This document shows positions 1 to 64,000 of a stretch of 64,000 nt of DNA, in pieces. The stretch covers positions 6,024 to 70,023 of the forward strand of contig CAZFKS010000005.1 of the NCBI GenBank assembly GCA_964519725.1, written 5' to 3'. The notes beneath the pieces were generated by a model. The model was not told where the DNA came from. It did not search any database and saw only the letters and a program-made list of their open reading frames with translations. Within the stretch, counting starts at the first letter, position 1; every line of letters starts with the position of its first letter. Made by a program: the position numbers and the translations under genes. Source of the DNA: an uncultured Gammaproteobacteria bacterium (GTDB lineage: Bacteria; Patescibacteriota; Patescibacteriia; Magasanikbacterales; UBA922).

Positions 1-2814
1 GTCATAACCATAACACTTGATACAAACACCTTTTGGTAATTTACATTGCATGACTGAACGAACGTGCACTTCAGTAATTGAAGTTTTTTCAACCACACGG
101 GCAATTTCTGGAGTAATTACTTCGCCTTTTTTCACCAGCACTTTGTCACCGTCTTTTACATCAGCCAAAACAAAGCGACCCATGATCCGTTCAGAAAGTT
201 TTTCACCCATTTGTTCAGATTCGGTTTTACCAAAGACTTCACCAGTGGTATCGCCACAATCTTCAATTTTTACAATCACATCTTGAGCCACGTCAACCAA
301 CCGACGAGTCAAATAACCAGCGTTAGCCGTACGAAGCGCAGTATCTGACAAACCTTTACGAGTACCGTGTGATGAGATAAAGAACTCAAGCACATCGAAA
401 CCTTCTTTAAAGTTACCACGCACAGGGAGTTCGATAATTTCACCACTTGGTGAAGCTACCAAACCTTTCATCGCAATCACCTGACCAAGTTGGGCCCATG
501 AACCACGCGCACCAGAGTCAATCATGGCAAAAACCGCGTCGTTTTTATTAAGCACTTCTTTGGTGCGAGACAACATCCGGTCTTTAATTTCAGTCCAGAT
601 TTCCAGCACTTTAGCGTGACGTTCCGCATCAGTTAACAAACCTTCAGCGTATTGAGTTTCCACCTCTTCAGTGCGGCGTGAGCCTTCGGAAAGCAAGTCT
701 GGTTTTTCTTTAATTTCTGGGAATTGATCTTTACCAAGTGAGTAACCAGATTTAGTTACATACTTATAACCAAGACCTTTAATACTATCCAGCAAATACG
801 CAGTTTCTTGTTGACCGTAAATTTCAAGTAATTGCTGAATGATGTTTGAAAGGTGTTTCTTGGTAATGGTTTCATTAAAGTACGGCAATTTGTTTGGCAA
901 AATTTCATTGAAGAAAATCCGACCAATTGAAGTTTCAATCAGTGGACTAGTGCCTTCTGGGAATTTTGACATGTCAGTGAGACGGACTTTAATGCGTTCT
1001 TTCAAAGTGATTTTGCGAGTTTTGTACGCATATTTAGCTTCAGTAATATCAGCGAAAACTTTTTTCACTTCTGCCGTATCAGTGTCATTGTACTTGGTGA
1101 GGTAATAGCAACCAAGCGCAATATCTTGTTGCGGTGTAATTACTGGAGAACCAGTCGCTGGTTTGAGGAGGTTCTTTTCTGAAGCCATGAGATTTTCTGC
1201 TTCCCATTTAGCTTGTTCAGAAAGTGGAAGATGAACAGCCATTTGGTCACCATCAAAGTCAGCGTTGAAAGCCGCACAAACGAGTGGGTGGAGGCGGATC
1301 GCTTTACCTTCTACCAAAGTTGGACGGAAAGCTTGAATACCAAGGCGGTGAAGGGTTGGAGCGCGGTTCAAAAGCACGCGGGTAGTTTTGGTTAAGTTTT
1401 CCAAAATATCCCACACTTCTGGGGCATTACTTTCAATAAAGCGTGAAGCAGAGCGCACATTGTGAGCGAGTTCACGTTTAATGATTTCAGCCATGACAAA
1501 TGGTTTGAACAATTCCAAGGCCATGCTTTTTGGCAAACCACATTCATCAATGCGGAGTTTTGGACCAACCACAATTACGGAACGACCAGAGTAGTCAACG
1601 CGTTTACCCAGTAAGTTTTGGCGGAAACGACCTTGTTTACCTTTCAAGATATCAGCCAGTGAGCGAAGTTGGCGTTTTTGACCAGTACTGGCGCGCACAG
1701 TTTTGGTGGCGCGAGCATTGTTATCAATGAGCGCGTCAACCGCTTCTTGGAGCATGCGTTTTTCGTTGCGGCAAATAACTTCTGGCGCATTAAGTTCAAT
1801 CAAGCGGCGCAAACGATTGTTACGGTTGATTACGCGGCGATACAAATCATTCAAATCTGAAGTGGCAAACCGACCACCATCAAGTGCCACCATTGGACGC
1901 AAATCTGGTGGAACCACTGGAATTACGGTCATGATCATCCACTCTGGACGGATGTTATTTTTGTGCAAACTGGTGAGCAATTTTACGCGGCGAACCAAGC
2001 GACCACGTTTAGCACCCTTACTCTTTTCAATTTCTTTTTCTAATTGCGCAATTGTTTCAGTCAAATTCAAACGTGACAATAAACTGTGAACAGCACTGGC
2101 ACCAATTCCCGCTTCAAACAAGTGACCGTAGCGGATAGACAATTCTTGGTAGCGCGCTTCTGACAATACTGACAACATGGCAATTTCTTTGAGTTCGCCT
2201 TCGGCTGCAGAAAAATCTTCATCAAGCGCACTGAGTTTTTCATCACGCTCTTTGACCATTTTTTCCGCTTCATTACCAGCCAAGGCATCAATTTTCTTGC
2301 CGTATTCAGTTTCTAATTGTTTGCGCTTTGATTTATATTCTTTTTTGAGCGCTTCTTCCGTGGCATCACGTTCTGCTTCATCAACATGAGTCACAATAAA
2401 TGACGCAAAGTAGATTACTTTTTCCAAAGCTTGAATTGAGAGATCAAGCACCAAACCAAGACGTGATGGAATCGTGCGGAGGAACCAAATGTGTGACACT
2501 GGGGTCGCGAGTTCAATGTGACCCATGCGTTCACGACGAACCAGTGAGTGGGTAACTTCTACGCCACACTTGTCACAAACAATGCCTTTGTAACGGATTT
2601 TTTTATATTTTCCACAGTAACATTCCCAGTCTTTGGTTGGCCCGAAAACTTCTTCGGCAAACAAACCGCCTTTTTCTGGTTTTTGGGTGCGGTAGTTAAT
2701 GGTTTCTGGTTTGTAAACTTCACCGTGAGACCAACCACGAATTACTTGTGGTGACGCTACTTTGAGACGGAGTGAGTCAAAGTTTGGCGCAGCGAGAGGG
2801 TTATTATATTGCAT
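1..2814 (-). CDS. rpoC: DNA-directed RNA polymerase subunit beta' (partial; start codon at 2814, gene runs off window edge)
   Basis: Reverse-strand translation from the ATG at 2812-2814 gives MQYNNPLAAPNFDSLRLKVASPQVIRGWSHGEVYKPETINYRTQKPEKGGLFAEEVFGPTKDWECYCGKYKKIRYKGIVCDKCGVEVTH..., the conserved beta' N-terminus with its zinc-binding Cys cluster. It lies immediately downstream of rpoB. It is absent from the ORF track because no stop codon falls inside the window. Confidence 0.9.
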   Translation of the reverse strand, partial: MQYNNPLAAPNFDSLRLKVASPQVIRGWSHGEVYKPETINYRTQKPEKGGLFAEEVFGPTKDWECYCGKYKKIRYKGIVCDKCGVEVTHSLVRRERMGHIELATPVSHIWFLRTIPSRLGLVLDLSIQALEKVIYFASFIVTHVDEAERDATEEALKKEYKSKRKQLETEYGKKIDALAGNEAEKMVKERDEKLSALDEDFSAAEGELKEIAMLSVLSEARYQELSIRYGHLFEAGIGASAVHSLLSRLNLTETIAQLEKEIEKSKGAKRGRLVRRVKLLTSLHKNNIRPEWMIMTVIPVVPPDLRPMVALDGGRFATSDLNDLYRRVINRNNRLRRLIELNAPEVICRNEKRMLQEAVDALIDNNARATKTVRASTGQKRQLRSLADILKGKQGRFRQNLLGKRVDYSGRSVIVVGPKLRIDECGLPKSMALELFKPFVMAEIIKRELAHNVRSASRFIESNAPEVWDILENLTKTTRVLLNRAPTLHRLGIQAFRPTLVEGKAIRLHPLVCAAFNADFDGDQMAVHLPLSEQAKWEAENLMASEKNLLKPATGSPVITPQQDIALGCYYLTKYNDTDTAEVKKVFADITEAKYAYKTRKITLKERIKVRLTDMSKFPEGTSPLIETSIGRIFFNEILPNKLPYFNETITKKHLSNIIQQLLEIYGQQETAYLLDSIKGLGYKYVTKSGYSLGKDQFPEIKEKPDLLSEGSRRTEEVETQYAEGLLTDAERHAKVLEIWTEIKDRMLSRTKEVLNKNDAVFAMIDSGARGSWAQLGQVIAMKGLVASPSGEIIELPVRGNFKEGFDVLEFFISSHGTRKGLSDTALRTANAGYLTRRLVDVAQDVIVKIEDCGDTTGEVFGKTESEQMGEKLSERIMGRFVLADVKDGDKVLVKKGEVITPEIARVVEKTSITEVHVRSVMQCKLPKGVCIKCYGYD

Positions 2815-2838
2815 ATAGGTAGGAGATTAGTGGAAGAT

Positions 2839-5800
2839 TTAGGCTTCTACATTTTCTTCTGTTCCCTCAGCTGCGACCTCAGCTGATTCACTAGGATTGC
2901 TTTCTTGTAATTCAACATCAAGGGCCAAACCTTTCAATTCGCGAACCAGAACGTTAAATGATTCTGGTAAGTTGATCTTGGTAATTTGTTCACCCTTAAT
3001 AATGGCTTCGTAGGCTTTAGCGCGACCAGGCACATCATCAGATTTAATGGTGAGAATTTCTTGGAGCGTGTGTGCTGCACCATATGCTTCGAGCGCCCAA
3101 ACTTCCATTTCACCAAACCGTTGACCACCAAATTGAGCCTTACCACCGAGCGGTTGTTGGGTAATCAAACTGTATGGACCAATTGAACGTTGGTGAATCT
3201 TGTCTTCAACCATGTGGTTGAGTTTGAGCATGTAGTTGTAACCAACGGTTGTTTTGTGGTCATATGGTTCACCAGTACGGCCATCGTACAGTTGTGATTG
3301 GCCATCAACTGGCAGACCAGCTTTCTTGAGTTCTTCAGAAATTTGTTCTTCAGTAATACCATTCAAAACTGGAGTCGCGGCTTTATAACCGTGCGCATTG
3401 GCAGCGAGACCAAGGTGGTTTTCCAAAAGCTGACCAAGGTTCATACGAGAAATAACACCCAGTGGTGAAAGAATCACATCAACTGGTGTACCGTCAGCCA
3501 GGAATGGCATGTCTTCAGCTGGAACAACGCGTGAAATCACACCTTTGTTACCGTGACGACCAGCCATCTTGTCACCAACCTGCACTTTACGCATGTCAGC
3601 GACCGTGACTTGAACTTGTTTGATCACACCTGGTTGCAATTTATCACCAGCATCAGCCGAGAACACTTTAACATCAATCACTTTTCCTTTTTCACCATGC
3701 TCCAAGTAGAGTGATGAGTCGCGCACGTCGCGGGCTTTTTCACCAAAGATAGCGCGGAGTAAGCGTTCTTCTGGGGTCAATTCAGTTTCACCTTTTGGTG
3801 TAATTTTACCAACCAAAATATCGCCAGAGTGAACTTCAGCTCCAATACGCACAATCCCTTCTGAATCAAGGTTCTTTAATTTTTCTTCACTTACGTTTGG
3901 AATGTCACTAGTGACAACTTCTGGTCCAAGTTTAGTTTCGCGAACATCAGTGGTGTAGTGTTCAATTTGAATTGAAGTGTAGCGGTCATTTTGCACCAAG
4001 CGTTCAGAAAGAATGATCGCGTCTTCGTAGTTATAACCTTCCCACACCATGTAAGCGACGAGCACGTTTTGACCAAGTGAAAGTTCAGCGTCTTTAATGG
4101 CCGGACCATCACAAATTGGTTGACCCTTTTTCACTTTTTGGCCAAGCACCACACTTGGTGTTTGGTTAATACAACTCGAAGCGTTAGAACGAATAAATTT
4201 GTGTAAGTGGTATTCGTAAACCTTGCCTTTTTTACCAGTAATTTGAATGTAATTACCAGTTACGGCAGTTACTTCACCATCTTCTTCAGCAGTGAAAACA
4301 TAACCACTAGAGAGAGCGGCGGCACGTTCCACACCGGTACCAACTAGTGGTGGATCAGCTTTAATACATGGCACAGCTTGGCGTTGCATGTTTGTACCCA
4401 TGAGCGCACGAGTCGCGTCATCGTGTTCGAGGAATGGAATCAAACTAGTGGCTACTGACAAAATTTGGTTTGAAGCTACGTCCAAATATTCAATATCACC
4501 AACATCAGCGTTGTTTGGTTGACCATGAACACGGGCTGGAACTTTACCTTGAATCAAGAAGCCTTTTTCATCACGAGGTAATTTGGCACTCGCAGTGGTT
4601 GTGCGTTCTTCTTGGAATGAGTTTAAATAAACCACTTCACTAGAAACGCGTGATTTAACGAGCACTTCAGTGAGATCTTTTTTAGCCGCTAATTTTTTGG
4701 CAATTTCAGCAGTGATAGTTTCACCAGCTTTTACAATGCCGCTAACATCTTCACGCGCAATTTCATTTTCCGTAAATTCAGCCTTGTTTGGTACACGGTT
4801 AATAACTTTGCGGTATGGGGTTTCCAGGAAACCAAACGCATTCATGCGCGCAAAGGTTGAAAGGTGGCCAACGAGACCAATATTTGGACCTTCTGGAGTC
4901 GCAATTGGACAAATACGACCATAGTGAGTGGTGTGCACGTCGCGAACTTCAAAGCCAGCGCGATCACGTGATAAACCACCAGGTCCAAGCGCTGATACGC
5001 GGCGTTTATGTTCAAGTTCGGCGAGCGGGTTAACTTGGTCCATGAATTGTGACAACTGTGAACTCATGAAGAATTCACGGATCACGCTAATCACAGGGCG
5101 AGCGTTGATTAATTTGTTTGGCACAATACTATCAATATCCATGGTACTCATGCGATCCTTGATAATACGTTCCATGCGAGCGAGACCAATCCGGAAGCGG
5201 TTTTGCACCAGTTCACCAACGGCGCGTACGCGACGGTTACCGAGATGGTCAATATCATCAGGAATTTCTTGGGTTACGTTGAGGCGAACTACTTCGCGGA
5301 GTACTTGCAGCACCTTATCAAGTGACAGCACCCGGTTTTCTTTGGCTGATAGGGCCTCATCACTCAAACCAAGGTTAAATTTGGTGTTAAATTTGTACAC
5401 ACCAACATTACCTAGATCATAGCGATCAAAGTTAAAGAACATGGCGTGGATCAAACTCTTAGCATTATCAGCCGTTGCCAGGTCACCCGGACGAATACGG
5501 CGGTAAACTTCGATCAAACCTTCTTCTTCATTACTTGAAGTGTCTTTTTTCAAAGTTTCTTCAATGTAATCAATGTTTGGGTGGTTATTAACGTCTTTAA
5601 ATGCCTCGCGAATGCCATCATCAGTTGACAAACCAAAAGCGCGGAGTAAGGCAGTGGCCGCCACTTTACGCTTGCGATCAACTTTTACCCAGAGAACATT
5701 ATTTTGGTCAGTTTCAACTTCGATCCAAGCACCACGGTTTGGAATAATTTTGGCACCATAGAAGTGGCGGCCGCGGAGATCATCAGCAGTAAAGAAAGCA

Positions 5801-6234
5801 CCAGGAGAGCGGATAAGCTGAGACACAACCACACGCTCAATCCCATTGATCATAAACGTACCCCGGTCAGTCATGAGCGGGATATCACCCAAATAAATTT
5901 CTTGCTTGTTAGATTTGCCAGTGCGCTTGTTCACCAATTTTACTTGCACGCGGAGTGGTGCCTCGTAAGTAACATTCTTATCGCGACACTTGGTTTCAGA
6001 AAATTTGGCTTCATCTAGGTAATATTCCTCAAAAAAGAGTTCCAAATCACGGCCAGTAAAGTCAGTTAATGGGGAAATTTCATCAAAAAGCTCCCGGATT
6101 CCTTCTTTTAGGAACCAGGCGTAAGAGGTTTTTTGTACCTCAATTAAGTCTGGGGTTTCAACCGCGTCACGGATGTCTGTAAAGAACTTCCGTTCCAGGG
6201 TTTTGAGCGCTTGTCGCTTATAAACTGGCTGCAT
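2839..6234 (-). CDS. rpoB: DNA-directed RNA polymerase subunit beta
   Basis: 1131-aa ORF with hallmark beta-subunit segments (GEMEVWALEAYGAAHTLQEILTIKSDD, RFGEMEVWALE, NMQRQAVP). Confidence 0.97.
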   Translation of the reverse strand: MQPVYKRQALKTLERKFFTDIRDAVETPDLIEVQKTSYAWFLKEGIRELFDEISPLTDFTGRDLELFFEEYYLDEAKFSETKCRDKNVTYEAPLRVQVKLVNKRTGKSNKQEIYLGDIPLMTDRGTFMINGIERVVVSQLIRSPGAFFTADDLRGRHFYGAKIIPNRGAWIEVETDQNNVLWVKVDRKRKVAATALLRAFGLSTDDGIREAFKDVNNHPNIDYIEETLKKDTSSNEEEGLIEVYRRIRPGDLATADNAKSLIHAMFFNFDRYDLGNVGVYKFNTKFNLGLSDEALSAKENRVLSLDKVLQVLREVVRLNVTQEIPDDIDHLGNRRVRAVGELVQNRFRIGLARMERIIKDRMSTMDIDSIVPNKLINARPVISVIREFFMSSQLSQFMDQVNPLAELEHKRRVSALGPGGLSRDRAGFEVRDVHTTHYGRICPIATPEGPNIGLVGHLSTFARMNAFGFLETPYRKVINRVPNKAEFTENEIAREDVSGIVKAGETITAEIAKKLAAKKDLTEVLVKSRVSSEVVYLNSFQEERTTTASAKLPRDEKGFLIQGKVPARVHGQPNNADVGDIEYLDVASNQILSVATSLIPFLEHDDATRALMGTNMQRQAVPCIKADPPLVGTGVERAAALSSGYVFTAEEDGEVTAVTGNYIQITGKKGKVYEYHLHKFIRSNASSCINQTPSVVLGQKVKKGQPICDGPAIKDAELSLGQNVLVAYMVWEGYNYEDAIILSERLVQNDRYTSIQIEHYTTDVRETKLGPEVVTSDIPNVSEEKLKNLDSEGIVRIGAEVHSGDILVGKITPKGETELTPEERLLRAIFGEKARDVRDSSLYLEHGEKGKVIDVKVFSADAGDKLQPGVIKQVQVTVADMRKVQVGDKMAGRHGNKGVISRVVPAEDMPFLADGTPVDVILSPLGVISRMNLGQLLENHLGLAANAHGYKAATPVLNGITEEQISEELKKAGLPVDGQSQLYDGRTGEPYDHKTTVGYNYMLKLNHMVEDKIHQRSIGPYSLITQQPLGGKAQFGGQRFGEMEVWALEAYGAAHTLQEILTIKSDDVPGRAKAYEAIIKGEQITKINLPESFNVLVRELKGLALDVELQESNPSESAEVAAEGTEENVEA

Positions 6235-6596
6235 AAATTAGGGAAAACAAAAAATTCCTTTGGGTAAAGGTTTATTATTTAAAGTGGATTGTAGTGAATT
6301 GTGAGCATCATGGAGGGTTACCGGACTAAGGTGGCCTGCGCCATAGCCAGTTACTTCCGAGCCTAGAAGCGTGCCAGGGAAGAAAACTGCCTCAAAACAT
6401 GACTTGAAAATCTTCACAAGCATACCTGAATTTTCAGGCGCTGTCAAGAAAGAACGGTAAAGCTAATTCTTGTCAAGAGTTTTAACTTTTTTGGCTTATT
6501 TAAGTGCTTTTTTCAAAAAACCCCCCTCTTAAAATACCTTTTTATTTTTGCACATTATCCACATTTTTTCTAAACACTGTTGATAACTTTTAATTA

Positions 6597-6625
6597 TTGA
6601 CCCGGTCATTACTTTTTATTAAAAT
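6597..6625 (+). promoter_or_regulatory. sigma70-like promoter (TTGACC, 17-nt spacer, TAAAAT) upstream of the GC-rich small ORF
   Basis: The -35 TTGACC at 6597-6602 and the -10 TAAAAT at 6620-6625 are separated by exactly 17 nt. They are followed by AGGAGG and then the ATG at 6656. Confidence 0.4.
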
Positions 6626-6655
6626 GATGCAGACATACTAGGAGGAATCGAGATC

Positions 6656-6958
6656 ATGACGCAGATTACGGCGTTCGAGATTATCCCTAACGGCAGGTGG
6701 TCACCGACCCTGATTGACATCCGGGCAGCCCAAAAGGCAAAAGGGCGGATTACCTTCCTGACTCGGATCTACGGAGGTCCAGAGCCAGTCCGCATCCCCT
6801 GTACCATCATCGAGGTTTCCTGCCCTGACCTGGCGGATGTGCCCGAAGAGTTCGTGTGCTGCACAGTCCAGGCCAAGGTGGATGGAAGTGCCCCAAAGTC
6901 ATTTATCATCACATATAATCCAGCCGACAAAAGGGGGGTCGGCATGGCCACTTCATGA
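6656..6958 (+). CDS. hypothetical 100-aa protein on a high-GC islet
   Basis: ORF with a canonical SD (ctAGGAGGaatcgagatcATG), GC-rich codons unlike its neighbours, followed by the hairpin at 6971-6997. No recognisable domain. Confidence 0.5.
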   Translation: MTQITAFEIIPNGRWSPTLIDIRAAQKAKGRITFLTRIYGGPEPVRIPCTIIEVSCPDLADVPEEFVCCTVQAKVDGSAPKSFIITYNPADKRGVGMATS

Positions 6959-6970
6959 TCTGAACCCATC

Positions 6971-6997
6971 CGTGCCCCGATGTTAATTCGGGGCACG
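6971..6997 (+). terminator. GC-rich hairpin after the 100-aa ORF
   Basis: Inverted repeat cgtgccccg ... cggggcacg with a 9-nt loop. A T-run follows about 20 nt downstream. Confidence 0.4.
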
Positions 6998-7075
6998 GCC
7001 ACACCACAGCATTCAGCTGTTTTTATTTTACAGTCAAAAAAATAAAAATATGTTACAATATACACACTAACTCCT

Positions 7076-9433
7076 ATGCCCCGTCGCGCTCAGGAAGAAT
7101 CTTCCCTTAACCCCACTTTATCCCGGGGGATTATTTTTATTGTTTTGGTGGTTTCGGCGTTCATTATTACACTGAGTTTTTTTGGTAAAGCTGGTCCAGT
7201 TGGGATCATGCTCAATGATTATGTACTCAGTTTTCTGTTTGGTGCGATTCGGTACACGGTTCCATTTATTATTTTAACTTTGGCCTGGTTTATTATTCGC
7301 GACACTGAGTATGATTACCGGCCAACCCATATTTTGGGCACTATTTTATTTTTTGTTTCACTCGGAAGTTTAGTTCACCTGCATTATCCACCAGAAGAAA
7401 TGTGGACCGCTGCGATTAATGGTCAAGGTGGTGGCGTGTTTGGGATGTTTGCCTGGGTTCTCAAAACATATTTAGGAACAATTGCTGGTGGCGCAATTTT
7501 GGTAGCACTTGGTTTAGTGTCAATTTTCCTGTTGTACAACACGGCAATTACACATTTTGTCATGCTCCACCGCGCGCTTTTGGCTGGCCTTGGTATGGTT
7601 GGAAACGGTCTCATTACCCTCTGCCGCAAATTATTTGTGCGCGAAAAATCTGGTGTAAATTTTAGTGTAAAAGGTGATTATTCCAAAGGTGATGAAGACG
7701 AGGAAGAAGTTGAAGAAGATGAAGACGCACCAGCTTTTGCCAAAAAGAGTTTAGCTGAAGAGGATGAGGAAGAAGATGAAGGCGAGGAGGATGAAGAAAT
7801 AGAAGATGAGGAAGAAGTTGAAGAAGATGAAGAGGAAGACGATCGGCCACCCCAAGGTGACGTGTGGTCAAAAAAAGTAGTGATTAAAAATTTACCACCA
7901 ATGGATTTACTGTCTGACAAACGTGGTAAACCAACTAGCGGTGATGTTGATGCGAATGCGGAAATTATTAAAAGCACCTTTGATCAATTTGGGATTGATG
8001 TCACTATGGGTGAAGTGCGCGTTGGCCCAACTGTAACGCAGTACACCATGAAACCAGCACCAGGTGTGAAATTGACCCGTATTACTGGACTTAGTCCAAA
8101 CCTCGCCCTCGCACTTGCCGCGCAAACCATTCGCATTGAAGCGCCAATTCCAGGCAAAGCTTTGGTTGGGGTTGAAGTACCAAACCAAAAAACCGCGATG
8201 GTCAGTATTAAGGAATTAATTGAAGACAAAGAATATCGTCAACGCCCACACAACATGATGATGGTACTAGGTAAAGATGTAGCCGGAAAAGTTTGGCTGG
8301 GTGAATTAACTCGCATGCCACACTTACTGATTGCTGGTGCGACTGGTTCTGGAAAAACTGTGTGTGTGAATACGATTATCATGGGTTTGTTGTATCAAAA
8401 CACCGCTGAAACACTGCGCTTTATCATGGTTGACCCCAAACGCGTGGAATTAACTTTGTACAATGGCATTCCACATTTGCTGACTCCAGTTATTACTAAC
8501 ACGCAAAAAACTGTTAATGCCCTCAAATGGACCATTGGTGAAATGGAACGCCGGTTTGAAGTTTTAGCAGCGGCTGGCAGTCGTGATATCAATTCTTACA
8601 ATCAAAAAAATCCGGCCAATAAATTACCGTACATTGTTTTTGTCATTGATGAATTGGCTGATTTAATGGCCACTGCGGCCAGTGAAGTTGAAGCTGGAAT
8701 TATTCGCATCGCCCAAATGGCGCGTGCGGTTGGTATTCATTTATTGGTGGCCACACAGCGTCCAAGTGTGGATGTCATTACTGGTTTAATGAAAGCGAAT
8801 ATTCCAGGACGCATCGCATTTTCGGTGGCATCAGCCATTGACTCACGCACCATTCTTGACTCACCAGGTGCTGAAAAATTACTTGGTCGCGGTGACATGT
8901 TATTCTCATCCGCTGACATGAGTAAACCAATGCGTATTCAAGGGGCCTATATTTCTGAAGAAGAAATGAAACGCATTGTGGAATATTTGAAAGGTGATGA
9001 AGAACCAGAATATGATGAATCAATTACTGGAGTTACCAATCAAAACGGTGGTGCCACCGGCAGTATGTTTGGTGGTCCAAGTGATGACCGCGACCCATTA
9101 TTTGAAGAAGCAAAAAAGTTTATTATTCAAGCTGGCAAAGCTTCAGCTTCGCTCTTGCAACGTCGGCTTAAAGTTGGGTATGCGCGCGCCGCTCGTTTAC
9201 TAGATGAATTAGAAGAAGCCGGCATTGTTGGACCAGCTGATGGTGCCAAACCACGTGAAATTTTGGCGACAGCGGCTGGATATGGTACAATGGATGCGCC
9301 TTCAGCCAGTTCTTTTGACCCAGTGACCGAAGAAGAAGCTGAAGACGAAGAAGATGAGGAAGAAGACCCTGAAGATGATGCAGTCGAAGATGAAATCGAC
9401 ACAGACGAACAAGGCAATCGGTTCCAACACTAA
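7076..9433 (+). CDS. ftsK: DNA translocase FtsK/SpoIIIE
   Basis: N-terminal TM helices and an acidic low-complexity linker. Walker A GATGSGKTVCVN, VDPKRVEL, LLVATQRPSVDVITG, and a C-terminal gamma winged-helix (LLQRRLKVGYARAARLLDELEEAGIVGP). Confidence 0.95.
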   Translation: MPRRAQEESSLNPTLSRGIIFIVLVVSAFIITLSFFGKAGPVGIMLNDYVLSFLFGAIRYTVPFIILTLAWFIIRDTEYDYRPTHILGTILFFVSLGSLVHLHYPPEEMWTAAINGQGGGVFGMFAWVLKTYLGTIAGGAILVALGLVSIFLLYNTAITHFVMLHRALLAGLGMVGNGLITLCRKLFVREKSGVNFSVKGDYSKGDEDEEEVEEDEDAPAFAKKSLAEEDEEEDEGEEDEEIEDEEEVEEDEEEDDRPPQGDVWSKKVVIKNLPPMDLLSDKRGKPTSGDVDANAEIIKSTFDQFGIDVTMGEVRVGPTVTQYTMKPAPGVKLTRITGLSPNLALALAAQTIRIEAPIPGKALVGVEVPNQKTAMVSIKELIEDKEYRQRPHNMMMVLGKDVAGKVWLGELTRMPHLLIAGATGSGKTVCVNTIIMGLLYQNTAETLRFIMVDPKRVELTLYNGIPHLLTPVITNTQKTVNALKWTIGEMERRFEVLAAAGSRDINSYNQKNPANKLPYIVFVIDELADLMATAASEVEAGIIRIAQMARAVGIHLLVATQRPSVDVITGLMKANIPGRIAFSVASAIDSRTILDSPGAEKLLGRGDMLFSSADMSKPMRIQGAYISEEEMKRIVEYLKGDEEPEYDESITGVTNQNGGATGSMFGGPSDDRDPLFEEAKKFIIQAGKASASLLQRRLKVGYARAARLLDELEEAGIVGPADGAKPREILATAAGYGTMDAPSASSFDPVTEEEAEDEEDEEEDPEDDAVEDEIDTDEQGNRFQH

Positions 9434-9441
9434 TTACCACT

Positions 9442-10152
9442 GTGCCTAACTTTACCAAAAAAAATCTCCAGGGTGAGCAGCGAGTTTGTTGGCGCTTACG
9501 ATCAATCCGTGAAGCGCGTGGTCTTACCATTGAAGCGCTCGCGAATCACACCAAAATTAACAAGGCCTATTTATTGGCTCTGGAAGACTGCCGGTTTAGT
9601 GATATCCCCTTCTCGGCCCTATACATTAAAAACTTTGTTAAAAAATACGTCCTAGCTTTGGGTGAAGACCCAGAACCATTTATTAGTCAGTTTTGCATTG
9701 AAGAATTAGACAATGTTCAAGTCGCGCCACCAGCTCCAAAACGAAATGCGTGGTTGTTTTTCACTGCCTGGCCATCAGTGGTGCGCAATAGTTTATTTGG
9801 ATTGGCCGGCTTATCCGTGGTTTTTTATTTAGGTTTGCAGGTTAAAGACACCATTTCCCCACCCAATCTATCACTGGTTGGCCCTGACAATGGTTTTATT
9901 GCTTATGACAACACCATTAGACTTCAGGGTGCCAGTGAACCAGCCACCACCGTGATGATCAATGGCCAAGCCATTAAAAGTGATGAGCATGGTAATTTTG
10001 CTGAAGCCATTGCCTTGACCCCAGGTGTAAACACCATTGTAGTTGAAGCCAAGAAAAAACACGGTAAGAGCACTCAAACTACCCGTCACATTATTTATCG
10101 CGAGTCTGAACACTTTAGTGCGCAGAGCAATGTTTTAGGCAGTACGAACTAG
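9442..10152 (+). CDS. RodZ-like HTH (XRE-type) membrane protein
   Basis: N-terminal HTH (GLTIEALANHTKINKAYLLALE), a single TM segment, and a C-terminal DUF4115-like domain. Confidence 0.7.
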   Translation: MPNFTKKNLQGEQRVCWRLRSIREARGLTIEALANHTKINKAYLLALEDCRFSDIPFSALYIKNFVKKYVLALGEDPEPFISQFCIEELDNVQVAPPAPKRNAWLFFTAWPSVVRNSLFGLAGLSVVFYLGLQVKDTISPPNLSLVGPDNGFIAYDNTIRLQGASEPATTVMINGQAIKSDEHGNFAEAIALTPGVNTIVVEAKKKHGKSTQTTRHIIYRESEHFSAQSNVLGSTN

Positions 10153-10208
10153 AATTTATACACCGTTTGTGCACATTGACGGGGCCAGACAAAACCCGTA
10201 CCATAAGA

Positions 10209-10230
10209 AGAGCCCAGGCTCTTTTTTTGT
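10209..10230 (+). terminator. intrinsic terminator
   Basis: Hairpin agagcc-cag-ggctct followed by a T7 run. Confidence 0.5.
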
Positions 10231-10251
10231 CCACCGCTTTAACTAAAACAT

Positions 10252-11334
10252 ATGCCAAAAATGTCTCAAGAACAACAGTCTAAAATGAAGGCCGCGGCCT
10301 CAGCTATTGATCAGATTAAAGAAAAGTTTGGTGATAATGCCATCATGCGCTTTGGTGAAGCCAAAAGTAGCCAAGTTGATGCCGTTCCAACTGGTTCGCT
10401 CTCTCTTGATATTGCGCTTGGGGTAAAAGGTGTGCCACGCGGTCGTATTATTGAAGTCTTTGGACCAGAAGCTAGTGGTAAAACCACCTTAGCTCAACAT
10501 ATTATTGCCGAAGTCCAACGTCGTGGTGGAATTGCCGCGTTTGTAGATGCTGAACATGCCCTTGACCCTGATTATGCGCGCAAAATTGGGGTAGACGTCG
10601 ACAACATGCTGATTTCTCAGCCAGATACTGGTGAACAAGCTCTCGAAATCGTGGAAACTTTGGTGCGTTCCAATGCCGTTGACGTGGTAGTGGTTGACTC
10701 AGTCGCTGCCTTGGTGCCAAAAGCGGAAATTGAAGGTGAAATGGGTGACTCACACATGGGTCTCCAGGCTCGGCTCATGAGTCAAGCCCTTCGCAAACTG
10801 ACTGGTATTATTAGTAAAACCAACACCGTGGTAATTTTCATTAACCAAATCCGCCAAAAAATTGGTGTATTCTTTGGTAATCCAGAAACTACCACTGGTG
10901 GTAATGCGCTGAAATTCTACTGTTCAGTGCGCATTGAAGTTCGCCGTGCTGCCCAAATTAAGCAAGGTGAAAAAATTATTGGTAACCGGGTGAAAGTTAA
11001 GGTAGTAAAAAACAAAGTGGCCGCCCCATTCCGCACGACTGAGTTTGATATCATGTATAACGAAGGTATTTCTGTAGCTGGTGATGTGCTTGATACTGGC
11101 GTGCTCCACCGCGTTATTGCCAAGTCTGGTAACAGTTACTCATTTGGCGAAGAAAAACTGGGGGTTGGTCGTGAAAAAGCCAAGCAATTCCTCAAGGAAA
11201 ATCCCCCACTCATTGCTGAAATAGTAGACAAAGTGTGGGAAGCAGTTATGCGCGGTGAATTACCTGAAGAAGAAAAAGGTAAACCAGGTGAAGCCGAGGA
11301 CATGGATGACGAAGTTCCGCCACCACTAGAATAA
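10252..11334 (+). CDS. recA: recombinase RecA
   Basis: [36 protein letters not shown] and other canonical RecA motifs. 360 aa with an acidic C-terminal tail. Confidence 0.97.
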
Positions 11335-11343
11335 AGTGAAAAT

Positions 11344-11380
11344 AAAAAAATCCTCTGTCAGTCGGCAGAGGATTTTTTTA
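11344..11380. terminator. bidirectional intrinsic terminator
   Basis: Hairpin aatcctctg ... cagaggatt flanked by A and T runs, between convergent recA and the SpoIID-like gene. Confidence 0.6.
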
Positions 11381-13231
11381 TTAGTAAATCCGGTGTAATT
11401 CAACGCCTGTGTAATAATATTTAATTAGTTGTACCCAATCAAGTTTTTCTTCTTCGGCTTTAATGGCCGCGTCACGCTGAGACATGCCAATTCCATGACC
11501 AAACATTGATTTATTATCGCGCTCATCATAAATCGCTGGGACTGAAACGAGCCAAGGTCGCTTTGCACCCCAAACCTCAGCCCAACTGCGCGTACGGCCA
11601 TCACTATTACCAAAATATGGTGTAATCACGACTTCATTATTATAGGTTACCATTTGTCCTCGAGTGGTATTTACGGCATCAATAAAGCGCGGCATAGCCG
11701 GTTCATTGGCTGCGCCTAAGTAGAGCTGATCACCAGTAGTAGCCACCACATCAAAGAACCGACTATCGTGTTTACTGGTAGTCTGAATGTAGTAAGCATA
11801 AGTCCGCTGGGCCACGGCCTGGGCTTTTAGATATTCAATTGGCGAACTATTCGCATTTTCCCCCATCCCAATCATGTAATCTTCAAAATTCAAATCATTA
11901 ATTAAATACAAGGAATTATTTTGGTCCTGAGCCTGACGCAATTCAAGTCCGCCGCGGTATTGATTGTAATTTCGACTGCGGCCAGAAATTTTACGCTCGT
12001 AATTAGAAATAGTAATAATCGCGTGTGGGTTAGTGGCTGGTTCAACCCGAATAAAAGTGCCTGAGGTGACACTAATTCCCTCAGCTTCAAATTTATAGGT
12101 TCCGCTTTTGAAACTTAATGTACCCACTGTGTTACGTGGTAAGGTGGCGAGAATGCCGGTTGCATCAACCACATTATAATCATCTTCAGCTGAAATTACT
12201 TTGGCCAGTCCTCCAGTTGGTTCTTTCCACAGTCCAACCCGAATGCGTGGCTCAGTGGCTAAGCGTGGTGATTCAGTTAAAAAGCCATAACCAGGCGCGG
12301 CTGTACCAGCAAATGGCTCAGTGTAATCACCTGGCGCATCAGCCGTCACGGTAATTGGAATTTTAATATCAGCGGTAGTTGGATTTTCCCCTTTAAAAGT
12401 CACTTTAAATTTAGCTTCATAGGTTCCAGTTTTAGGGGGCGCGCGGAAAGTAATTTGGTCACGCCAAAATTGGTCTTTGGGCACGCTAATGGTTTTATCT
12501 AAGGCCACTTGTCGACTAGACCAATTCACATCAGCCACATTGGTTGGTCCAGTTTGTTCAATAGTGGCCGCAGTCCAGGCAGTTTTCCCAATGTTTTGGT
12601 AACCAAATAACAACACTACTGGTTCACCCCCAGTGGTGTTCACGGTTTTTGGATTTAAAAAAATACGATTAGCGGTGCTATCAGTACTCGCACTTGGTTC
12701 AGTCACCACACTACTACTTGGCGGTGCCGTTACTTTAATTTTAACAAAAAAGTAACCATTTTTTACCCAGGAATAATTTTCTGAAGCCAGATAAAATTTT
12801 TCCGTATATTCACCAGGCTTCAAAGTGGCCGGCGCTTTAAATGTCACGGTTAATTTACCAGTTTGTCCAGGTTTAACCGTAGTCGCAATTTTTCCAGTTT
12901 GTTTGGCGGTGGTCCAATCTGACGCAAAAAACGCAGATTTTCGGTCGCGCGGTTCCATGGTGTAGGCCGAAATGTATTGGCCAGTGGAGGACCAAGTAGC
13001 GGTACCAGTATTTTTGAAAGTGAAAGTGATCGCCTTGCTAGTCCCAGCCTGGATTGTAACTGGGTCAGGCGCCGATTGGCTGACCAAACTAGCTGAATAA
13101 GCAGGATCTTTAACCGTGACTTGAGGCGTGGCCGCGTGCACCAAACTAGGAAAAATAGCTGCACCAAGCCAGAAAAAAAGTGAAAGAAAAGTTAATTTAT
13201 TTCGACGCATAGGTAGTTTGTATTTTACCAA
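11381..13231 (-). CDS. secreted SpoIID/LytB-domain protein with N-terminal tandem Ig-like repeats
   Basis: Signal peptide (MRRNKLTFLSLFFWLGAAIFPSLVHAA; alternative start at 13210). The C-terminus carries the SpoIID/LytB signature (YLKAQAVAQRTYAYY ... TPYFGNSDGRTRSWAEVWG). Repeated TFKNTGTATW-like beta-sandwich segments precede it. Confidence 0.8.
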   Translation of the reverse strand: MVKYKLPMRRNKLTFLSLFFWLGAAIFPSLVHAATPQVTVKDPAYSASLVSQSAPDPVTIQAGTSKAITFTFKNTGTATWSSTGQYISAYTMEPRDRKSAFFASDWTTAKQTGKIATTVKPGQTGKLTVTFKAPATLKPGEYTEKFYLASENYSWVKNGYFFVKIKVTAPPSSSVVTEPSASTDSTANRIFLNPKTVNTTGGEPVVLLFGYQNIGKTAWTAATIEQTGPTNVADVNWSSRQVALDKTISVPKDQFWRDQITFRAPPKTGTYEAKFKVTFKGENPTTADIKIPITVTADAPGDYTEPFAGTAAPGYGFLTESPRLATEPRIRVGLWKEPTGGLAKVISAEDDYNVVDATGILATLPRNTVGTLSFKSGTYKFEAEGISVTSGTFIRVEPATNPHAIITISNYERKISGRSRNYNQYRGGLELRQAQDQNNSLYLINDLNFEDYMIGMGENANSSPIEYLKAQAVAQRTYAYYIQTTSKHDSRFFDVVATTGDQLYLGAANEPAMPRFIDAVNTTRGQMVTYNNEVVITPYFGNSDGRTRSWAEVWGAKRPWLVSVPAIYDERDNKSMFGHGIGMSQRDAAIKAEEEKLDWVQLIKYYYTGVELHRIY

Positions 13232-13288
13232 AAATTGCCCGGCCGGGCAATTGAAAATTTGGATAAAATAAGGTTAAATACAGGCACT

Positions 13289-14722
13289 ATGTCAGTGACG
13301 CAAAAAATCGCTCAAAATACCATTATTCAAATTGGTGGGAAAGTAATTTCTACTGCCCTTGGCCTAATTGGAATTGGACTCTTGGCCCGATATTTAGGTG
13401 TCGAACGCTTTGGCTGGTACACCACGGCCATTACTTTTTTGCAATTTGCCGGAATTTTAATTGATTTTGGGCTGATTCCAGTAACCGCGCAAATGCTTGG
13501 GGCTGGCAAATATGCACAAAATATTTTACTGAAAAATTTACTTGCCTACCGGTTTGTTACGGCCCTAGTCTTCTTTGGTATTACACCGCTCGTAGCCCTG
13601 TTATTTCACCAGTACCCGATTGAAGTTAAACTCGCGATCGCCCTATTATCAGTGTCATTTTTGGCCATTGCCATGAATCAAGTGTTGACTGGCTATTTTC
13701 AAAAAGAACTCAGCATGCAAACTCCAGTTCTAGGTGAAATTGTGGGCCGGATTGTTTTAGTGGCTGGTTTATTAATTGGCCAAAAATTACAGGTTAGTTT
13801 TCTGACTACGATGGGCGTAATTGCGGCGGCAAGTTTAGCTTACACAACGGTTTTATGGCTTGGTGTAAAACGCCGCGAACCAGCTGGTTTCCGGTTTGAT
13901 TGGCCAATTTGGCGCGCGATTACTATAACTATGTGGCCAATTGCCGTGTCAGTTATTTTCAATGTGGTGTATTTAAAAGGTGATACCATTTTGCTGTCAC
14001 TGTACCGATCGCAAACTGAAGTTGGTTTATACGGCGCAGCTTACCGCGTGATTGATATTTTGGCTCAACTGGCTATGCTCATGATGGGAGTAGTTTTACC
14101 AATTTTAGCCAGTAATTTTGCGCGTAAAAATTGGACTGAATTTAAAGAACAATACCAAACTGGTTTTGATTCACTCATGCTGCTGGCCGTGCCCGTAGTG
14201 TTTGGGATTTGGTTATTAGCTGAACCAATTATGACGTTTGTGGCTGGCCCAGAATTTTTGGCTAGTGGCCACATGCTCCGGATTTTATCGCTCGCCATTT
14301 TTGGTGTTTATTTGGGCGCTTTATTTGGTCACACGGCTGTGGCCATTGGGAAACAAAAAGCCACGATGTGGATTTATATTTCTGATGCGATCATTACCTT
14401 AGCCGGCTATTTGTATGTCATTCCCCGCTTTGGTTGGTTTGGTGCAGCCACACTCACGGTTTTTTCTGAGCTGTACGCTGGTATCTTACTCGCCTTACTG
14501 ATTAGTCATTATTCACCGGCCAAATTAAACTTTAAAAAATTTGGCAAAATTATTATTGCGTCACTCCTCATGGTTGGCGCCCTCCTTTTAATTGGTGATT
14601 TTTCTTTACTCCTCTTAATTCCAGTTGGCGCCCTGGTTTACCTGGGCACACTGTATGTGCTGGGTGGATTTTCTCTACAAAATTTGCGCGCTTTATTTAG
14701 ACCAACAACGTCTTTGCACTAA
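13289..14722 (+). CDS. polysaccharide biosynthesis protein / Wzx-MurJ-like flippase (MOP superfamily)
   Basis: Start chosen at MSVTQKIAQNTIIQIGGKVISTALGLIGIGLLARYLG, typical of the PF01943 N-terminus. About 12 TM helices; the ORF track start at 13235 is a likely over-extension. Confidence 0.75.
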   Translation: MSVTQKIAQNTIIQIGGKVISTALGLIGIGLLARYLGVERFGWYTTAITFLQFAGILIDFGLIPVTAQMLGAGKYAQNILLKNLLAYRFVTALVFFGITPLVALLFHQYPIEVKLAIALLSVSFLAIAMNQVLTGYFQKELSMQTPVLGEIVGRIVLVAGLLIGQKLQVSFLTTMGVIAAASLAYTTVLWLGVKRREPAGFRFDWPIWRAITITMWPIAVSVIFNVVYLKGDTILLSLYRSQTEVGLYGAAYRVIDILAQLAMLMMGVVLPILASNFARKNWTEFKEQYQTGFDSLMLLAVPVVFGIWLLAEPIMTFVAGPEFLASGHMLRILSLAIFGVYLGALFGHTAVAIGKQKATMWIYISDAIITLAGYLYVIPRFGWFGAATLTVFSELYAGILLALLISHYSPAKLNFKKFGKIIIASLLMVGALLLIGDFSLLLLIPVGALVYLGTLYVLGGFSLQNLRALFRPTTSLH

Positions 14723-14723
14723 T

Positions 14724-15917
14724 ATGGTTTGGCTGCTCACTGGTTTATTTGCGCTTTTACCCCTGTATTTACTGCGCTTTCAGCTTGGGCCATTACCAAC
14801 CACAGCCCTAGAAATTTTAGTGTGGTTAGTAGTTGGTGTTTGGATTTTTGAAAAAATTAAAACCCGTCAATTTAATTTTAATGTTCCGAACCAGAAATTA
14901 TTTTTAATTTCAACTGCCTTATTTTTACTAGGGGCAACTATTGGCGTGTTGGTTAGTCCGAATTTACGCGCGGCTCTTGGTGAATGGAAAGCATTTTACG
15001 TTGAGCCCGTGTTAATTGGTTTAATTATTTTAGATACTGTTAAGACTAAGGCTGAGGCCAATAAAATATTGCTCGGACTTTTACTCGGCGCGCTTTTAAC
15101 TGCCCTGCTTGGCACGTACCAACACTTTACGGGCTGGCTTGTACCCTACAGTTTTTGGGCCAATCGCAATACTTACCGTGTGACCAGTGTGTATGGTTTT
15201 CCTAATGGGGTTGGTTTATTATTGGCCCCATTATTGCCTATTAGTATTTATTTAACCCGGGAATACTGGGCCAAAGTCACTCGCCAAAAGTCCGCGCTCG
15301 CTCTCAGCGCCATTATTTTATTCATTGTTTTTGCACCGCTGGCGATTGTCTTTGCTAAAACTACCGCGGCTCTGGTTGGTTTAGCGGCTGGCCTGGGCGT
15401 GTTATTACTTTGTTTTAAACGAGCGCGTTTACCAACGGTAATTCTTGGTTTAATTTCATTTATTAGTTTATTTTTCTTGCCACCCAATCCAATCACGAAT
15501 GAACTTCTAGCCCGTGATTTTTCTGGACAACTCCGCCGTGATATTTGGACTGAGACAATCACATACTTAAAAATGCACCCAGTGGTTGGTACTGGCGTGG
15601 CTGGTTACGCTACTGAAATTGCGTCACTGCGACATAATAAAAACATTGAAGTTTTCCACCACCCTCATAATATTTTTTTAACACTGTGGGTGAATATTGG
15701 TTTAATTGGTCTCATTGGTTTTATTGGCTTACTGGTATGGTTTGGTAAAACAATTTGGCCACTAACTGGCTCCAATCGGGCGTTCAAAATTACTTTACTG
15801 GTCACCATGACGGTTTGGCTTACCATGGGTTTGGTGGATTCACCGTATATTAAAAATGACTGGGCCTTAATCTTTTGGCTCTACCTCTGCCTAGCTAAAT
15901 TGGCTCCTGAAAAATAA
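14724..15917 (+). CDS. O-antigen ligase (Wzy_C) family membrane protein
   Basis: Polytopic membrane protein with a periplasmic loop containing HPHNIFLTLWVNIGLIGLIGF. Start at MVWLLTG directly after the flippase stop; the ORF track start at 14625 overlaps the upstream gene. Confidence 0.75.
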   Translation: MVWLLTGLFALLPLYLLRFQLGPLPTTALEILVWLVVGVWIFEKIKTRQFNFNVPNQKLFLISTALFLLGATIGVLVSPNLRAALGEWKAFYVEPVLIGLIILDTVKTKAEANKILLGLLLGALLTALLGTYQHFTGWLVPYSFWANRNTYRVTSVYGFPNGVGLLLAPLLPISIYLTREYWAKVTRQKSALALSAIILFIVFAPLAIVFAKTTAALVGLAAGLGVLLLCFKRARLPTVILGLISFISLFFLPPNPITNELLARDFSGQLRRDIWTETITYLKMHPVVGTGVAGYATEIASLRHNKNIEVFHHPHNIFLTLWVNIGLIGLIGFIGLLVWFGKTIWPLTGSNRAFKITLLVTMTVWLTMGLVDSPYIKNDWALIFWLYLCLAKLAPEK

Positions 15918-15948
15918 AAAATATTGGCTCATCTTAGCCAATATTTTA
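15915..15948 (+). terminator. AT-rich perfect hairpin terminator
   Basis: aatattggct-catctt-agccaatatt followed by T residues. Confidence 0.45.
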
Positions 15949-15958
15949 TATATAATGG

Positions 15959-17581
15959 TTGACAAGGCAAGACAGTCTTGATACACTGTTTACACGTATG
16001 AATTCTGTTGAACCTGACAGTGCTTTGGCCAAATCGGCCGCAACCCTTGAAAATGTCACCCGCCTCCGCGAGGCTAACTTGTCTAAAAGACCAGTTTTGC
16101 AAGATATCTTAAAAAAACACGGCACCCGCTCCGTGTTTCGTTTTATTAAAGAATACACCACTAAACCTTTGCCCGCTCCAGACACAGCGCGGCAAGAAGA
16201 ATTTTTAGCGGCTTTTCACGCCGAAGTTGAACCACGGTTAGGCAAAGCCAGTGCTGACCGCGGTGTGCGTCAGTTGCGCAAATATTATTATGTTTCAACC
16301 ACTGACCACTTTGGCCCAATGTATCACCCTTGGGTATTTAACTTTAATTTACTCGCTGCTGCGGCCTGTCGCGATACTGAAGATGATGATTTAAGTGCGG
16401 TAATTACTTTGGCCTGTTCTAATGTTTCACTAAATAATTTTTCTTTCCCCCGCGGGCTCATGTTTACTACGGCTGGTGAAGATGGCAAAGCCAAGCACAA
16501 TCGTTTGGCCTTTTTGCCAAGTAATGCGCATTCCTATCCGGTTTACAATTTCCGCCCCTATGTTCAGGCTGATATTGATAAAATTAAAAAATTAGTGCCT
16601 GATCAATTGAAAAATGTTTTGCACGCCGCCGAGTTAAAAGAAAAATTGTTTGATATTTTAGATAGTATTTACGCAGCTCCAGACGTACTAGCGGCCAAAA
16701 ATTACGCTGACCAAGTGTCGATTACTAACCAACGTTTGTGGCGTGAACTGCAGTGTGATTGTACTGATCATAAACAAATTGATTTTATCTACATTGAACA
16801 AGAACGGGTCGTGGCTCGATTACTTACTGAACACCATTTAACTCCAGACAGTCCGATTGGGGCGCGGTTATTTGATAAAGCTGCGGCCGAACGCTTACTC
16901 AAAGCTTTTGACCGTGTTCCAGAAGGATTTAATGCTGAAGCTGAAACTGGAACTTATTTGTTTTGGTACTTACCCCCACAAGATAAACACCGGGTGCGGT
17001 TAGTTTTTGCTGGGGACTCACTAAAATCAGCTGACGGCACAGTTTCAATTCCACTTACCAAAGAAGCAATTATTAGTGGCCTAGAAAAAGGTGAGTTGAT
17101 TCCAAGTGTACTGCTCACTTTCCTCATGATGTACTGCTACTATGGTGTAACTTGTCTTGGTGGTATGGGTCAAACTGGATATTTGCCGCAAATTCAAGCG
17201 GCTTGGTGTAAACTCATGACCGAAGAAAACCGAATAAATGAACTGAAAGTTTGTGAAAAATTGTATGGTAGCTATTTAGGTGGTGAAGTGACCGTAGCCT
17301 ACATTGATAGTTTGAACGGGGTATTTGCCCCGGCCACGTCACTTGATTTAATTCTATATGGTGATGACGACGCGCGCGCTTGTATTACTGGCCAGGCCAA
17401 GAGTATCACCTTAAATGAAGCCATGGACCCACTCTGGCCAGATGATTATCCAATGCACTTTAAATCTTGGGAACAAGACCCAGCTTTGGCCGCAATCACT
17501 AGTGAGGATATTGCAAAATTAACTGGTTTATCCGACCGAATTTCACCGTGCTTACACTTAGACTGTAAAATTTACCACTAA
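15959..17581 (+). CDS. hypothetical protein (540 aa; alternative start at 15998)
   Basis: Long ORF with host-like codon usage inside the envelope-glycan cluster. No domain recognised. Confidence 0.6.
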   Translation: MTRQDSLDTLFTRMNSVEPDSALAKSAATLENVTRLREANLSKRPVLQDILKKHGTRSVFRFIKEYTTKPLPAPDTARQEEFLAAFHAEVEPRLGKASADRGVRQLRKYYYVSTTDHFGPMYHPWVFNFNLLAAAACRDTEDDDLSAVITLACSNVSLNNFSFPRGLMFTTAGEDGKAKHNRLAFLPSNAHSYPVYNFRPYVQADIDKIKKLVPDQLKNVLHAAELKEKLFDILDSIYAAPDVLAAKNYADQVSITNQRLWRELQCDCTDHKQIDFIYIEQERVVARLLTEHHLTPDSPIGARLFDKAAAERLLKAFDRVPEGFNAEAETGTYLFWYLPPQDKHRVRLVFAGDSLKSADGTVSIPLTKEAIISGLEKGELIPSVLLTFLMMYCYYGVTCLGGMGQTGYLPQIQAAWCKLMTEENRINELKVCEKLYGSYLGGEVTVAYIDSLNGVFAPATSLDLILYGDDDARACITGQAKSITLNEAMDPLWPDDYPMHFKSWEQDPALAAITSEDIAKLTGLSDRISPCLHLDCKIYH

Positions 17582-17584
17582 AGT

Positions 17585-18250
17585 ATGTCTTATCGCGACA
17601 CTTTACTTGACCTCTGGGCCAAGCCGCACGATTATTTTGCCCAATCACACGCGGAAATGGTGCCGTTTGTGCCAGCCACTGCCAAAAAAATAATTGATAT
17701 TGGTTGTGGCAAAGGTGAATTAGGTGAACAAGTTAAAGTTGCGCGCCAGGCTGAAGTGTGGGGTTTAGAGATTGATACGTCTGCGGCTAGAGTTGCTGAA
17801 GGTAGACTCGATAAAGTTTTAACTGGCGACATTGTGGCGCTTTTGCCAGAACTGCCAGACAATTATTTTGATGCCATTATTTTCTGCGATATTTTAGAAC
17901 ACATTGTTGACCCGTTTTCACTACTCATAGCGATCAAGAAAAAACTTGCGCCTGGCGGGGTAGTAGTTTGTTCCATTCCCAATGTCCGGTATTTATTAAC
18001 TCTCAAAACTTTGTTCATTGATAAAGATTGGCATTACACGCACGAGGGCGTGCTCGACAAAACTCACCTGCGTTTTTTCACAGCCAAAAGTATTCGCGAC
18101 ATGCTTGAGGCGTTAGATTTTGAAGTTAAAACTTTGCAAGGCATTAACCCAATTGTGTCCTACAAATTTAGTATTTTAAATGTTCTCTCCCTTGGCTATT
18201 TATCTGATACGCGGTATATTCAGTTTGCTTGCGTGGCTAAACCTAATTAA
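17585..18250 (+). CDS. class I SAM-dependent methyltransferase
   Basis: Motif I IIDIGCGKGELGE, then VWGLEIDTSAA and FDAIIFCDILEHIVDP (Methyltransf_11/23-like). Confidence 0.85.
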   Translation: MSYRDTLLDLWAKPHDYFAQSHAEMVPFVPATAKKIIDIGCGKGELGEQVKVARQAEVWGLEIDTSAARVAEGRLDKVLTGDIVALLPELPDNYFDAIIFCDILEHIVDPFSLLIAIKKKLAPGGVVVCSIPNVRYLLTLKTLFIDKDWHYTHEGVLDKTHLRFFTAKSIRDMLEALDFEVKTLQGINPIVSYKFSILNVLSLGYLSDTRYIQFACVAKPN

Positions 18251-18252
18251 AT

Positions 18253-18873
18253 ATGATTCTCCTCCTCACTAATTTCATTGTTTCATTTATTGAACGCGTT
18301 GGTTATGTGGGCCTGGCCGCACTTATGGCCTTAGAAGCGATTATTGCACCAATTCCGAGTGAATTAATTGTGCCTTTTTCTGGATTTTTAATTAGTGATG
18401 GTCGTTTTTCTTGGCTGGGGGTTTTAATTGCCACCACCATTGGCAGCACAGTTGGTGCCTACGCTTTATATGCGCTTGGAAAATATGGTGGCCGACCACT
18501 CATTACCAAATGGGGTCACTGGGTATTTGTTAAACCAGAAGATATTACAAAAACGGAAAATTTTTTTGCGAATCATGGTCGCAAAGCAGTTTTCCTCAGT
18601 AAATTTGTGCCCATTGTGCGTAGCTATATTTCTTTGCCGGCTGGCTTATCCAACATGCCGCTTATTCCATTTTTTTTATATTCTACTATTGGCTCAATTA
18701 TTTGGAACAGCTTCTTGGTTTACCTTGGTTTTACCCTCAAAAATAACTGGGCAGAGGCCGCCGACAAAATTGGCCGGTATGACACACCAGCCAAAATCAT
18801 CGTGATCATGGCTATTCTTGTCTTTGTAGCCCGCCACATTTACAAAAACCGCCGCCAACCTAGTGCTGCTTAA
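18253..18873 (+). CDS. DedA/VTT-domain membrane protein
   Basis: GYVGLAALMALEAIIAPIPSELIVPFSGFL and KWGHWVF, consistent with the DedA family. Confidence 0.85.
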   Translation: MILLLTNFIVSFIERVGYVGLAALMALEAIIAPIPSELIVPFSGFLISDGRFSWLGVLIATTIGSTVGAYALYALGKYGGRPLITKWGHWVFVKPEDITKTENFFANHGRKAVFLSKFVPIVRSYISLPAGLSNMPLIPFFLYSTIGSIIWNSFLVYLGFTLKNNWAEAADKIGRYDTPAKIIVIMAILVFVARHIYKNRRQPSAA

Positions 18874-19789
18874 AGTGCTGCAACCGGAAATCTTGCCAAG
18901 CAACTTTATCAAAGTGTAAGTGCATTTGCGAAACTAAAATTCCAGCCATCACAATCGTTCCGCCCACAAATTGCGCATAATGAACTTCTTCACGCATGAA
19001 CACAAAGGCAACCGCGGTCGCAAATAAAGGATATAACGCATCATAAAAGGCGGCTTCACTGCCTTTTATTTTTGTTAGGGCCGCGTACCATAGTGATTGA
19101 GCGGCAATAATTGGAATGGCCACAATGAGCCCAATTGCCAGTAGTGAATCCTGATCAAACGACACTGTAATACTGCCCTCGACTGAGAAAAACATCATGC
19201 CCGCAAAAATCGTCAGCCCGCCAATAATATTACGGACAATTAAAACTAATTCATGGGACACATGACTAATTTTCTTTTTGTACAAAATATTGGCAAAAGC
19301 AAAGGCCACGGCCGCGAGTACAAAATAACTATCATTGAGGGAAAAGTGTGGTTTCACTGAAAACAAATCCGTGCTATAAGCAGCCAAACCAATTAAACTA
19401 ATAAAAATACCAACAACATGATTAAAATGAATTTTTTCTCGAAGCATGATTTTGGCTAAAATTACCATGAATGGTGTTTGGAGCGACAGCAGCAAAACTC
19501 CATTTAACACGGTGGAGTGCGCATAACCCATTTGCATACTGAGCGGCCCCACCACACCGGCCAAAAATCCCATTGATAAAAAAATGTAAAACGCTTTATG
19601 ATTATGCAGCCGACTGATTTTCTTGAGTTCGGGATAGACACCAAATGAAAATAATAAAATGCAGCCCGTTAAAATTTCGGTCAGGAACGCCACTACAGCT
19701 GGGCTATTGTGCGCCAACGCAAACTTCGACAAAGTTGGATAGGTCGCGAACAAAATAATGGACAAAATTGACTTGATTTTATTATTCAT
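18860..19789 (-). CDS. EamA/DMT-family transporter
   Basis: Ten TM helices with duplicated EamA-like halves. Confidence 0.8.
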   Translation of the reverse strand: MNNKIKSILSIILFATYPTLSKFALAHNSPAVVAFLTEILTGCILLFSFGVYPELKKISRLHNHKAFYIFLSMGFLAGVVGPLSMQMGYAHSTVLNGVLLLSLQTPFMVILAKIMLREKIHFNHVVGIFISLIGLAAYSTDLFSVKPHFSLNDSYFVLAAVAFAFANILYKKKISHVSHELVLIVRNIIGGLTIFAGMMFFSVEGSITVSFDQDSLLAIGLIVAIPIIAAQSLWYAALTKIKGSEAAFYDALYPLFATAVAFVFMREEVHYAQFVGGTIVMAGILVSQMHLHFDKVAWQDFRLQHFKQH

Positions 19790-19843
19790 AACCGGTAGGA
19801 TTGGCCCAGTATATCAAATTTTCGCACTGGCGAAAAATATTAC

Positions 19844-19933
<90 letters not shown>

Positions 19934-19975
19934 GATTGGCAACTTTGAACTTTTTAAAGCCAGTCATATAGCCAT

Positions 19976-20299
19976 ATGAAAGCAGCTATTAAGTGGATCT
20001 TAGGAGTAGTGCTCATAGTTTGGGTGCTTTCTGCTGCGCCGGGGCTCTTGGCGGGTATTTTTTGGGCAGATAGCAATGCTCCGTGGGAGAAAGTTGATGC
20101 CTTTTATTATCCTGATGCCAACAACCTTACAGAATGGGAAAACCAAATGGATGTGGGTTCAGTTCAGGCTTGTCGTGATTGGGTAGAAGATTCAGCAGCA
20201 GCAAAAGGCGATCCTAGTTTAGAGCGTGGTGACTACGAGTGTGGAGTTGGATGTAAAAGTAAGGATGGATTCAATGTCTGCCGCTTAACGGTTGATTAA
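19976..20299 (+). CDS. small secreted/anchored Cys-containing protein (107 aa) on the tRNA-Ser islet
   Basis: N-terminal hydrophobic signal/anchor with four Cys in the mature part. Codon usage (ata, aag, agg) differs from native genes. Confidence 0.5.
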   Translation: MKAAIKWILGVVLIVWVLSAAPGLLAGIFWADSNAPWEKVDAFYYPDANNLTEWENQMDVGSVQACRDWVEDSAAAKGDPSLERGDYECGVGCKSKDGFNVCRLTVD

Positions 20300-20302
20300 T
20301 TT

Positions 20303-21724
20303 ATGAAAACCAGAGTTTTACTCATAAATTTTACTCAGGCAGAAGCCGACAAAATAAAAGTTCCGCCTAGTGTTGATATTCATAGGGGCTATTTGAGCGA
20401 CCTTTTGCCTTACGAAAAGATCTATAACGAGGAGTTCAATAAAACCTTAGGGAAGATGTGTCAAGCCTATTTTCCATTGGCGATACACGAATACAAAGTC
20501 ATATTCGTAAAACTTCATACAGTTCCAGGTTTGGAGGAAGAGTTCGAAGATAAGCTTGAGTCTTATCACGAAAAAATCGTGAACGATCTAATCAATTACA
20601 TCCTTCAAGGAAGTGGCTACTTAGTGGTAATGCTTGGAAATTATCAATCTGCAAAGATGTTCCATCTTGGAATACAAGACATCACTTTGCATAAAACTAT
20701 TGGTAGGGATAGCACCATCAATACAGTAAACACCGAGTTCAACAAGGTCTTTGAAAGGCTTGAAAGTGAGGTCATTATGCCGACTGAGAGCTATATCACC
20801 GTAGATGATAAAGAGGATGATTTTTACAAGAAGTTCTCATCGAGTTTTACAATTAAAAATATCTACAAAAATCAGGCAGGAAATGTTCTTGGTTGCTATC
20901 ACAATAACAGCAGGTATTATGGCGACTGCAGCCCAGGCTTCTTTCTGTTGCCCCTTTTCCGTAATAGCAATGTTGCTGTAGCGGAATTGCTAAAGGAGTT
21001 TTCACGTCATACGCAAAAGTTTTTGCCAGAGTTTTACCAATCCGATTGGCAAGACTCGGATGATTATCTTCCTGTCCAAGTACAGGAGTATCAAGACAAA
21101 ATTAGCAAGATTATTCAAAAAGCAGAGAGCCTTATTCAAGAGCAGAAAACCAAGAGAGATAACGCTAGAGCAAAATATCACTACTTGGTTGAACTCCTCT
21201 CTCAGAAACACGATGTGCTCAAGACCGCGGTAATAACTACTCTTCAGGAAGTCTTCAAATTGCCTGTAGATGACTCAGATGCAATAAAGAAAACCACGTT
21301 AGACCACGAAGATATTGTGGTTCAGGTGGGTAGTGAGCAAATCTTAGTTGAAATCAAAGGCGATAATGCTTCCTATCCTGGTACGGGACATATAGCTCAA
21401 CTATGGAAGCATTTGAAGAATAAGAAAGAGATTGAGCGTGGAGCACTTATTCTAAATTATGATGTGAGTACAGAACCAGAGAAAAGAAAGCTTGCCTACA
21501 CAGGTGAGGAGAAACACCAAATAGCTGACATCATCTATATTGATACGAGAGCATTACACGATTTGGCTATAGCAATCATTGATTACGGAATGAAACCTGA
21601 AGATGCTACAAAAATCCTTTTCCAAAATGGAAGAGTCACGTTCAACTTGGATAAACACACAGAGGAGTTTCAAAGTAAAAATGTCGCCGATAAATCGGTG
21701 TCTCTCGCAAACAAGTCAAACTAG
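20303..21724 (+). CDS. 473-aa protein with a coiled-coil segment and a C-terminal PD-(D/E)xK nuclease-like motif
   Basis: Near the C-terminus, LDHEDIVVQVGSEQILVEIKGD fits D-x13-E-x-K of the restriction-endonuclease fold. A coiled-coil (QEYQDKISKIIQKAESLIQEQKTKRDNARAKYHYLVELLS) precedes it. Codon bias (AAG/AGA/ATA-rich) is unlike its neighbours. Confidence 0.65.
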   Translation: MKTRVLLINFTQAEADKIKVPPSVDIHRGYLSDLLPYEKIYNEEFNKTLGKMCQAYFPLAIHEYKVIFVKLHTVPGLEEEFEDKLESYHEKIVNDLINYILQGSGYLVVMLGNYQSAKMFHLGIQDITLHKTIGRDSTINTVNTEFNKVFERLESEVIMPTESYITVDDKEDDFYKKFSSSFTIKNIYKNQAGNVLGCYHNNSRYYGDCSPGFFLLPLFRNSNVAVAELLKEFSRHTQKFLPEFYQSDWQDSDDYLPVQVQEYQDKISKIIQKAESLIQEQKTKRDNARAKYHYLVELLSQKHDVLKTAVITTLQEVFKLPVDDSDAIKKTTLDHEDIVVQVGSEQILVEIKGDNASYPGTGHIAQLWKHLKNKKEIERGALILNYDVSTEPEKRKLAYTGEEKHQIADIIYIDTRALHDLAIAIIDYGMKPEDATKILFQNGRVTFNLDKHTEEFQSKNVADKSVSLANKSN

Positions 21725-22043
21725 TAAACAGAAAATTTAAGGGGAATAACGCTAACCTATTACTGAGTATTCCACAACACTTCTTTCTTTGAGAGGATTT
21801 GAGTTTTGGTATCTCAAACCACTCTGGGTGCTCTTTGTGCATAGCGCGCAATTTCGGTATGATTTTATCGAGATAGCTGAACGTTAGGCCGCGTTTCGGT
21901 TCAAAGTTCCGCCAATCATCACTGCCTTTGTCACGACGTAACTTTATCGAAGTTGGATTATATTTATTACCGTCATGACTATGGCATAACATAGTCACAT
22001 TGTTCAGAATTAAACCAAAAGAATATGTCGACTTCGCAATCAA
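21642..22043 (-). CDS. hypothetical 133-aa protein (possible HNH-like C...H..H..N motif; C-terminal 28 codons overlap the 473-aa gene)
   Basis: The N-terminal two-thirds look protein-like (LCHSHDGNKYNPTS...HKEHPEWFE). The C-terminal tail reads antisense to the convergent gene, so the true end or the gene's reality is uncertain. Confidence 0.35.
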   Translation of the reverse strand: MIAKSTYSFGLILNNVTMLCHSHDGNKYNPTSIKLRRDKGSDDWRNFEPKRGLTFSYLDKIIPKLRAMHKEHPEWFEIPKLKSSQRKKCCGILSNRLALFPLNFLFTSLTCLRETPIYRRHFYFETPLCVYPS

Positions 22044-22351
22044 CGGCTGATTTTATTCTGGATCAAATTAATTTACCAAGCACAGCCGTGCGCAAAATGT
22101 TTGGTGAGTATGCCCTGTATTATCAAGGAAAAGTAGTGGCCTTGATTTGCGACAACACCCTGTTTGTAAAAATCACACCACCAGGCGCAGAGTTTGCGCA
22201 TGATTATTACGAGGAAGGCTTTCCTTACCCAGGCGCCAAACCGGCGTTAAAAATTAGTCCAGAACAAGTTGAAGATTCTGAATGGCTCACCGAACTAATT
22301 GAAATTACGGCGCAGAATTTGCCGACTCCCAAGCCCAAGAAAAAAGCCTAG
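22025..22351 (+). CDS. TfoX N-terminal domain protein
   Basis: RKMFGEYALYYQGKVVALICDNTLFVKITP matches the TfoX_N (Sxy N-terminal) fold. Codon usage is host-like. Confidence 0.65.
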   Translation: MSTSQSTADFILDQINLPSTAVRKMFGEYALYYQGKVVALICDNTLFVKITPPGAEFAHDYYEEGFPYPGAKPALKISPEQVEDSEWLTELIEITAQNLPTPKPKKKA

Positions 22352-22402
22352 ACTAATTTCTAGAGTCCGATATACTGAAGTTACTCTTAACTTTATTTCT
22401 AT

Positions 22403-23414
22403 GAATTGGCCTCAAAACTTCAAAGTGACTGACGCGCTTAAAATCGGCGGCGTTGTACTCATTGCGTTTGTTGTTCTAGCCGTTGGTTTAAACTTACTTA
22501 GCTCCCCTTTCCGGTCACTCATGACTAATTTTGGTGGTGGCTACAGTACTAGTGAAAGTGCACCCCCAATGTACGGTGGTATGACCAAAGAAATGGTCGA
22601 TGAAGTATCATTGTCCGCGCGCAATGTCGCTGGAACCATTGCCCCACCAACTACAGGCACTAGTGGCAATGATGCCGAGAATTATGAAGTGGTAAATTAC
22701 AACGGGCGCATTGAAACGGGAAATATTAGTAAAACTTGTGGTGCAATTGCCGAGTTAAAAGCCAAAGATTATGTGGTTTTTGAAAACTCGAATGAGTCAG
22801 ATAATTATTGCAATTACACGTTCAAAGTGGCCGCTGACCACGTAGCTGAAGTAAAGGGAATAATTAAAAACCTGGATCCAGAGGAATTAACTGAAAATAA
22901 ATACACGATTAAAAATCAGGTGGCTGATTACACGAGTGAAATTGATATTTTAAAAAAGAAAGCCGAAGTGATTGAAACCACTTTGAAAAACGCTGTGGCG
23001 GCGTACGATGAAATTACTGGTCTAGCCAGTCGTACCCAGGACGCTAGTGCGCTGGCCAAAGTAATTGATAGCAAAATTCAAACTATTGAACGTTTGACTC
23101 AGGAGCGCCTCATGATCAATGAGCAGTTAGATCGTTTGGCCCGTGGCAAAGCTGAACAACTGGATCGTTTAGCTTACACTTATTTCACCATCAATGTTTA
23201 CGAGCATAAATATTTTGATGGTGAGGGCCTAAAAAACTCTTGGAAAAATGCAGTCAGTCAATTTTTCTTTGACTTAAATGAAATTGCCCAACACCTGACG
23301 ATTGGTCTGGTCACCTTACTGATCACTGCTGCCCAATTTGTACTCATGTTCTTTATTATAGTGGTCATTGCCAAATACGTTTGGCGTGGCAGCAAGTACA
23401 TTTGGAATAAATAA
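22403..23414 (+). CDS. membrane-anchored coiled-coil protein (DUF4349-like architecture)
   Basis: Start taken at MNWPQNF. N-terminal TM, Cys pair, long coiled-coil, C-terminal TM hairpin (IGLVTLLITAAQFVLMFFIIVVIAKYVW). Confidence 0.55.
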
Positions 23415-23425
23415 AGTTTGTAAAT

Positions 23426-23460
23426 AAAAAAGCCTCCGTTAGCTGATGGAGGCTTTTTTA
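23426..23460. terminator. bidirectional intrinsic terminator
   Basis: aaaaagcctcc-gttagctgat-ggaggcttttt between convergent genes. Confidence 0.6.
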
Positions 23461-24216
23461 TTACTTACCTTCGTTTTGATCACAGTAATAATCAATAGCT
23501 TTATGCACAAAAGCAGCTAATCCTGGTCTGAATTTTTCGTAATATTCAGTGTACCGCGGATCATCTTCGTACATTTTTCCTAAATTACGGAACATTTCGT
23601 ACGAACAGTCATAGAAAAAATTCACGCCATCATGACTTTTTTTAATCAGTGCCTGAACGGTTTCACTTTCAATTGGCAAATCCATGGCCGCAGCCAGCGC
23701 CTCCATGTGCTTTTTGCCATCGTCTTTTAATTTCTGCATGTCAGCTTTGGTCATTTTACTAACCTTGGCCTGTGATTGTTTGTACGCATCAGTATTCCCC
23801 CATTTTTCCTTGGCTTCCTGGGCATACTCTTTCATGTCTTCGTCGGCAAAAGCATCGTAAAGTTCTTCGTCCTTCATATTAGTTTCGTGGTTAATTTTTT
23901 TAATTGTGCTATCAATGGTATGAATTAATTTGCTCAGCCGCTTTTTCTTAAGTTCAATCAATTTGCGATGATCTTGTAAAGCCGTAGCTAAGTCAAAATA
24001 CGGCGAGTTTAAAATTCGCTTAATATCACTGAGGGCAAAATCCAATTCTCGAAAAAAGAGGATTTGTTGTAGTTTGAGCAGCTCAGCCTCTTCATAAACC
24101 CGATACCCATTTGACTGGACGCGACTAGGACTAAGTAACCCAATCTCATCATAATAATGCAGTGTGCGCACACTGGTTCCAGCTAGTTTGGCTAGGGTCT
24201 GAACAGTATAATTCAT
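23461..24216 (-). CDS. MerR-family regulator with a TipAS-like C-terminal effector domain
   Basis: N-terminal MerR HTH (YTVQTLAKLAGTSVRTLHYYDEIGLL) and a C-terminal TipAS/Mta-like region. Confidence 0.85.
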   Translation of the reverse strand: MNYTVQTLAKLAGTSVRTLHYYDEIGLLSPSRVQSNGYRVYEEAELLKLQQILFFRELDFALSDIKRILNSPYFDLATALQDHRKLIELKKKRLSKLIHTIDSTIKKINHETNMKDEELYDAFADEDMKEYAQEAKEKWGNTDAYKQSQAKVSKMTKADMQKLKDDGKKHMEALAAAMDLPIESETVQALIKKSHDGVNFFYDCSYEMFRNLGKMYEDDPRYTEYYEKFRPGLAAFVHKAIDYYCDQNEGK

Positions 24217-24329
24217 AAGGTTTCGACTGACCTAAGAGTAGCATAAACTATCCCGTTACGTCAGGGTCAAACCTTGTGGTGTGGATAAACAAGGTTTATA
24301 CTGAGGTTACTTACTATTAAACAACTTAT

Positions 24330-24659
24330 ATGGGAATTATTATTCATTGGCTCGTGGTTACTCTCGCAATTATGGTTAGTGCTTATCTTTTGCCTGGGGT
24401 AAAAGTGGCTGGTTTTATTCCAGCACTCGCGGCCGCAGTCGTTCTAGGCTTACTCAATTTAATTGTTAAACCAATTCTGATTTTCCTGACCCTACCAATT
24501 AATATTTTGACCTTAGGTTTATTTACCTTGGTGATCAACGCGGCCATTATTATACTCGCTACCAAAATTGTGCCTGGTTTTACGGTGGCCAGTTGGGGTT
24601 GGGCAATTTTGTTTGGCATTGTGCTTGGTATTGTGAATGCCTTATTTGGCAGTCGTTAA
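24330..24659 (+). CDS. DUF360 / phage-holin-4-like four-TM membrane protein
   Basis: 109 aa with four TM helices and a YvlD-like LPGVKVAGF...LINAAIIILATKIVPGF pattern. Divergent from the MerR gene. Confidence 0.75.
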   Translation: MGIIIHWLVVTLAIMVSAYLLPGVKVAGFIPALAAAVVLGLLNLIVKPILIFLTLPINILTLGLFTLVINAAIIILATKIVPGFTVASWGWAILFGIVLGIVNALFGSR

Positions 24660-24660
24660 T

Positions 24661-25845
24661 ATGAAAAAAAATAAACAATGGGCAATTTTTGCCAGTTTTA
24701 GTGTTGTTATTTTAGCCGCGTTAATTTGGGCCGGGCATTACTTAGCACTATTTAAATCTGGACTTGAGCCAGTGGAAGAAAGCCATTTACCCTACACTAC
24801 GAGCACTCACCCGAATGCAGTTAGTTACACTGTCGAAGAAGTGGCGAATGGCCTCGATGTACCATGGAGCTTTGTGTTTACAGCACCAAATCGGATTTTA
24901 ATTTCTGAACGGCCAGGAAAAATTCGGCAAATGGTGGATGGTAAATTTCCCGAGCACTCAATTTTGTACGAATTTAAAGAAGTCGCCGCAAACGGTGAAG
25001 AAGGTTTAATGTCACTGGCCCTGGCTCCAGATTATGCGGCCAGTCACATTGTGTATGCGGCTGTGGCATATAATGCTGACGGAAAATCATGGGTTAAAAT
25101 TGTGACTTTAGTTGATCAAAAAGATCAACTAATTTTAGGCAAAGTTATTTTAGATAAAATTCCCGCTGCGCAATACCACGCGGGTACAGCTTTATCATTT
25201 GGATCAGACGGAAAATTGTATATTTCCACTGGTGATGCCACTAGTAAAGATCAGGCCCAAAATCTGGATTCATTATCAGGTAAAATTTTGCGCTTAAACT
25301 CTGACGGTACAATTCCAGCTGATAATCCATTTCCAAACAGCCCAGTCTTTAGTTATGGCCACCGTAATCCGCAGGGTTTGGCGTGGTTAAATGGCAAATT
25401 GTATGAAAGTGAACATGGTCCATCAATTTTTGACGGCCCAGCTGGTGGTGATGAAATCAATTTAATTCAAGCCGGAAAAAATTACGGTTGGCCACTAGTG
25501 TCACACGAAAAACATAAAGATGGCACAGAGTTTCCCCTCAAAGTGTTCACTCCAGCCGAAGCCCCAGCTTCACTCCTAGCCTACACTGGCAAAACTTTGC
25601 CACAATTTACTGGTAATTTATTTTTTGGGGCACTCAAAGGCGAAGGTTTAGTGCGCTTAGTTCTAGACCCAGCTGAGCCAAGTAAAATTATTCAAGTAGA
25701 AAAATTAGCCGCGGTAAAATATGGCCGGATTCGCGCAGTTGTCCAAGGCCCTGACGGAAATATTTATTTCTCTACTTCTAACCAAGACGGACGCGGTAAG
25801 CCAGCTAACACGGATGATCGCATTTTCCGCATTAGACCAGATTAA
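24661..25845 (+). CDS. PQQ-dependent soluble glucose/sorbosone dehydrogenase (GSDH) family beta-propeller
   Basis: Signal/anchor followed by GSDH motifs (RILISERPGKIR, EEGLMSLALAPDY, LYISTGD, NYGWP). Start at MKKNKQW. Confidence 0.8.
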   Translation: MKKNKQWAIFASFSVVILAALIWAGHYLALFKSGLEPVEESHLPYTTSTHPNAVSYTVEEVANGLDVPWSFVFTAPNRILISERPGKIRQMVDGKFPEHSILYEFKEVAANGEEGLMSLALAPDYAASHIVYAAVAYNADGKSWVKIVTLVDQKDQLILGKVILDKIPAAQYHAGTALSFGSDGKLYISTGDATSKDQAQNLDSLSGKILRLNSDGTIPADNPFPNSPVFSYGHRNPQGLAWLNGKLYESEHGPSIFDGPAGGDEINLIQAGKNYGWPLVSHEKHKDGTEFPLKVFTPAEAPASLLAYTGKTLPQFTGNLFFGALKGEGLVRLVLDPAEPSKIIQVEKLAAVKYGRIRAVVQGPDGNIYFSTSNQDGRGKPANTDDRIFRIRPD

Positions 25846-25846
25846 T

Positions 25847-26212
25847 ATGATTGTTTTTTGTGATAAAAATGGTCGCGCTGTGTTTTGGGTGACTGACAAC
25901 ACCAGACTGATTGATGCGCGCGGCAAAAGTCATGGGTTAGTTGAGGGCAGTGATGTGTTTGATTTTTCTGGCCAGCATCGTGGCTGGTATATTGATGGTT
26001 TACTGCGCGATGAAGGCGGACGGGTAGTGGCGTTTTGGTCAGATTTGCGGTCAGCGCCAAACAGTCCCGTGTTACCAATTTTGCACTTGCCGTTTCCAGC
26101 CGAACCAGTGCCCGAAGTTTTTCCCACTAAACCAGTGTTTAGCGTGAGTCCAATTGCACCTCAGTTGCATTTAGACTGGTCAAACTTAAGTCCACTAGAA
26201 TGGCTGCCATAA
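25847..26212 (+). CDS. small protein with four short beta-repeats (4-fold beta-flower-like)
   Basis: Start at MIVFCDKNGRAVFW. Repeats are DkNGrav, DarGkshG, FDFSGQHRGW and RDEGGRVVAF. The upstream in-frame extension overlaps the GSDH gene and was trimmed. Confidence 0.5.
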   Translation: MIVFCDKNGRAVFWVTDNTRLIDARGKSHGLVEGSDVFDFSGQHRGWYIDGLLRDEGGRVVAFWSDLRSAPNSPVLPILHLPFPAEPVPEVFPTKPVFSVSPIAPQLHLDWSNLSPLEWLP

Positions 26213-26213
26213 T

Positions 26214-26933
26214 ATGAAATCTGTTTCAGTTACTGCGGCCGCTGCCCAAAAAGCACTCAAAGCCAAAGGTAGTGCGGCCAAAGCTAAAAGTAGTAGTTGG
26301 TTTTTTAAAACTGGGCCTGGACAGTATGGTGAGGGTGATATTTTTTGGGGCGTGACTGTGCCAGAACAGCGCGCCATTGCTAAACAATTTATGCAGTTGC
26401 CACTCGAGCAGCTGCAAATTTTACTGAACAATAAAATTCACGAGCAACGCTTAACAGCGCTACTTATTCTCACCTATCAATTTGCCAAAGCTAATGAAAC
26501 TGAACAGAAAAAAATCTATGCGTTTTATTTAAAAAATACTAAACGCATAAATAACTGGGATTTAGTGGATGCCAGTGCGCGCGATATTGTGGGTAAATAT
26601 TTAATTGCGCATAAAAGTGAGCGAAAAATTTTGTACCAATTAGTGAAATCAAGAAACTTGTGGGAGCGTCGGATCAGTATTATTTCGACTTTTGCGTTTA
26701 TTCAACAAAAAGATTTTGCTGACACGATTAAAATCAGTGAACTACTGCTCAATGACAAAGAAGATTTAATGCATAAAGCCGTGGGCTGGATGCTCCGAGA
26801 AATGGGCAAGCGCGATCGTACTGTGCTAGTAAAGTTTTTACAAACGCACAAAAATAAACTGCCACGCACAGCTCTGCGTTACGCGATTGAGCATTTTCCA
26901 CCAGAAATTAGGAAGTCATATTTAGCCAAATGA
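26214..26933 (+). CDS. DNA alkylation repair protein (AlkD/AlkC-like HEAT-repeat glycosylase)
   Basis: NNWDLVDASARDIVGKYL ... WERRISIISTF ... HKAVGWMLREMGKRD, characteristic of PF08713. Confidence 0.8.
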   Translation: MKSVSVTAAAAQKALKAKGSAAKAKSSSWFFKTGPGQYGEGDIFWGVTVPEQRAIAKQFMQLPLEQLQILLNNKIHEQRLTALLILTYQFAKANETEQKKIYAFYLKNTKRINNWDLVDASARDIVGKYLIAHKSERKILYQLVKSRNLWERRISIISTFAFIQQKDFADTIKISELLLNDKEDLMHKAVGWMLREMGKRDRTVLVKFLQTHKNKLPRTALRYAIEHFPPEIRKSYLAK

Positions 26934-27763
26934 AATTAACAGCTGCGCAAATTAAAAAATTCCAAACCAAAATTTGGGATTATTATGCGGCGAATGGCCG
27001 TGATTTTGCGTGGCGCAAAAATATTACGCCCTATTTGGTAGCGGTTTCAGAAATCATGCTGCAACAAACCCAGACCAAGCGTGTGGCCGAAAAGTTTCCT
27101 GACTTTATTAAAAAATTTCCTGATTTTAAAAGTCTAGCAGTGGCCTCTACTGCCGACGTAATCTTAGCGTGGCAAGGTCTTGGTTATAATCGCCGCGCCC
27201 TGTATTTGCGGGCCTTAGCGCAAGCAGTGGTAAACGAATATCAGGGCAAATTACCAACTGAGCCAGAAGAATTAATTAAATTGCCAGGAGTAGGAAAAAA
27301 TACGGCTGGTTCAATTGCCGCGTTTGCGTTTAATAAACCCACGGTTTTTATTGAAACTAATATTCGGTCAGTCTTTTTACACGAATTTTTTTCTGAACAA
27401 AATGCGATTTCTGACCCAGATTTATTGCCTTTAATTGAGGCTACAGTACCAAGTAAAAATCCGCGCGAGTGGTATTATGCACTGATGGATTATGGTGTTC
27501 ACTTAAAAAAAGAACATAAAAATCCCAGCCGGGCCAGCAAACATCATACCAAACAAAGCAAGTTCATTGGTTCCAAACGCCAAGTGCGGGGAGAAATTTT
27601 GCGCCGCCTCGGGGTTGAACCGCTTAGTTTACACAAATTAGAAAAATACGTGCGTAAATTAGAATCGGGCCGAATTGAAGAACTTCCAGTTATTTTAAAA
27701 GAGCTGGTAAATGAGGGTTTTATTGAGCAAAATGGGCCGATTTTCACCCTCAAACAGACTTGA
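26930..27763 (+). CDS. HhH-GPD base-excision DNA glycosylase (MutY/EndoIII-like, no Fe-S Cys cluster seen)
   Basis: QTQTKRVAEKF ... LPGVGKNTAGSIAAFAF helix-hairpin-helix GPD motif. Contains an internal KFPDFIK duplication. Confidence 0.8.
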   Translation: MKLTAAQIKKFQTKIWDYYAANGRDFAWRKNITPYLVAVSEIMLQQTQTKRVAEKFPDFIKKFPDFKSLAVASTADVILAWQGLGYNRRALYLRALAQAVVNEYQGKLPTEPEELIKLPGVGKNTAGSIAAFAFNKPTVFIETNIRSVFLHEFFSEQNAISDPDLLPLIEATVPSKNPREWYYALMDYGVHLKKEHKNPSRASKHHTKQSKFIGSKRQVRGEILRRLGVEPLSLHKLEKYVRKLESGRIEELPVILKELVNEGFIEQNGPIFTLKQT

Positions 27764-27807
27764 TTTATATACCAAGTTGGTCTAAAATAGACCAGCTTTT
27801 TATATAT

Positions 27808-29574
27808 ATGAAAAAATATCTACCCTACTTTAAACTTAGTATTGCCCTGTCGATCGCACTTACTGTCAATCATTTTGCCCCAGAAATTTTGCATCTCCTG
27901 AACCACGGCTCAGAAGGGGCACTGCTTTTGGCTTTCTTTGGCTTTGCGGCGCTAGCTGTCCTTAGTTTTACAGTTTTTCACCTATCACAAAATACGGTTT
28001 TACCACCTTTTGTAGTGGCAATCTTTTTTGGCCTTGCGGCCCAAGACTTATTGGCACCAATTATTGGAAATACAGTGGTCTTAGGTGATATTGTTGCTTT
28101 TGGTGCGACTTTAATTCTTTTTAGTGGCGGATTAGAAACCCCATTCACCAACTTTAAAAAATTATTCTGGAAAATCGCGTCTTTATCTTTCCCTGGTCTT
28201 ATTTTAACTGCCTTTTTATTTGCCTGGACAATTTTATTACTAAACAACTGGTTATCACTGTCAGTTAGTTTACCAGTAGCTGTCCTACTAGGTGCGGTAC
28301 TTGCCTCAACCGATCCGGCCGCCATTATCCCAATTTTAAAAGGTCTTCGGTTTAAAAATCGAGACACCAAGGACATAATCATTTCTGAAAGTGCGCTCAC
28401 TGATGTAACTGGCACTCTACTTACAGTCGCATTTTTAGGCCTCATTACGACGGGCAAAACTTTTAGCACTATTGGAGACTGGTATGGTGCTTTGGCAACG
28501 AGTGGTAGTCTTATTATTCTTGCCAAGCAAATTTTGTTTGGCGTTTTAATGGGTTTAATTGGCTTTGGGCTTTTATATGGACTTTCCAAACTTAAAGAAA
28601 AACACCAGGCTGAATACGAGGCAGACGCTGCTTTCTTTTTGTTCGTACCAATTGTCATTTTTACTTTTGCAGTGCCCTTTGGTGGCAGCGGTTATTTAGC
28701 CGCTTTCGTAGCCGGACTTTTATATGTACTCACTAAACATTTACATGAGACTGAACGTTTTTTCAACCATACCATTGAAGGCTTTTTGAAGCCTACCATT
28801 TTCTTGCTTTTAGGCGCTTTGGTCAACTTAGAAAGTCTGTTTGCCTACGCTTTAATTGGAGTACTTGCGGCCACAGTGTTTATGTTTGTCATTCGTCCGC
28901 TGTCAGTATTTATCAGTTTGACAGGTTTTCGATTCGCAAAAACTGACAGATTAACGATCCGCGAATTACTGTTCATATCATTTGTACGTGAAACAGGTGC
29001 GATCCCGGCAGTACTTTTGGTAACGATTGTTAGTCTTGGTCTGCCCGGTACAGAACCCTTAGTACCAATTGGTATGTGGGTTATCCTTCTTACTTTAATC
29101 ATTGAGCCCCCACTAACTCCTTGGCTGGCAAAAAAATTAGCAGTTGCCTCTCCAATGATGGACACTAGTGACCTCGATTTAGACAATGGCACTGTTCCAT
29201 TTGTAGTTCTAGGCTCTCGCGGTAATTCATATATTGAACGTTTACCCAAAGTTGTTGATTGGGCCGATAATCACCGAATTAATAGAATCGTGCTCCTGCA
29301 TTGTCCAGAAGACAAATATACGACTGAACTAGCCGAAAAGATTAGAGTGGAAGCAAACACAGAGTTTAATAAAATTAATCAATTCAGAAGCCAGAGCGGT
29401 AGATCCGAAATTACTTTTGATTATGTTAGTCGCACTGGTTTCCTACAGACTAATATTGATGAGCTTGCCAGAGAACACCGTGGAGTGACAGCGATTTTTG
29501 TTGGACGCAAAGTGCTTGACTATCGCTTGGAAGAAATTAAGAACCTAGAAGTACCACTTTTCTTCATTGATTAA
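27808..29574 (+). CDS. cation:proton antiporter (Na+/H+ exchanger family) with a C-terminal soluble domain
   Basis: Polytopic N-terminal domain with DPAAIIPILKGL and ISESALTDVTGTLL (PF00999), then a C-terminal cytoplasmic extension of about 180 aa. Confidence 0.8.
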   Translation: MKKYLPYFKLSIALSIALTVNHFAPEILHLLNHGSEGALLLAFFGFAALAVLSFTVFHLSQNTVLPPFVVAIFFGLAAQDLLAPIIGNTVVLGDIVAFGATLILFSGGLETPFTNFKKLFWKIASLSFPGLILTAFLFAWTILLLNNWLSLSVSLPVAVLLGAVLASTDPAAIIPILKGLRFKNRDTKDIIISESALTDVTGTLLTVAFLGLITTGKTFSTIGDWYGALATSGSLIILAKQILFGVLMGLIGFGLLYGLSKLKEKHQAEYEADAAFFLFVPIVIFTFAVPFGGSGYLAAFVAGLLYVLTKHLHETERFFNHTIEGFLKPTIFLLLGALVNLESLFAYALIGVLAATVFMFVIRPLSVFISLTGFRFAKTDRLTIRELLFISFVRETGAIPAVLLVTIVSLGLPGTEPLVPIGMWVILLTLIIEPPLTPWLAKKLAVASPMMDTSDLDLDNGTVPFVVLGSRGNSYIERLPKVVDWADNHRINRIVLLHCPEDKYTTELAEKIRVEANTEFNKINQFRSQSGRSEITFDYVSRTGFLQTNIDELAREHRGVTAIFVGRKVLDYRLEEIKNLEVPLFFID

Positions 29575-29603
29575 ATTAGCCTTACCTGCTAAAGTAGCCC
29601 TCT

Positions 29604-30899
29604 ATGAAGATTGAAAAATTAGTGTTTGGAGGGCAAGGTTTGGCCCGCACTTCAGAAATTAATAAGCACGGCGAAACAGTGAATCGCACGGTTTTTGTGT
29701 GGAACGCACTCCCTGGCGAAGAAGTGGAAGTGGAATATTTGGAAAAGAAAAAAGATACAGCCGAAGCCATTGCTACCAAAATCATCACCCCGTCAGAAGA
29801 CCGCACTGAACCAGTGGAGCCACAATTTTTATCTTCTAGTCCCTGGCAAATGATTAAACCTGCGGCTGAAACACGGTTGAAGCAAGAAGTAGCCGTAGAA
29901 ACTTATGGTCGCAATGGTGGCTTAATTTTGCAGAGTAACCCTCCACCAATTATTTCTGATGAGGCCAATTACTTTGGTTACCGCAATAAAATTGAATTTA
30001 GTTTTGTAGAACATGCGGGTCAAATGTCCCTGGCTTTTTATGGTCGCGGCTCGCGCCAAAAATTTCCGGTCACTGGTTCCCTGCTCGCTGAACCAATTAT
30101 TAATGAGACTGCGCAAAAAATTCTCACCTGGATTAATGAAGTTAAAATTCCAATTCGTAGTCTCAAGGCCCTGATTGTCCGGAGTAATGGCGCGGGCCAA
30201 GCGATTGCGGCCTTATTTATCAAGGACAAACTGGAGTTTGACCACTTCCCTACCACTACTGAAACTTTTTTAGGCTTTCACTTGTATTACTCAACGCACA
30301 AAAGCCCAGCTTCAGTGCCAACTGAATTGCTCTACTCAACTGGCCAGGATTATTTAATCGCTGACCTGCTCGGCACAAAATTAAAATTCGGCCTACTTAG
30401 TTTTTTCCAAATTAATATTCCAGTTTTCACCACGGCGCTCAAAGATATTGCGGCATTTATTGGTCCAAAAGACACCGTAATTGATTTTTACTCAGGCGTA
30501 GGCGCCATTTCCCTGCCCCTGGCCAAAAATCGCGCGCGGACAATTATGGTAGAAAGTAATGCTGAGGCCGTGGATTATGCCAAAGAAAATATCACACTCA
30601 ACCATATTTCTGGGGCCGAAGCGCACTGCGTCCCAGCCGAAAAAATAATTGAATTAATTGATTCAAACAGCACGGTAATTGTTGACCCACCACGCGCTGG
30701 CCTCCATGAAAAAGTCACCTTGCAACTTTTGGCCAAAAAACCGCCGCGCATTGTGTATTTGTCCTGCGACCTATCTACTCAAGCACGCGATATTCAGCGT
30801 TTGTCTGAAAGTTACAAACCAGTGTTTATGAAGCTCTATAACTTTTTCCCGCGCACGCCACATATTGAAGGTTTGGTGGTTTTGGAGCGGATCAATTAA
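29604..30899 (+). CDS. 23S rRNA (uracil-5)-methyltransferase RlmD/RumA-like (TRAM + SAM MTase)
   Basis: N-terminal TRAM (VFGGQGLARTSE...VFVWNALPGEEVEV) and C-terminal MTase motifs (VIDFYSGVGAISL, VDPPRAGL, LSCDLSTQARD). Confidence 0.8.
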   Translation: MKIEKLVFGGQGLARTSEINKHGETVNRTVFVWNALPGEEVEVEYLEKKKDTAEAIATKIITPSEDRTEPVEPQFLSSSPWQMIKPAAETRLKQEVAVETYGRNGGLILQSNPPPIISDEANYFGYRNKIEFSFVEHAGQMSLAFYGRGSRQKFPVTGSLLAEPIINETAQKILTWINEVKIPIRSLKALIVRSNGAGQAIAALFIKDKLEFDHFPTTTETFLGFHLYYSTHKSPASVPTELLYSTGQDYLIADLLGTKLKFGLLSFFQINIPVFTTALKDIAAFIGPKDTVIDFYSGVGAISLPLAKNRARTIMVESNAEAVDYAKENITLNHISGAEAHCVPAEKIIELIDSNSTVIVDPPRAGLHEKVTLQLLAKKPPRIVYLSCDLSTQARDIQRLSESYKPVFMKLYNFFPRTPHIEGLVVLERIN

Positions 30900-30954
30900 A
30901 CTAGCCAAAACCCAATGTTTTCAGTATAATTAATCTATCTAATTAACAAAAAAT

Positions 30955-31599
30955 ATGGATCAAAAACGCATACTTACTTGGGGAGGTTTTATTCTAGGAA
31001 TGGTGGCTTTACTGTTCCTCTTGGCTAAATTAGGTTCTGGCACACCAAGCGGTGGCCAAGTTGGCGCCCCACTCAAAAATGGCGTTATGGAGACTGAGTG
31101 GTCAAAAGGTTCAGCTACTGCCCCACATACTATTGTTGAATACAGTGATTTCCAATGCCCAAGTTGCGCTGGTTATTACCCGCTTCTCAAACAATTAGCC
31201 ACTGAACACCCAAATGATGTCCGCGTAGTCTACCGTCATTTCCCACTGGAACAAATTCACAAAAACGCTCGGGCAGCAGCGCGCGCGGCTGAAGCCGCTG
31301 GTCGCCAAGGTAAATTCTTTGAAATGCACGACGCGCTCTTTAACACCCAAACTACTTGGGAAGACGATGCTGCCCCAAACATTTTCTTTGAAGATTTAGC
31401 TGGTTCGCTCGGCCTTGATACCACCAAATTTAAAGCTGATTTAGCTGACAGTAGTATTGATAATCAAATTAATGCTGGCTTATCTAGCGGCCAAGCGTCT
31501 GGTGTGAACTCAACCCCATCATTATTCCTGGACGGCAAATTAATTAGTAATCCTGGCACATATGAAGAATTGGTTAGCTTGGTTACTGCGCAAAAATAA
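30955..31599 (+). CDS. DsbA-like thiol-disulfide oxidoreductase (membrane-anchored)
   Basis: TM anchor then a thioredoxin fold with a CPSC active site (IVEYSDFQCPSCAGYYP). Confidence 0.8.
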   Translation: MDQKRILTWGGFILGMVALLFLLAKLGSGTPSGGQVGAPLKNGVMETEWSKGSATAPHTIVEYSDFQCPSCAGYYPLLKQLATEHPNDVRVVYRHFPLEQIHKNARAAARAAEAAGRQGKFFEMHDALFNTQTTWEDDAAPNIFFEDLAGSLGLDTTKFKADLADSSIDNQINAGLSSGQASGVNSTPSLFLDGKLISNPGTYEELVSLVTAQK

Positions 31600-32020
31600 T
31601 TTTCCGCGAGGCCTTGTAATTACTGGATTTATTGTTGCCTTACTTGGTTTTGCTGATTCTAGTTACTTAGCGTTTGAAAAATTAAGTGGCCGTATTCCAC
31701 CGTGCGTAATTACCTCTGGTTGTGATACAGTGACCACTAGTAAATACTCATATATCGGTCCAGTTCCAATTGCAGTTTTGGGCGCACTGTATTACTTAAC
31801 AATGGTTGTATTATTCTTACTCGCGATTGATACCAAAGATGACAAGTGGGCCGCCGCCGCCTTTAAATTAAGTATTTTTGGTTTCTTGTTTAGTATTTAC
31901 TTAGTGTCTTTGCAAGCGTTTGTGCTGCATGCGTACTGTGTATACTGCATGGGTTCAGCACTGACGTCTACCACTTTGTTTGGCTTGGCGGCGTACGCTA
32001 AAACCAAAAAATATTTCTAG
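31562..32020 (+). CDS. vitamin K epoxide reductase (VKOR) family protein
   Basis: Four or five TM helices, a loop Cys pair (PPCVITSGC) and a CVYC active site. Overlaps the dsbA-like stop by 38 nt. Confidence 0.7.
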   Translation: MKNWLAWLLRKNNFPRGLVITGFIVALLGFADSSYLAFEKLSGRIPPCVITSGCDTVTTSKYSYIGPVPIAVLGALYYLTMVVLFLLAIDTKDDKWAAAAFKLSIFGFLFSIYLVSLQAFVLHAYCVYCMGSALTSTTLFGLAAYAKTKKYF

Positions 32021-32021
32021 T

Positions 32022-32960
32022 ATGATTCTGGTGTCTGGTTCAATGGCTTATGATTACATCATGGCCTTTCCTGATCAATTTAAAAACCACATTTTACCTG
32101 AGCAAATTCACATTTTAAATGTGTCATTTGTGGTTGATAAAATGCAAAAAAATCTGGGTGGAACAGCGGGCAATATTGCGTACACCCTGAAATTGCTTGG
32201 CGCAGATCCACTACTCTTTGCCCCACTCGGAACTGATCACCACGAATATTCAGCGCATTTAAAACAGCACAATATTTCCGCCAAATACGCCCCAATTTCA
32301 AATGACACCATGATGGCCGCGGCCTATGTGACCACTGACAAAGACAACAATCAAATCACAGCCTTTTACAATGGTGCGTGCGCTGAAGCGACTGATTTAA
32401 AGGTGCAATTTGTGGCCGAACCAATTGAGCTGGCAATTATTTCACCAACCAAAAAAGAAGCCATGATTGCGCATGCCAAAGAGTGTTATGATCGCAATAT
32501 TCCGTTTGTGTTTGATCCTAGTCACCAGTTAACCGCCTTTGATAATCGCGAATTAGCCATGCTAATTGGACAGTCAGATTTTTACATTGCCAATGATTAT
32601 GAAATGAAATTGACTGAAGAAAAAACTGGTTGGGATTTGCTTGAATTATTAAATCACACCAAAACAGTAATTTTAACGCGTGGTCACGAAGGTTCAACGA
32701 TTATTACCAAAGACGAGCGAATTGAAATTCCAGTTTGCCCGCCAGTGTCGGTTGAAGATCCAACTGGGGCGGGTGATGCGTACCGGGCCGGCTTTTTTGC
32801 GGCTTACACCCGCGGCGCTAAATTAGAAACCTGCGGACGCGCTGGAGCTGTGGCCGCGACCTATGCGATTGAACATTATGGCACGCAAAAACATTATTTT
32901 ACTCTTGAGGATTTTAAAAAACGGTATCAAGATACATTTAGTGAAAATTTAACTTGGTAA
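32022..32960 (+). CDS. PfkB-family carbohydrate/nucleoside kinase (adenosine-kinase-like)
   Basis: GG motif region and [14 protein letters not shown] anion hole. Start at MILVSGS. Confidence 0.8.
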
Positions 32961-32968
32961 TAAATTTT

Positions 32969-34381
32969 ATGAAATTCACTGACTACAAAGTAGCTGACCT
33001 TAAACTAGCCGACTGGGGCCGCAAAGAAATTACTATCGCTGAGCAGGAAATGCCTGGGCTCATGGCCATCCGGGAAAAATACGCGCCAAAAAAACCGCTG
33101 AGGGGTGTGAACATTACTGGCTCACTTCACATGACCATTCAAACTGCGGTTCTGATTGAAACCCTCAAAGCTCTAGGTGCTAATGTGCGCTGGGCTAGTT
33201 GTAATATTTTTTCCACCCAAGACCAAGCCGCCGCCGCCATTGCTGCCGCGGGAATTCCAGTGTTTGCTTGGAAAGGTGAAACGCTCGCTGAATACTGGTG
33301 GTGCACAGAAAAGGCACTTAACTTTGGTAATGGTCGCGGTCCAGATTTAATTGTTGATGATGGTAGTGACGCCACCCTTCTTATTCACAAAGGTGTCGAA
33401 GTGGAAATGAATCCAGGTTTACTGACTAAAAATTACAAAACCGAGGGGGCTGATTTCCAAGAACTGATGAAGCTTTTGCAAGCTGAATATAAAAAGAATC
33501 CTAAGCGCTGGCAAACTGTGGCTAACACGGTACGCGGTGTGTCAGAAGAAACGACCACTGGTGTGCATCGCCTAGAACAAATGGTACGCGACCACAAACT
33601 TTTATTCCCAGCCATTAATGTTAATGACTCGGTTACCAAAAGTAAGTTTGATAATGTTTATGGTTGCCGTCACTCAATTATTGATGGCTTAAACCGCGCC
33701 ATGGATGTAATGTTGGCTGGTAAAGTGGCCGTGGTTTGCGGTTATGGTGATGTTGGTAAAGGTTGCGCCCAAGCGCTCCAAGGCCAAGGCGCACGCGTGA
33801 TTGTGACTGAAGTTGATCCCATTTGTGCACTCCAAGCGGCCATGGAAGGTTTTGAAGTGACCACGGTAGAAAACACTTTGGGCCGCGCTGATATTTATGT
33901 CACGGCCACTGGCAATATTGATGTAATCACTGTTGAACACATGAAGAAAATGAAACCAGAAGCAATTGTGTGCAACATTGGTCACTTTGACAATGAAATT
34001 CAAGTGGAAAAACTAAATAAAACTGCCGGAGTCAAAAGAGTAAACATTAAACCACAAGTTGATAAATACATTTTTGGCAAAAAAGCCATGTATTTACTGG
34101 CTGAGGGCCGGCTTATGAATTTGGGTTGTGCCACTGGTCACCCAAGTTTTGTGATGAGTAATTCATTTAGTAATCAAGTGCTGGCGCAATTAGATTTGTG
34201 GAAACACAAAGATGAATACGAACCAAAAGTGTACTTGCTACCAAAAGAATTAGACGAAGAAGTGGCCCGTTTACACCTAGCCAAAATCGGGGTCAAGCTC
34301 ACTAAGCTTAGCAAAGACCAGGCTAAATACATTGGCGTGAGCGACACCGGACCATTTAAAAATGAAACATACCGATACTAA
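32969..34381 (+). CDS. ahcY: adenosylhomocysteinase
   Basis: [28 protein letters not shown] and an NAD-binding [10 protein letters not shown]. 471 aa. Confidence 0.95.
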
Positions 34382-34382
34382 G

Positions 34383-34407
34383 AAAAATCCCCTAACGGGG
34401 ATTTTTT
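34383..34407. terminator. bidirectional intrinsic terminator
   Basis: atcccc-taac-ggggat followed by T5. Confidence 0.6.
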
Positions 34408-35890
34408 AACGCATTGCTACAGCTGGAGCGGTTGAAGTTTGATATTCAGCCAAGAGGGTTTGCAAAGCTTGAAGATTTTTATGGTATTCTTTGTCACCCT
34501 TAACCACAAACTCATTCCATTTTTCCGAACCACTTCCCAACAGCATTCCTTTTTCACCCTCCACCGTGGAAACCTCCAAAGCCACTTTTCTTTTCTCTGC
34601 CCAACCCTGCAAGTTAATGGCTAATTCGACGAGATGTTTTTCCATTTGGGCACCTGGCTGTGTTTCAGCTAGGGTTCCGTACCATGTTTCAATTGCTTGA
34701 GTCCGTTTTTCAATATGAAAATTTTGCCGGCTGAACAATGACGGAACATCATCATTATACGCGCCCTTAACACCCTCTAGTTCAAATTCACGTTGGTTGG
34801 CAATCGCATCTTTTATGCGCTCATCATATGCCCGAACCGCGAGTTCTGATTTCAAAAAATCAACTAGAGCTTGTCGCAATTTCGTTTGAATATTTTTAGG
34901 CGCTTTTTCTATTTGTGGAATGGCATGTTTAGCCAATTCAACCGCTGAATTCACTTGTTTAGTGTAGAAATCTTCGTGATTTTTTAGTGGTAAGTAATTT
35001 TCGCTAGTATAAAAAATACTACTGGTACCGTAGCCACTGCCCATGACCGGAGGCTGAACGTAAATTGATTCCTGAAAAATTCCTCGCATGGTCTGTAATT
35101 CAGTCTCTGGTATGGCTAGCAAATTAGCCAGTTCAGGTGCAAATTTTTCGGAAAATTTTATACTCCGGTCAATTTGATGGCCAAATTTTAAATATACACC
35201 CAAAAGTCCAGGGCCTGATTCTTCGACTGACAAACCAAGGCCTTTTTTCGGGTGCTCTGAAACATAACGTTTAAACTGTTTAAAAAGATAAGATGTATCA
35301 GGCACCTCAACACTTTCTGGCATGATCAAAAAAGAATCTGGCACTGGGGGTGGTGAAAATTCATCAGCTGATTTAAGTAACTCGGCGGTGGCGTTCTTGG
35401 CCTCTTCAAACTGCTGATATTCCTGTCCCACTTTGGCTGCGCCCAAGACTCCGAGACCAACCAAGGGCCCAGCCATAAAACGGCGAAATTTTTCCATTCG
35501 GGTCGCAATTTCTTTTCGAAAAACTTTAAATTCAGCTAGCAGACCCTCTAGTTTTTGCACGGCTTCAGGCGATTTTTTACCAAGCCATTCATCGCGCAAA
35601 GTCTTAATTTCCGCAATTAAAGTATCAATTTCAACCCGAGCCAAATTTTTATCAATGTGCCCTTCAGCCAAATTCTTTTTAATGTCAGCCAAATGACCAA
35701 CAAACTTTTCCCAAATTGCCTGAGCCTGGGTTTCAGGGGCTTTGAGCGCAGCTTCTACTATCTCATTGACCTCCGGCAAAGTTTGGTACAATTCGGGTGT
35801 TTCCTGTTCCGTATCCTCCTCAGCCTGAGGTTCAAATTCAGCGACAAAATGTGATGATTCGGCTTCAGTGCCGGCACTAAGTCTACCCAT
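34406..35890 (-). CDS. hypothetical acidic coiled-coil protein (494 aa from MGRLSAG)
   Basis: Long ORF with host-like codon usage, an acidic N-terminus and predicted coiled-coils. No recognised domain. Divergent from the ABC permease array. Confidence 0.55.
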   Translation of the reverse strand: MGRLSAGTEAESSHFVAEFEPQAEEDTEQETPELYQTLPEVNEIVEAALKAPETQAQAIWEKFVGHLADIKKNLAEGHIDKNLARVEIDTLIAEIKTLRDEWLGKKSPEAVQKLEGLLAEFKVFRKEIATRMEKFRRFMAGPLVGLGVLGAAKVGQEYQQFEEAKNATAELLKSADEFSPPPVPDSFLIMPESVEVPDTSYLFKQFKRYVSEHPKKGLGLSVEESGPGLLGVYLKFGHQIDRSIKFSEKFAPELANLLAIPETELQTMRGIFQESIYVQPPVMGSGYGTSSIFYTSENYLPLKNHEDFYTKQVNSAVELAKHAIPQIEKAPKNIQTKLRQALVDFLKSELAVRAYDERIKDAIANQREFELEGVKGAYNDDVPSLFSRQNFHIEKRTQAIETWYGTLAETQPGAQMEKHLVELAINLQGWAEKRKVALEVSTVEGEKGMLLGSGSEKWNEFVVKGDKEYHKNLQALQTLLAEYQTSTAPAVAMR

Positions 35891-35969
35891 AAAATATAAT
35901 AATACCTTAAGGGTAAATGGTAATTGCCAAAAAGTCAAAAAACACCTAGAATTAAAGGTAATTTCTCAC

Positions 35970-36761
35970 ATGAGCAAGTATCTACGGGCGTACAAAAATT
36001 CAGTTTCAGCTTTTTTACAGTACCGATTAAACTTGGTGCTATATTCAGTTGGCCATGCCATTAGTTTGTCTGGTCTATTTTTTCTGTGGTTGACTATTTA
36101 CCAGACTGGCGGGCAAGTTGGGTCATACAGTTTTACTGAGATTATCACCTATTACATACTAATTTCTTTTTTGCGTTTAACGATTAACGATGCCGTGGGC
36201 GCGAGTTTTGACATGATTGATGACATTCGTGAGGGCCGAATTACGGCATTTTTGATTAAACCCTACAGTTATCTAGCTTCAATGCTCGCCAATATTTTAG
36301 GACGCACCACGGTTAACTTTACCTTTGTTTTACCGGTTACTTTTGTCTTTATTTGGATTTTTAATTTTTTCAGTGTTTTACCAAACACCCAACACGCGCT
36401 GTGGTTTGTGCTTTTCCTAGGAATCGCCCTGTTCATGTACTTTTTGCTGTACGCTCTAGTCGCCCTGTGTGCATTTTGGGTTGAACAAGGACACAACTAT
36501 GTTTATGCCCTCATTGTGTTTAGTAACTTTTTAAACGGTTCACTCTTGCCGCTGGATATTTTTCCGGCTTGGTTTCAAAATCTGAGTAATTACGGGCCAT
36601 TTCAATTTCTCATGTATGTTCCGATTCAAGTTTTTTTAGAAAAACCATTAGATTATAGTAATTTAATAATTAAAGCGGGCATCTGGCTGATAATTTTATC
36701 GATCACGTTAATTGGCATATTTCGAGTGGGCGTCAAAAAATACGAAGGCACTGGCATATGA
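35970..36761 (+). CDS. ABC-2 family permease, type A (copy 1)
   Basis: Six TM helices with a conserved YxxGGxVGSYSFTEIITYYILISF ... DIREGRITAFLIKPYS pattern. Start at MSKYLRAY. Confidence 0.75.
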   Translation: MSKYLRAYKNSVSAFLQYRLNLVLYSVGHAISLSGLFFLWLTIYQTGGQVGSYSFTEIITYYILISFLRLTINDAVGASFDMIDDIREGRITAFLIKPYSYLASMLANILGRTTVNFTFVLPVTFVFIWIFNFFSVLPNTQHALWFVLFLGIALFMYFLLYALVALCAFWVEQGHNYVYALIVFSNFLNGSLLPLDIFPAWFQNLSNYGPFQFLMYVPIQVFLEKPLDYSNLIIKAGIWLIILSITLIGIFRVGVKKYEGTGI

Positions 36762-37543
36762 AATACCTTCGGATTTACTGGGTTTTACTTAAAACCAACC
36801 TGATTAATACCATGACTTACCGGTCAAATTTTTTCGCTGGTGCAATTATTACCGGATTTGAAACTGTGATTTCATTCTACGCAATTAAAATTTTATTCAC
36901 GCACATCAGTGGCATTGCGGGTTGGTCATACACCGACATGATGGTTTTAACTGGAATTGGTTTTCTAGCGAATAGTATTAGTTGGTTTACTTTCAGAGCC
37001 GGTGTTGAAAAATTAGATCATTTAATTAACAAGGGAGATTTTGATTTCATGCTCCTTAGACCAATTAGCGCTCGCTTTTTAGTAAGTGTATATCGGCTTG
37101 ACGTCGAAGATGCGGCTCGCGGCTTAGTTGGAATTAGTATTTTACTTCGCGGATTATCTTTGGGTGATTATCACATTGGTTTTTTCAATATTTTGCTTTT
37201 TTTGATCGCCTTTTTAGCGGGTGAAATTATTTTATACTGCATTCAAATTAGCCTCAAAACCATGAGCTTCAAAACTATTCAGGGTTGGGCCAGTAACAAT
37301 ACTTTTTTCCGAATCCAAGAAATCAGCCAATACCCCGTGGATATTTACCGCGGCCTAACCAAAATGATCTACACGTTCGTTATTCCAGTCTTGTTTATTG
37401 CCACAGTTCCAGCTAAGATTTTACTAGGTAAAGGCAGTTTGTGGCTGGCTTTAGGCGCAGTAGTGGCCGCGGCCACAGCCTTATTAGTTTCTCAGTTAAT
37501 TTGGCGCATGGCCGTTAAAAGCTATTCCAGCGCTTCCAGCTAA
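36758..37543 (+). CDS. ABC-2 family permease, type B (copy 1)
   Basis: IAGWSYTDMMVL ... LDHLINKGDFDFMLLRPIS. ATGA start/stop overlap with the upstream gene. Confidence 0.75.
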   Translation: MKYLRIYWVLLKTNLINTMTYRSNFFAGAIITGFETVISFYAIKILFTHISGIAGWSYTDMMVLTGIGFLANSISWFTFRAGVEKLDHLINKGDFDFMLLRPISARFLVSVYRLDVEDAARGLVGISILLRGLSLGDYHIGFFNILLFLIAFLAGEIILYCIQISLKTMSFKTIQGWASNNTFFRIQEISQYPVDIYRGLTKMIYTFVIPVLFIATVPAKILLGKGSLWLALGAVVAAATALLVSQLIWRMAVKSYSSASS

Positions 37544-37544
37544 T

Positions 37545-38339
37545 ATGCAAAAATACTGGCAATTACTTGGCATGTTTATTACCCGGTACCTTAGTTACCG
37601 AGCGCGGGTAGTGATTCACGCGATTACTGATTCGACTCAGTATTTACTCTTTCCATTTTTGTGGATGGCAATTTTTGCCAATTCCAGGCCGCCCGGTGGA
37701 TTTACGATTAATAGTTTAGTGACCTATTACATTGTCATGGCCATTGTGACCGCTGGTTTTACCGCTCACCCCTCAAGGCATGTGCGCAACGAACTCCACG
37801 ATGGGAGTGTAAATCGGTTTTTAATTTCACCCCTGCCGTTTTTTAACAAAATGCTCATGGCCGAGATTTCGTACAAATGTATTTCTTCAATTTTGGCCGC
37901 GATTACCTTGATTACCCTATTCATTTTTGCGCGTGAAAGTGTAGTTTTTCCTGATTCAATCGTGCGTTGGGGTTTGTTTTTAATCAGTCTGATTTTTACT
38001 TTTTCTATTTCTTTTTTAATCGAGTATATTTTAGGCCTTGGTTCAATGTGGATTGGGGATATTCACTCAATTCAAACTTGGGAAGAAATTATGAATGCGA
38101 TTTTTTCTGGCCGGCTCGCCCCACTCGCGTTTTTGCCCTTATTTTTGCAGCACGGCGCAGCCTACTTGCCATTTCAATACATTGCGTTTGTGCCAGCGCA
38201 AATTTTTCTGGGCCGGATTTCCACTACTGAAACCTGGGTCGCATTTAGCCACGCCCTGGTTTGGGTGGCGATTTTAGGTACGATTGTTTATGTCATGTGG
38301 CGCCGCGGTTTATACCGTTATGATGGCTCAAGTATATGA
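37545..38339 (+). CDS. ABC-2 family permease, type A (copy 2)
   Basis: GGFTINSLVTYYIVMAIV ... ELHDGSVNRFLISPLP, paralogous to copy 1A. Confidence 0.75.
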   Translation: MQKYWQLLGMFITRYLSYRARVVIHAITDSTQYLLFPFLWMAIFANSRPPGGFTINSLVTYYIVMAIVTAGFTAHPSRHVRNELHDGSVNRFLISPLPFFNKMLMAEISYKCISSILAAITLITLFIFARESVVFPDSIVRWGLFLISLIFTFSISFLIEYILGLGSMWIGDIHSIQTWEEIMNAIFSGRLAPLAFLPLFLQHGAAYLPFQYIAFVPAQIFLGRISTTETWVAFSHALVWVAILGTIVYVMWRRGLYRYDGSSI

Positions 38340-39124
38340 GAAAATATTTACACATTTATAAAATTTTAATTGCCAATGCGATTTCACGCGAGGCTCAATT
38401 TCGTGCTGACACCTGGATGAACTGGTTTACCCACTTAGGTTTCATGGGCTTTTTGGTTCTACTCTTTGAGGTATTTTTTCAATTCACTAATTCAATTGCT
38501 GGCTGGTCAAAACCCGAGGTTTTCCTACTCATTATTATTTTTACAATTTCCCAACAATTATTTCACTTTTTCTTTCGCAATAATTTGTGGGATTTACCGA
38601 ATAAAATTACGGACGGGAAACTCGACGTGTATTTAACTTCGCCAGTTAATATTATTTTCTTAGTTTGTGCGCGTGAAGTTACAACCAAGGCCCTTCTCCG
38701 AATTTTCACTCAATTTATTTTACTCGGCTGGCTCCTGACTCATTATAATTTGGTTCTTTCGGCTTGGTCCTGGCTCAGTATTGTAGTGTTATTATTTGTC
38801 GGACTCATTACCCAAGTCGCCTTTGCTTTAATCATCAATACTTTTAGTTTCTGGTTTTTACGGATTGATAATGTGAATGACGCTTGGTTTTACGTGGGTC
38901 AAATGGGCCGTTACCCGCTTTCAGTTTTACCACAAACATTGTCACTCATTGCGTTTACCGCAGTGCCAATTGCTTACCAAAGTTTTGTACCAGTTGGTTT
39001 TGGCCTTGGTAAATTGGGCTGGCTATTCTTTTTTGGTGCGCTTGGCTGGGCCACTTTCTTGAGCCTGGTGGCGATTAGCTTCTGGAATTTTGGCTTAAAA
39101 CATTATGAAAGTGCGTCAGTATGA
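38336..39124 (+). CDS. ABC-2 family permease, type B (copy 2)
   Basis: IAGWSKPEVFLL ... KITDGKLDVYLTSPVN. Overlapping start/stop. Confidence 0.75.
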   Translation: MRKYLHIYKILIANAISREAQFRADTWMNWFTHLGFMGFLVLLFEVFFQFTNSIAGWSKPEVFLLIIIFTISQQLFHFFFRNNLWDLPNKITDGKLDVYLTSPVNIIFLVCAREVTTKALLRIFTQFILLGWLLTHYNLVLSAWSWLSIVVLLFVGLITQVAFALIINTFSFWFLRIDNVNDAWFYVGQMGRYPLSVLPQTLSLIAFTAVPIAYQSFVPVGFGLGKLGWLFFFGALGWATFLSLVAISFWNFGLKHYESASV

Positions 39125-39918
39125 AGCTTAATTGGCGCATGTATAAACAATTTGCGGAAATCGCTTGGTCAGAAACAATTGCATACCGTTTAAATTTTTT
39201 CCTCAGTCGCGTGCGTTATATTTTGGCAGTGATCCTGCTCTTTTTTGTTTGGCAGAGTGTGGGCACCACCCAAAAAACTGTCGGCACTTTTACCACTAAT
39301 GAAATTATCACTTACACAGTGGGCTTGTTGGTCGTTCGCGCGCTAGTTTTTGGCTACCAATCCCGGCGGGTAGCGGCTGATATTAATAATGGCACACTCA
39401 GTACTTACCTTTTGAAACCCGCTGAGTACTTGGGTTTTATGTTTATCAAAGAGTGCACCCAAAAATTTGTGTCCTTAATTAGTTCAATTGTTGAACTAAC
39501 CATTCTACTTTTTATTTTCCCGATTCCATTTACCGCTCCGCCAGTTGCAGTTTGGTTGCAAGTGGCTGTGATTATTTTTTTGGCCCACATCATGTACTTT
39601 TGCCTCAGCACCACCTTTAGTTTAATTGCGTTTTGGTCCAAAGAAGCCTTTGGTCCACGTTTTTTATTTGAGTGGTTTTTGGAATTTGCGGCCGGAGCCT
39701 ACATTCCAATTGCCTTATTCCCAGGACCTGTCCGGACTTTATTTGAACACCTACCATTTGTCCACTTTGTTTCCACTCCACTCTTAGTTTTCCTCCAAAA
39801 AATTACTCCAAGCCCAGCGCTATGGTTTGAACTTTTGGCCTGGTGCGTGTTTTTTGCCGGCGCCATGCTCATGGTTTGGCAGATTGGTTTGCGGCAGTAT
39901 CGCGCTGAAGGCCTATGA
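39121..39918 (+). CDS. ABC-2 family permease, type A (copy 3)
   Basis: GTFTTNEIITYTVGLLVV ... DINNGTLSTYLLKPAE. Confidence 0.75.
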   Translation: MKLNWRMYKQFAEIAWSETIAYRLNFFLSRVRYILAVILLFFVWQSVGTTQKTVGTFTTNEIITYTVGLLVVRALVFGYQSRRVAADINNGTLSTYLLKPAEYLGFMFIKECTQKFVSLISSIVELTILLFIFPIPFTAPPVAVWLQVAVIIFLAHIMYFCLSTTFSLIAFWSKEAFGPRFLFEWFLEFAAGAYIPIALFPGPVRTLFEHLPFVHFVSTPLLVFLQKITPSPALWFELLAWCVFFAGAMLMVWQIGLRQYRAEGL

Positions 39919-40697
39919 AATACCCACATATTCTAAGGCAATTGGCCAGCCTATCACTCCAAGACATGCTAACATCGCGCGTCGATAGTCTGGCTTATCT
40001 GCTGGGAAAAATTCTCCGCTTTGGTTTATTTTGGTTGACTATTACTGGAATTTATCACTTTCTTCCCCAAATCGCTGGCTATTCTTACACGGAATTATTA
40101 ACTTTTTTTCTAACTTTTAATTTAGTAGACGTGATGGGTCAAGCTTTATTCCGCGGAGTTTATTTTTTAGGTGATGCGGTAAAATATGGCCGGTTTGACT
40201 ACATGTTGGTAAAGCCAATTCGGCCCTTATTTTTTGTTTTGTTTCGTTTTATTGATTGGTTGGACTGTGTATTCCTGATTCCGATCACAATTTTAATGAT
40301 ATCTGTTTTAAGCACACTTGGCCCTCAGGTCACAGCCGCTAATTTAATTTGGTATGTTTGTGGTTTAATAATTGCCTTAATTATTAGTCTGACTATTCAC
40401 ATTGCGGCGGCTGGCATTACGGTTCGAGCAGGTGAAAGTGAGCAAGTAGTTTGGTTATACCGCGAAATTTTCCAGCTTGGTCGTTTTCCGACAGAAATTT
40501 TTCCCCTGCGCCTACAACTAGTTTTAACCTATGTTATTCCAATTGCGATTAGCATTGCCTGGCCAACTAAAATTTTATTGGGCTATTTGTCACCAAGCTA
40601 TTTGTGGCTGGGCGCAGGGATTAGCTTATTAGCCCTAGCCGCGTCTTTACGGTTCTGGCGGTCCAGTTTATACTATTATTCAAGTGCTTCTAGCTAA
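39915..40697 (+). CDS. ABC-2 family permease, type B (copy 3)
   Basis: IAGYSYTELLTF ... AVKYGRFDYMLVKPIR. C-terminal YYYSSASS resembles copy 1B's KSYSSASS. Confidence 0.75.
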   Translation: MKYPHILRQLASLSLQDMLTSRVDSLAYLLGKILRFGLFWLTITGIYHFLPQIAGYSYTELLTFFLTFNLVDVMGQALFRGVYFLGDAVKYGRFDYMLVKPIRPLFFVLFRFIDWLDCVFLIPITILMISVLSTLGPQVTAANLIWYVCGLIIALIISLTIHIAAAGITVRAGESEQVVWLYREIFQLGRFPTEIFPLRLQLVLTYVIPIAISIAWPTKILLGYLSPSYLWLGAGISLLALAASLRFWRSSLYYYSSASS

Positions 40698-40718
40698 AGA
40701 GAGGCTTAATTATCTACT

Positions 40719-41702
40719 ATGGCGACCATTTCTGTTAAAAATTTGAATAAAAAGTACGAATACTATCGTAAGTCTTCAGGGCTGTGGAATTCAGTAAAAA
40801 GCCTATTTCACCGTGAAAAATTATTCACTGAGGCAGTCAAAGATATTTCGTTTGAAATTAAAGAGGGCGAATTTGTTGGGTTTTTAGGCCCAAATGGCGC
40901 GGGAAAAACTACGACCCTAAAAATGTTATCCGGAATTTTGTACCCTACCAGTGGTAAGGCCACAGTGCTGGGGTATGTACCAAGTAAACGCCAAGCCGTT
41001 TTTCAAAAACAATTTGCCCTGGTCATGGGTCAAAAAAATCAGCTCTGGTGGGACTTACCAGCCATGGAAAGTTTTCTTTTAAACAAAGCGATTTATGAAG
41101 TTCCAGACGCTGAGTTTGACGCCAGTTTAAATGAACTGACTGAACTCCTGGAAATTAAAGATATTTTGGATATTCCAGTGCGCAAACTTTCGCTTGGCCA
41201 ACGCATGAAATGCGAACTGGCCGCTGCCCTCCTCCACTCACCAAAGGTATTATTTCTCGACGAACCAACCATTGGTCTAGATGTTGTTTCACAAAATAAT
41301 ATTCGTGAGTTCTTAAAAAAATACAATAAAACCAAGAAAACTACGATTATTTTGACTTCCCACTACATGGAAGATGTGGCGGCCCTCTGCGAGCGCGTCA
41401 TTATTATTAATTATGGTCAAGTGATTTACGATGGCAAATTGGCCGCTCTCCTAGACGAGCACGCTGATCATAAAATTTTGGAAATCACGTTTACGGAAGA
41501 TATTGAAAAAAGCACACTCCAAAAATACGGCACAGTCAAAGAATACAAAACCAAGTACGCGATTGTCGAGGTGCCAAAAACTTCGGCCAAAAAAGTAGCG
41601 GCGGAAATTCTGACAAAACTTCCAGTAGATGATATACTCATTAATGAAGTGAGTATTGATGATGTAATCCGTCACATTTTCTCGCTGAGTAAAAAATCGT
41701 AA
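40719..41702 (+). CDS. ABC transporter ATP-binding protein (partner of the ABC-2 permeases)
   Basis: Walker A GPNGAGKTTTLKM, signature LSLGQRMK, Walker B LFLDEPTIGLD, and a C-terminal extension domain. Confidence 0.9.
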   Translation: MATISVKNLNKKYEYYRKSSGLWNSVKSLFHREKLFTEAVKDISFEIKEGEFVGFLGPNGAGKTTTLKMLSGILYPTSGKATVLGYVPSKRQAVFQKQFALVMGQKNQLWWDLPAMESFLLNKAIYEVPDAEFDASLNELTELLEIKDILDIPVRKLSLGQRMKCELAAALLHSPKVLFLDEPTIGLDVVSQNNIREFLKKYNKTKKTTIILTSHYMEDVAALCERVIIINYGQVIYDGKLAALLDEHADHKILEITFTEDIEKSTLQKYGTVKEYKTKYAIVEVPKTSAKKVAAEILTKLPVDDILINEVSIDDVIRHIFSLSKKS

Positions 41703-41713
41703 TTTCCTGTCCT

Positions 41714-42787
41714 ATGGTTAAGACTGAAAAAGTGAATTTTAGCAAAATGCGCTCGGCCTTTTTCTTTGGCCTGATTGCGCTGTTGACTATGGCCATGCTC
41801 TATTTATTTCAACCTTTCTTTTACCCAATTTTCTGGGCCGCGGTAATTGCCGTAATGTTTTACCCACACTACGAATGGTTAAATAATTATCTCAAAATGC
41901 CAAATCTCAATGCTGGGATTATGGTTGGTATAGTGATTTTGACTATTTTCATCCCATTAACACTGGTGTTTGCGCTCCTGGCCAGTGAAGCGGGCAAAGC
42001 TTATGGTCGGGTAGATGTAAATGACATCACTCCACATGTGCAAAAATTAACTGAATGGTTAAATCACACACCACTTGGCAATATGTTACCAAGTTCACCA
42101 GCAGAGTGGAGTAAAAAAACTGCCGAGTGGGGTGAAAAAATTAGTGGCTCAATGCTGACCTATTTGAAAAGCTTTACTCAAAACTCGTTCAGTTTTATTT
42201 TCAATTTATTCCTAATGTTTTACTCGCTCTTTTTCTTTTTCCGTGACGGTAAAGCCATACTCATGCGTCTCATGCACTTATCACCGCTTGGGGAAAAATA
42301 TGAAATCATGCTTTACGAACATTTCACTTCCACCACGCGCGCCACTTTGAAGAGCACCCTGATTGTGGGCACAATTCAGGGACTACTAGGTGCACTTTTG
42401 TTCTGGCTAACTGGGGTGTCAGGTGCGTTTGTGTGGGGCGTGTTAATGTTGGTGTTCTGTTTAATTCCAGCGGTTGGTTCATTTATTGTCTGGCTCCCAA
42501 TTGGTTTAATCATGCTGGCACTTGGCAATATTTGGCAGGGTGTAACAATTTTAGCCGTTGGTGCGCTCGTCATTAGTACGATTGATAATTTCCTCCGCCC
42601 ACCACTCATCGGCAAGGACATTCAGATGCACCCACTCTTGGTTTTATTCTCAACCCTTGGCGGAATTTTCGTATTTGGCATTTCTGGGTTTGTGATCGGG
42701 CCAGTTCTAGCTTCGCTCTACCTCGCGACCATGAGCATTTACGACCATTACTACAAAAACGAATTAGACTTAGAACATAAAGCTTAA
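41714..42787 (+). CDS. AI-2E family transporter (PerM/UPF0118)
   Basis: Eight TM helices with a typical AI-2E N-terminus (FFFGLIALLTMAMLYLFQPFFYPIFWAAVIAV) and a C-terminal GPVLASL. Confidence 0.8.
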   Translation: MVKTEKVNFSKMRSAFFFGLIALLTMAMLYLFQPFFYPIFWAAVIAVMFYPHYEWLNNYLKMPNLNAGIMVGIVILTIFIPLTLVFALLASEAGKAYGRVDVNDITPHVQKLTEWLNHTPLGNMLPSSPAEWSKKTAEWGEKISGSMLTYLKSFTQNSFSFIFNLFLMFYSLFFFFRDGKAILMRLMHLSPLGEKYEIMLYEHFTSTTRATLKSTLIVGTIQGLLGALLFWLTGVSGAFVWGVLMLVFCLIPAVGSFIVWLPIGLIMLALGNIWQGVTILAVGALVISTIDNFLRPPLIGKDIQMHPLLVLFSTLGGIFVFGISGFVIGPVLASLYLATMSIYDHYYKNELDLEHKA

Positions 42788-42793
42788 GCAAAC

Positions 42794-42819
42794 AAAAAAT
42801 CCCCACGTGGGGATTTTTT
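42794..42819. terminator. intrinsic terminator
   Basis: aaaaaatcccc-acgt-ggggatttttt. Confidence 0.6.
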
Positions 42820-42869
42820 AATAAAAATGGTTGGGCGGCGAGCGGGCGCGTCGTCGTCCAACGCGCGGC

Positions 42870-43124
42870 TCACCGCCTAGTTCTCGGCGAAGAGGGCGGG
42901 GGCAATTCCACGGCCGGACCCAGAGGATTTACCTCGGAGATCCGGTAGTTGTTGGCCTGCACATAACTCGGAGGCACACTCTTCAGCGCCTCCGCGTGAG
43001 TGGTTAGTCCACTTTTGTGCAAGACCCACTTGCTTTTCGGATCGCTCCTGACCTCCACCTTCCAGGTGGAGGGTTCTGGAATTGGCTGGGCCGGGATAAA
43101 CTTCAAAGGCTTCTTGGTGCTCAC
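42870..43124 (-). CDS. hypothetical 84-aa protein on the high-GC islet abutting tRNA-Leu (GTG start)
   Basis: GC-rich ORF preceded by a strong SD (ccAAGGAGAtcgtcGTG) and followed by a GC-rich imperfect hairpin. No recognised domain. An alternative overlapping 99-aa frame exists but has a poorer start context. Confidence 0.45.
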   Translation of the reverse strand: MSTKKPLKFIPAQPIPEPSTWKVEVRSDPKSKWVLHKSGLTTHAEALKSVPPSYVQANNYRISEVNPLGPAVELPPPSSPRTRR

Positions 43125-43185
43125 GACGATCTCCTTGGACAGACCAAATCTGTCTTAGTTTGTACTTATTTATCATATTTTAAAT

Positions 43186-43222
43186 AAAAAAACAAGATCC
43201 AGAGTCAGGATCTTAGTTTTAG
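43186..43222 (-). terminator. intrinsic terminator following tRNA-Leu
   Basis: On the minus strand: ctaagatcc-tgactctg-ggatcttg followed by T7. Confidence 0.5.
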
Positions 43223-43225
43223 GTG

Positions 43226-43308
43226 TGCCGCGGGCGGGACTCGAACCCGCACGACCTTGCGATCGGGGGATTTTAAGTCCCCTGTGTATACCATTTCACC
43301 ACCGCGGC
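43226..43308 (-). tRNA. tRNA-Leu (anticodon TAA), type II with a long variable arm, CCA not encoded
   Basis: Minus-strand sequence GCCGCGGTGGTGAAATGGTATACACAGGGGACTTAAAATCCCCCGATCGCAAGGTCGTGCGGGTTCGAGTCCCGCCCGCGGCA. Anticodon loop CTTAAAA, 15-nt variable arm, acceptor GCCGCGG/CCGCGGC. Confidence 0.85.
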
Positions 43309-43347
43309 GCAGGAATATAATAGCAGAGCTTACAATCCTTTTCAAGC

Positions 43348-43887
43348 CTACTTCTCCCAAAAGACCTCTTTCTCCCCAGCCTCGGTATTGAGGTACCGTC
43401 CCAGCACAAAGAGCGCATCACTCAGCCGGTTTAAATATTTTTGCACCACTGCCAACCCATTATATTCACTTGCCAGCCCAACCACTTGCCGCTCGGCCCG
43501 CCGGCAAATTGCCCGGGCCACAAAACTCTGGGCTGCCCCCAAACTTCCACCTGGTAAAATAAATTGCGTCAGTGGCGACAAATTTTCTGACCAAGCATCA
43601 ATCCATGCTTCTAGTTCTATCACTGCACTTTCAGGCAGTTGTGGCACAGCTACCAAATCCGTTTGCACCGCGGCAAGCTGCGACCCCACCACAAACAAAT
43701 TATTCTGCATGGTTTTTAATTTACTTTTTACACTTTCAGGCGTCACCAAAGCCACCAGCACTCCTAGGGCGCTATTCAGTTCATCTACCTCACCAATCGC
43801 TTCCATTTCAAGGCAATTTTTCTTAACCCGTTTTCCACCCAAGAGCGACGTTTCGCCCTGATCCCCAGTTTTAGTGTAAATTTTCAT
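43348..43887 (-). CDS. ATP:cob(I)alamin adenosyltransferase, PduO/MMAB type
   Basis: MKIYTKTGDQGETSLLGGKRVKKNCLEMEAIGEVDELNSALG is the canonical PduO-type N-terminus. Confidence 0.85.
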   Translation of the reverse strand: MKIYTKTGDQGETSLLGGKRVKKNCLEMEAIGEVDELNSALGVLVALVTPESVKSKLKTMQNNLFVVGSQLAAVQTDLVAVPQLPESAVIELEAWIDAWSENLSPLTQFILPGGSLGAAQSFVARAICRRAERQVVGLASEYNGLAVVQKYLNRLSDALFVLGRYLNTEAGEKEVFWEK

Positions 43888-43928
43888 ACTTGCGTTTTGG
43901 CTCAAAAATAGTTAAGCTGCCTAGCACT

Positions 43929-44624
43929 ATGACACAAACTCAGCCTATCCCGCAACACCTCGCCATTATTCTGGACGGCAATCGCCGCTGGGCCGCAGAA
44001 CGCGGTTTACCCAAATTAGTTGGCCACACCCAAGGTGCCAAAAATCTCCGCATCATTGCCAAAGCCGCGCAAAAAGCGGGTGTAAAATATTTAACTGTTT
44101 ACGCCCTCTCCACTGAAAACTTAAAAGAGCGTAGCCCCGAAGAATTAAAACATTTGTTTGAATTGTTTGAACAATTAGTCGATTATCTGGGTGATTTTAT
44201 TTCTAATAATGCGCAACTCCGATTAATTGGCAACATTGACGGCCTCCCTACCAAAACCGCCACTAATTTACGCAAAGTGGCTGAAGAAACCAAAAATAAT
44301 CAGGACTTTGTATTAACCATTGCGGTTAATTACGGTGGCCGCGACGAGCTCACCCGCGCCCTGCAAAAAATTTCCGCGCAAAATATTCAAGCTGCCGAAA
44401 TTACTGAAGATTTAATTTCCCAAAATTTAGATACCGCTGGCATTCCTGACGTTGATTTACTCATTCGCCCAGGCGGACACCACCGTTTATCTAATTTTCT
44501 TTCCTGGCAATCCACCTATGCCGAACTCTACTTTGTGGATGTAAAATGGCCTGGTTTTGATGAAAATGAATTACAAAAAGCCTTCGCTTGGTTTGCCGAA
44601 CAACAGCGCAACCGCGGCAAATGA
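43929..44624 (+). CDS. uppS: isoprenyl transferase (undecaprenyl diphosphate synthase)
   Basis: HLAIILDGNRRWA, GHTQGAKNL, LTVYALSTEN and RPGGHHRLSNFLSWQSTYAELYF are classic cis-prenyltransferase motifs. Confidence 0.9.
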   Translation: MTQTQPIPQHLAIILDGNRRWAAERGLPKLVGHTQGAKNLRIIAKAAQKAGVKYLTVYALSTENLKERSPEELKHLFELFEQLVDYLGDFISNNAQLRLIGNIDGLPTKTATNLRKVAEETKNNQDFVLTIAVNYGGRDELTRALQKISAQNIQAAEITEDLISQNLDTAGIPDVDLLIRPGGHHRLSNFLSWQSTYAELYFVDVKWPGFDENELQKAFAWFAEQQRNRGK

Positions 44625-45371
44625 TTACTTTTTCTTAGCAATCCGCGAGACTTCCCAAGTAATTGCAAACAAATTATTGAGCGTGTGGTATAAATCAGCC
44701 GACTCAATAATCATCCCAAAATTTTCTTTTTGTGTGCCAATTAGGCCCACTTTATTGTCGTACAAATACACGGTCATGGGAAAAATTAAATTATTTGGCG
44801 CATAACGAAGCTCACGTTTTTCTGACTCGCTAGCTGGCCAAACTTCAGCCACTTCTTTTTGTTCAGATCGAATTACTTGCAAGGTCAAACCAGTGTTCAC
44901 ACGCTCTTTGACATACCAGGCCATGTATTCTGGACCAGGCACACGATACAAATCTTCCATTGATAAAATGCCGCGCAGAATTTTTGAGCGACAAGTGAGC
45001 GTATCAGCAAACACAGTTTTAATTCCCGAAACACCAGCGTAAAAACGAATATGTGGACGCACGCCCGTAGTGTTAAGAAGCGAAGCTAGTTCTGGTAACA
45101 CCGCTTCCAACTTGCGCTCTTTTTCCTTTAAAATATTTTTTAATTTTTGTGGATCTTCAGCTGTGTAAATCCGGGTTCGACCACGCGTAGTCAAACTAAC
45201 CAGACCCATGGCGTGCAGTTGCGTTAAAATTTCGTGCGTAGTGGTGCGCGGCAGCCCAGCTTGAACTGAAACCTCACGGGCAGTGCCAGTGCCCACTGAT
45301 AATGCGGCCAAATATACCCCACCTTTGGTCTTGTTTAGGCCAAATTCTTCCAAAACCTTTTGAATATTCAT
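44625..45371 (-). CDS. TrmB-family transcriptional regulator
   Basis: N-terminal TrmB wHTH (GLNKTKGGVYLAALSVGTGTAREVSVQAGLPRTTTHEILTQL) plus a TrmB C-terminal domain. Start at MNIQKV. Confidence 0.75.
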   Translation of the reverse strand: MNIQKVLEEFGLNKTKGGVYLAALSVGTGTAREVSVQAGLPRTTTHEILTQLHAMGLVSLTTRGRTRIYTAEDPQKLKNILKEKERKLEAVLPELASLLNTTGVRPHIRFYAGVSGIKTVFADTLTCRSKILRGILSMEDLYRVPGPEYMAWYVKERVNTGLTLQVIRSEQKEVAEVWPASESEKRELRYAPNNLIFPMTVYLYDNKVGLIGTQKENFGMIIESADLYHTLNNLFAITWEVSRIAKKK

Positions 45372-45539
45372 ATTGACGATATTTTCCGACAACAAGTGAT
45401 TGCTGTTTTTTAGCTTATCCTAGCAAAATATCTATACCACAGAATGCAATTTTTGTCAATATGTACTATAATTGTAGACGAACTTTTTGTCCAGTGGTAA
45501 TGTTGGCCGTTGCCGATACTGGCAGCGAGGGAGGGGAGA

Positions 45540-46244
45540 ATGGACCTAAAAGGACAAGTACGGAAAATAGGGCGGCCAATTTGGCGACATGCGGCTTTGC
45601 ACCGGATTTCTCAGGGGGAATTTACCCCTGACGAGATGCGGCGCTTTGTCCTGCAGCGCCATGCTTTAGCCACAGGTTTTGTCGGACTCCTCAAGAGCAT
45701 CATCCGGAATACGGACGACGAGGCTCTCAGAGAGTGTGTCTGGCAAAACCTGGCGGACGAGACCGGTCACGGCGTAGAGCGTGATTCGCATGCCACCTGG
45801 CGTGCGGATTATCTGCGCGGACTTGGGCTTGACCCGCCCTACACAGCACCGCTCTGGAGCGGCACCAGGCACTACAATGAGGTTTTGCGCGAGCTCAGCT
45901 CCGCCAATCCTCTCGTCAGTGCTGGTGCACTTTGGCTCCTGGAGCGGAGCCTTCCACCTGAATTTGCGCGAATCCGGCGCGGACTCGAGCGGGTGTTCCC
46001 AAACACCTTTGTGCTCAGTCTGGCTGATACAGCCGAAGTGCGTGCTCGCAAAGAGCGCACCCGGTTGTATCTCGTGGATCACGAACGGCACGATGCCGCG
46101 TACCACGAGCCTGACTTGCGACGTGTGCTTACCCGTCCCGACTGGGACGGACGTGCGTGCGCGTCAATTCTCTTAGGCGCTGAGCTCGTCGCCGCTGCCA
46201 AAGTGAAGTTCTACGACTCGGTCGCAGACTCGCTTGGCAAGTAA
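45540..46244 (+). CDS. hypothetical high-GC protein (234 aa), possibly heme-oxygenase-like/PqqC-TenA-like helical fold
   Basis: Strong SD (GGGAGGGGagaATG). GC3-rich codons and an all-helical, Arg-rich composition. The NLADETGHG segment is weakly reminiscent of iron-containing redox/PqqC-like proteins. Followed by the GC hairpin at 46251-46270. Confidence 0.55.
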   Translation: MDLKGQVRKIGRPIWRHAALHRISQGEFTPDEMRRFVLQRHALATGFVGLLKSIIRNTDDEALRECVWQNLADETGHGVERDSHATWRADYLRGLGLDPPYTAPLWSGTRHYNEVLRELSSANPLVSAGALWLLERSLPPEFARIRRGLERVFPNTFVLSLADTAEVRARKERTRLYLVDHERHDAAYHEPDLRRVLTRPDWDGRACASILLGAELVAAAKVKFYDSVADSLGK

Positions 46245-46294
46245 ACGCTCCCCCGGTCGCAAGGCCGGGGTCAACTCTTTGCAAAGTGAGAAAT

Positions 46295-46321
46295 AAAAAA
46301 TCCCCGCCAGGGGATTTTTTA
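46295..46321. terminator. bidirectional intrinsic terminator between the convergent high-GC genes
   Basis: aaaaaatcccc-gcca-ggggatttttt. An upstream GC hairpin ccccggtcgcaaggccgggg and the palindrome ctttgcaaag also lie here. Confidence 0.55.
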
Positions 46322-46418
46322 TTTTAAACCAACTTAATATTCATTTAAAAAAAATAAATACTCAGTTAGGTTGCGCGGCCGATCCTTTTCGGACCAGTCA
46401 CCGCGCTTCCCTCCTGCG

Positions 46419-46994
46419 CTAGTCTTTGGTGATGGGGTCTGGGTCCCCTTCAGCCATTCCGTAGCGCTTTTGACCGCGATCAGTCTTGTGGTCGATGGTG
46501 CCATGTGACACTTCAACCACTGTGGCGCTGCAGAGCGGTCGCAGAACCAGCTGAACCGGTGAGCGATCGGGCCCAAACGTCTGGGGAACCTCCCCAACGT
46601 TCAGAACCGAGAGCACTGCGCCTTTCCAGTCGGCTGGGTCCGGGCGGTAGTTCTGGTCGAACACCACACCGGCCGGAATCACGAGCCGTTTTTTGGCCGG
46701 ACCAGTCTTGGCCACGACCTCGGCGAACCACCCTGGCGGTGGAACAAAGGTGAGTCCGGTGGCGAACTCGGCCGCTTGTCCGGGAAGGACTGTGAACTCC
46801 TCCACAGGAAACACGTCCCAGCCCGAGTCTGAGGCATGGGATTTGGTGGGAATTCTTCCCCCCATTTCCCGAGCCCTCGGGTGAAGGCTGAATTTGAAGA
46901 CCGCAGGGCCCTTTTCCTCGAGCCGAGAAATTCTCCAGTTGATCCAGCCGAATCCAAACACCACGACCGCTGTAACGACACTTTCAAAGACCAT
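46419..46994 (-). CDS. hypothetical high-GC protein (191 aa) with dUTPase/dCTP-deaminase-like beta-barrel motifs and an N-terminal TM segment
   Basis: SD cGGAGGGAGaaaagccATG at MVFESVV. Segments SDSGWDV, VAKTGPAKK, GVVFDQNYRPD and RSPVQLVL align with dUTPase motifs I, III, IV and V in order. GC3-rich. Confidence 0.5.
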   Translation of the reverse strand: MVFESVVTAVVVFGFGWINWRISRLEEKGPAVFKFSLHPRAREMGGRIPTKSHASDSGWDVFPVEEFTVLPGQAAEFATGLTFVPPPGWFAEVVAKTGPAKKRLVIPAGVVFDQNYRPDPADWKGAVLSVLNVGEVPQTFGPDRSPVQLVLRPLCSATVVEVSHGTIDHKTDRGQKRYGMAEGDPDPITKD

Positions 46995-47085
46995 GGCTTT
47001 TCTCCCTCCGTTTTTGGAGTCCAATTTTACCATAAGGTTATATTTTTTCAATATTACTTAATGTCTCAAAATAAATATTTAAAAA

Positions 47086-47118
47086 ATAAAAAATCCCCCG
47101 ATTCCGGAGGATTTTTTA
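47086..47118. terminator. bidirectional intrinsic terminator
   Basis: aaaaaatcccccg-attc-cggaggatttttt between the dUTPase-like gene and the nrdJ 3' end. Confidence 0.55.
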
Positions 47119-47135
47119 TTAACTATCCCATCTCT

Positions 47136-50100
47136 TTAACTGCATCCTAGTGAATCACCACAGTTCAAACATTTGTAACAAGCACCGTTACGCACTGTAA
47201 TGTGTCCGCAGGTTGGACAAGCTGGAGCATCACCCATCATTTCACCAAGCGCAGCATCCATCGCATCCACGGCGCCAGTGTTTTCACTTGGCAATGGTAA
47301 TTCCATGGTTGCTTCTTCGGCCGTAGTTTCTACAGCTGGAACGGCCACCACTTGTGTGGTTGGTGCTGCCATCATGTCAGTTAAACGGGCTTGCGCACCA
47401 TTATCTGCTACTTGGCGAGTGGCAATTTGTTCAAAGCGATTTTTTTGAATTCCTTTTGGTGGCACCTGCACAAAGTCTGTGCGGCCGAGGTATTCCATAC
47501 CCAAAACGCGGAACACGAAATCAATCACTGAGGTACAAATTTTTACATTTGGATGGTCAGTCATGCCAGCTGGTTCAAAACGGGTAAAGACAAAGTTTTC
47601 AACAAACTTTTCGAGCGGCACACCGTATTGCAAACCAATTGAAACTGAAATTGCAAACATGTTTAACATACTGCGGAAACCAGCGCCTTCTTTGTACATA
47701 TCAATGAAAATTTCCGCCAGTTTTCCGTCTGGATATTCACCAGTGCGTAACCAAATTTGTTGATTACCAATTTTAGCTGACACAGTAATCCCACTGCGTT
47801 TAGCTGGTAAGCGGCGTTTTTCACCGTGCACATACACGTGGTGGTCAGTTACAGTGCCGTCTTTACTGTACATTTCCATGGCGTGTGAATCTGGCGTGTG
47901 ACTACTCATGATCTGACTGACTTTTTGTAGAGCAGTCGAAAGATCAGCCGCCGTAGTTGAAACAGCTGCGCGGAGCGGTTCAACTTTTGTTTCTTCTTTT
48001 TCTTTTTTATCTTCAGCTTTCTTAGAAGACGTAGCGAGCGGCTGTGAAAGTTTTGATCCGTCGCGGTAAAGTGCTACAGCCTTCAAACAAAGTTCCCAAG
48101 ATTCCCAGTACGCTTGTTTTACATCTTCCAAAGTGGCTTCATTTGGCATGTTAATGGTCTTGGAAATCGCCCCGGAGAGGAATGGCTGAGCAGAAGCCAT
48201 CATGCGCAAGTGGCCGCGCCAGTGAATATAACGTTGACCTTTTTTTCCACATTTATTAGCACAGTCAAAAATTGGGTAGTGACTCTCAGCCAAATGTGGC
48301 GCACCTTCAATGGTCATGGCTCCACACACATATTCATTGGCCGCTTCAATTTGATCGGCAGTAAAACCAAGACCAGCGAGCATGTTAAAGTTTGGATCAT
48401 TGTACTCAGTTGGAGTAAAGCCAGCCCGTTTCAAGCAATCCTCGCCCAAGGTCCACATGTTGAACGCAAATTTAATTTCAAAGGCTGAACCAAGCGCTTT
48501 ATTAAGCGCCACTAAATCAGCGTCAGTGAAACCTTTAGCTTTCAAAGTGTCAGCATTGATAAATGGCGCTTTGGTAATGTCCCCAGTGCCTTTCATATAA
48601 TCAACAATGTCACTAATTTGACTGGTCGTATAGCCCAAATTCTTGAGTGCGACTGGCACTGCATCATTAACAATTTTGAAATATCCCCCACCAGCCAATT
48701 TTTTGAATTTTACCAAGGCAAAATCTGGTTCAACCCCAGTGGTAGCACAGTCCATTAAGAGACCAATGGTTCCAGTTGGTGCGAGCAAGGTGGTTTGGGC
48801 ATTGCGGTAACCATATTCTTCACCCCACTCTAAAGCTTCATTCCAGGATTCACGGGCCGCGGCCAACAAATAAGCCGGAGCATACTCAGGATTAATTCCC
48901 ACTGGTTTCACCGTTAATTTTTCGTAATCAGCGTCTGGAGCATTAAAGGCCGCGCGACGGTGGTTGCGAATAACGCGGAGCATGTCTTTTTTATTGAGTT
49001 CGTACTTTGGGAAAGTGCCCAGGAAACGAGCCATTTCCGCGCTAGTGCGGTAACTTTCACCAGTCATGAGCGCAGTAACAGCGCCAGTGAACGCGTAGGC
49101 TTCTTCTGATTCATACGGAATTCCACTCATCATCAAGACTGACCCAATGTTAGCATAACCAAGACCCAAAGTGCGGAACTCATAACTCATTTGCGCAATT
49201 TCTTTACTTGGGAATTGAGCCATGAGCACGGAAACCTCCAAAACTACAGTCCACAAACGAGTGGCATGTTTGAAACCGTCAACATCAAAGGTCAAAGTGG
49301 CTGGGTCGAAAAAGTGCACCAAGTTAAGTGAGGCCAAGTTACAAGCTGTGTTGTCGAGGAACAAATATTCACTGCATGGATTTGAGCCATTAATCCGACC
49401 AGATTGTGGTGAAGTGTGCCATTCATTAATATTGTCATCAAACTGGAGACCAGGATCAGCACAAGCCCAGGCCGCAAACGCAATTTGATCCCAAAGTTCT
49501 TGAGCTTTCAAAGTTTTGCAAGTTGACCCATCAGTGCGCCAAGTCAAATTCCAACTACCATCGTTTTTGAGTGCTTCCATGTATTTGTTTGGAACACGCA
49601 CTGAGTTGTTGGAATTTTGACCAGATACGGTTTGGTACGCTTCACCCTCGTAATCAGATGGATAACCAGCGGCCATGAGCGCGGCCACTTTCTTTTCTTC
49701 TTCTACCTTCCAGTTAATGAAAGTCAAAATATCTGGGTGGTCAAGATTCAAAATCACCATTTTGGCAGCGCGGCGAGTCGTACCACCAGATTTAATGGCG
49801 CCAGCAGCGCGATCACCAATTTTTAACCAACTCATGAGGCCAGAAGATTTACCGCCACCTGACAAAGGTTCGCCACGACCACGAAGATTGGAGAAATTGG
49901 TTCCAGTTCCAGAACCATATTTGAACAAACGTGCTTCACGCACCCAAAGATCCATGATCCCGCCCTCATTTACCAGGTCGTCATTAATTGATTGGATAAA
50001 ACAAGCGTGTGGTTGCGGGTGAGAGTAGGCGTCTTTGGCGCGAGTGAGCACACCAGTGTCTGGGTCAACGTAATAATGTCCCTGTGCTCCGCTGTTAATT

Positions 50101-50633
50101 CCGTAAGCCCAATGCAAGCCAGTGTTAAACCACTGTGGTGAGTTTGGGGCAGCCATTTGGCGGAGTAACATTACCACCATTTCATCGTAAAAAATCTCGG
50201 CATCCTTTGGTGATGCAAAGTAACCATATTTTTCACCCCAATATCGCCAAGTTCCGGCCAGCCGGTGCATTGTCTGCTTTACGCTGGTTTCAGGTCCTAG
50301 CATGGGAGACCCGTCCGCGTTCAGCTTTGGCGTTCCATCAGCGTTAAACTGAGGTACACCGGCTTTTCGGAAATACTTTTGGGCAATAATATCAGTCGCA
50401 ACTTGTGACCAACTCTTTGGGATTTCAATGTCTTTCATTTCAAAGACAACCGTTCCATCTGGTTCACGGATCACTGAGCTGCGTTTTTCGTACTCTATTA
50501 AATCAAATGGGCTGATTCCTTCCTGACTAAATCGGCGCGTAACACGAAGTCCATTGTCATTGTACGCAAAAGTAGTATTGGCTTGTTGCCCGAGTTTGAG
50601 TCCGGCAATAAATTTGGAATCAGTTGGCCCCAT
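47136..50633 (-). CDS. nrdJ: adenosylcobalamin-dependent (class II) ribonucleotide reductase
   Basis: 1165 aa with a class II RNR N-terminus (MGPTDSKFIAGLKLGQQANTTFAYNDNGLRVTRRF...), an active-site region and a C-terminal zinc-ribbon CPTCGH...CYKCLNCG. Confidence 0.93.
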   Translation of the reverse strand: MGPTDSKFIAGLKLGQQANTTFAYNDNGLRVTRRFSQEGISPFDLIEYEKRSSVIREPDGTVVFEMKDIEIPKSWSQVATDIIAQKYFRKAGVPQFNADGTPKLNADGSPMLGPETSVKQTMHRLAGTWRYWGEKYGYFASPKDAEIFYDEMVVMLLRQMAAPNSPQWFNTGLHWAYGINSGAQGHYYVDPDTGVLTRAKDAYSHPQPHACFIQSINDDLVNEGGIMDLWVREARLFKYGSGTGTNFSNLRGRGEPLSGGGKSSGLMSWLKIGDRAAGAIKSGGTTRRAAKMVILNLDHPDILTFINWKVEEEKKVAALMAAGYPSDYEGEAYQTVSGQNSNNSVRVPNKYMEALKNDGSWNLTWRTDGSTCKTLKAQELWDQIAFAAWACADPGLQFDDNINEWHTSPQSGRINGSNPCSEYLFLDNTACNLASLNLVHFFDPATLTFDVDGFKHATRLWTVVLEVSVLMAQFPSKEIAQMSYEFRTLGLGYANIGSVLMMSGIPYESEEAYAFTGAVTALMTGESYRTSAEMARFLGTFPKYELNKKDMLRVIRNHRRAAFNAPDADYEKLTVKPVGINPEYAPAYLLAAARESWNEALEWGEEYGYRNAQTTLLAPTGTIGLLMDCATTGVEPDFALVKFKKLAGGGYFKIVNDAVPVALKNLGYTTSQISDIVDYMKGTGDITKAPFINADTLKAKGFTDADLVALNKALGSAFEIKFAFNMWTLGEDCLKRAGFTPTEYNDPNFNMLAGLGFTADQIEAANEYVCGAMTIEGAPHLAESHYPIFDCANKCGKKGQRYIHWRGHLRMMASAQPFLSGAISKTINMPNEATLEDVKQAYWESWELCLKAVALYRDGSKLSQPLATSSKKAEDKKEKEETKVEPLRAAVSTTAADLSTALQKVSQIMSSHTPDSHAMEMYSKDGTVTDHHVYVHGEKRRLPAKRSGITVSAKIGNQQIWLRTGEYPDGKLAEIFIDMYKEGAGFRSMLNMFAISVSIGLQYGVPLEKFVENFVFTRFEPAGMTDHPNVKICTSVIDFVFRVLGMEYLGRTDFVQVPPKGIQKNRFEQIATRQVADNGAQARLTDMMAAPTTQVVAVPAVETTAEEATMELPLPSENTGAVDAMDAALGEMMGDAPACPTCGHITVRNGACYKCLNCGDSLGCS

Positions 50634-50714
50634 ATGGCGATTGTTAAGAGGTTTGAGTTAAAAAAACACCGACCGCCAGTCAAACTCTAGGGAATATCGG
50701 TGCGCTCCTTAATG

Positions 50715-50762
50715 AACTATATCTTGTGGTGCAAATTGATTTTGACCACAATATATTGTTTT
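50715..50762. promoter_or_regulatory. candidate tandem NrdR boxes upstream of nrdJ
   Basis: Two near-palindromic 16-mers, gaaCTATATCTTGtgg (50715-50730) and ccaCAATATATTGttt (50747-50762), match the NrdR-box core CwAtATaTwG. Their centres are 32 bp apart, the canonical tandem spacing. They lie 82-130 nt upstream of the nrdJ start. Confidence 0.45.
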
Positions 50763-50941
50763 TGACAGGCACGACGTATTATAACACAGACTTTTGGACG
50801 GTACTAGAATTGAGGGTTAAGGGGATTTTTTGACCTTAACAAAAGCAATTTTAATTGTGTCGCAAAACAAAAAAATTAAGTTATCCACATCGTCTAACAA
50901 AACTTGTTATTTTTCTGGTACAAACTTATACTTAGCAAACT

Positions 50942-51991
50942 ATGGAAGACGAACTCTGGGCAGACAATTCAGCGGATTTTGATCGATTAGTTGGGGCCGA
51001 CGCACAAACCGGCGAAGATCAAGTGGAAGTGACCTTGCGACCACAGCTTTTGGCTGAATTTATTGGCCAAGATCATATTAAAGACTCACTGGGGATTGCA
51101 ATTGCTGCGGCCGTGAAGCGGGGCGAGCCACTCGAGCATATTTTGCTGTACGGCAATCCTGGGCTTGGTAAAACCACACTAGCGCACATTATTGCCCGAG
51201 AAATGAGTGGGCATGTCAAAGTAACCTCTGGCCCAGCCTTGGAACGCGTAGGTGATTTGGCTGCGATTTTATCTAACCTCAAAACTGGTGATATTTTATT
51301 TATCGATGAAATTCACCGTTTAAATAAAACCGTTGAAGAAGTGTTATATAGTGCCATGGAAGATTTTGTGCTTGATGTGGTAATTGGCAAAGGCCCAGCG
51401 GCGCGCACCTTGCGCTTGCCACTGGAAAAATTTACGTTAATTGGCGCCACCACTAAATTAAATTTAGTCGCTGCCCCACTGCGTGATCGGTTTGGTCATG
51501 TGTTTCACTTAAATTTTTATGAGCCTCACGAAATTGCGACCATTGTCAAACGCAGCGCAGAAATTTTAAATTTAGAACTTGAACAAACTGCGGCTGACCT
51601 CATTGCCGGACGGGCCCGGCGCACACCGCGCGTAGCTAATCGTTTACTAAAACGCGGCCGTGATTACGCGGAAATTGCCGGGAATGGTATACTGTCAGCG
51701 GCCACGGCCCAAGCTTCACTCGATCTCCTAAAAATTGATACACACGGGCTTGATGAAGTGGATCGTAAATTGCTTACTAGTATTATTACTACTTTTGCGG
51801 GCGGGCCAGTTGGTTTAAATACCTTAGCCGCCGCAATTGCGGAAGACGTGGAAACGATTGAGGATATTTACGAACCATATTTACTACAACTTGGTTTTAT
51901 TGAACGCACACCGCGCGGACGCAAAGCCACGCGACTGGCATATTTACATTTAGGTCACCAACCAATAGCTCAATCTGGATTAGAGGTATGA
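50942..51991 (+). CDS. ruvB: Holliday junction branch migration helicase RuvB
   Basis: [13 protein letters not shown], Walker [15 protein letters not shown] and DEIHRL sensor motifs. Confidence 0.95.
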
Positions 51992-52260
51992 TCATTGCCC
52001 TACCACTGTATCTTTTTCTCTTCATTTACTTTGGCTTTTTAGCAATTTTTGTTTTATTTGTGGTAATTAATTTTTACCACATTGTTAGTAGTGGCGTTTT
52101 AACCGTAGTAAATTTTGTGGTCACAGTTTTAATTGCCGCGGTCACGGTGTTTGCCCTATTTGGCACTTACCAATTACTTAAAGATACTGATTGGAAACAA
52201 AGTGTGACAATTTTTGATTCTAGTTGGATCACCAATACTTTCCCTGAATCTAGTTTGTAA
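51988..52260 (+). CDS. small hydrophobic membrane protein (90 aa)
   Basis: Two or three predicted TM helices. Start overlaps the ruvB stop (ATGA). Confidence 0.45.
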
Positions 52261-52261
52261 T

Positions 52262-52807
52262 ATGAATTTGTCACATTTTACTAGACAAAAATCTTACGAA
52301 CACGTGGAATATGTGTTGCGCCGACACTGGTTTACTTTTTTGCCAGTGGTTTTTAGTTTTTTGGCCATGATTTTATTACCCATTGGTGTTTACTTTGGCA
52401 TTCAATATTTGTTTCCTGATTTATTAACTGGTCCAATGATCACCCCAATTTTAATTTTACTCGCGAGTGGATTTCTACTATTTGCGCTCATGTTTTTTTA
52501 CATTCAATTCATTGATTATTACTTGGATATTTGGATTGTAACTAATGATCGCATTATTGATACTGAACAAAAAGGTTTGTTTGCACGCACCGTGACCGAA
52601 CTGGAACTGTTTCAAATTCAAGATGTGACCACCAATGTCACAGGATTTTTCCCAACCATTTTAAAATATGGTGATTTGGTAATTGCGACTGCTTCAAACA
52701 CTTCGACAATTATTTTTCATGACATTCCTAATCCAGAATTTATCCGCCAGGAAATTGTGCGGCTTGCTGAAGTTGATCGTAGTTATCACACTGGTCGCAC
52801 GGTTTAA
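52262..52807 (+). CDS. membrane protein with a bacterial PH (bPH_2, YdbS/YdbT-like) domain
   Basis: Two TM helices then YYLDIWIVTNDRIIDTEQKGLFARTVTELELFQIQDV...KYGDLVIATAS. Start at MNLSHF. Confidence 0.7.
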   Translation: MNLSHFTRQKSYEHVEYVLRRHWFTFLPVVFSFLAMILLPIGVYFGIQYLFPDLLTGPMITPILILLASGFLLFALMFFYIQFIDYYLDIWIVTNDRIIDTEQKGLFARTVTELELFQIQDVTTNVTGFFPTILKYGDLVIATASNTSTIIFHDIPNPEFIRQEIVRLAEVDRSYHTGRTV

Positions 52808-52826
52808 CACCTGCCAGTAAATTAAT

Positions 52827-53120
52827 ATGGCGCCAATTGAAATTAATGTAGTGACTCTACTAACTGCGTACGGAATTATAATTAATTTGTACGCGTTTTT
52901 TATCTTCGGGTTTGATAAGGCCAGATCAGCGCAGGCTGGCGCGCGGCGCGTGCGGGAGCGAACTTTATGGTTAAGTATGTTTCTCGGTGGATCAATTGGC
53001 GCACTCGTGGGCATGTATTTGTTTCGGCACAAAACTAAAAAACTTTCTTTTCAGGCCATGGCCGCAGTCATTTTAATGCTTCAAATCTTGCTTTTTGTCT
53101 TCTTTTCCTCTAGTATGTAG
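52827..53120 (+). CDS. DUF1294-domain membrane protein
   Basis: FGFDKARSAQAGARRVRERTLWLSMFLGGSIGALVGMYLFRHKTKKLSF matches the DUF1294 signature. Confidence 0.75.
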   Translation: MAPIEINVVTLLTAYGIIINLYAFFIFGFDKARSAQAGARRVRERTLWLSMFLGGSIGALVGMYLFRHKTKKLSFQAMAAVILMLQILLFVFFSSSM

Positions 53121-53167
53121 CCCACGGACAATCGTGTCCGCCCTTTGCCTCGAAAGAGGTTCCAACC

Positions 53168-53488
53168 ATGATCCCCGGAAGGCACAGTTTTTCCCTGGAA
53201 GAAGGAGCGGAGCTGACGCTCCCAGCCTGGGCAGAGAGAACCATCTTCGCTTCCAAGCATGCGGACCGGTTCCCAGATACGCCGTGCGTGCTGCCCGTGC
53301 GCCAGTACGCTAGTGGGCTCTATGAGCCTGTGGCGCCGCGCCGAAAGGGTGGTACCAAGGAGATCGGACGCCATCTGTTCATCCCCAGCGGCGTAAAGGC
53401 GGGGGAAACCCTGTACATCCTGTGGGTGGACGACCGCTCTGCGGCCGCAGTCCGCAAGAAGGATCTACCCTCTCGCCCCCTCTGCTGA
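53168..53488 (+). CDS. hypothetical high-GC protein (106 aa)
   Basis: GC-rich ORF beginning right after the DUF1294 stop, with an SD (cgaAAGAGGttccaaccATG). Followed by GC-rich inverted repeats and a host-type terminator. No recognised domain. Confidence 0.45.
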   Translation: MIPGRHSFSLEEGAELTLPAWAERTIFASKHADRFPDTPCVLPVRQYASGLYEPVAPRRKGGTKEIGRHLFIPSGVKAGETLYILWVDDRSAAAVRKKDLPSRPLC

Positions 53489-53545
53489 CACCCTCCTCCT
53501 CCGACTCGGTGCGGCGCGCCAGCGCCCCGAGTCAACCCCATCTTA

Positions 53546-53571
53546 CAAAAAACGACTTTGGTCGTTTTTTT
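53546..53571 (+). terminator. intrinsic terminator
   Basis: aaaaaacgac-tttg-gtcgttttttt. Confidence 0.6.
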
Positions 53572-53602
53572 AATTGTTTTTTCTGCGCACAAATGATACA
53601 TT

Positions 53603-55261
53603 TTGATCAAACAATACTTTATGAAAGCATCTGATTTATTTGTTAAAGCCTTAGAAAACGAAGGGGTGGAATATATTTTTGGCATTCCGGGTGAAGAAAA
53701 TTTGGATTTACTGGAATCGCTACGCCAATCAAATATTAAATTAATTGTCACTCGCCACGAACAAGCCGCGGGTTTTATGGCGGCAACGTATGGCCGGCTC
53801 ACTGGCAAAACCGGTGTTTGTTTATCTACGCTTGGACCAGGCGCCACTAATTTTGTGACTGCAGCCGCGTACGCTCAGCTTGGGGCCATGCCAATGCTCA
53901 TGATTACTGGCCAAAAACCAATTAAAAAGAGTAAGCAGGGTCAATTTCAAATTGTGGATGTGGTTGGAATGATGAAACCGCTCACTAAATTTGCCAAACA
54001 AATTGTCAGCGCACACTCCATTCCATCCATGATCCGGGAAGCCTTCCGCATGGCCGAAGAAGAGCGACCAGGTGCAGTCCATTTAGAATTGCCCGAAGAC
54101 ATTGCGGCCGAAGACACTGATGCGCAAATTATTTTAGTTAATAAAGCTCGCCGCGCTGTGCCAGAAGAAAAAGCAATTACGCAGGCAGTGAAATTAATTA
54201 AAGCGGCCAAACACCCACTTTTATTAATTGGTGCTGGCGCAAATCGCAAATTAGTTTCCAAAATGCTGCGCGAATTTATTGATCACACTGGCATTCCATT
54301 TTTTTGCACGCAAATGGGTAAGGGTGTGGTTGATGAAAAGCACCCATTGTATTTAGGCACAGCCGCGCTTTCTGCAAATGATTATTTGCACTGCGCGATT
54401 GATCGCGCGGATTTAATTATTAATGTTGGTCATGATGTGGTGGAAAAACCGCCGTTTATTATGAAAGCGGGCGGGCCAAAAGTGATTCACATTAATTTTC
54501 TCAGCGCCAAAGTTGATGAAGTTTATTTTCCAAATTTAGAAGTAATCGGTGATATTGGCAATGCGATCTGGCAATTAAAAGAACAATTAACCCCACAAAA
54601 TAATTGGGATTTTGCGTATTTCTTGAAAGTAAAAAAACAGATTGATGAACATTTGGTGCGTGATGTGAGTGATGCGCGTTTTCCAATTATTCCGCAGCGG
54701 ATTGTGTCAGAGGTGCGGAAAGCCATGCCCGACAATGGAATTATTACGCTTGATAATGGCATGTATAAATTGTGGTTTGCGCGGTATTATCCGGCCTGCG
54801 AACGCAACACGATTCTACTCGACAATGCACTGGCCACTATGGGCGCCGGTCTACCGTCAGCCATGGCCGCAGCCCTCATGTATCCAGATAAAAAAGTTTT
54901 GACCGTGTGTGGTGACGGTGGTTTTATGATGAATTCACAGGAAATGGAAACTGCGGTGCGGTTAGGATTAAATTTAACCGTCCTGATTTTAAATGACAGT
55001 GGTTATGGCATGATTAAATGGAAACAAACGGCCATGGGCCACGGTGATTTTGGTTTAGATTTTGCAAACCCAGATTTTGTAAAATATGCTGAAGCGTACG
55101 GAGCGCATGGTTACCGCGTGACTAATAACGAGGAATTAGCCAACCTTTTACAAAAAACTCTCAGCACGCCTGGCGTACATTTAATTGATGTGCCAATTGA
55201 TTATTCCGAAAATGATCGCGTTTTGACCAAGGAATTACAGGCTAAACAATGTATTGTTTAA
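53603..55261 (+). CDS. acetolactate-synthase-like thiamine-diphosphate enzyme (large subunit family)
   Basis: N-terminal TPP_N (GIPGEENLDLLESL), a central domain, and C-terminal GDGGFMMNSQEMETAVRLGLNLTVLILNDSGYGMI (TPP-binding GDG...N). Alternative start at 53621. Confidence 0.85.
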   Translation: MIKQYFMKASDLFVKALENEGVEYIFGIPGEENLDLLESLRQSNIKLIVTRHEQAAGFMAATYGRLTGKTGVCLSTLGPGATNFVTAAAYAQLGAMPMLMITGQKPIKKSKQGQFQIVDVVGMMKPLTKFAKQIVSAHSIPSMIREAFRMAEEERPGAVHLELPEDIAAEDTDAQIILVNKARRAVPEEKAITQAVKLIKAAKHPLLLIGAGANRKLVSKMLREFIDHTGIPFFCTQMGKGVVDEKHPLYLGTAALSANDYLHCAIDRADLIINVGHDVVEKPPFIMKAGGPKVIHINFLSAKVDEVYFPNLEVIGDIGNAIWQLKEQLTPQNNWDFAYFLKVKKQIDEHLVRDVSDARFPIIPQRIVSEVRKAMPDNGIITLDNGMYKLWFARYYPACERNTILLDNALATMGAGLPSAMAAALMYPDKKVLTVCGDGGFMMNSQEMETAVRLGLNLTVLILNDSGYGMIKWKQTAMGHGDFGLDFANPDFVKYAEAYGAHGYRVTNNEELANLLQKTLSTPGVHLIDVPIDYSENDRVLTKELQAKQCIV

Positions 55262-56627
55262 TATGCCACTTATTTCTATTAACCCAACCACTGGTGAAAC
55301 TATTCGCGAATTTACCGAATTAAGACCTGAACAAATTGAGGCTAAGTTGGCTCTGGCCGCGCACGCGTTTCAAGATTGGAAAAATAAAAGTTTTACTGAA
55401 CGGGCGGAAAAAATGAAAAAGATTGCTGGGGTACTGCGCGTTAATGCCGAAAAATATGGCCTCATTGCTACACAGGAAATGGGTAAACCAATTAAAGAAG
55501 CCAAGGCAGAAGTGGAAAAATGCGCTTGGGTTTGTGATTATTACGCTGACAATGCGGAGAAATTTTTAACTCCAGAAATTGCACCAAGTGACGCAAGTGA
55601 AAGTTATGTGCGTTTTGACCCAATGGGTGCAGTCTTGGCCGTGATGCCCTGGAATTTTCCATATTGGCAACTTTTCCGTTTTGCGGCTGGGACAATTATG
55701 GCTGGTAATGTGGTAGTCATGAAACATGCGTCCAATGTGCAGGGTTGTGGCGAAGCAATTGAAGAAGCATTTAAATTAGCTGGTTTTCCTGAAGGTGTGT
55801 TTCAAAATTTGCCAGTTTCTTCTGGCGCCATTGAAGGCATTATTCGTGACAAAAGAATTATTGGTGTGACTTTAACTGGCTCAGAAAAAGCTGGTCGGTC
55901 AGTGGCTTCAATTGCCGCTGATGAAGTAAAAAAATCTGTCCTTGAACTCGGCGGCTCTGATCCATTTATTGTTTTGGAGGACGCAGATATTGCGGCCGCA
56001 GCGCAAGCCGCGACTATTTCCCGCTTAATGAATTGTGGTCAAGTGTGTCTCGCGGCCAAACGGTTTATTGTGGTGGAATCTGTGGCGGAAAAATTCTTAG
56101 CAGAATTTAAAACTGCATTTGAAAATTTTAAAGTTGGCGACCCAACGAGTACGGACACACAAATGGGCCCACTCATGAGTGCCAAAGCTGTGGAAGAAAT
56201 TGATAAACAAGTAAAACAATCAATCGAGAAAGGCGCGCGTTTAGTAACTGGCGGACAAAAATTAGACCGCGTGGGTAGCTTTTATGCGCCAACGATTTTG
56301 GCTGATGTAAGCGCTGGAATGGCGGCTTTTTTCGAAGAAATTTTTGGACCAGTCGCGGCTGTTATTACTGTAAAAAATGAAGCTGAAGCCATTCGTGTAG
56401 CCAATGACTCTGACTTTGGTCTCAGTGCTTCACTCTGGACTAATGATAAAGAAAAGGCTAAAAAACTCGCCGCACAAATTGAAGTTGGCTCAGTTTTCAT
56501 CAACGGAATGGTTAAATCTGACCCACGTTTACCGCTTGGTGGCGTCAAACGTTCTGGTTTTGGCCGCGAACTCTACTCATTTGGTATCCGCGAATTTGTA
56601 AACGTCAAATCAGTTTGGATTAAATAA
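55254..56627 (+). CDS. NAD(P)-dependent aldehyde dehydrogenase (succinate-semialdehyde-DH-like)
   Basis: Aldehyde dehydrogenase family motifs (FPYWQLFRFAAGTIMAGNVVVMKHAS, LTGSEKAGRSVA, ELGGSDP, catalytic C in MNCGQVCLAAKRF). Overlaps the upstream gene by 8 nt. Confidence 0.9.
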   Translation: MFNMPLISINPTTGETIREFTELRPEQIEAKLALAAHAFQDWKNKSFTERAEKMKKIAGVLRVNAEKYGLIATQEMGKPIKEAKAEVEKCAWVCDYYADNAEKFLTPEIAPSDASESYVRFDPMGAVLAVMPWNFPYWQLFRFAAGTIMAGNVVVMKHASNVQGCGEAIEEAFKLAGFPEGVFQNLPVSSGAIEGIIRDKRIIGVTLTGSEKAGRSVASIAADEVKKSVLELGGSDPFIVLEDADIAAAAQAATISRLMNCGQVCLAAKRFIVVESVAEKFLAEFKTAFENFKVGDPTSTDTQMGPLMSAKAVEEIDKQVKQSIEKGARLVTGGQKLDRVGSFYAPTILADVSAGMAAFFEEIFGPVAAVITVKNEAEAIRVANDSDFGLSASLWTNDKEKAKKLAAQIEVGSVFINGMVKSDPRLPLGGVKRSGFGRELYSFGIREFVNVKSVWIK

Positions 56628-56628
56628 T

Positions 56629-56892
56629 ATGAAAGACGCGGCCGAGCTAGCACTTAGTTTAGAAAAATTAAAAAACCAAGTACCACTGGGTGCGCGTTAT
56701 TTTCATTACAAAAATCCCAACCAATTTTACACCGTTGTTGCACACGGAATTATTGAAGCGACTGAGGAACTAGCCATTTCCTACCAAGCGGAGTATGATG
56801 ATAAACTTGTTTGGATTCGCCCGGCTTCGGTATTTTTGGAAGAAGTTGAGTGGGAAGGAAAATTTACACTTCGTTTTACGCGTGTAGCATAG
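56629..56892 (+). CDS. DUF1653-domain protein
   Basis: YFHYKNPNQFYTVVAHGIIEATEELAISYQAEYDDKLVWIRPASVF matches the DUF1653 pattern. Confidence 0.7.
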   Translation: MKDAAELALSLEKLKNQVPLGARYFHYKNPNQFYTVVAHGIIEATEELAISYQAEYDDKLVWIRPASVFLEEVEWEGKFTLRFTRVA

Positions 56893-56918
56893 TCGCAAAC
56901 AATTTTCTGTGTTAAAAT

Positions 56919-56951
56919 AAAAACATCCCGAGTATTTACAAAGGATGTTTT
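56919..56951. terminator. intrinsic terminator (long loop)
   Basis: aaaacatcc-(14-nt loop)-ggatgtttt. Confidence 0.4.
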
Positions 56952-57020
56952 AATTAATTTTCGAACGGGGTTCTGGCTGGACGCCGTCTCCCCGATCTGC
57001 TGGCAATTAGTTGTTCTTCT

Positions 57021-57248
57021 TTACTGAAACGCCAGGAGCGCGTTCAGCTCCTGCATGACCTCCTTCTTCTCTCCCTCAGGGAGATTTTCGAGGATTCTCT
57101 GGAGAGCTGGGGTTGCCAGTTCTGTGACACTGAGGTCACTAAGCAGCCCCGCGCGTCCGTCCTTTTGGCACTCCTCTACCTGCTCTCCGCAGGCGATGAA
57201 AATGAACTTGGAAGAGCTTCGAAATTCCCTGAATGATACGATAACCAT
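57021..57248 (-). CDS. hypothetical high-GC small protein (75 aa from MVIVSF)
   Basis: GC-rich segment 56950-57300 with an SD (gacGAGGTGGtATG). Helical, acidic C-terminal half. No recognised domain. Confidence 0.4.
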   Translation of the reverse strand: MVIVSFREFRSSSKFIFIACGEQVEECQKDGRAGLLSDLSVTELATPALQRILENLPEGEKKEVMQELNALLAFQ

Positions 57249-57317
57249 ACCACCTCGTCTGTGCCAGCAGACCGAGCACCCTACCAAATTTATCCTTTTT
57301 TGTCAATACCCAAGGAT

Positions 57318-59144
57318 ATGTCTGTCCCTATTACCGAGATAAGCAAAACCATTCGCCACCACATTCTCACCATGACCACAGCGGCAGGTTCTGGACACCC
57401 AACCTCATCTTTGTCAGCCACTGACCTAATGTCGACTTTAATGTTTGGTGGTTTTTTTCGGTTTGATATTAAAAATCCAGCTCATCCAAATAATGATCGC
57501 TTAATTTTTTCCAAAGGCCATGCTTCTCCACTTTTCTACGCCCTCTGGGCAGTAGCTGGTGGATTTCCAAAGACAGAATTAAACACTTTGCGCCAATTTG
57601 GCAGTCGACTAGAAGGTCATCCAACTTTGAAATTTCCTTTTACAGAAGCCGCCACTGGTTCACTTGGTCAGGGCTTGTCGATAGGTGTGGGTATGGCGAT
57701 CAATGCCAAATATTTAGATAAATTGCCTTACAAAACATACGTACTACTTGGCGACAGTGAAATGGCCGAGGGTTCAAATTGGGAGGCCATGATGAGCGCA
57801 GCACATTATAAATTAAATAATTTAGTGACGATCATTGATGTTAACCGTTTGGGTCAGCGCGGTGAAACCATGTTTGGTAAAGACGCAAATAATTATAAAC
57901 AGAAAGCCGAAAGTTTTGGTTGGAAAGCTGTAGTGATTGATGGGCACAAGGTGAGTGAAATTCAGCGCGCGTTTAAACTAGCGCAAAAATCCAAACAGCC
58001 GTTCATGATTGTGGCCAAAACTCTGAAAGGTAAAGGCGTTAAATTTTTGGAAAATAAAGAAGGCTGGCATGGCAAAGCACTAGATGCAACTCAGTTGCAA
58101 GAAGCATTAACTGGTCTTGGGAAAGTTAATGAAAAATTGGTCATGAGTGTTAAAAAACCACTAAATAAAAAACCAGCTAAACTTAAAATTAGGCCGCTAG
58201 CGGAAATTGATAAACGCGCTGATTATGACCGCAAATTGGCCACCCGCGAAGCTTATGGTCATGCCCTAGTTGAAATGTTCCCACATTTTCCAAACATGGT
58301 CGTGCTTGATGCTGAAGTTAGTAATTCCAGTTTTGCGGAAACTTTCAAGAAAAAATATCCTAAACATTTTTTTGAAATGTTTATTGCTGAGCAAAATATG
58401 GTTGGTGTGGCACTTGGACTTTCTCGCCGCGGCAAAATTCCGTTTGTTTCAACGTTTGCGGCCTTTTTTACGCGAGCAGCTGACCAAATACGCATGGCCC
58501 GACACTCGGGTGCAAATATTAAATTTGTTGGTTCTCACTGCGGTGTTTCAATTGGTGAAGATGGTGGCTCACAAATGGGCCTAGAAGATTTAGCCTTATT
58601 TCGCGCGGTTCCAGACAGTGTTGTGCTCTACCCAGCGGATCATGTGGCTGAAGAAAAATTAAGTATTGCTGCAGCCGAACACCCAGGCATTGTCTATCTT
58701 CGCACGACCCGCGGCGCAGTCGAACCGATTTATGAACCAGACCAAAAATTCACTATTGGCGGTAGTACTGTCCTCCGTTCTAGTTGGCGTGATAAAGTGA
58801 CAATTGTGGCGGCTGGAATTACTTTAGTTGAAGCTTTAAAAGCGTACGAATTATTAAAAAAACAAGGAATTACGGCTCGCATAATTGATCTATACTCAAT
58901 CAAACCACTTGATGTCGCGACTCTAAAAAAAGCCGCCAAAGAAACCAATGCTTTAATCGTGGTCGAGGACCATTATCCAGCTGGCGGAATTGGTGAAGCT
59001 GTGGCCACCGCCCTTTCTGGCAGCAAAACCCCAGTCATTTCGCTTGCTGTCAAAAAATTACCCATGAGTGGTAAGCCCGCGGAATTACTGACTTACGAAG
59101 AAATTAATGCTGACGCAATTGTGACAGCCGTAAAAAGTTTATAA
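57318..59144 (+). CDS. tkt: transketolase (full-length, N- and C-terminal halves fused)
   Basis: TKTIRHHILTMTTAAGSGHPTSSLSATDLMSTLMF, GDSEMAEGSNWEAMM, and pyrimidine-binding plus C-terminal domains. Start at MSVPITE; the upstream in-frame extension lies in the GC-rich islet. Confidence 0.9.
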   Translation: MSVPITEISKTIRHHILTMTTAAGSGHPTSSLSATDLMSTLMFGGFFRFDIKNPAHPNNDRLIFSKGHASPLFYALWAVAGGFPKTELNTLRQFGSRLEGHPTLKFPFTEAATGSLGQGLSIGVGMAINAKYLDKLPYKTYVLLGDSEMAEGSNWEAMMSAAHYKLNNLVTIIDVNRLGQRGETMFGKDANNYKQKAESFGWKAVVIDGHKVSEIQRAFKLAQKSKQPFMIVAKTLKGKGVKFLENKEGWHGKALDATQLQEALTGLGKVNEKLVMSVKKPLNKKPAKLKIRPLAEIDKRADYDRKLATREAYGHALVEMFPHFPNMVVLDAEVSNSSFAETFKKKYPKHFFEMFIAEQNMVGVALGLSRRGKIPFVSTFAAFFTRAADQIRMARHSGANIKFVGSHCGVSIGEDGGSQMGLEDLALFRAVPDSVVLYPADHVAEEKLSIAAAEHPGIVYLRTTRGAVEPIYEPDQKFTIGGSTVLRSSWRDKVTIVAAGITLVEALKAYELLKKQGITARIIDLYSIKPLDVATLKKAAKETNALIVVEDHYPAGGIGEAVATALSGSKTPVISLAVKKLPMSGKPAELLTYEEINADAIVTAVKSL

Positions 59145-59145
59145 C

Positions 59146-59176
59146 AAAAAATCCCGATTCGTCGGGATTTTTTTGT
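59146..59176. terminator. bidirectional intrinsic terminator
   Basis: aaaaaatcccgat-tcg-tcgggattttttt between convergent tkt and efp. Confidence 0.6.
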
Positions 59177-59184
59177 TTCGCAAA

Positions 59185-59751
59185 TTATTCAAGTGCGCGT
59201 CCGCCGTAGTCACCAGTTTCAGTATTTACCAAAATTTCTTCGCCTTCTTTAATGAAAATCGGCACATTCACACTCAACCCATTTTCCATAATCGCCACTT
59301 TGGTCACATTCCCACCTGAACTGTCACCTTTTACCGCTGGTGGTGAGTCAATTACTTTGTACTGAATTTTCTTGGGTAATTCAATTGCGACCACAGCGTC
59401 TTCGTGCATGAGCGCAATTACATCTAAACCATCTTTCAAAAATTTAGCATCTTCGCCAACCGTATCAGCACTAACATCAGCAGTTTCGTAAGTGTTTTGG
59501 TTCATGAATGAATAGAAGTCACCATTTTTATACAAATACTGCATGTTTTGGCGGTTTACTTGCACCACGTCCACAGTTTCACCACTTTTGTAAGTGATTT
59601 CCATGCCTTTACTGTTGGTAATGCCGCGGAGTTTGGTTTTGGTAAACGCTGAGCCCTTACCTGGGTTTACAAATTGCGCATCACTGACAACGTATAAATT
59701 GTCTTGGTGGCGGATAACCGCGCCTTTGCGAATATCGGTAGTGTCTCCCAT
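59185..59751 (-). CDS. efp: elongation factor P
   Basis: 188 aa. The KOW-like N-domain carries the modifiable Lys in the NPGKGSAF loop. Confidence 0.95.
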   Translation of the reverse strand: MGDTTDIRKGAVIRHQDNLYVVSDAQFVNPGKGSAFTKTKLRGITNSKGMEITYKSGETVDVVQVNRQNMQYLYKNGDFYSFMNQNTYETADVSADTVGEDAKFLKDGLDVIALMHEDAVVAIELPKKIQYKVIDSPPAVKGDSSGGNVTKVAIMENGLSVNVPIFIKEGEEILVNTETGDYGGRALE

Positions 59752-59774
59752 ATCGATTTTAATTAGTTGAAAGA

Positions 59775-60776
59775 TTATTTTTTAGGTTCAGAAAACAATT
59801 CTGACGCGGGTAATACTAGCACATCATTGATATTTTGGCAACCGGTCAGGGCCATCACTAGCCGGTCAATTCCCAGCGCAATCCCCGTGGATTTAGGCAT
59901 ATTTCTGACCGCATCAATGAATTCCAGATCGATATCATAGACGTCTCGGTCGAGCTCGGCCCGTTGTTTTTGCTCGGTTTTTAATCGGTCCAATTGCTCC
60001 TCAGCATCAGTTAATTCAGAAAAACCATTGGCTAGTTCGATTCCATCGACGTATACCTCAACTCGCTCAGCATAGCCAGGATCAGTCTCAGATTGGCGCG
60101 ATAATGAGGCCATAGGCATTGGGTAATGATGCACTGCGACCACACCCAAATCTTTTAATTTTGGTTCAATTTCATTGAGGAAAATCCGATAAAATAAATC
60201 CTCGTAACCCTCGGTCTCAGCCGGATTGTATCCCCGCTCGCGGCAAAGTTTTAACATTGACTCTTTATCCAGATACTCATCCAAATTTACGCCAGCAAAT
60301 TTTTGCCACAGTTCGCGCATGTGAAAGCGCTGGAATTTCCAATCAATTGCGAGTTTAGTTTTCTCAGATACAAAATCTAATAGGGCTTCGACATCATCAA
60401 TCAAAGCATTAAAATCCTTTTTGGCCCGGTACCATTCAATCATGGTGAACTCTGGATTGTGCGTGCCCCCAAAACTTTCGTGGTCGCGAAAAACTTTCCC
60501 GAGTGAAAAAATCTTCTCATAACCCGCAGCCAGCATTTTTTTGAGCGCATATTCTGGTGAAGTGTGGAGATAAGCCGGGAAAGCCTCGCCCTTTTCATTA
60601 TGAACCGTGGTTTTCATGTGATCCAAATGCGGTTCCTGCCCGGGCAAACGCAAAATCAGCGGCGTCTCCACCTCGACAAAACCTTCCTGCCAAAACCACT
60701 CGCGCACGGCCCGAATAATCGCAAAGCGCGCATCAAGGTCAGTTTTATGGGTAATAATATGGTTAACCTGGTTCAT
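59775..60776 (-). CDS. epmA: EF-P (R)-beta-lysine ligase EpmA (truncated class II LysRS paralogue)
   Basis: 333 aa with class II aaRS catalytic-core motifs (FVEVETPLI, FRDHESFGGTHNPEFTMIEWY, GIALGIDRLVM) and no anticodon-binding domain. Adjacent to efp. Confidence 0.8.
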   Translation of the reverse strand: MNQVNHIITHKTDLDARFAIIRAVREWFWQEGFVEVETPLILRLPGQEPHLDHMKTTVHNEKGEAFPAYLHTSPEYALKKMLAAGYEKIFSLGKVFRDHESFGGTHNPEFTMIEWYRAKKDFNALIDDVEALLDFVSEKTKLAIDWKFQRFHMRELWQKFAGVNLDEYLDKESMLKLCRERGYNPAETEGYEDLFYRIFLNEIEPKLKDLGVVAVHHYPMPMASLSRQSETDPGYAERVEVYVDGIELANGFSELTDAEEQLDRLKTEQKQRAELDRDVYDIDLEFIDAVRNMPKSTGIALGIDRLVMALTGCQNINDVLVLPASELFSEPKK

Positions 60777-60857
60777 ATTGGCTTATCCTAGCCTAAATTC
60801 TGGAAAATTTCAAGGTTGACAAATTGCCCGGAATTTAATAGACTAGTCCCTATGTAC

Positions 60858-60929
60858 GCGGGTGTCGTATAGCGGCTATTATGTCAGTTTTCCAAACTGA
60901 TGATGCGGGTTCGATTCCCGCCACCCGCT
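60858..60929 (+). tRNA. tRNA-Gly (anticodon TCC)
   Basis: GCGGGTG acceptor, anticodon stem TCAGT/ACTGA with loop TTTCCAA, T-arm GCGGGTTCGATTCCCGC, 3' CACCCGC. Confidence 0.85.
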
Positions 60930-60934
60930 CAGGA

Positions 60935-60965
60935 AATAATCCCTATATCCGGGATTATTTTTTAT
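60935..60965. terminator. bidirectional intrinsic terminator
   Basis: aataatccc-tatatcc-gggattatt followed by T6. Confidence 0.55.
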
Positions 60966-60971
60966 TTAATA

Positions 60972-63623
60972 TTACGGCAGCTTACTTATAGCATTTATGG
61001 TAGCTGCCCCAAAAGTTCCAGTTCCCTTTTTAAGCCCAATTGGTTTTAAAATTTTGTCTGCATTTGCTTCTTGGAATTTTACCAAGGCCTTAGCTGTAGC
61101 TGGACCAAAAATTATCGTCTCATTACCTGGCGAACCTGGACCATTTTTGGAAACAACAAACCCTTGTGCATTTAAAAATTGTTGTAGTGCTTTTACATCA
61201 TCACCTTTACTACCCAGCTGCAACGTACGTTTAAAAGTTGAGACTGTTGGCGTAGCTGGTGTTGCCGGACCAGTACTATTTGAACCAGAACTACTATTTC
61301 CCCCGGCCCCGTAAGAAACTGTTTGCGTAAATACTTCTGATGCCTGACCCGTTGGTGAATAGTATTTTAAATAAATCGTGTATATGCCAGTTTTGTTAGG
61401 CAAAATAAAATTTGTATCAGTATTCGGGTTAACTGGGATAATGATTGCATTTTTAAATGATGCGTCGAGTGAAGCCGAATACCCACGCACAGCGCCTGGA
61501 TTAGCATTTAGATTTAATTTGATATTAGGCGTAGTAACTTTAACTGTACTTGCACCAGAAGTGGGCTTATTGTTTACATTAAAGCTGAACAGCGGTGCAC
61601 TAAAAAATGCACTCGGCGCAGCTGCTGCTGGGCTACCGCTATCACCTGAAACGACATAAACAGTGGCTACAGCTGTGGCCACATTCGAATAATTACTAAA
61701 ATCATCCCCAGCAAAAATACTATAATAATAAGTACCATTAGCCAAAGAAGTGTCTGAATAGCTTGTACTTACCGTACTGGTTACGGCGGTGCCGTCAGTA
61801 ACCGAAGTTGGGTAACCCGTCGTACTACGGCGAATAGTTGAAGATGAAAAGTCAGAGACTGGATTGGTCCAGCTTAATATAATTGTATCCCCACTAGCCG
61901 TTGCCCTAAAGCCACTCGGTGCAACTGGGGCAGTCGTATCAATAGTTACGCTTGAAGTCCCAGCATTAGAATAATTTTCATAATCATCACTGGCAAAAAT
62001 ACTGTAATAGTGAATTCCATCATCTAAACTCGTTTGTGTTAGACTTGTGAGACTAGTCGAGGTAACCGATACGCCCTCATAAATCGAGCTTGGGAAACTT
62101 TCAGTGCCGCGTTGCAATCTATACAAAACAGCAGTTGCTGGAGCGGTCCAAGAAAGATAGACCGTTGACCCACTAGCCACGGCGGTAAGGGTTGGGGCTG
62201 ATGGTGGAGTGACATCAACCGTCACGCTAGCCCTACCTGCACTAGAATAATTCCCTTCAGCGTCACGAGCAAAAATACTGTAATAGTAGGTCGCATCACT
62301 CATTTCATTTTGAGTAAGAGTATTAAAAATGGTAGAAGTAACAGTTGTGCCTTCGGTAATTGAGCCAGGATACCCTGTAGTACTACGTTGTAGTAAGTAT
62401 GAAACTGCGTCTGCAGGAGCACTCCAATGCAAACTGATCGTAGACCCACTTTTCGATGCTTCAAGGATGGGTGCCTCTGGCGGTACAGCCACAGTAACTG
62501 TTGTGGTCACACCGGCACTGAAATATCCATCCATCGTTTCATTAAACAGTGTGTAATAATAGACACCGTCAGACAAATTAGAATCAACAAATGAGGTGTC
62601 CATAGTGACCGTAGAAGTGACAGCAGTGCCCTCAGTAGCCGTGGCCGGGTAGGTAGTCGTACTGCGACGAATAGTTACTCCCCGATAGTCTGAGTCAGAC
62701 ACACCGGTTGTCCAACCCAGTGTCACATCATCGCTATCAACACTGGCGGACAGACCAGACACAGCATTAATTGGGGAATAGGTCTGTACTACACCACTAG
62801 TATCAATAGTAGTAATTCTTCCAGAACTCGTACTAAAATCAAAACCTGCCAAATTTGAAAAGCTTTTCGACCATAAAAGTGTACCATCTGATACTGCCCG
62901 TTTAGCTAAACTACTAGCACTTGCATAATAAATAGCCGCACCATTGTTTGAAACCGCAAAACCTTTGGCACTACCAGCACTTGGCCCACCAGTAGCAATG
63001 GTTGTATCATAAGTCGTTAAATTTGTGCGGGCAAATCGACCAGAGATAGCCAGATAAAAAAGTTGGCTTCCGCCGTAGGCCATTTTCGCAATTGTTGATG
63101 ACGCCGTCGCAGTGGTAGCACCACCTAAAGCAGTGTTGAACATAGAGACCGTTACTGATTTTCCAGTATAGACTGTCCCATCACTCCCTAAAGTTATACT
63201 TGGCGATCCGGTAGAAAGCGTACTACTAGCAAAAAATGTAGCCACACTTCCATCTATATCATATCTATACACCGAATTTGGCGTCCCTTGTCCTGCAATA
63301 TAAATTTTACCACCAGAAACAGCTAGATCAGAGGCAGCAAAGTTTGGTAAGGATACGTTATAAGTAATCGCAGAAAAAGAACTGCCATCTGCTGAAAAGA
63401 CACCTAAGGTGGTCACACTGCTGCCGAGCACATATGCTTTACCGTCAACCGGGTCTACCCGTATCTGTCTAATTGTGCCAACGACACCAGTTGAGGCACT
63501 AGCAGAAAAACTCTGATATAACGGAGCCACAGCTTTGACTGTTTTTGCGATTATAAAAAAAGCGCTTACTCCTAAAATAGCAGCCATTGTGAGCCAAGTT
63601 TTTTTCTTCCAGAACACATTCAT
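60972..63623 (-). CDS. secreted cell-surface protein: beta-propeller-like region, four Fn3-like repeats, C-terminal peptidoglycan-binding (PG_binding_1) domain
   Basis: Signal/anchor MNVFWKKKTWLTMAAILGVSAFFIIA. Four repeats of about 90 aa, each with ...LxWTxxxxxxxYRLQRGTxxYPxSIxEGTxVTST... The C-terminus (GSKGDDVKALQQFLNAQGFVVSKNGPGSPGNETIIFGPATAKALVKFQ) is a PG-binding repeat. Confidence 0.8.
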   Translation of the reverse strand: MNVFWKKKTWLTMAAILGVSAFFIIAKTVKAVAPLYQSFSASASTGVVGTIRQIRVDPVDGKAYVLGSSVTTLGVFSADGSSFSAITYNVSLPNFAASDLAVSGGKIYIAGQGTPNSVYRYDIDGSVATFFASSTLSTGSPSITLGSDGTVYTGKSVTVSMFNTALGGATTATASSTIAKMAYGGSQLFYLAISGRFARTNLTTYDTTIATGGPSAGSAKGFAVSNNGAAIYYASASSLAKRAVSDGTLLWSKSFSNLAGFDFSTSSGRITTIDTSGVVQTYSPINAVSGLSASVDSDDVTLGWTTGVSDSDYRGVTIRRSTTTYPATATEGTAVTSTVTMDTSFVDSNLSDGVYYYTLFNETMDGYFSAGVTTTVTVAVPPEAPILEASKSGSTISLHWSAPADAVSYLLQRSTTGYPGSITEGTTVTSTIFNTLTQNEMSDATYYYSIFARDAEGNYSSAGRASVTVDVTPPSAPTLTAVASGSTVYLSWTAPATAVLYRLQRGTESFPSSIYEGVSVTSTSLTSLTQTSLDDGIHYYSIFASDDYENYSNAGTSSVTIDTTAPVAPSGFRATASGDTIILSWTNPVSDFSSSTIRRSTTGYPTSVTDGTAVTSTVSTSYSDTSLANGTYYYSIFAGDDFSNYSNVATAVATVYVVSGDSGSPAAAAPSAFFSAPLFSFNVNNKPTSGASTVKVTTPNIKLNLNANPGAVRGYSASLDASFKNAIIIPVNPNTDTNFILPNKTGIYTIYLKYYSPTGQASEVFTQTVSYGAGGNSSSGSNSTGPATPATPTVSTFKRTLQLGSKGDDVKALQQFLNAQGFVVSKNGPGSPGNETIIFGPATAKALVKFQEANADKILKPIGLKKGTGTFGAATINAISKLP

Positions 63624-63629
63624 ATTTAA

Positions 63630-63638
63630 ATTATACCA
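63630..63638 (-). promoter_or_regulatory. extended -10 element (TGgTATAAT) about 6 nt upstream of the surface-protein ATG, possibly a leaderless transcript
   Basis: Minus strand reads ttgTGgTATAATttaaatATG. No SD is present. Confidence 0.3.
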
Positions 63639-63663
63639 CAATTTTTCTTTTTTTAGGTAAATA

Positions 63664-63689
63664 AAAAAGAAGCTTTTACGCTTCTTTTT
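63664..63689. terminator. intrinsic terminator after the DEAD-box helicase gene
   Basis: aaaaagaagc-ttttac-gcttcttttt. Confidence 0.55.
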
Positions 63690-63698
63690 CATATTTTT

Positions 63699-64000
63699 TT
63701 AATACCTTTTCTTAAATATTTTTGGTGACACGCGGTTAGAATATGGGCGCGGTGAGCGTGGTGCAGAAGAGCGAGAGTATGAACTTGAGGCGCGGGTGTC
63801 GCTACCACTTTCAACAGCCGAGCGAATATCCAGTGGAATTCCCTCCAAACGTACACCACGGAGAGTGCTAATAAATTTGGTGGCGCGATTTTTATCAACT
63901 TCCACAATGGTGTAATCATTCTCCAGCTTAATATCACCAATTTGAATGCCTTTGGTGCCTGGGTAAGAATTCACTAAACCAAACAAGCGTGGCACAGAGA
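63699..64000 (-). CDS. DEAD-box ATP-dependent RNA helicase, C-terminal part only (gene continues beyond window end)
   Basis: The C-terminal DbpA-like RNA-binding domain (DYTIVEVDKNRATKFISTLRGVRLEGIPLDIRSA) and an RS-rich tail are present. The upstream helicase core lies outside the window. Confidence 0.65.
   Translation of the reverse strand, partial: SVPRLFGLVNSYPGTKGIQIGDIKLENDYTIVEVDKNRATKFISTLRGVRLEGIPLDIRSAVESGSDTRASSSYSRSSAPRSPRPYSNRVSPKIFKKRY

What the first reader, a model, noticed from the sequence alone, without database searches (positions are those of the whole stretch)
6597..6997. High-GC islet 1: self-contained promoter-SD-ORF-hairpin unit between rpoB and ftsK
Between rpoB and ftsK, where GC is very low, sits a 100-aa ORF with GC-rich codons. 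It has a near-consensus sigma70 promoter (TTGACC-17-TAAAAT), a canonical AGGAGG Shine-Dalgarno and a GC-clamp hairpin. Native genes in this window largely lack SD sequences: recA, ftsK, ahcY, ruvB, efp, rpoB and nrdJ show none. The unit looks like an imported cassette.
Basis: seen in the sequence. Interest (0 to 1): 0.6.

Follow-up and report, generated by a model that had tools for sequence, protein, structure and literature searches.

The report
Foreign-type orphan gene in variable slot
A small GC-rich gene with its own expression signals and no relatives in public databases sits in a gap between rpoB and ftsK that holds different, mostly GC-rich, accessory DNA in almost every related genome; this is an ordinary kind of gene-gain hotspot, seen here in a little-studied candidate-phylum bacterium.

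Summary
Window 6640-6998 is a sharply bounded 56% GC block in a 43% GC genome of a Candidatus Magasanikbacteria MAG. The block holds an AGGAGG Shine-Dalgarno site, a 100-codon ORF (6656-6958, GC3 0.65) and an 11-bp perfect GC hairpin. An AT-rich sigma70-type promoter lies upstream and a T-run terminator downstream. Native genes have almost no SD.

The protein is an orphan: it matched only itself among 5.8 billion proteins. It gave no hit in Pfam, PHROGs, PADLOC, NCBIfam or PDB, and no confident fold.

Ten related genomes show that the interval between a conserved DnaA-box pair and the ftsK promoter is hypervariable. It is empty in one relative. Others hold unrelated GC-rich small ORFs, a truncated transporter fragment or larger genes.

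"Imported unit" is therefore supported, but with three corrections:
- The promoter lies outside the GC block.
- No mobilisation machinery is present, so this is not an integron cassette or a transposon.
- High GC does not prove a recent arrival. Two other GC islets in the window have GC-rich orthologues at the same position in relatives, although synonymous sites are saturated.

The occupant of the same slot in L034 may be a very distant homologue.

Verdict: a new member of a known kind, of moderate-to-low interest.

The parts
6555..6586 (.). Left boundary of the variable slot: a pair of DnaA-box-like motifs, TTATCCACA (6555-6563, +) and TTATCAACA (6578-6586, -). Conservation runs on to ...TGTTGATAACT at 6588.
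   Evidence: motif hits. (alignment: invariant in window, L030, L032 and L033, one change in L034). (also present in L031, L036, L038, L039).
6589..7043 (+). Variable segment (455 bp) that replaces about 23 bp in the empty-site relative L032. It contains the whole transcription unit.
   Evidence: The window aligns with L032 up to TGTTGATAA and again from AAAAATATGTTACAATAT. Nothing in between aligns with any relative.
6597..6625 (+). Sigma70-type promoter TTGACC-17-TAAAAT, lying in 25-35% GC DNA outside the GC-rich block.
   Evidence: 10/12 match. (local GC).
6640..6998 (+). GC-rich block of foreign compositional type, running from the SD to the end of the hairpin.
6640..6645 (+). Shine-Dalgarno AGGAGG, 10 nt upstream of the ATG.
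6656..6958 (+). ORF100, an orphan 100-aa protein (MTQITAFEIIPNGRW...GVGMATS). It is predicted to be mostly beta-strand and has no signal peptide or transmembrane segment by eye.
   Evidence: It is the only frame open across the whole GC block.
6970..6998 (+). GC-rich hairpin: 11-bp perfect stem CCGTGCCCCGA / TCGGGGCACGG with a 7-nt loop and no T-run.
7006..7029 (+). Second, weak hairpin (ACAGC-attca-GCTGT) followed by TTTTTATTTT. It is terminator-like and would insulate ftsK from read-through.
7044..7061 (+). Right boundary of the slot: the conserved ftsK core promoter AAAAATATGTTACAATAT (extended -10). The ftsK ATG is at 7076.
   Evidence: identical 18-mer in L032.

Best explanation
Window 6589-7043 is an accessory gene unit of foreign compositional type. 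It occupies a gene-turnover hotspot between two core genes of a Candidatus Magasanikbacteria (Patescibacteria/CPR) genome.

The hotspot is bounded on the left by the conserved rpoB leader and a DnaA-box pair. On the right it is bounded by the ftsK core promoter.

The unit is a single-gene transcription unit:
- an AT-rich sigma70-type promoter;
- a short leader of about 25 nt;
- a strong SD that drives initiation on a GC-rich mRNA, in a genome whose own genes initiate without SD;
- a 100-codon ORF for a soluble, beta-rich orphan protein;
- a GC-rich stem-loop without a T-run, which I read as a donor-style terminator or 3' stabiliser;
- a T-run hairpin that shields ftsK from read-through.

The most likely route of arrival and turnover uses no mobile-element machinery. 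Exogenous DNA is taken up and integrated or swapped by recombination anchored in the conserved flanks, as described for hotspots that lack mobile elements.

Shown: the composition, the signals, orphan status, the empty site, hypervariability of the slot, and the absence of mobile-element hallmarks.

Inferred: that the ORF is expressed, the roles of the two hairpins, the recombination route, and any function of the protein. My guess is a strain-specific accessory or interaction protein, possibly with an Ig-like beta-sandwich fold.
For: Composition and codon usage lie far outside the native range, and the block edges are sharp.

SD use separates GC-rich genes from native ones. SD is present here and in nearly every other GC-rich gene examined in the window and relatives, but is essentially absent from 42 native genes.

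The orthologous junction is empty in L032. Different occupants are found in L030, L033, L034, L031/L036, L043, L038 and L039 (L037 also has different genes upstream of ftsK, but its contig shows no rpoB leader). The FtsK tree of these genomes is star-like at 86-92% identity.

The L038 slot holds a GC-rich truncated fragment of a POT-family transporter. This shows that foreign DNA is captured there without regard to function.

There is no homologue in 5.8 billion proteins or 1.84 billion cluster representatives, and none in phage, plasmid or IMG/VR collections.

No recombinase appears among the called neighbours. There are no terminal repeats or target duplication and no second copy.

An independent assembly is identical.

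Literature: genomic islands and transferred genes are common in Patescibacteria (PMC12455944). Many hotspots between core genes lack mobile elements and turn over by flanking homologous recombination (PMC5635113).
Against: No donor can be named, because nothing similar exists in very large databases. That is odd for a gene taken from a cellular donor.

No transcript or peptide evidence exists. With no orthologue, purifying selection cannot be tested.

A 100-codon open frame in 56% GC DNA is not rare by itself. I estimate about a 2% chance per frame.

High GC in this lineage can persist. Islets 2 and 3a keep GC3 near 0.6 in syntenic orthologues although dS is saturated, and they show no excess of GC-to-AT changes. 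Composition therefore does not date the arrival.

A weak colinear similarity to the L034 occupant (Smith-Waterman z = 5.9) and a shared C-terminal Y-x5-6-G[VI]G[MI] motif hint at common ancestry rather than an independent import.
Confidence: 0.62

Rival explanations
1. The gene is an old resident that evolves very fast. On this view ORF100, the L034 ORF (110 aa) and perhaps the L030 ORF (105 aa) are extremely diverged alleles of one small-protein gene. That gene entered the slot before the genus radiated, has been kept GC-rich and SD-dependent, evolves under diversifying selection, and was lost in L032 and replaced in others.
For: All three occupy the same slot in the same orientation and have the same layout: promoter, ORF of 100-110 aa, GC hairpin, T-run hairpin.

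The window and L034 proteins give a Smith-Waterman score of 47, with z = 5.9 and 0 of 300 shuffles reaching it. The similarity is colinear over 84 residues.

All three proteins end in Y-x5-6-G[VI]G[MI]. L030 ranks 4th of 501 against an HMM built from the other two.

Islets 2 and 3a show that GC-rich, SD-led genes with conserved UTR hairpins can persist in this lineage.
Against: BLASTP finds nothing between any pair. tblastn finds nothing, and there is no DNA similarity in the ORF or the 3' region.

At the same genomic distance islet 2 keeps 57% identity. Vertical descent would therefore need dN above dS while three reading frames stayed open.

The other relatives carry clearly unrelated content in the slot.
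Confidence: 0.22
2. The block is inert captured DNA. A fragment of foreign GC-rich DNA was integrated by illegitimate recombination, the open frame is fortuitous or decaying, and no functional protein is made.
For: The L038 slot holds a truncated transporter fragment. ORF100 is a complete orphan. AlphaFold confidence is low, with pLDDT 56. No selection test is possible.
Against: The edges of the GC block coincide with the SD on one side and the post-stop hairpin on the other. ORF100 is the only frame open across the whole block. GC3 exceeds GC1 and GC2, as in real GC-rich genes. A promoter, a correctly spaced SD and an ATG are all present.
Confidence: 0.1
3. The unit is a defined mobile cassette, such as an integron gene cassette, a MITE or IS derivative, or a phage moron inside a prophage remnant.
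For: It is a small ORF followed by an imperfect-palindrome-like hairpin, and its composition differs from its neighbours. A 9-nt inverted repeat brackets the start and stop codons.
Against: The hairpin has no attC-type R''/R' motifs (RYYYAAC...GTTRRRY), by reading the sequence. The unit has its own promoter.

There is no integrase or transposase among the neighbours. There are no terminal inverted repeats or target duplication at 6589/7043. It is single-copy.

There are no PHROG hits or phage matches, and the flanks are rpoB and ftsK. About 0.8 inverted repeats of this size are expected by chance in the region.
Confidence: 0.03
4. The block is a structured non-coding RNA or a cis-regulatory element, for example one controlling ftsK, rather than a protein gene. 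Alternatively it is an assembly chimera.
For: GC-rich islands in AT-rich genomes are often RNA genes. The block carries a strong hairpin and lies directly upstream of ftsK.
Against: There is no Rfam match even at E <= 10. GC shows codon-position periodicity and an SD-ATG is present. The block is not conserved in relatives, whereas ftsK is. An independent assembly is identical and both flanks are contiguous with native genes.
Confidence: 0.03

Closest known systems
Hotspots of horizontal gene transfer between conserved core genes that lack mobile-element genes (Oliveira et al. 2017, PMC5635113)
   Same: The interval is flanked by the same core genes (rpoB and ftsK) across genomes. Accessory content differs in nearly every genome, including an empty state. 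[quoted passage not shown]
   Different: The evidence here comes from about 10 metagenomic contigs of an uncultured CPR genus, not from a pangenome. Recombination at the flanks was not measured. The occupants are unusually small (single ORFs of 85-110 aa) and nearly all are GC-rich and SD-led.
Phage 'morons' (PMC3594210: GC content differs from surrounding genes; own promoter and terminator; present in one genome and absent at the same place in relatives)
   Same: It is an autonomous promoter-gene-terminator unit with deviant GC, added between two conserved genes and absent from a close relative.
   Different: It is not in a phage or prophage. The flanks are rpoB and ftsK, and there are no PHROG or phage hits. 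So it works like a moron but is not a member of that class.
Horizontally acquired genes and genomic islands in Patescibacteria (PMC12455944)
   Same: It is an accessory gene of deviant composition in a streamlined CPR genome. That study attributes up to 13% of genome length to HGT.
   Different: That study found mostly Patescibacteria-to-Patescibacteria transfers with identifiable homologues. ORF100 has no homologue at all, and its composition points outside the lineage.
Integron gene cassettes
   Same: It is a small orphan ORF followed by a palindromic element.
   Different: There is no attC consensus, no intI or attI, and no array. The unit also has its own promoter.

Membership tests
HGT hotspot between core genes (no mobile element) | Same flanking core genes in related genomes | tested here: met
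   The rpoB leader and ftsK flank the slot in L030, L032, L033, L034, L031, L036, L038, L039 and L043.
HGT hotspot between core genes (no mobile element) | High turnover: different accessory content between close relatives, including an empty site | tested here: met
   At least 8 different contents were seen in 10 relatives, and the site is empty in L032.
HGT hotspot between core genes (no mobile element) | No integrase or transposase; raised homologous recombination in flanking core genes | tested here: inconclusive
   No recombinase Pfam family appears among the called neighbours. Recombination in rpoB and ftsK was not measured.
Phage moron | Own promoter and terminator; GC differs from neighbours; absent from related genomes at the same position | tested here: met
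   The signals are sequence predictions only.
Phage moron | Located inside a phage or prophage genome | tested here: not met
   The flanks are rpoB and ftsK. There are no PHROG hits and no phage or IMG/VR match.
Integron gene cassette | attC site with R''(RYYYAAC)...R'(GTTRRRY) bracketing an imperfect palindrome at the 3' end | tested here: not met
   Sequence 6959-7005 was read directly. The stem is a perfect 11-bp GC clamp. The only GTT lies in the loop (GTTAATT), and there is no RYYYAAC at the stem base.
Integron gene cassette | Promoterless ORF in an array next to intI/attI | tested here: not met
   The unit has its own promoter, it is a single unit, and no integrase is among the neighbours.
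IS / MITE-type transposable element | Terminal inverted repeats, target-site duplication, multiple copies | tested here: not met
   One search found only A/T-run matches near the borders. One search found no second copy in the window or in 43 loci.
Known RNA family (Rfam) | Covariance-model match | tested here: not met
   Searches found nothing in 6200-7100 apart from a chance hit at E = 6.3 in the AT-rich terminator.
PKD / Ig-like beta-sandwich domain proteins | Significant match to a domain profile or a solved fold | tested here: inconclusive
   Pfam gives no hit. The only hints are weak. HMMER hits to two giant repeat proteins owe their E-values to six near-identical repeats. A protocadherin chain matches at E = 0.63. 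The AF2 model is all-beta but has pLDDT 56, and Foldseek finds nothing.
Anti-phage defence / toxin-antitoxin systems | Match to a known defence or TA protein model; partner gene | tested here: not met
   PADLOC and NCBIfam give no hit, and it is a single gene.

The most novel reading that the evidence does not exclude
ORF100 may be one allele of a hypervariable small-protein locus, with the L034 and L030 occupants as extremely diverged alleles that share the C-terminal Y-x5-6-G[VI]G[MI] motif. That locus would belong to a lineage-specific class of genes that are persistently GC-rich, SD-dependent and bracketed by conserved UTR hairpins, in an AT-rich and otherwise SD-free CPR genome. In such a class, composition is held at its own equilibrium by selection or by continual exchange with a GC-rich partner such as the host, and does not decay. 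These genes would then mark the symbiont's host-interaction or conflict repertoire, and would show two translation-initiation regimes within one cell.
Probability: 0.15. Interest if true: 0.65.

Novelty: new member of a known kind. Interest (0 to 1): 0.35.

Why it matters
On its own this is one more strain-specific orphan gene in a gene-turnover hotspot, which is expected biology.

It is useful as a clean, well-bounded example in a Patescibacteria genome, with an empty site in a relative. It shows that even the rpoB-ftsK interval of a streamlined symbiont accepts foreign DNA without any mobile-element genes.

The wider pattern it belongs to is worth a dedicated look. Nearly every GC-rich gene checked in this genus carries a canonical SD, while native genes carry none. 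At least two such genes stay GC-rich, and keep their UTR hairpins, across a divergence at which synonymous sites are saturated. That bears on how SD-independent lineages express foreign genes. It also bears on whether compositional "amelioration" can be assumed when dating transfers.

Tried and rejected
**Homology and fold searches for ORF100**
- The word-index search of 5.8 billion proteins found only the query itself.
- The full HMMER scan of 1.84 billion representatives found only two giant repeat proteins. Their E-values come from six near-identical weak repeat matches, so I rejected them as evidence of homology.
- Pfam, PHROGs, PADLOC, NCBIfam and PDB sequence searches all gave nothing.
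- tblastn against phage and plasmid collections found nothing, and the IMG/VR scan found nothing.
- The single-sequence AlphaFold model has pLDDT 56, and Foldseek against PDB gave no match with E below 0.5.

**Searches for more relatives**
- The first genome-contig scan with FtsK gave only relatives at 64% identity or less, with no rpoB-ftsK synteny, so it was uninformative for the junction.
- An exact 42-mer of the rpoB leader found nothing in JGI metagenomes. A looser pattern gave one locus, L043.

**Comparisons among slot occupants**
- BLASTP, tblastn and blastn between slot occupants gave nothing. Only Smith-Waterman with shuffling gave a signal, and only for the window against L034.

**Readings considered and rejected**
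- Integron cassette, MITE or IS, ncRNA and assembly chimera were rejected for the reasons given under the rival explanations.
- The antisense ORF 6769-7065 (98 aa) was rejected. It has no codon-position GC signal, it runs through both terminator hairpins, and it has no Pfam hit.
- oriC at this junction was considered because of the DnaA boxes and a local GC-skew minimum. It is not supported: the window has only three perfect boxes in 64 kb and the skew changes sign several times.
- The AAAAAATCCCC...GGGGATTTTTT terminators next to the other islets look like native-type terminators, not part of the imported DNA.

Full report
**1. What is in the sequence**

The window averages 43.4% GC. The ORF at 6656-6958 has 55.8% GC, with 0.51/0.50/0.65 at codon positions 1/2/3.

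I cut 42 native genes into 148 in-frame pieces of the same length. None reaches the ORF's GC (maximum 0.512) or its GC3 (maximum 0.535); the z-scores are 3.8 and 4.9. The ORF's fit to native codon usage is 0.47, against 0.71 +/- 0.04 for native genes.

At 40-nt resolution the GC-rich block runs from about 6640 to about 7000, with abrupt edges. It therefore starts at the AGGAGG (6640-6645, 10 nt before the ATG) and ends with the hairpin at 6970-6998. That hairpin has an 11-bp perfect stem and is the longest perfect GC-rich hairpin in the 64 kb.

The TTGACC-17-TAAAAT promoter (6597-6625, 10 of 12 consensus positions) lies in AT-rich DNA outside the block. So does the second small hairpin with a T-run (7006-7029).

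Of 11 AGGAGG sites in the window, only this one precedes an ORF longer than 20 codons. Thirty-nine of 42 native genes have no SD-like motif upstream, and the other three have only weak 4-mers.

An independent Logan assembly of run SRR11567520 is base-for-base identical over 6.2 kb spanning the unit.

**2. The organism**

FtsK, encoded next door, has its best named relatives in Candidatus Magasanikbacteria, a Patescibacteria/CPR lineage.

**3. The protein is an orphan**

- A search of 5.8 billion clustered proteins returned only the query itself.
- A full HMMER scan of 1.84 billion cluster representatives added only two giant repeat proteins. One is a PKD-repeat protein. Their nominal E-values come from six near-identical copies of one weak 35-40-residue match. 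I do not accept this as homology.
- Pfam, PHROGs, PADLOC, NCBIfam and PDB sequences gave nothing. The best PDB hit is a protocadherin chain at E = 0.63.
- tblastn against phage and plasmid collections and an IMG/VR scan gave nothing.
- The single-sequence AlphaFold model is all-beta but has low confidence (pLDDT 56), and Foldseek found nothing.
- The weak hints all point to a beta-sandwich, but that remains a lead only.

**4. The junction in relatives**

I fetched contigs for the closest FtsK relatives. Their FtsK proteins are 86-92% identical and form a star-like tree. Two further outgroups sit at about 74%.

The roughly 270 bp next to rpoB is conserved at 76-84% in all of them. It ends in a pair of DnaA-box-like motifs, TTATCCACA...TGTTGATAA(CT). 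On the other side, the ftsK core promoter AAAAATATGTTACAATAT is shared with L032.

Everything between these two boundaries differs from genome to genome:

| Locus | Content of the slot |
|---|---|
| L032 | About 23 bp, i.e. an empty site |
| Window | ORF100 |
| L030 | A GC-rich 105-aa ORF |
| L034 | A GC-rich 110-aa ORF on the + strand |
| L033 | A 90-aa ORF on the other strand |
| L031, L036, L043 | An aminotransferase gene, alone or with a GC-rich sigma factor or 85-aa ORF |
| L038 | A GC-rich 117-aa fragment plus two genes |
| L039 | A 751-aa gene at 60% GC plus DUF4325 and HATPase genes |

L037 also carries an aminotransferase gene and a GC-rich 232-aa ORF upstream of ftsK, but its contig shows no rpoB leader motif.

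The only PDB matches of the L038 fragment are to the N-terminal TM1 motif of POT peptide transporters. The table rests.

The variable segment in the window is 6589-7043. This is a gene-turnover hotspot.

**5. No mobilisation machinery**

- No integrase or transposase appears among the neighbours.
- There are no terminal inverted repeats or target duplication at the borders.
- There is no second copy anywhere in the window or in 43 fetched loci.
- The hairpin has no attC-type consensus (sequence read directly).
- There is no Rfam match, even at E <= 10.
- A 9-nt perfect inverted repeat (AGATCATGA / TCATGATCT) brackets the start and stop codons. About 0.8 such pairs are expected by chance in the region, and the placement was noticed after the fact.

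**6. The wider pattern**

The window has three more GC islets.

Nearly every GC-rich gene I examined has a GGAGG-type SD 4-11 nt before its start; the one clear exception is the 225-aa gene in L037, whose start may be mis-assigned. Those with SD are islets 1, 2, 3a, 3b and 4, and GC-rich genes in L030, L031, L037, L039 and L043. The four small ORFs and the islet-3 genes in this window are each followed by a GC-rich hairpin without a T-run, and then by a native-type terminator flanked by A-run and T-run.

Islets 2 and 3a are not strain-specific. L040 and L041 carry GC-rich orthologues at the same position, at 57-69% amino-acid identity. These orthologues have conserved 5'-UTR hairpins, SDs and 3' hairpins, with compensatory changes in the stems. 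Synonymous sites of these genes and of the native neighbours are saturated, with dS of 1.1 or more.

In islet 3a, lineage-specific synonymous changes are balanced: GC-to-AT 16, AT-to-GC 17. Simple decay towards the native GC3 of 0.38 predicts roughly 2.5:1. A control on native genes shows that the parsimony bias runs towards the rarer state, which makes this result conservative. With only 33 changes it is still only suggestive.

The consequence is that in this genus a GC-rich, SD-led composition marks a class of genes of foreign type, not necessarily a recent arrival. For islet 1, the case for accessory status rests on the comparative data in section 4.

**7. Are the slot occupants related?**

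BLASTP, tblastn and blastn find nothing between them.

Smith-Waterman with shuffling gives z = 5.9 for the window against L034. None of 300 shuffles reaches the observed score. The match is colinear over 84 residues at about 20% identity.

All three + strand occupants (window, L030, L034) end in Y-x5-6-G[VI]G[MI]. L030 ranks 4th of 501 against an HMM built from the other two.

I regard distant family membership as possible, at about 0.2-0.3. If it is real, the likelier cause is that old alleles or family members are swapped into the hotspot. Vertical descent would need dN above dS with three frames kept open.

**8. How it most likely works**

Shown: a compositionally foreign SD-ORF-hairpin block sits between an AT-rich promoter and a T-run terminator, in a slot that turns over between close relatives and has no mobile-element genes.

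Inferred:
- Transcription starts near 6632.
- The strong SD recruits ribosomes to a GC-rich, structure-prone mRNA, in a cell whose own AT-rich leaders do not need SD. The conservation of SDs in the islet 2 and 3a orthologues argues that SDs are functional here.
- The GC stem-loop stabilises or terminates the transcript, and the T-run hairpin protects ftsK from read-through.
- Arrival and replacement occur by uptake of DNA and recombination anchored in the conserved flanks, as proposed for hotspots lacking mobile elements (PMC5635113). This is consistent with frequent HGT in Patescibacteria (PMC12455944).
- The protein's function is unknown. My best guess is a soluble beta-rich accessory protein.

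**9. Comparison with what is known, and verdict**

The unit behaves like a phage moron: its own promoter and terminator, deviant GC, and absence from relatives (PMC3594210). It is not in a phage, so it is not a member of that class.

It fits the definition of an occupant of an HGT hotspot between core genes. It is not an integron cassette, an IS or MITE, or a known RNA.

Novelty: a new member of a known kind. Interest is moderate to low for the unit itself, at 0.35. The genus-wide split between GC-rich, SD-led, hairpin-bracketed genes and SD-free native genes, and the apparent persistence of that composition, is the part that deserves follow-up.

Noticed in passing
window 6300-6412, minus strand (rpoB 5' UTR): There is a highly conserved structured leader upstream of rpoB. 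Its 42-nt core (GGAGGGTTACCGGACTAAGGTGGCCTGCGCCATAGCCAGTTA on the + strand) is identical in the five closest relatives aligned, and the shorter 15-mer core is shared by nine. A diverged form is present at 74% FtsK identity. A central hairpin changes sequence but keeps its pairing. An outer helix pairs a GAGG with a CCUCC. There is no Rfam match at E <= 10. It may be an undescribed rpoB leader motif of Magasanikbacteria.
   Followed up: partly
window 6555-6563 (+) and 6578-6586 (-): A pair of DnaA-box-like motifs (one perfect TTATCCACA) is conserved in all relatives and forms the exact left edge of the hypervariable slot. There are only three perfect boxes in 64 kb, so this is not an obvious oriC. 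A local cumulative GC-skew minimum lies near 7000.
   Followed up: partly
window 42794-43176 (islet 2; ORF 42870-43124, minus strand): This is a GC-rich 84-aa ORF next to a tRNA gene. It has a 5'-UTR hairpin, an AAGGAG SD, a long GC hairpin overlapping the stop codon and a native-type terminator. L040 (945-1196) carries a syntenic GC-rich orthologue at 57% identity, with the UTR hairpins conserved through compensatory changes. It is a real, conserved, fast-evolving orphan gene.
   Followed up: partly
window 45540-46244 (+) and 46419-46994 (-) (islet 3): These are a GC-rich haem-oxygenase-like gene (PF14518; only 7 homologues in 5.8 billion proteins, at 59-68% identity, all unnamed) and a dUTPase-like gene with an N-terminal hydrophobic segment. 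Both have a GGAGG SD and a GC hairpin at the 3' end. The first is syntenic in L040, L041 and L042. The second is absent from L041 and L042, where nrdJ follows directly.
   Followed up: partly
window 53168-53488 (+) with hairpins to about 53570 (islet 4): This is a GC-rich (63%) 106-aa orphan ORF with the same layout: a small 5' hairpin, an AGAGG SD, a GC hairpin after the stop, then a terminator flanked by A-run and T-run. It is inserted between a small membrane-protein gene and an acetolactate-synthase-like gene.
   Followed up: no
window-wide, and loci L030, L031, L037, L039, L040, L041, L043: Nearly every GC-rich gene examined has a canonical SD 4-11 nt before its start, whereas native genes have essentially none. 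SDs are conserved between orthologues although synonymous sites are saturated. This suggests two translation-initiation regimes in one genome.
   Followed up: partly
window 45540-46244 versus L040 3615-4319 and L041 388-1095: Lineage-specific synonymous changes in the GC-rich islet 3a gene are balanced (GC-to-AT 16, AT-to-GC 17), although native GC3 is about 0.38. There is no sign of amelioration, so the high GC appears to be maintained. The sample is small and the method is parsimony on saturated sites.
   Followed up: partly
window 6651-6659 and 6953-6961: A perfect 9-nt inverted repeat, AGATCATGA / TCATGATCT, brackets the start and stop codons of ORF100 exactly. About 0.8 such pairs are expected by chance in the 650-nt region, so its significance is unclear.
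   Followed up: no
L038 4051-4404 (minus strand): The same rpoB-ftsK slot in a more distant relative holds a 60% GC, 117-aa ORF. Its only PDB matches are to the N-terminal TM1 motif (ExxERFxYYG) of POT peptide transporters, at E = 0.01-0.07. It is a truncated fragment of a foreign cellular gene.
   Followed up: partly
L039 754-4426: In another relative the slot holds a 751-aa gene at 60% GC with no Pfam hit, plus DUF4325 and HATPase_c genes. This may be a defence-type or signalling module.
   Followed up: no
L034 2829-3179: The public gene call at this locus is on the minus strand (116 aa). The plus-strand ORF (2844-3176, GC3 0.73) fits the promoter, a GGAGG before an in-frame GTG, and the downstream hairpins better. 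The call is probably on the wrong strand.
   Followed up: partly
window 42794-42819, 46298-46324, 47088-47118, 11340-11382, 23420-23464: Native terminators form a recognisable type: an A-run, a short GC stem (often TCCCC...GGGGA) and a T-run, apparently bidirectional. They are distinct from the T-less GC hairpins that directly follow the GC-rich genes.
   Followed up: no

Follow-up and report, generated by a model that had tools for sequence, protein, structure and literature searches.

GC-rich, Shine-Dalgarno-led gene cassettes in a Magasanikbacteria-like chromosome

Introduction

Lawrence and Ochman reportedly modelled the amelioration of foreign genes, and Hershberg and Petrov, Hildebrand, and Raghavan are said to have described selection or GC-biased gene conversion favouring GC in bacteria. 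Small units inserted between genes have been described as genomic islets and phage 'morons', and integron cassettes consist of a promoterless ORF with its own ribosome-binding site (RBS) and a folded attC. Bacteroidia genomes are essentially free of Shine-Dalgarno (SD) sequences and contain a few strongly SD-led genes (rpsU; ribosomes lacking bS21) (PMC9976891, PMC13000453). Among 16S sequences of Parcubacteria, only around half were found to carry the anti-SD motif (PMC9297842), and horizontal gene transfer (HGT) into Patescibacteria has been documented, with most transfers coming from inside the phylum (PMC12455944). Here we describe six GC-rich, SD-led cassettes (C1 to C6) in a window of 64,000 nucleotides, the whole stretch of DNA analysed, and compare them with these systems.

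Results

Six GC-rich cassettes in a core chromosome

The window is a Magasanikbacteria-like chromosome of the CPR (ultra-small bacteria); its class II RNR was 73-78% identical to that of Magasanikbacteria MAGs, with synteny common to both. Window GC was about 0.43, and the GC3 of ten large native genes, pooled, was 0.46. All six GC-rich ORFs of the original prediction were recovered in their positions and frames, with GC of 0.53-0.63 and GC3 of 0.62-0.72: C1 (6656-6958, + strand, 100 aa, GC 0.56, GC3 0.65), C2 (42870-43124, - strand, GTG start, 84 aa, GC 0.58, GC3 0.69), C3 (45540-46244, + strand, 234 aa, GC 0.59, GC3 0.62), C4 (46419-46994, - strand, 191 aa, GC 0.59, GC3 0.66), C5 (53168-53488, + strand, 106 aa, GC 0.63, GC3 0.72) and C6 (57021-57248, - strand, 75 aa, GC 0.53, GC3 0.65). 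GC3 was highest in the chosen frames compared with alternative ORFs, with coding-like GC1>GC2, and DNA and protein comparison confirmed that the cassettes are mutually unrelated. GC was raised at every codon position and in the UTRs, and the steps at the borders were sharp (about 30 nt wide), the upstream one 15-60 nt before the start codon and the downstream one 45-75 nt past the stop codon. The cassettes lie in the core chromosome, with C1 between rpoB and ftsK and others next to RNR and tkt. A tRNA-Leu(UAA) lies about 100 nt upstream of C2.

A chimeric assembly, against which the original prediction had cautioned, was not borne out for C1-C4. Independent Logan contigs (SRR11567520) placed C1 between rpoB and ftsK and C2, C3 and C4 in an identical context, orthologous junctions recurred in four or more further samples or assemblies, and JGI contigs showed the same architecture for the C4 family. 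Every cassette is moreover an intact unit set precisely between two native genes and bordered by native sequence at either end. No independent contig was retrieved for C5 and C6; as an explanation, an assembly or binning artefact that joined reads of high GC to a contig of low GC has a practically negligible probability.

Cassettes are SD-led and native genes are not

SD pairing energy was scored at positions -20 to -4 against the 3'-tail ACCUCCUUA, which may not be the tail of this lineage, and the 52 other genes in the window were scored at their longest start or first ATG. The cassettes gave -10.2 (C1), -8.5 (C2), -11.9 (C3), -10.0 (C4), -6.5 (C5) and -6.5 kcal/mol (C6), and the other genes had a median of -1.5 and a best value of -5.8 kcal/mol. 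Thus all six cassettes but none of the 52 other genes reached -6.5 kcal/mol or below (Fisher test, about 2.5e-8, own calculation), in agreement with the original prediction that native genes are SD-free and cassettes SD-led; SD use was not common among the native genes of this window. T occupied position -1 in 48 of the 52 other genes and in only one cassette; translation of the native genes starts on A/T-rich leaders that lack an SD and carry this T. Within the cassettes, 15% of 17-nt windows reached -6.5 kcal/mol; at this background (0.15^6, about 1e-5), six SDs of six in the right place are no by-product of GC-richness. The weakest were those of C5 (AGAGGT) and C6 (GAGGTGG, with a spacing of only about 4 nt). 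Unrelated GC-rich, SD-led ORFs were also present at other Magasanikbacteria loci, and SDs were enriched in the GC3-high ORFs of these relatives (odds ratio 7.9, p = 2e-4, n = 268 ORFs).

C1, C5 and C6 have narrow or no families

A promoter-like site (TTGACC-17-TAAAAT, 6597-6625, + strand; scan match 10/12) lies in AT-rich DNA before C1 and may serve as its promoter; the GC-rich block starts a few bases 3' of it, and the SD AGGAGG (6640-6645, + strand) lies 10 nt upstream of the ATG. Downstream, a GC-rich stem-loop of 11 bp is followed by a small hairpin and a T-run (6970-7020, + strand; -29.5 kcal/mol, z -5.1), with a terminator-like site at 7006-7020 (+ strand). C1 is an ORFan: a search of 5.8 billion proteins retrieved no homologue, family searches gave no match, and the single-sequence structure model was poor (pLDDT 56).

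The C5 leader (53121-53160, + strand) is GC-rich from directly after the DUF1294 stop codon and carries a stem-loop (53125-53140, + strand) and the SD (53155-53160, + strand), which lies within a CCUC/GAGG hairpin. Where the DUF1294 gene ends, a weak candidate promoter (TTGCTT-17-TAGTAT) was picked out by reading the sequence and not from tool output. C5 belongs to a small family of proteins of about 100 aa (15 cluster representatives at E<=1e-3, aligned). For its product, structure prediction gave a small beta-rich domain (model pLDDT 84.5), and comparison of the model with the PDB gave no significant fold match. A GC-rich stem-loop (53503-53533, + strand; -32.4 kcal/mol, z -5.2) and a native terminator (53547-53570, + strand) follow the gene.

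C6 is the least certain of the six cassettes. Its GC1/2/3 is 0.61/0.34/0.64, and family and homologue searches retrieved nothing. The SD (57250-57256, - strand) has a leader hairpin beside it, a promoter-like site (TTGACA-17-TAGGGT, 57306-57278, - strand), picked out by inspection, is divergent from tkt, and a 3' stem-loop lies at 56963-56997 (- strand; -16.3 kcal/mol, z -1.9).

C2 and C3 are vertically inherited

C2 has a 7-bp leader stem-loop (43138-43154, - strand) followed by the SD AAGGAG (43131-43136) and a GC-rich 3' stem-loop (42840-42871, - strand; -20.4 kcal/mol, z -3.1). The syntenic ortholog in sister genome L083 shares 55-59% aa identity (0.66/0.68/0.46 at codon positions 1/2/3); its leader hairpin is kept with altered sequence before the SD AAGGGAG, and its 3' stem-loop reads as almost identical, being conserved more than the CDS.

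C3 is preceded by a -10 box (TATAAT, 45467-45472, + strand), a leader stem-loop (45508-45527, + strand) and the SD AGGGAGGGGAG (45528-45538, + strand). All three are conserved in L083, L084 and L098, with loop and stem bases changed, and L099 also keeps the -10 box and leader hairpin. The 3' stem-loop CCCCGGTC/GGCCGGGG (46251-46270, + strand; helix 33) is conserved in five orthologs with compensatory changes. The product matches haem-oxygenase-like di-iron enzymes (Haem_oxygenas_2/CADD/TenA superfamily; Pfam 6e-13), and the histidine and carboxylate residues of the expected motifs, probably metal ligands, are invariant in eight homologues.

C3 was orthologous and syntenic in five sister species, and C2 in L083, where both occupy equivalent slots; the slot TrmB-C3-RNR is common to L083, L084/85, L098 and L099. 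The orthologs remain GC-rich and SD-led (GC3 0.50-0.62 vs about 0.33-0.41 in most neighbours, 0.48 in one) and retain the UTR hairpins. Four-fold-site identity was 0.43-0.59 for C2/C3 and 0.43-0.53 for most neighbours. This synteny and neighbour-like identity indicate that C2 and C3 are vertically inherited and not recent. Their proteins evolve much faster than the neighbours (aa identity 0.59-0.69 vs 0.74-0.92), between conserved UTR elements. Third-position changes in C3, polarised by parsimony on nearly saturated sites, were S->W : W->S = 56:41, whereas native rates predict about 2.3:1 (own chi-square, p about 0.01).

C4 is an inserted member of a persistently GC-rich family

Empty-site alignment showed that the C4 segment (46324-47083, - strand) is absent from sister genomes L084, L098 and L099, and C4 is a true lineage-specific insertion. 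The GC-rich C4 transcript within it is accompanied by a spacer and a promoter, both AT-rich, and the segment is flanked by an imperfect direct repeat, formed by a bidirectional terminator that the sister genomes share (46291-46323) and a second copy on the far side (47084-47120). The unit carries a promoter-like site (TTGAAA-16-TAAAAT, 47051-47024, - strand), the SD GGAGGGAG (47002-47009, - strand), with which an upstream CUCC can pair, and a GC-rich 3' stem-loop (46360-46419, - strand; -31.3 kcal/mol, z -4.9). By its matches (TIGR00576, 4.7e-10; PHROG dUTPase, 1e-6; PDB dUTPases, 1e-7), the product is a putative divergent dUTPase-like protein. In the family alignment, an N-terminal extension, which reads as hydrophobic, is unique to this copy.

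The C4-family members found (49-70% identity) were only in lower-GC CPR-like contigs (flank GC 0.36-0.55); all are SD-led, with GC 0.1 to 0.25 above the flanks. GC3 was 0.66-0.95 in six genomes, compared with 0.28-0.55 in neighbouring genes. A TrmB regulator adjoins five of the six members, the cluster NDT-TrmB-[C4 homologue]-HD recurring in L086/L093, L091, L092, L094 and L095. Four-fold-site identity within the family (0.25-0.51) was near the compositional expectation (0.29-0.41), that is, at synonymous saturation. In ordinary dUTPases at 27-28% identity, GC equalled that of the flanks. Saturation together with high GC3 and the TrmB neighbour suggests that the composition is kept up in situ and is less readily read as that of an import yet to ameliorate.

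C3 mRNA has a conserved, covarying fold

Relative to shuffled controls, C3 mRNA folded with z of -9.6 (dinucleotide) and -9.85 (synonymous-codon), and its orthologs gave -4.1 to -8.7 and -4.5 to -6.1, with excess fold in all five. C4 gave -5.0 and C2 -3.8 and -4.9, whereas native genes ranged from about -1.6 to +0.7 in this window and from -2.1 to +1.5 at related loci. For C1, C5, C6, other C4-family members and the relatives' GC-rich ORFs, z ran from about +1.3 down to -2.7; only the C3 family and the C4 and C2 of this genome are strongly structured beyond what composition gives. The 3' hairpins of the cassettes had z of -1.9 to -5.2. The C3 consensus fold has 224 pairs with 85% of cells paired, and 40 pairs changed on both sides compared with 20.5 +/- 3.1 in shuffles (0/500 as high) and 10-14 in slid controls, the fold being derived from and tested on the same five sequences by a structure prediction that favours GC-rich stretches. 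Third positions were GC-richer when paired than when unpaired (pooled odds ratio 1.65, p = 3e-5).

Discussion

The best reading is that the cassettes are separate, self-contained, monocistronic, hairpin-capped and SD-dependent transcription units in a CPR chromosome. Each would run from an AT-rich sigma-70-like promoter into a GC-rich transcript that begins near the predicted transcription start, with a short leader (usually bearing a stem-loop), a strong SD, the ORF and a GC-rich 3' stem-loop. The GC-rich mRNAs fold at about -0.35 to -0.48 kcal/mol per nt, compared with about -0.23 to -0.29 for native genes; native initiation on an unstructured leader would then be impossible, so SD:anti-SD pairing would be needed. 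The conserved C3 fold covers the start region, and the SDs of C4 and C5 can pair with upstream CUCC or CCUC, so translation may be gated. The terminal hairpins and GC-rich body should also lengthen the life of the RNA. The cassettes would have been resident long-term in the lineage or have moved between CPR genomes, with GC-richness and the SD as maintained features; the force that keeps GC high is itself something we infer. On the comparative basis of C2, C3 and C4, we hold the chances roughly even that the six have long been resident and that their odd composition is kept up in situ, and their ultimate origin may be foreign.

The original prediction of horizontal acquisition stands in so far as the six genes look foreign in composition and translation and C4 is a real insertion; the idea that genes were repeatedly imported from a donor of high GC does not stand. 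Nor is simple retention of donor signals after such import supported, given that C2 and C3 are vertical and the C4 family is saturated yet GC-rich. Recent transfer from a host of high GC (an actinobacterium, for example), the donor's translation signals being retained, would account for the donor-like composition and SDs, the lack of C4 in three sister genomes and the restriction of C1 to this genome. It is nonetheless very improbable: C2 and C3 are common to sister species and co-diverged with them, and the close homologues of C2, C3 and C4, whose taxonomy was to decide the donor, occur only in this or related CPR-like genomes of lower GC, which largely refutes host transfer for these three. 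Genes newly imported from a 65-70% GC genome would have a GC3 above the 0.62-0.72 found here. Neither mobility genes, integrases or phage relatives nor att-like repeats or attC sites were found at the cassettes, and the AT-rich promoter and spacer within the C4 insertion fit an AT-rich donor (another CPR genome or a locus of the own genome) better than a high-GC host.

Old transfer with slow, incomplete amelioration is a serious rival, though we think it rather unlikely. Moderately or highly GC-rich, SD-using donors would have contributed the cassettes before the sister-species split (after it for C4), composition drifting towards that of the host and the SD persisting as needed or harmless. 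The atypical GC and GC3, the SDs, the missing native T(-1) context and the ORFan or narrow-family character of the cassettes all agree with this, as does documented HGT into Patescibacteria (PMC12455944), and the donor lineages may be unsampled. The GC3 of C3 orthologs varies, with S->W changes somewhat commoner than W->S, and by our own estimate a starting GC3 of about 0.75 at the split and native four-fold-site identity of about 0.48 yield today's values. However, the C3 substitution ratio is flatter than native rates predict, its mRNA fold is conserved with covariation, and control regions inside the inserted C4 unit are AT-rich. To explain the saturated, high-GC3 C4 family, recent import into one slot would have to have occurred many times independently, from donors that are unsampled, and searches with C2, C3 and C4, of limited sensitivity, found homologues neither in viral contigs nor in high-GC surroundings. 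GC-biased gene conversion is improbable; under it, strains or species would exchange alleles especially often at the cassettes, with repeated heteroduplex repair raising GC and the conserved flanking hairpins and terminators acting as homology arms. Fast C2 and C3 protein evolution between conserved UTR elements, the duplicated terminator around C4 and high GC throughout codon positions and UTRs would suit it; but C3 matches its neighbours in synonymous divergence and so gives no sign of alleles from a wider pool, the sharp GC steps coincide with transcript ends, and the bias required (population-scaled S of about 2-3, own estimate) is far above values reported for bacteria.

The cassettes resemble genomic islets and phage 'morons' as intergenic single-gene units with sharp borders, each with its own promoter-like site and terminator-like hairpin, encoding small proteins mostly without assigned function, and in the presence or absence of C4 among sister genomes. 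They differ in lying in the core chromosome (rpoB/ftsK, RNR, tkt) and not in a prophage, with no viral relatives found, in the vertical inheritance of C2 and C3, in an atypical GC that outlasts synonymous saturation, and in native-like, AT-rich control regions. Like integron cassettes they are compact units, mostly without assigned function, in which an RBS and a short ORF are followed by an imperfect palindrome at the 3' end; however, R''/R' core sites (RYYYAAC...GTTRRRY) were found at no cassette end, the window has no array or integrase, and each unit has its own promoter-like site. As in work on amelioration and GC selection, GC3 excess can be read as a transfer clock or footprint and a force is proposed to act against AT-biased mutation, but the excess here is gene-specific (GC3 +0.2 to +0.45), sharply bounded, coupled to another initiation signal and persistent past synonymous saturation. 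Compared with the Bacteroidia, the cassettes are not rpsU or rpsR, their SDs are weaker (-6.5 to -12 vs below -13 kcal/mol), the CPR SD genes are GC-rich throughout, and native starts have an A/T-rich, T(-1) context in place of the A-3/-6/-12 pattern. The likeness covers the SD pattern: in both, an essentially SD-free genome holds a small minority of genes with strong, conserved SDs, and the conservation of the cassette SD among orthologs suggests that it is used.

Six GC-rich ORFs with strong Shine-Dalgarno motifs

The window had a GC content of about 0.43, interrupted by five narrow peaks of 0.51–0.62 (400-nt windows), and carried the core genes rpoB, ftsK, class II ribonucleotide reductase (RNR), RuvB, EF-P and transketolase together with three tRNAs. 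The RNR was 73–78% identical to that of MAGs named Candidatus Magasanikbacteria or Magasanikiibacteriota and of a few differently labelled MAGs, and these RNR loci have in common the gene order RuvB, bPH, DUF1294, RNR, prenyltransferase, cob(I)alamin adenosyltransferase and AI-2E transporter. On the basis of RNR identity and the matching local gene order, we place the organism in the CPR/Patescibacteria as a Magasanikbacteria-like lineage; the 185,579 species-representative genomes scanned contained no closer relative.

The original prediction described six mutually unrelated, GC-rich ORFs led by Shine-Dalgarno (SD) motifs, and all six (cassettes C1–C6) were recovered at the predicted positions: C1 at 6656–6958 (+), C2 at 42870–43124 (−), C3 at 45540–46244 (+), C4 at 46419–46994 (−), C5 at 53168–53488 (+) and C6 at 57021–57248 (−). 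Their composition was atypical for the recipient, with a GC content of 0.53–0.63 against 0.43 and a third-codon-position GC (GC3) of 0.62–0.72 against about 0.46 in a pool of ten large native genes. The predicted frames were coding-like, showing the highest GC3 and GC1 > GC2 when compared with alternative ORFs on either strand. The lack of relatedness among the cassettes was borne out, and none had a repeat elsewhere in the window. The GC steps at their borders were sharp, about 30 nt wide, and the GC-rich block exceeded the ORF by a leader of 15–60 nt and a trailer of 45–75 nt.

The SD energies against the 16S tail were −10.2, −8.5, −11.9, −10.0, −6.5 and −6.5 kcal/mol for C1 to C6, respectively, whereas the 52 other genes, scored from the longest start or first ATG, had a median of −1.5 and a best value of −5.8 kcal/mol. 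The claimed SD contrast was thus confirmed, with −6.5 kcal/mol or below in 6/6 cassettes and 0/52 other genes. Since 15% of the 17-nt windows within the cassettes reached −6.5 kcal/mol, GC-richness alone is insufficient to account for six SDs out of six at the right distance. A difference that the original prediction had not seen concerned the start context: T stood at −1 in 48 of the 52 native genes, with A-rich −2 and −3 positions and no SD, and among the six cassettes in C6 only. At the related locus L017, T was found at −1 in 18/21. This pattern looks like a lineage-specific start context, possibly one in which pairing to the initiator tRNA is extended. Among 268 crudely called ORFs, SDs were enriched in those with high GC3 (odds ratio 7.9, P = 2e-4). 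Other Magasanikbacteria loci had GC-rich SD-led ORFs of their own, unrelated to the cassettes and for the most part lacking Pfam domains.

Organization of the cassettes as apparent transcription units

Each cassette looks like a complete transcription unit. Promoter-like sites were found in AT-rich DNA for C1 (TTGACC-17-TAAAAT) and C4 (TTGAAA-16-TAAAAT). Putative sites also precede C3, whose −10 element TATAAT is conserved in all five orthologs, and C6 (TTGACA-17-TAGGGT), and weak candidates lie before C2 and C5. The GC-rich block appears to start a few bases past the −10 element, near the expected transcription start. Stem-loops were present within the leaders of C2, C3, C5 and C6, and predicted folding indicated that an upstream CUCC or CCUC can pair with the SD in C4 and C5. 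A GC-rich stem-loop followed every ORF on its 3' side (−16 to −32 kcal/mol, z −1.9 to −5.2), often succeeded by a native A-tract/T-tract terminator. The intergenic terminators shared a bidirectional form, AAAAAATCCCC-loop-GGGGATTTTTT (42793–42820, 46291–46323 and 47084–47120), which also occurred in the sister genomes L083, L084, L098 and L099. Apart from chance hits on terminators, the cassettes gave no Rfam covariance-model match at E ≤ 1.

The cassettes were scattered singly over 50 kb and formed no array. Among the window genes scanned, no mobility gene adjoined any cassette and no intI-type integrase was detected, and a duplicated terminator around C4 was the only flanking direct repeat at the cassettes; no att-like repeats were found. 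The attC pattern RYYYAAC-N30-125-GTTRRRY had four matches in the window, none of them at a cassette. Integron cassettes were therefore rejected as an explanation, there being neither attC core sites at the cassettes nor an integrase. A phage moron or prophage remnant was rejected as well, as PHROGs yielded only a generic dUTPase match for C4 and the neighbours are core genes; scans of the viral contigs in IMG/VR with C1, C3, C4 and C5 detected no close relative, a 27%-identical dUTPase being the nearest match.

Folding of the GC-rich mRNAs

The folding stability of the GC-rich transcripts was about −0.35 to −0.48 kcal/mol per nt, compared with −0.23 to −0.29 for native genes, and high absolute fold stability accompanied GC-richness in every case. 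The C3 coding region was 9.6 sd more stable than dinucleotide shuffles and 9.85 sd more stable than synonymous-codon permutations, and four C3 orthologs had z-values of −4.1 to −8.7 (dinucleotide) and −4.5 to −6.1 (synonymous-codon); native genes ranged from about −1.6 to +0.7 in the window and from −2.1 to +1.5 in related loci. The RNAalifold consensus of the five C3 orthologs contained 224 pairs (85% of cells paired), of which 40 showed changes at both partners, compared with 20.5 ± 3.1 for column shuffles (0/500 as high) and 10–14 with partners slid, and GC at third positions was 0.55–0.69 where paired against 0.45–0.53 where unpaired (pooled P = 3e-5), with the caveat that the fold was derived from the same sequences used for its test and that structure prediction favours GC-rich stretches. 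The predicted fold pairs the SD/start-codon region with distant 3' segments.

Other outliers were C4 of this genome (z −5.0) and C2 (−3.8 and −4.9). As C1, C5, C6, the other C4-family members and the GC-rich ORFs of relatives showed no such excess (z about +1.3 to −2.7), excess mRNA structure was rejected as a general cause of GC-richness; the outliers are confined to the C3 family and to C4 and C2 of this genome.

C2 and C3 are ancestral in the lineage

In the sister genome L083, from another sample, the gene order was the same as in the window (transporter, C2, tRNA-Leu, adenosyltransferase, prenyltransferase, TrmB, C3), with identities of 74–88% for native proteins, 55–59% for C2 and 68–69% for C3. 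The arrangement TrmB-C3-RNR or C3-RNR was also found in three further species (L084/L085, L098 and L099). At least eight C3 homologues were detected at 59–68% identity, and the five whose contigs were read all occupied the same slot. The orthologs of C2 and C3 were still GC-rich, with a GC3 of 0.50–0.62 against about 0.33–0.41 for most neighbours and 0.48 for one. The SD, leader hairpin and 3' hairpin were retained with compensatory changes in L083, L084 and L098, and both hairpins were retained in the stretch retrieved from L099; this conservation across orthologs suggests that the SD is used. Four-fold-site identity among C3 orthologs (0.43–0.59) matched that of most neighbours (0.43–0.53; one neighbour 0.25–0.44), indicating that C3 co-diverged with the genome. 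C2 and C3 are ancestral in the lineage. Site-specific integration of C2 at tRNA-Leu was rejected, because the tRNA end is not repeated and the arrangement is conserved in L083.

Both proteins were under purifying selection, with third codon positions less conserved than first and second ones and indel lengths divisible by three. C3 matched PF14518 (49.4 bits, cut-off 28.9), which places it among the haem-oxygenase-like di-iron enzymes of the CADD-TenA-PqqC type. Residues invariant in eight homologues included D73, E74, H84, E135, H181, E182, H184, D185, H189 and E190, and these His, Glu and Asp residues, at the expected positions, are putative metal ligands. No PDB sequence match was found for C3. 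In L083, past the C3 terminator (4400–4500), a short GC-rich piece carried GAGGGAGG and then an ATG opening an AT-rich ORF, which ran off the contig and was unrelated to C4.

Singleton changes at C3 third positions gave a ratio of G/C-to-A/T over A/T-to-G/C changes of 56:41 (three- and five-taxon comparisons), where neighbouring-gene rates predict about 2.3:1 (chi-square P ~0.01). The implied stationary GC3, from a method with a bias towards 0.5, was 0.48–0.57 for C3 and 0.39–0.46 for its neighbours. These counts tentatively favour a partly maintained composition; by an estimate using a native four-fold-site identity near 0.48, neutral decay from an ancestral GC3 of about 0.75 would also give 0.50–0.62.

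C4 is an insertion belonging to a persistently GC-rich family

In three sister genomes (L084, L098 and L099), C3 was followed by a single terminator and then the RNR stop codon, which constitutes an empty C4 site. Relative to them, the window contained about 760–800 extra bases, in which the GC-rich C4 transcript (−) is accompanied by AT-rich DNA (a spacer and a promoter region) and by a second terminator copy. C4 is a real insertion, and its AT-rich control DNA argues against a high-GC donor, which would not supply such DNA. The terminator copies flanking the insertion had 15/15 and 15/17 identical arms, with a single copy in the sister genomes. This was the only target-site-like duplication among the cassettes, and its reading as such is ambiguous, since the window has a further terminator of this form away from C4 (42793–42820).

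Judging by its sequence, C4 is a dUTPase-like protein, a divergent member of the trimeric dUTPase superfamily (TIGR00576 4.7e-10, below the curated cut-off; family profile against PDB dUTPases 1e-7). At least four homologues and three metagenome loci were found, all in lower-GC contexts, and the close relatives among the matches listed (49–70% identity) all lay in contigs with a flank GC of 0.36–0.55, judged to be of CPR type from gene content and composition. Every relative was a GC outlier (gene GC 0.61–0.72, GC3 0.72–0.95) and SD-led; ordinary dUTPases at 27–28% identity to C4 had a GC equal to their surroundings. These relatives were oriented divergently from an adjacent TrmB-family regulator, so that five of the six copies lay next to TrmB, in a nucleotide-salvage cluster that combined a nucleoside deoxyribosyltransferase-like gene, TrmB, the C4-like gene and a YfbR-like HD gene.

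Four-fold sites in the C4 family were at or near saturation (identity 0.25–0.51 against 0.29–0.41 expected from composition), and GC3 was retained in all six copies (0.66–0.95). Together, these observations imply either recent delivery by six unsampled, mutually diverged high-GC donors, with five of the copies arriving beside TrmB, or maintenance in situ, and maintenance is much simpler. This saturation is the decisive point and a stronger argument for maintenance than the C3 substitution counts.

Several further features of these loci were observed. At the C4 N-terminus (46908–46994), an extension of about 30 residues with the hydrophobic segment VVTAVVVFGFGWINW was present only in this genome's copy, family members elsewhere starting about 30 residues later. 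Directly upstream of one C4-like gene lay a housekeeping-type, SD-led nucleoside diphosphate kinase gene (L094:4531–4950) with a GC3 of 0.75, against 0.28–0.44 for its neighbours. The contig with the GC3 0.95 homologue had a further GC-rich stretch (L095:6500–7400, 0.57–0.65) immediately upstream of a dCMP-deaminase-like ORF.

C1, C5, C6 and other GC-rich stretches

The sister-genome comparisons cover C2, C3 and C4. No homologue of C1 was found, and its structure model was poor. C5 belonged to a small family of proteins of roughly 100 aa with at least 15 representatives; its model was confident, and its only matches were insignificant OB/TRAM-like barrels. C5 lay at the left edge of a block of native composition (53603–59144) that holds a TPP-dependent enzyme, aldehyde dehydrogenase, DUF1653 and transketolase between DUF1294 and EF-P and that includes C6. 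In four more distant relatives (L003, L005, L010 and L011), DUF1294 and EF-P were adjacent, 70–750 nt apart.

Adjoining C1, in the long rpoB-ftsK spacer upstream of rpoB, a moderately GC-rich and apparently structured region (6290–6400, −) had no Rfam match at E ≤ 1. Two relatives (L004:2142–2923 and L011:8930–9690) had in common about 0.75 kb of conserved GC-rich sequence, reaching a GC of 0.60, between RuvB and RNR, where the window had just 308 nt of AT-rich spacer. This shared sequence had broken, overlapping ORFs and matched nothing in Rfam; it may represent a structured RNA not yet described or the remains of a GC-rich gene.

Origin and maintenance of the cassettes

GC and codon-usage outliers are routinely taken as recent horizontal transfer and, in CPR symbionts, also as a clue to the host. 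The cassettes had been read as imports from a high-GC donor, possibly a host. A recent import would be expected to be absent from close relatives and to have its closest homologues in a high-GC group, with a gene GC equal to that of the genome there. Absence held for C4, whose site is empty in three sister genomes, and failed for C2 and C3, which have syntenic orthologs at the same site. The homologues of C2, C3 and C4 were GC outliers in lower-GC contigs, and no high-GC donor emerged: among the matches listed, C3 and C4 homologues lay in lower-GC CPR-like contexts and C1 had none, one of the homologue searches depending on shared words. High-GC CPR lineages were rejected as SD-using donors, since a crude scan with weak start prediction showed little SD use in L019 (GC 0.60, 5%) and L013 (GC 0.51, 21%). 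Recent import was thus not upheld, and we consider recent host-to-symbiont transfer very improbable. An assembly artefact is a negligible prospect; C2 and C3 recur in another sample, and a look-up of independent assembly contigs for C5 or C6 found none. Ancient transfer with slow amelioration is a more serious contender, if an unlikely one: it fits C3 alone and does not fit the C4 family.

With about even confidence, we propose that the cassettes are a class of self-contained, GC-rich, hairpin-capped, SD-dependent units, long resident and sometimes relocating among CPR genomes, whose composition is maintained in situ. This proposal covers persistence and maintenance rather than first origin, and the ultimate origin may be foreign. 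The sharp borders at transcript ends and the covariation in C3 suggest selection on RNA as the force that keeps GC high; recombination-linked biased gene conversion is an improbable substitute. An intra-CPR origin for C4 is in line with a study of aquifer Patescibacteria, where within-phylum events made up 83% of the transfers inferred (PMC12455944).

The promoters, transcription start sites, SD use and RNA stability considered here are computational predictions. The native initiation route would need an unstructured, A/T-rich leader; a GC-rich folded mRNA would be unable to use it and would need SD:anti-SD pairing. We tentatively suggest, holding it a possibility short of an even chance, that two initiation regimes coexist in this CPR group. 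The bulk of genes would have SD-less, A/T-rich T(−1) leaders, and a minority would be GC-rich, folded, hairpin-capped, SD-dependent mRNAs at conserved loci, with GC held far above the genomic equilibrium by RNA selection (population-scaled S ~2–3 at synonymous sites) and occasional moves between CPR genomes. The whole 0.8-kb fold of C3 would be conserved and mask its own start site, implying gated or specialised translation.

The signature usually taken as recent transfer here persists through speciation and beyond the saturation of synonymous sites, and it is coupled to a different ribosome-recruitment signal. Should this be true, compositional detectors of horizontal transfer and host inference would be misleading for such genes in Patescibacteria, and gene-specific, long-term GC maintenance in a bacterium would bear on what opposes AT-biased mutation. 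C3 would be an mRNA with viral-genome-like levels of conserved structure. Gene calling is affected too, as two models are needed to predict starts in these genomes. The proposal would also offer a handle on translation initiation in CPR, some members of which are reported to have lost the anti-SD; a survey of Parcubacteria 16S sequences detected the motif in no more than about half of them (PMC9297842).

Comparison with known systems

A full-text literature search found no paper on GC-rich SD-led genes in CPR. In unit architecture, the cassettes resemble phage morons and genomic islets; they differ in that neither a phage context nor a donor was found, and C2 and C3 are not recent. With integron cassettes they share compactness alone, being without attC, array or integrase. 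Functionally, the nearest parallel is the rpsU system of Bacteroidia, in which SD-blind ribosomes serve nearly all genes and the strong rpsU SD is read by bS21-lacking ribosomes (PMC9976891, PMC13000453). The likeness lies in a genome-wide lack of SDs with a few exceptionally strong ones (here 6/6 against 0/52), and gated translation of C3 would be analogous in logic to the rpsU system but unrelated to it. In Bacteroidia, the product of the SD gene is bS21 or bS18, and these two proteins together with bS6 occlude the anti-SD, whereas the cassettes encode di-iron oxidase-like, dUTPase-like and unknown proteins. The two systems differ in genes, in SD strengths and in the whole-gene GC shift.

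What the first reader, a model, noticed from the sequence alone, without database searches (positions are those of the whole stretch)
19934..22043. Compositionally distinct islet inserted 3' of tRNA-Ser encoding a coiled-coil PD-(D/E)xK nuclease-like protein: candidate novel defence module
Directly downstream of tRNA-Ser(CGA), a classic integration hotspot, about 2 kb shows codon usage unlike the surrounding genes (AAG/AGA/AGG/ATA frequent where neighbours use AAA/ATT). It encodes (i) a 107-aa signal-anchored four-Cys protein, (ii) a 473-aa protein whose C-terminus carries LDHEDIVVQVGSEQILVEIKGD, fitting the D-x(13)-E-x-K catalytic strands of restriction-endonuclease-fold nucleases, preceded by a coiled-coil and a roughly 300-aa unassigned N-terminal region, and (iii) a convergent 133-aa ORF with a possible HNH-like C..H.H...N signature whose 3' end overlaps the 473-aa gene by 83 nt. 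Host-like codon usage resumes at the TfoX-N gene (22025). A large unassigned sensor-like region joined to a coiled-coil and a nuclease recalls single-gene anti-phage effectors such as Shedu-like proteins, but I cannot assign it to a named family. It may be a previously undescribed defence or abortive-infection element.
Basis: partly seen in the sequence, partly recalled or inferred. Interest (0 to 1): 0.75.

Follow-up and report, generated by a model that had tools for sequence, protein, structure and literature searches.

The report
Solitary foreign nuclease beside tRNA-Ser
A horizontally acquired gene next to a serine tRNA encodes a member of a large, unnamed family of DNA-cutting enzymes whose relatives sit in mobile elements and beside restriction systems, so it is a credible but untested candidate for a new anti-virus defence gene.

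The parts
19844..19933 (+). tRNA-Ser(cga). Synteny with a related genome ends exactly at its 3' end.
   Evidence: ARAGORN and Rfam RF00005 at 51.6 bits. L023 keeps DedA, EamA and tRNA-Ser(cga) and then continues with RuvA, PepA and IleRS.
19925..19950 (+). Conserved junction, attL-like: the last 9 nt of the tRNA plus the 17-nt trailer GATTGGCAACTTTGAAC.
   Evidence: Identical in the window, L027 and L032/L033, although the three tRNA-Ser bodies differ (cga and two distinct gct genes) and synonymous sites of the cargo genes are saturated. L023 has an unrelated trailer. No second copy exists in the window.
19976..20299 (+). 107-aa small exported or membrane-anchored four-Cys protein. It is a resident of this tRNA-Ser-proximal block, not part of the foreign cargo.
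   Evidence: 104 homologues. Host-like codons. Present in L032 without the 473-aa gene and absent from L027, which has it. No Pfam, PADLOC, NCBIfam or PHROGs hit.
20303..21724 (+). 473-aa gene: a horizontally acquired solitary nuclease of an unnamed superfamily.
   Evidence: 42 close homologues. 999 representatives at E<=1e-3. dN/dS 0.05. Atypical codons. AF2 mean pLDDT 88.3.
20303..21010 (+). N-terminal domain (aa 1-236): class-I glutamine-amidotransferase-like fold without the catalytic triad.
21011..21253 (+). Linker carrying invariant W249, plus long helices (aa 258-291, 293-300, 303-317): a putative coiled-coil dimerisation element.
   Evidence: AF2 secondary structure. W249 is kept in 96 of 97 and 52 of 54 representatives.
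21254..21637 (+). PD-(D/E)xK restriction-endonuclease-fold domain (aa 318-445). The catalytic motif E336-D337...E350-x-K352 is encoded at 21308-21358.
21753..22043 (-). Frameshifted remnant of a small conserved ORF. The listed 133-aa ORF runs on to 21642 only because of a 1-nt indel at about 21791.
   Evidence: Alignment with 4 homologues and the L027 fragment. 1-nt indel against L027. Nucleotide homology with L027 continues to 21845. Intermediate composition.
22025..22351 (+). TfoX_N gene: the first clearly host-like gene to the right, marking the compositional right boundary.
   Evidence: Pfam TfoX_N at 2.7e-11. Arg 1 CGN and 0 AGR.

Best explanation
The 473-aa gene (20303-21724) is a horizontally acquired, self-contained DNA nuclease that most likely serves as a single-gene immunity protein, either restriction-like or abortive-infection. 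It occupies a swappable cargo slot in a plastic region downstream of tRNA-Ser genes.

Proposed mechanism. The long helices (aa 258-317) pair two chains, so that two FokI-like PD-(D/E)xK domains can cut both DNA strands. Catalysis would use Mg2+ held by E336, D337 and E350, with K352 as the catalytic lysine. The catalytically dead GATase1-like N-domain, which is conserved across the whole superfamily, keeps the nuclease off until it meets its cue. Because no cognate DNA methyltransferase is nearby, self-DNA must be spared in one of two ways: recognition of a foreign feature such as modified phage DNA (Type IV-like), or activation only during infection.

Shown: the folds, the invariant catalytic residues, purifying selection, foreign composition, variable and mobile contexts, and adjacency of homologues to R-M and AriA-like genes. 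Inferred: the defence role, dimerisation, gating by the N-domain, and the nature of the trigger.

For: Catalytic residues. They are invariant in 35 sequences and kept in about 150 representatives and in the 565-620-aa branch.

Selection. dN/dS is 0.05-0.07.

Foreignness. AGR accounts for 10 of 13 Arg codons against a window mean fraction of 0.08. Homologue GC is below flank GC in 13 of 14 loci, for example 0.37 vs 0.54 and 0.32 vs 0.47. The distribution across phyla is patchy.

Context of homologues.
- L001-3: serine recombinase, HTH_17, EcoRI-type methylase, REase_II (5e-135), then the homologue.
- L004: HTH_17, AriA-like ATPase (3e-23), a 108-aa gene, then the homologue.
- L011: HsdM, the homologue, a 226-aa gene, then HsdS.
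- L008: tRNA-Glu, resolvase, HTH_17, then the homologue.
- L015: serine recombinase nearby.
- L010: an S24 repressor and PDDEXK_1 upstream, and a terminase-like gene downstream.

Slot swap. L032 has tRNA-Ser, the 107-aa gene, His_Phos_1 and then an unrelated 232-aa gene. L027 has the same His_Phos_1 (92% identical) followed by the 475-aa homologue.

Synteny with L023 breaks at the tRNA 3' end.
Against: No experiment exists, and defence is inferred from fold and neighbourhood only. PADLOC, PHROGs, Pfam and NCBIfam give no hit, so there is no link to any validated defence family. Only 3 of about 15 independent contexts have a recognised defence gene directly adjacent. Five (L006, L007, L016, L017, L018) are flanked by housekeeping genes. 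I made no statistical enrichment test over the roughly 1000 clusters. In the window there is no integrase, no attR and no methyltransferase. The AF2 pTM is only 0.56, so the interdomain geometry, and with it the gating idea, is unsupported structurally. The coiled-coil dimer was not modelled. The L011 contig is a 3.7-kb binned MAG fragment.
Confidence: 0.55

Rival explanations
1. Selfish or element-maintenance nuclease. The gene is cargo that benefits the mobile element rather than the host, for example a free-standing homing-type endonuclease that promotes its own spread, or an addiction or exclusion nuclease of integrative elements.
For: It is a solo gene with foreign composition in nearly every host. 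Close homologues (78-84% identical) lie in unrelated loci. Insertions fit tightly, with start codons overlapping the upstream gene (L027 and L011). It recurs next to serine recombinase and HTH_17 genes.
Against: No conserved target sequence or flanking repeat accompanies the gene, and nucleotide homology among close homologues stops at the gene ends except in L027. It is large and three-domained, unlike known homing endonucleases. It is absent from IMG/VR, from plasmids and nearly absent from phage records. It is embedded in R-M loci. Strong purifying selection at dS above 1 suggests long-term retention.
Confidence: 0.15
2. Recombination accessory factor: a XisH-like endonuclease-fold protein that controls excision or integration by the neighbouring serine recombinase.
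Against: Most contexts, including the window, have no recombinase. The better structural matches are restriction enzymes. A full catalytic motif is conserved. XisH is a single domain of about 130 aa. The gene is separated from the recombinase by R-M genes in L001-3.
Confidence: 0.07
3. Housekeeping DNA repair or recombination nuclease (NucS-, Hjc-, RecB- or Bax1-like) of streamlined uncultured bacteria.
For: Weak fold matches to Hjc, Bax1 and NucS. Several homologues are flanked by housekeeping genes. DNA-repair genes (DNA_alkylation, HhH-GPD) lie about 5 kb away in the window.
Against: The distribution is patchy across phyla. The gene is absent from the syntenic loci of relatives L023 and L032. 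Its GC and codon usage are foreign in 13 of 14 loci. There is no conserved neighbourhood. Restriction enzymes are the better fold matches.
Confidence: 0.05
4. The N-domain is itself an enzyme or small-molecule binder using N/D9, E63, D136 and N190, so the protein is a ligand-activated nuclease like Can2, Card1 or Cap4, responding to a nucleotide or metabolite signal made elsewhere.
Against: No cyclase or other signal-generating gene is a conserved neighbour. The N-domain is not a CARF or SAVED fold. The pocket was not examined in 3D. This is a variant of the main explanation rather than a full alternative.
Confidence: 0.1

Closest known systems
FokI and other Type IIS cleavage domains (FokI, R.BspD6I small subunit, N.BspD6I)
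   Different: No sequence-level match to any Pfam nuclease family. The N-terminal region is a GATase1-like fold rather than winged-helix recognition domains. A long coiled coil is inserted. There is no adjacent methyltransferase in the window.
Shedu (SduA, DUF4263)
   Same: A single-protein defence nuclease of the PD-(D/E)xK superfamily with a regulatory N-terminal region. It is horizontally mobile and found in islands.
   Different: No DUF4263 or PADLOC Shedu hit. Shedu N-termini are highly variable, whereas here the N-domain is conserved across the superfamily. Shedu did not appear among the top fold matches.
Mrr-like and Type IV or Type ISP restriction nuclease domains (AF1548, LlaBIII nuclease domain, AspBHI, EcoT38I)
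   Different: No Mrr_cat hit. No known modified-base reader domain such as SRA, wH or DUF262. Modification dependence is untested.
Can2, Card1 and Cap4 ligand-activated nucleases
   Different: The sensor is not CARF or SAVED. There is no linked cyclase or CRISPR locus. A coiled-coil linker is present.
Non-catalytic class-I glutamine-amidotransferase-like domains (ThuA-like, the IFT52/GIFT N-domain, the GH42 beta-galactosidase trimerisation domain, STM3548)
   Different: The literature searches made here found no report of this fold fused to a nuclease or placed in a defence context. Its own set of conserved residues is N/D9, E63, D136 and N190.

Membership tests
Shedu (SduA) | DUF4263 (PF14082) nuclease domain, or a PADLOC Shedu model hit | tested here: not met
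   Pfam at E<=0.1 and PADLOC at E<=1 gave no hit for the 473-aa protein. PADLOC gave only weak matches (PDC-S26 0.0052; LmuB down to 2.7e-5) in 3 of 10 distant relatives.
Type IIS restriction enzyme (FokI-like) | Sequence membership in the FokI cleavage-domain family | tested here: not met
Type IIS restriction enzyme (FokI-like) | Cognate DNA methyltransferase encoded alongside | tested here: not met
   No DNA MTase lies within about 10 kb in the window. The only MTase (17585-18250) is a generic Methyltransf_23/11 small-molecule type. Most homologue contexts also lack one.
Type IV (modification-dependent) restriction enzyme | Cleavage only of modified DNA, and a recognisable modified-base reader domain | not testable with these tools
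   No known reader domain was detected. Modification dependence needs an assay, for example T4 with glc-hmC against T4 with unmodified C.
PD-(D/E)xK nuclease superfamily (fold level) | An alpha-beta-beta-beta-alpha-beta core with an acidic residue in strand 2 and (D/E)xK in strand 3 | tested here: met
Class I glutamine amidotransferase (catalytic) | Conserved Cys-His-Glu triad | tested here: not met
   No invariant or near-invariant Cys or His occurs in aa 1-240 of 35 sequences. Reading the model and alignment by eye, with no structural superposition made, the expected nucleophile-elbow position is G-D/N-Y or E-R/D-N. Only the fold is shared.
NucS / EndoMS | NucS N-terminal DNA-binding domain plus a NucS-type C-domain (Pfam NucS) | tested here: not met
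Lamassu LmuA effector | Partner SMC-like LmuB (and LmuC) in the operon, and a PADLOC LmuA hit | tested here: not met
   No LmuA hit. No SMC-like neighbour in any context. The Foldseek match to LmuA is not significant (E 0.1).
tRNA-targeting integrative island | An integrase or recombinase within the island | tested here: not met
   None in the window between 13 and 31 kb. Recombinases are present in the homologue islands L001-3, L008 and L015.
tRNA-targeting integrative island | A direct repeat of the tRNA 3' end (attR) bounding the island | tested here: not met
   No copy at >=17 of 20 matches for the 62-nt tRNA-end plus trailer, and none of an 18-mer with up to 3 mismatches.
tRNA-targeting integrative island | The same junction sequence at non-orthologous tRNA genes, and a synteny break at the tRNA 3' end | tested here: met
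   The 26-nt junction is identical at three different tRNA-Ser genes. L023 synteny ends at the tRNA 3' end.
HNH endonuclease (claimed for the 133-aa ORF) | An HNH or HNH-like Pfam domain with conserved His/Asn/His and Cys pairs | tested here: not met
   No Pfam, NCBIfam, PADLOC or PHROGs hit. The motif lies in an N-terminal stretch absent from all homologues.

The most novel reading that the evidence does not exclude
The gene is a member of a previously unrecognised, widespread superfamily (about 1000 clusters at 50% identity) of single-protein immune nucleases, found so far mainly in MAGs of uncultured lineages (Patescibacteria/CPR lineages, Peregrinibacteria, Omnitrophota). In it, a catalytically dead glutamine-amidotransferase-like domain acts as the sensor or gate for a coiled-coil-paired, FokI-like cleavage domain. 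This sensor-effector combination matched no defence model or paper searched here.
Probability: 0.35. Interest if true: 0.75.

Novelty: new variant of a known kind. Interest (0 to 1): 0.6.

Why it matters
According to a 2025 metagenomic-selection paper read here (PMC12366544), very few defence systems have been identified in Patescibacteria genomes and only one Patescibacteria phage had been described. A compact, one-gene nuclease family that spreads among these lineages and nests in R-M loci would add a new entry to the immune repertoire of these organisms. It would also give the non-catalytic GATase1-like fold a first role in nucleic-acid conflict. A coiled-coil-paired, FokI-like cleavage module under control of a separate domain could be of interest as an engineering scaffold. 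The shared tRNA-Ser junction with interchangeable downstream cargo also marks a natural hot spot where further unknown cargo genes can be looked for, such as the 232-aa gene of L032.

Tried and rejected
- Foldseek against AFDB50 was unavailable.
- Exact-protein look-ups of the flanking TfoX_N and EamA proteins found only the same strain or nothing.
- attR searches found nothing.
- The 108-aa gene upstream of the L004 homologue is unrelated to the window's 107-aa ORF.
- The 427-aa gene next to the small-ORF homologue in L031 is unrelated to the family (hhalign probability 0.1%).
- There are no homologues in PLSDB plasmids, one weak hit in phage records, and none in IMG/VR.
- Literature searches for a GATase-like domain joined to a nuclease in defence, and for peptide motifs of the family, found nothing.
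- The Patescibacteria defence genes LdgA and DdgA (PMC12366544) could not be compared because no sequences are held. [quoted passage not shown]
- I first read the profile search as showing swapped N-terminal domains. The profile-profile alignment refuted this for the 565-620-aa branch. The 405-511-aa proteins that matched only the C-terminal half were not resolved.
- The RuvA, PepA and IleRS genes that follow tRNA-Ser(cga) in L023 are not in the window. A simple insertion therefore cannot be distinguished from a rearrangement through paralogous tRNA-Ser genes.
Full report
OBSERVATION. The tRNA-Ser(cga) at 19844-19933 (+) is confirmed by ARAGORN and Rfam. The three ORFs are at the stated coordinates. 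GC differs only slightly from the neighbourhood, but codon choice in the 473-aa gene is clearly atypical. AGR accounts for 10 of 13 Arg codons, against a mean fraction of 0.08 (sd 0.14) over 45 window ORFs. ATA accounts for 10 of 37 Ile codons and AAG for 18 of 45 Lys codons. The flanking EamA, DedA, TfoX_N, 371-aa and MerR genes use 0-1 AGR. The 107-aa ORF does not share the foreign signature (GC 0.46, 3 CGN and 0 AGR). The stretch 21753-22043 is intermediate.

THE SUPERFAMILY. An exhaustive profile search returned 999 cluster representatives at E<=1e-3, 532 at <=1e-10 and 85 at <=1e-30. The catalytic residues and W249 are retained across about 150 of them. I first took the many 565-620-aa proteins that matched only from profile position about 190 onward as evidence of swapped N-termini. 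A profile-profile comparison showed otherwise: it aligns 438 columns, including the N-domain (E 2e-41). So that branch carries a divergent copy of the same N-domain plus a C-terminal extension of about 100 aa. The three-part architecture is therefore the conserved unit. Positions equivalent to N/D9, E63, N190, P217 and W249 are conserved superfamily-wide. None of the relatives tested has a Pfam or NCBIfam hit, a significant PADLOC hit or a PDB sequence hit. The gene is functional, with dN/dS of 0.05-0.07 against homologues whose synonymous sites are saturated.

MOBILITY AND CONTEXT. In 13 of 14 loci the homologue has lower GC than its flanks, sometimes by 13-17 points. The taxa named in genome records span Peregrinibacteria, Omnitrophota, Patescibacteria, Pacebacteria, Woesebacteria, a Gammaproteobacteria MAG and a Methanosarcinales MAG.

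The contexts differ even among close homologues:
- L001-3 (80% identical): serine recombinase, HTH_17, EcoRI-type methylase, a GmrSD_N-HNH protein scored as REase_II (5e-135), then the homologue.
- L004: primase-like Zn-ribbon gene, DUF5659, HTH_17, AriA/AbiLi-like ATPase (3e-23), a 108-aa gene, then the homologue.
- L008: tRNA-Glu, resolvase, HTH_17, then the homologue.
- L011: HsdM, the homologue (start overlapping the HsdM end), a 226-aa gene, then HsdS.
- L010: an S24 repressor and PDDEXK_1 upstream, and a terminase-like gene downstream.
- L015: serine recombinase and tRNAs nearby.
- L018-20 (78% identical): tRNA-Glu 330 nt upstream, among housekeeping genes.
- L006 and L007: solo among housekeeping genes.

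The family is absent from PLSDB and IMG/VR and nearly absent from phage records.

THE LOCUS ITSELF. A related genome (L023, flanking proteins 65-69% identical) keeps the order Wzy-like, DedA, EamA, tRNA-Ser(cga). It then continues with RuvA, PepA and IleRS, and none of the window's genes to the right of the tRNA is present there.

Two closer relatives show the slot structure:
- L027 has tRNA-Ser(gct), tRNA_bind, His_Phos_1, the 475-aa homologue (84% aa) and the small minus-strand ORF.
- L032/L033 have tRNA-Ser(gct), the 107-aa homologue (86% aa), His_Phos_1 (92% identical to L027's), then an unrelated 232-aa gene.

So the nuclease gene is present or absent independently of its neighbours. The three tRNA-Ser bodies differ, yet all end in TCTCCGCCA followed by the identical trailer GATTGGCAACTTTGAAC. 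After it the window and L032 continue together, and L027 diverges. That is the signature of a recombination joint at the tRNA 3' end. However, the window has no attR, no integrase and no DNA methyltransferase within about 10 kb. Either only the left junction of an old island survives, or paralogous tRNA-Ser genes mediated a rearrangement.

THE OTHER TWO ORFS. The 107-aa ORF belongs to a separate family of 104 small proteins that is far wider than the nuclease family. It is host-like in composition. The 133-aa ORF is annotated in NCBI as 116 aa. Only a C-terminal segment of about 55 aa is shared with four homologues, which all end ...KSDKGxNAVDYS. The window copy departs from this at residue 84 because of a 1-nt indel relative to L027, and it reads on into the 473-aa gene. 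The supposed HNH signature lies in the non-conserved N-terminus, and no HNH model matches. In L031 a homologue of this segment sits next to two type II methyltransferases and an unrelated 427-aa protein.

INTERPRETATION. The evidence best fits a solitary, horizontally mobile DNA nuclease used in genetic conflict, most likely host or island defence against phage. Two nuclease domains would be paired by the helical segment, and activity would be controlled by the conserved pseudo-amidotransferase domain. The folds, residues, selection, mobility and neighbourhoods are shown. The defence role, dimerisation, gating and trigger are inferred. With no methylase partner, self-protection must come from modification dependence or from infection-dependent activation, and I cannot distinguish these. 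Alternatives remain possible but fit fewer observations: a selfish or element-maintenance nuclease, a XisH-like recombination accessory, or a housekeeping repair enzyme.

NOVELTY. The individual folds and the general logic (a regulatory domain joined to a PD-(D/E)xK effector, carried in islands) are well known. The family itself, and the use of a GATase1-like domain in this role, matched none of the libraries or papers searched here. I rate it a new variant of a known kind, of moderate to good interest, and untested.

Noticed in passing
window 45540-47033: Two ORFs with GC 0.58-0.59 against a window mean of 0.43. One is a 234-aa Haem_oxygenas_2-like protein on the + strand. The other is a 204-aa protein on the - strand with no Pfam hit. 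This is a second, much stronger compositional islet.
   Followed up: partly
window 15959-18250: A 540-aa protein with no family and a 221-aa Methyltransf_23/11 methyltransferase lie between the Wzy-like gene and DedA. The related genome L023 has Wzy directly next to DedA, so this pair is an indel.
   Followed up: partly
L032 814-4173 (also L033): A diversity-generating-retroelement pair (bAvd and an RVT_1 reverse transcriptase) sits immediately upstream of two divergent tRNA-Ser genes. The cargo slot after His_Phos_1 holds a 232-aa protein with no family, which by eye has PIN-like D-T-N motifs.
   Followed up: partly
L031 5001-8910: The small-ORF homologue is convergent with an unannotated 427-aa gene. 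Next to them are a LexA/S24-N6_N4 methyltransferase fusion and a Dam-like methyltransferase. This may be an R-M locus with an unrecognised endonuclease.
   Followed up: partly
L011 135-3250: A type I R-M operon fragment has two genes inserted between HsdM and HsdS: the 475-aa family member and a 226-aa protein with no Pfam, PADLOC or PHROGs hit.
   Followed up: partly
L004 3723-7914: An AriA/AbiLi-like ATPase (599 aa) is followed by a 108-aa gene, the family member and a 152-aa gene with a weak PHROG hit. Whether these form one system was not examined.
   Followed up: no
window 27808-29574 and 60972-63692: A Na/H exchanger gene and a 906-aa PG_binding_1 protein also show raised AGR use (about 0.3) and low codon-usage likelihood, though less extreme than the 473-aa gene.
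   Followed up: no
window 23461-24216 and L017 4479-5225: A MerR-TipAS regulator with a very similar N-terminus (MNYTV..LAK.AG.SVRT.HYYDEIGL) lies about 1.5-2 kb from the family member in both the window and L017. L017 also has a protein upstream that looks His_Phos-like by eye. Possibly coincidence.
   Followed up: no
proteins P0128-P0186 (alignment A6), C-terminal ~100 aa: The 565-620-aa branch of the superfamily carries an extra C-terminal extension. It gives weak, non-significant sequence matches to domain II of translation factors (eIF5B, EF-1alpha).
   Followed up: no
window 24330-24659: A 109-aa Phage_holin_4_2 family membrane protein (5.7e-32) has a 3' end that overlaps the start of the GSDH-type dehydrogenase gene.
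   Followed up: no
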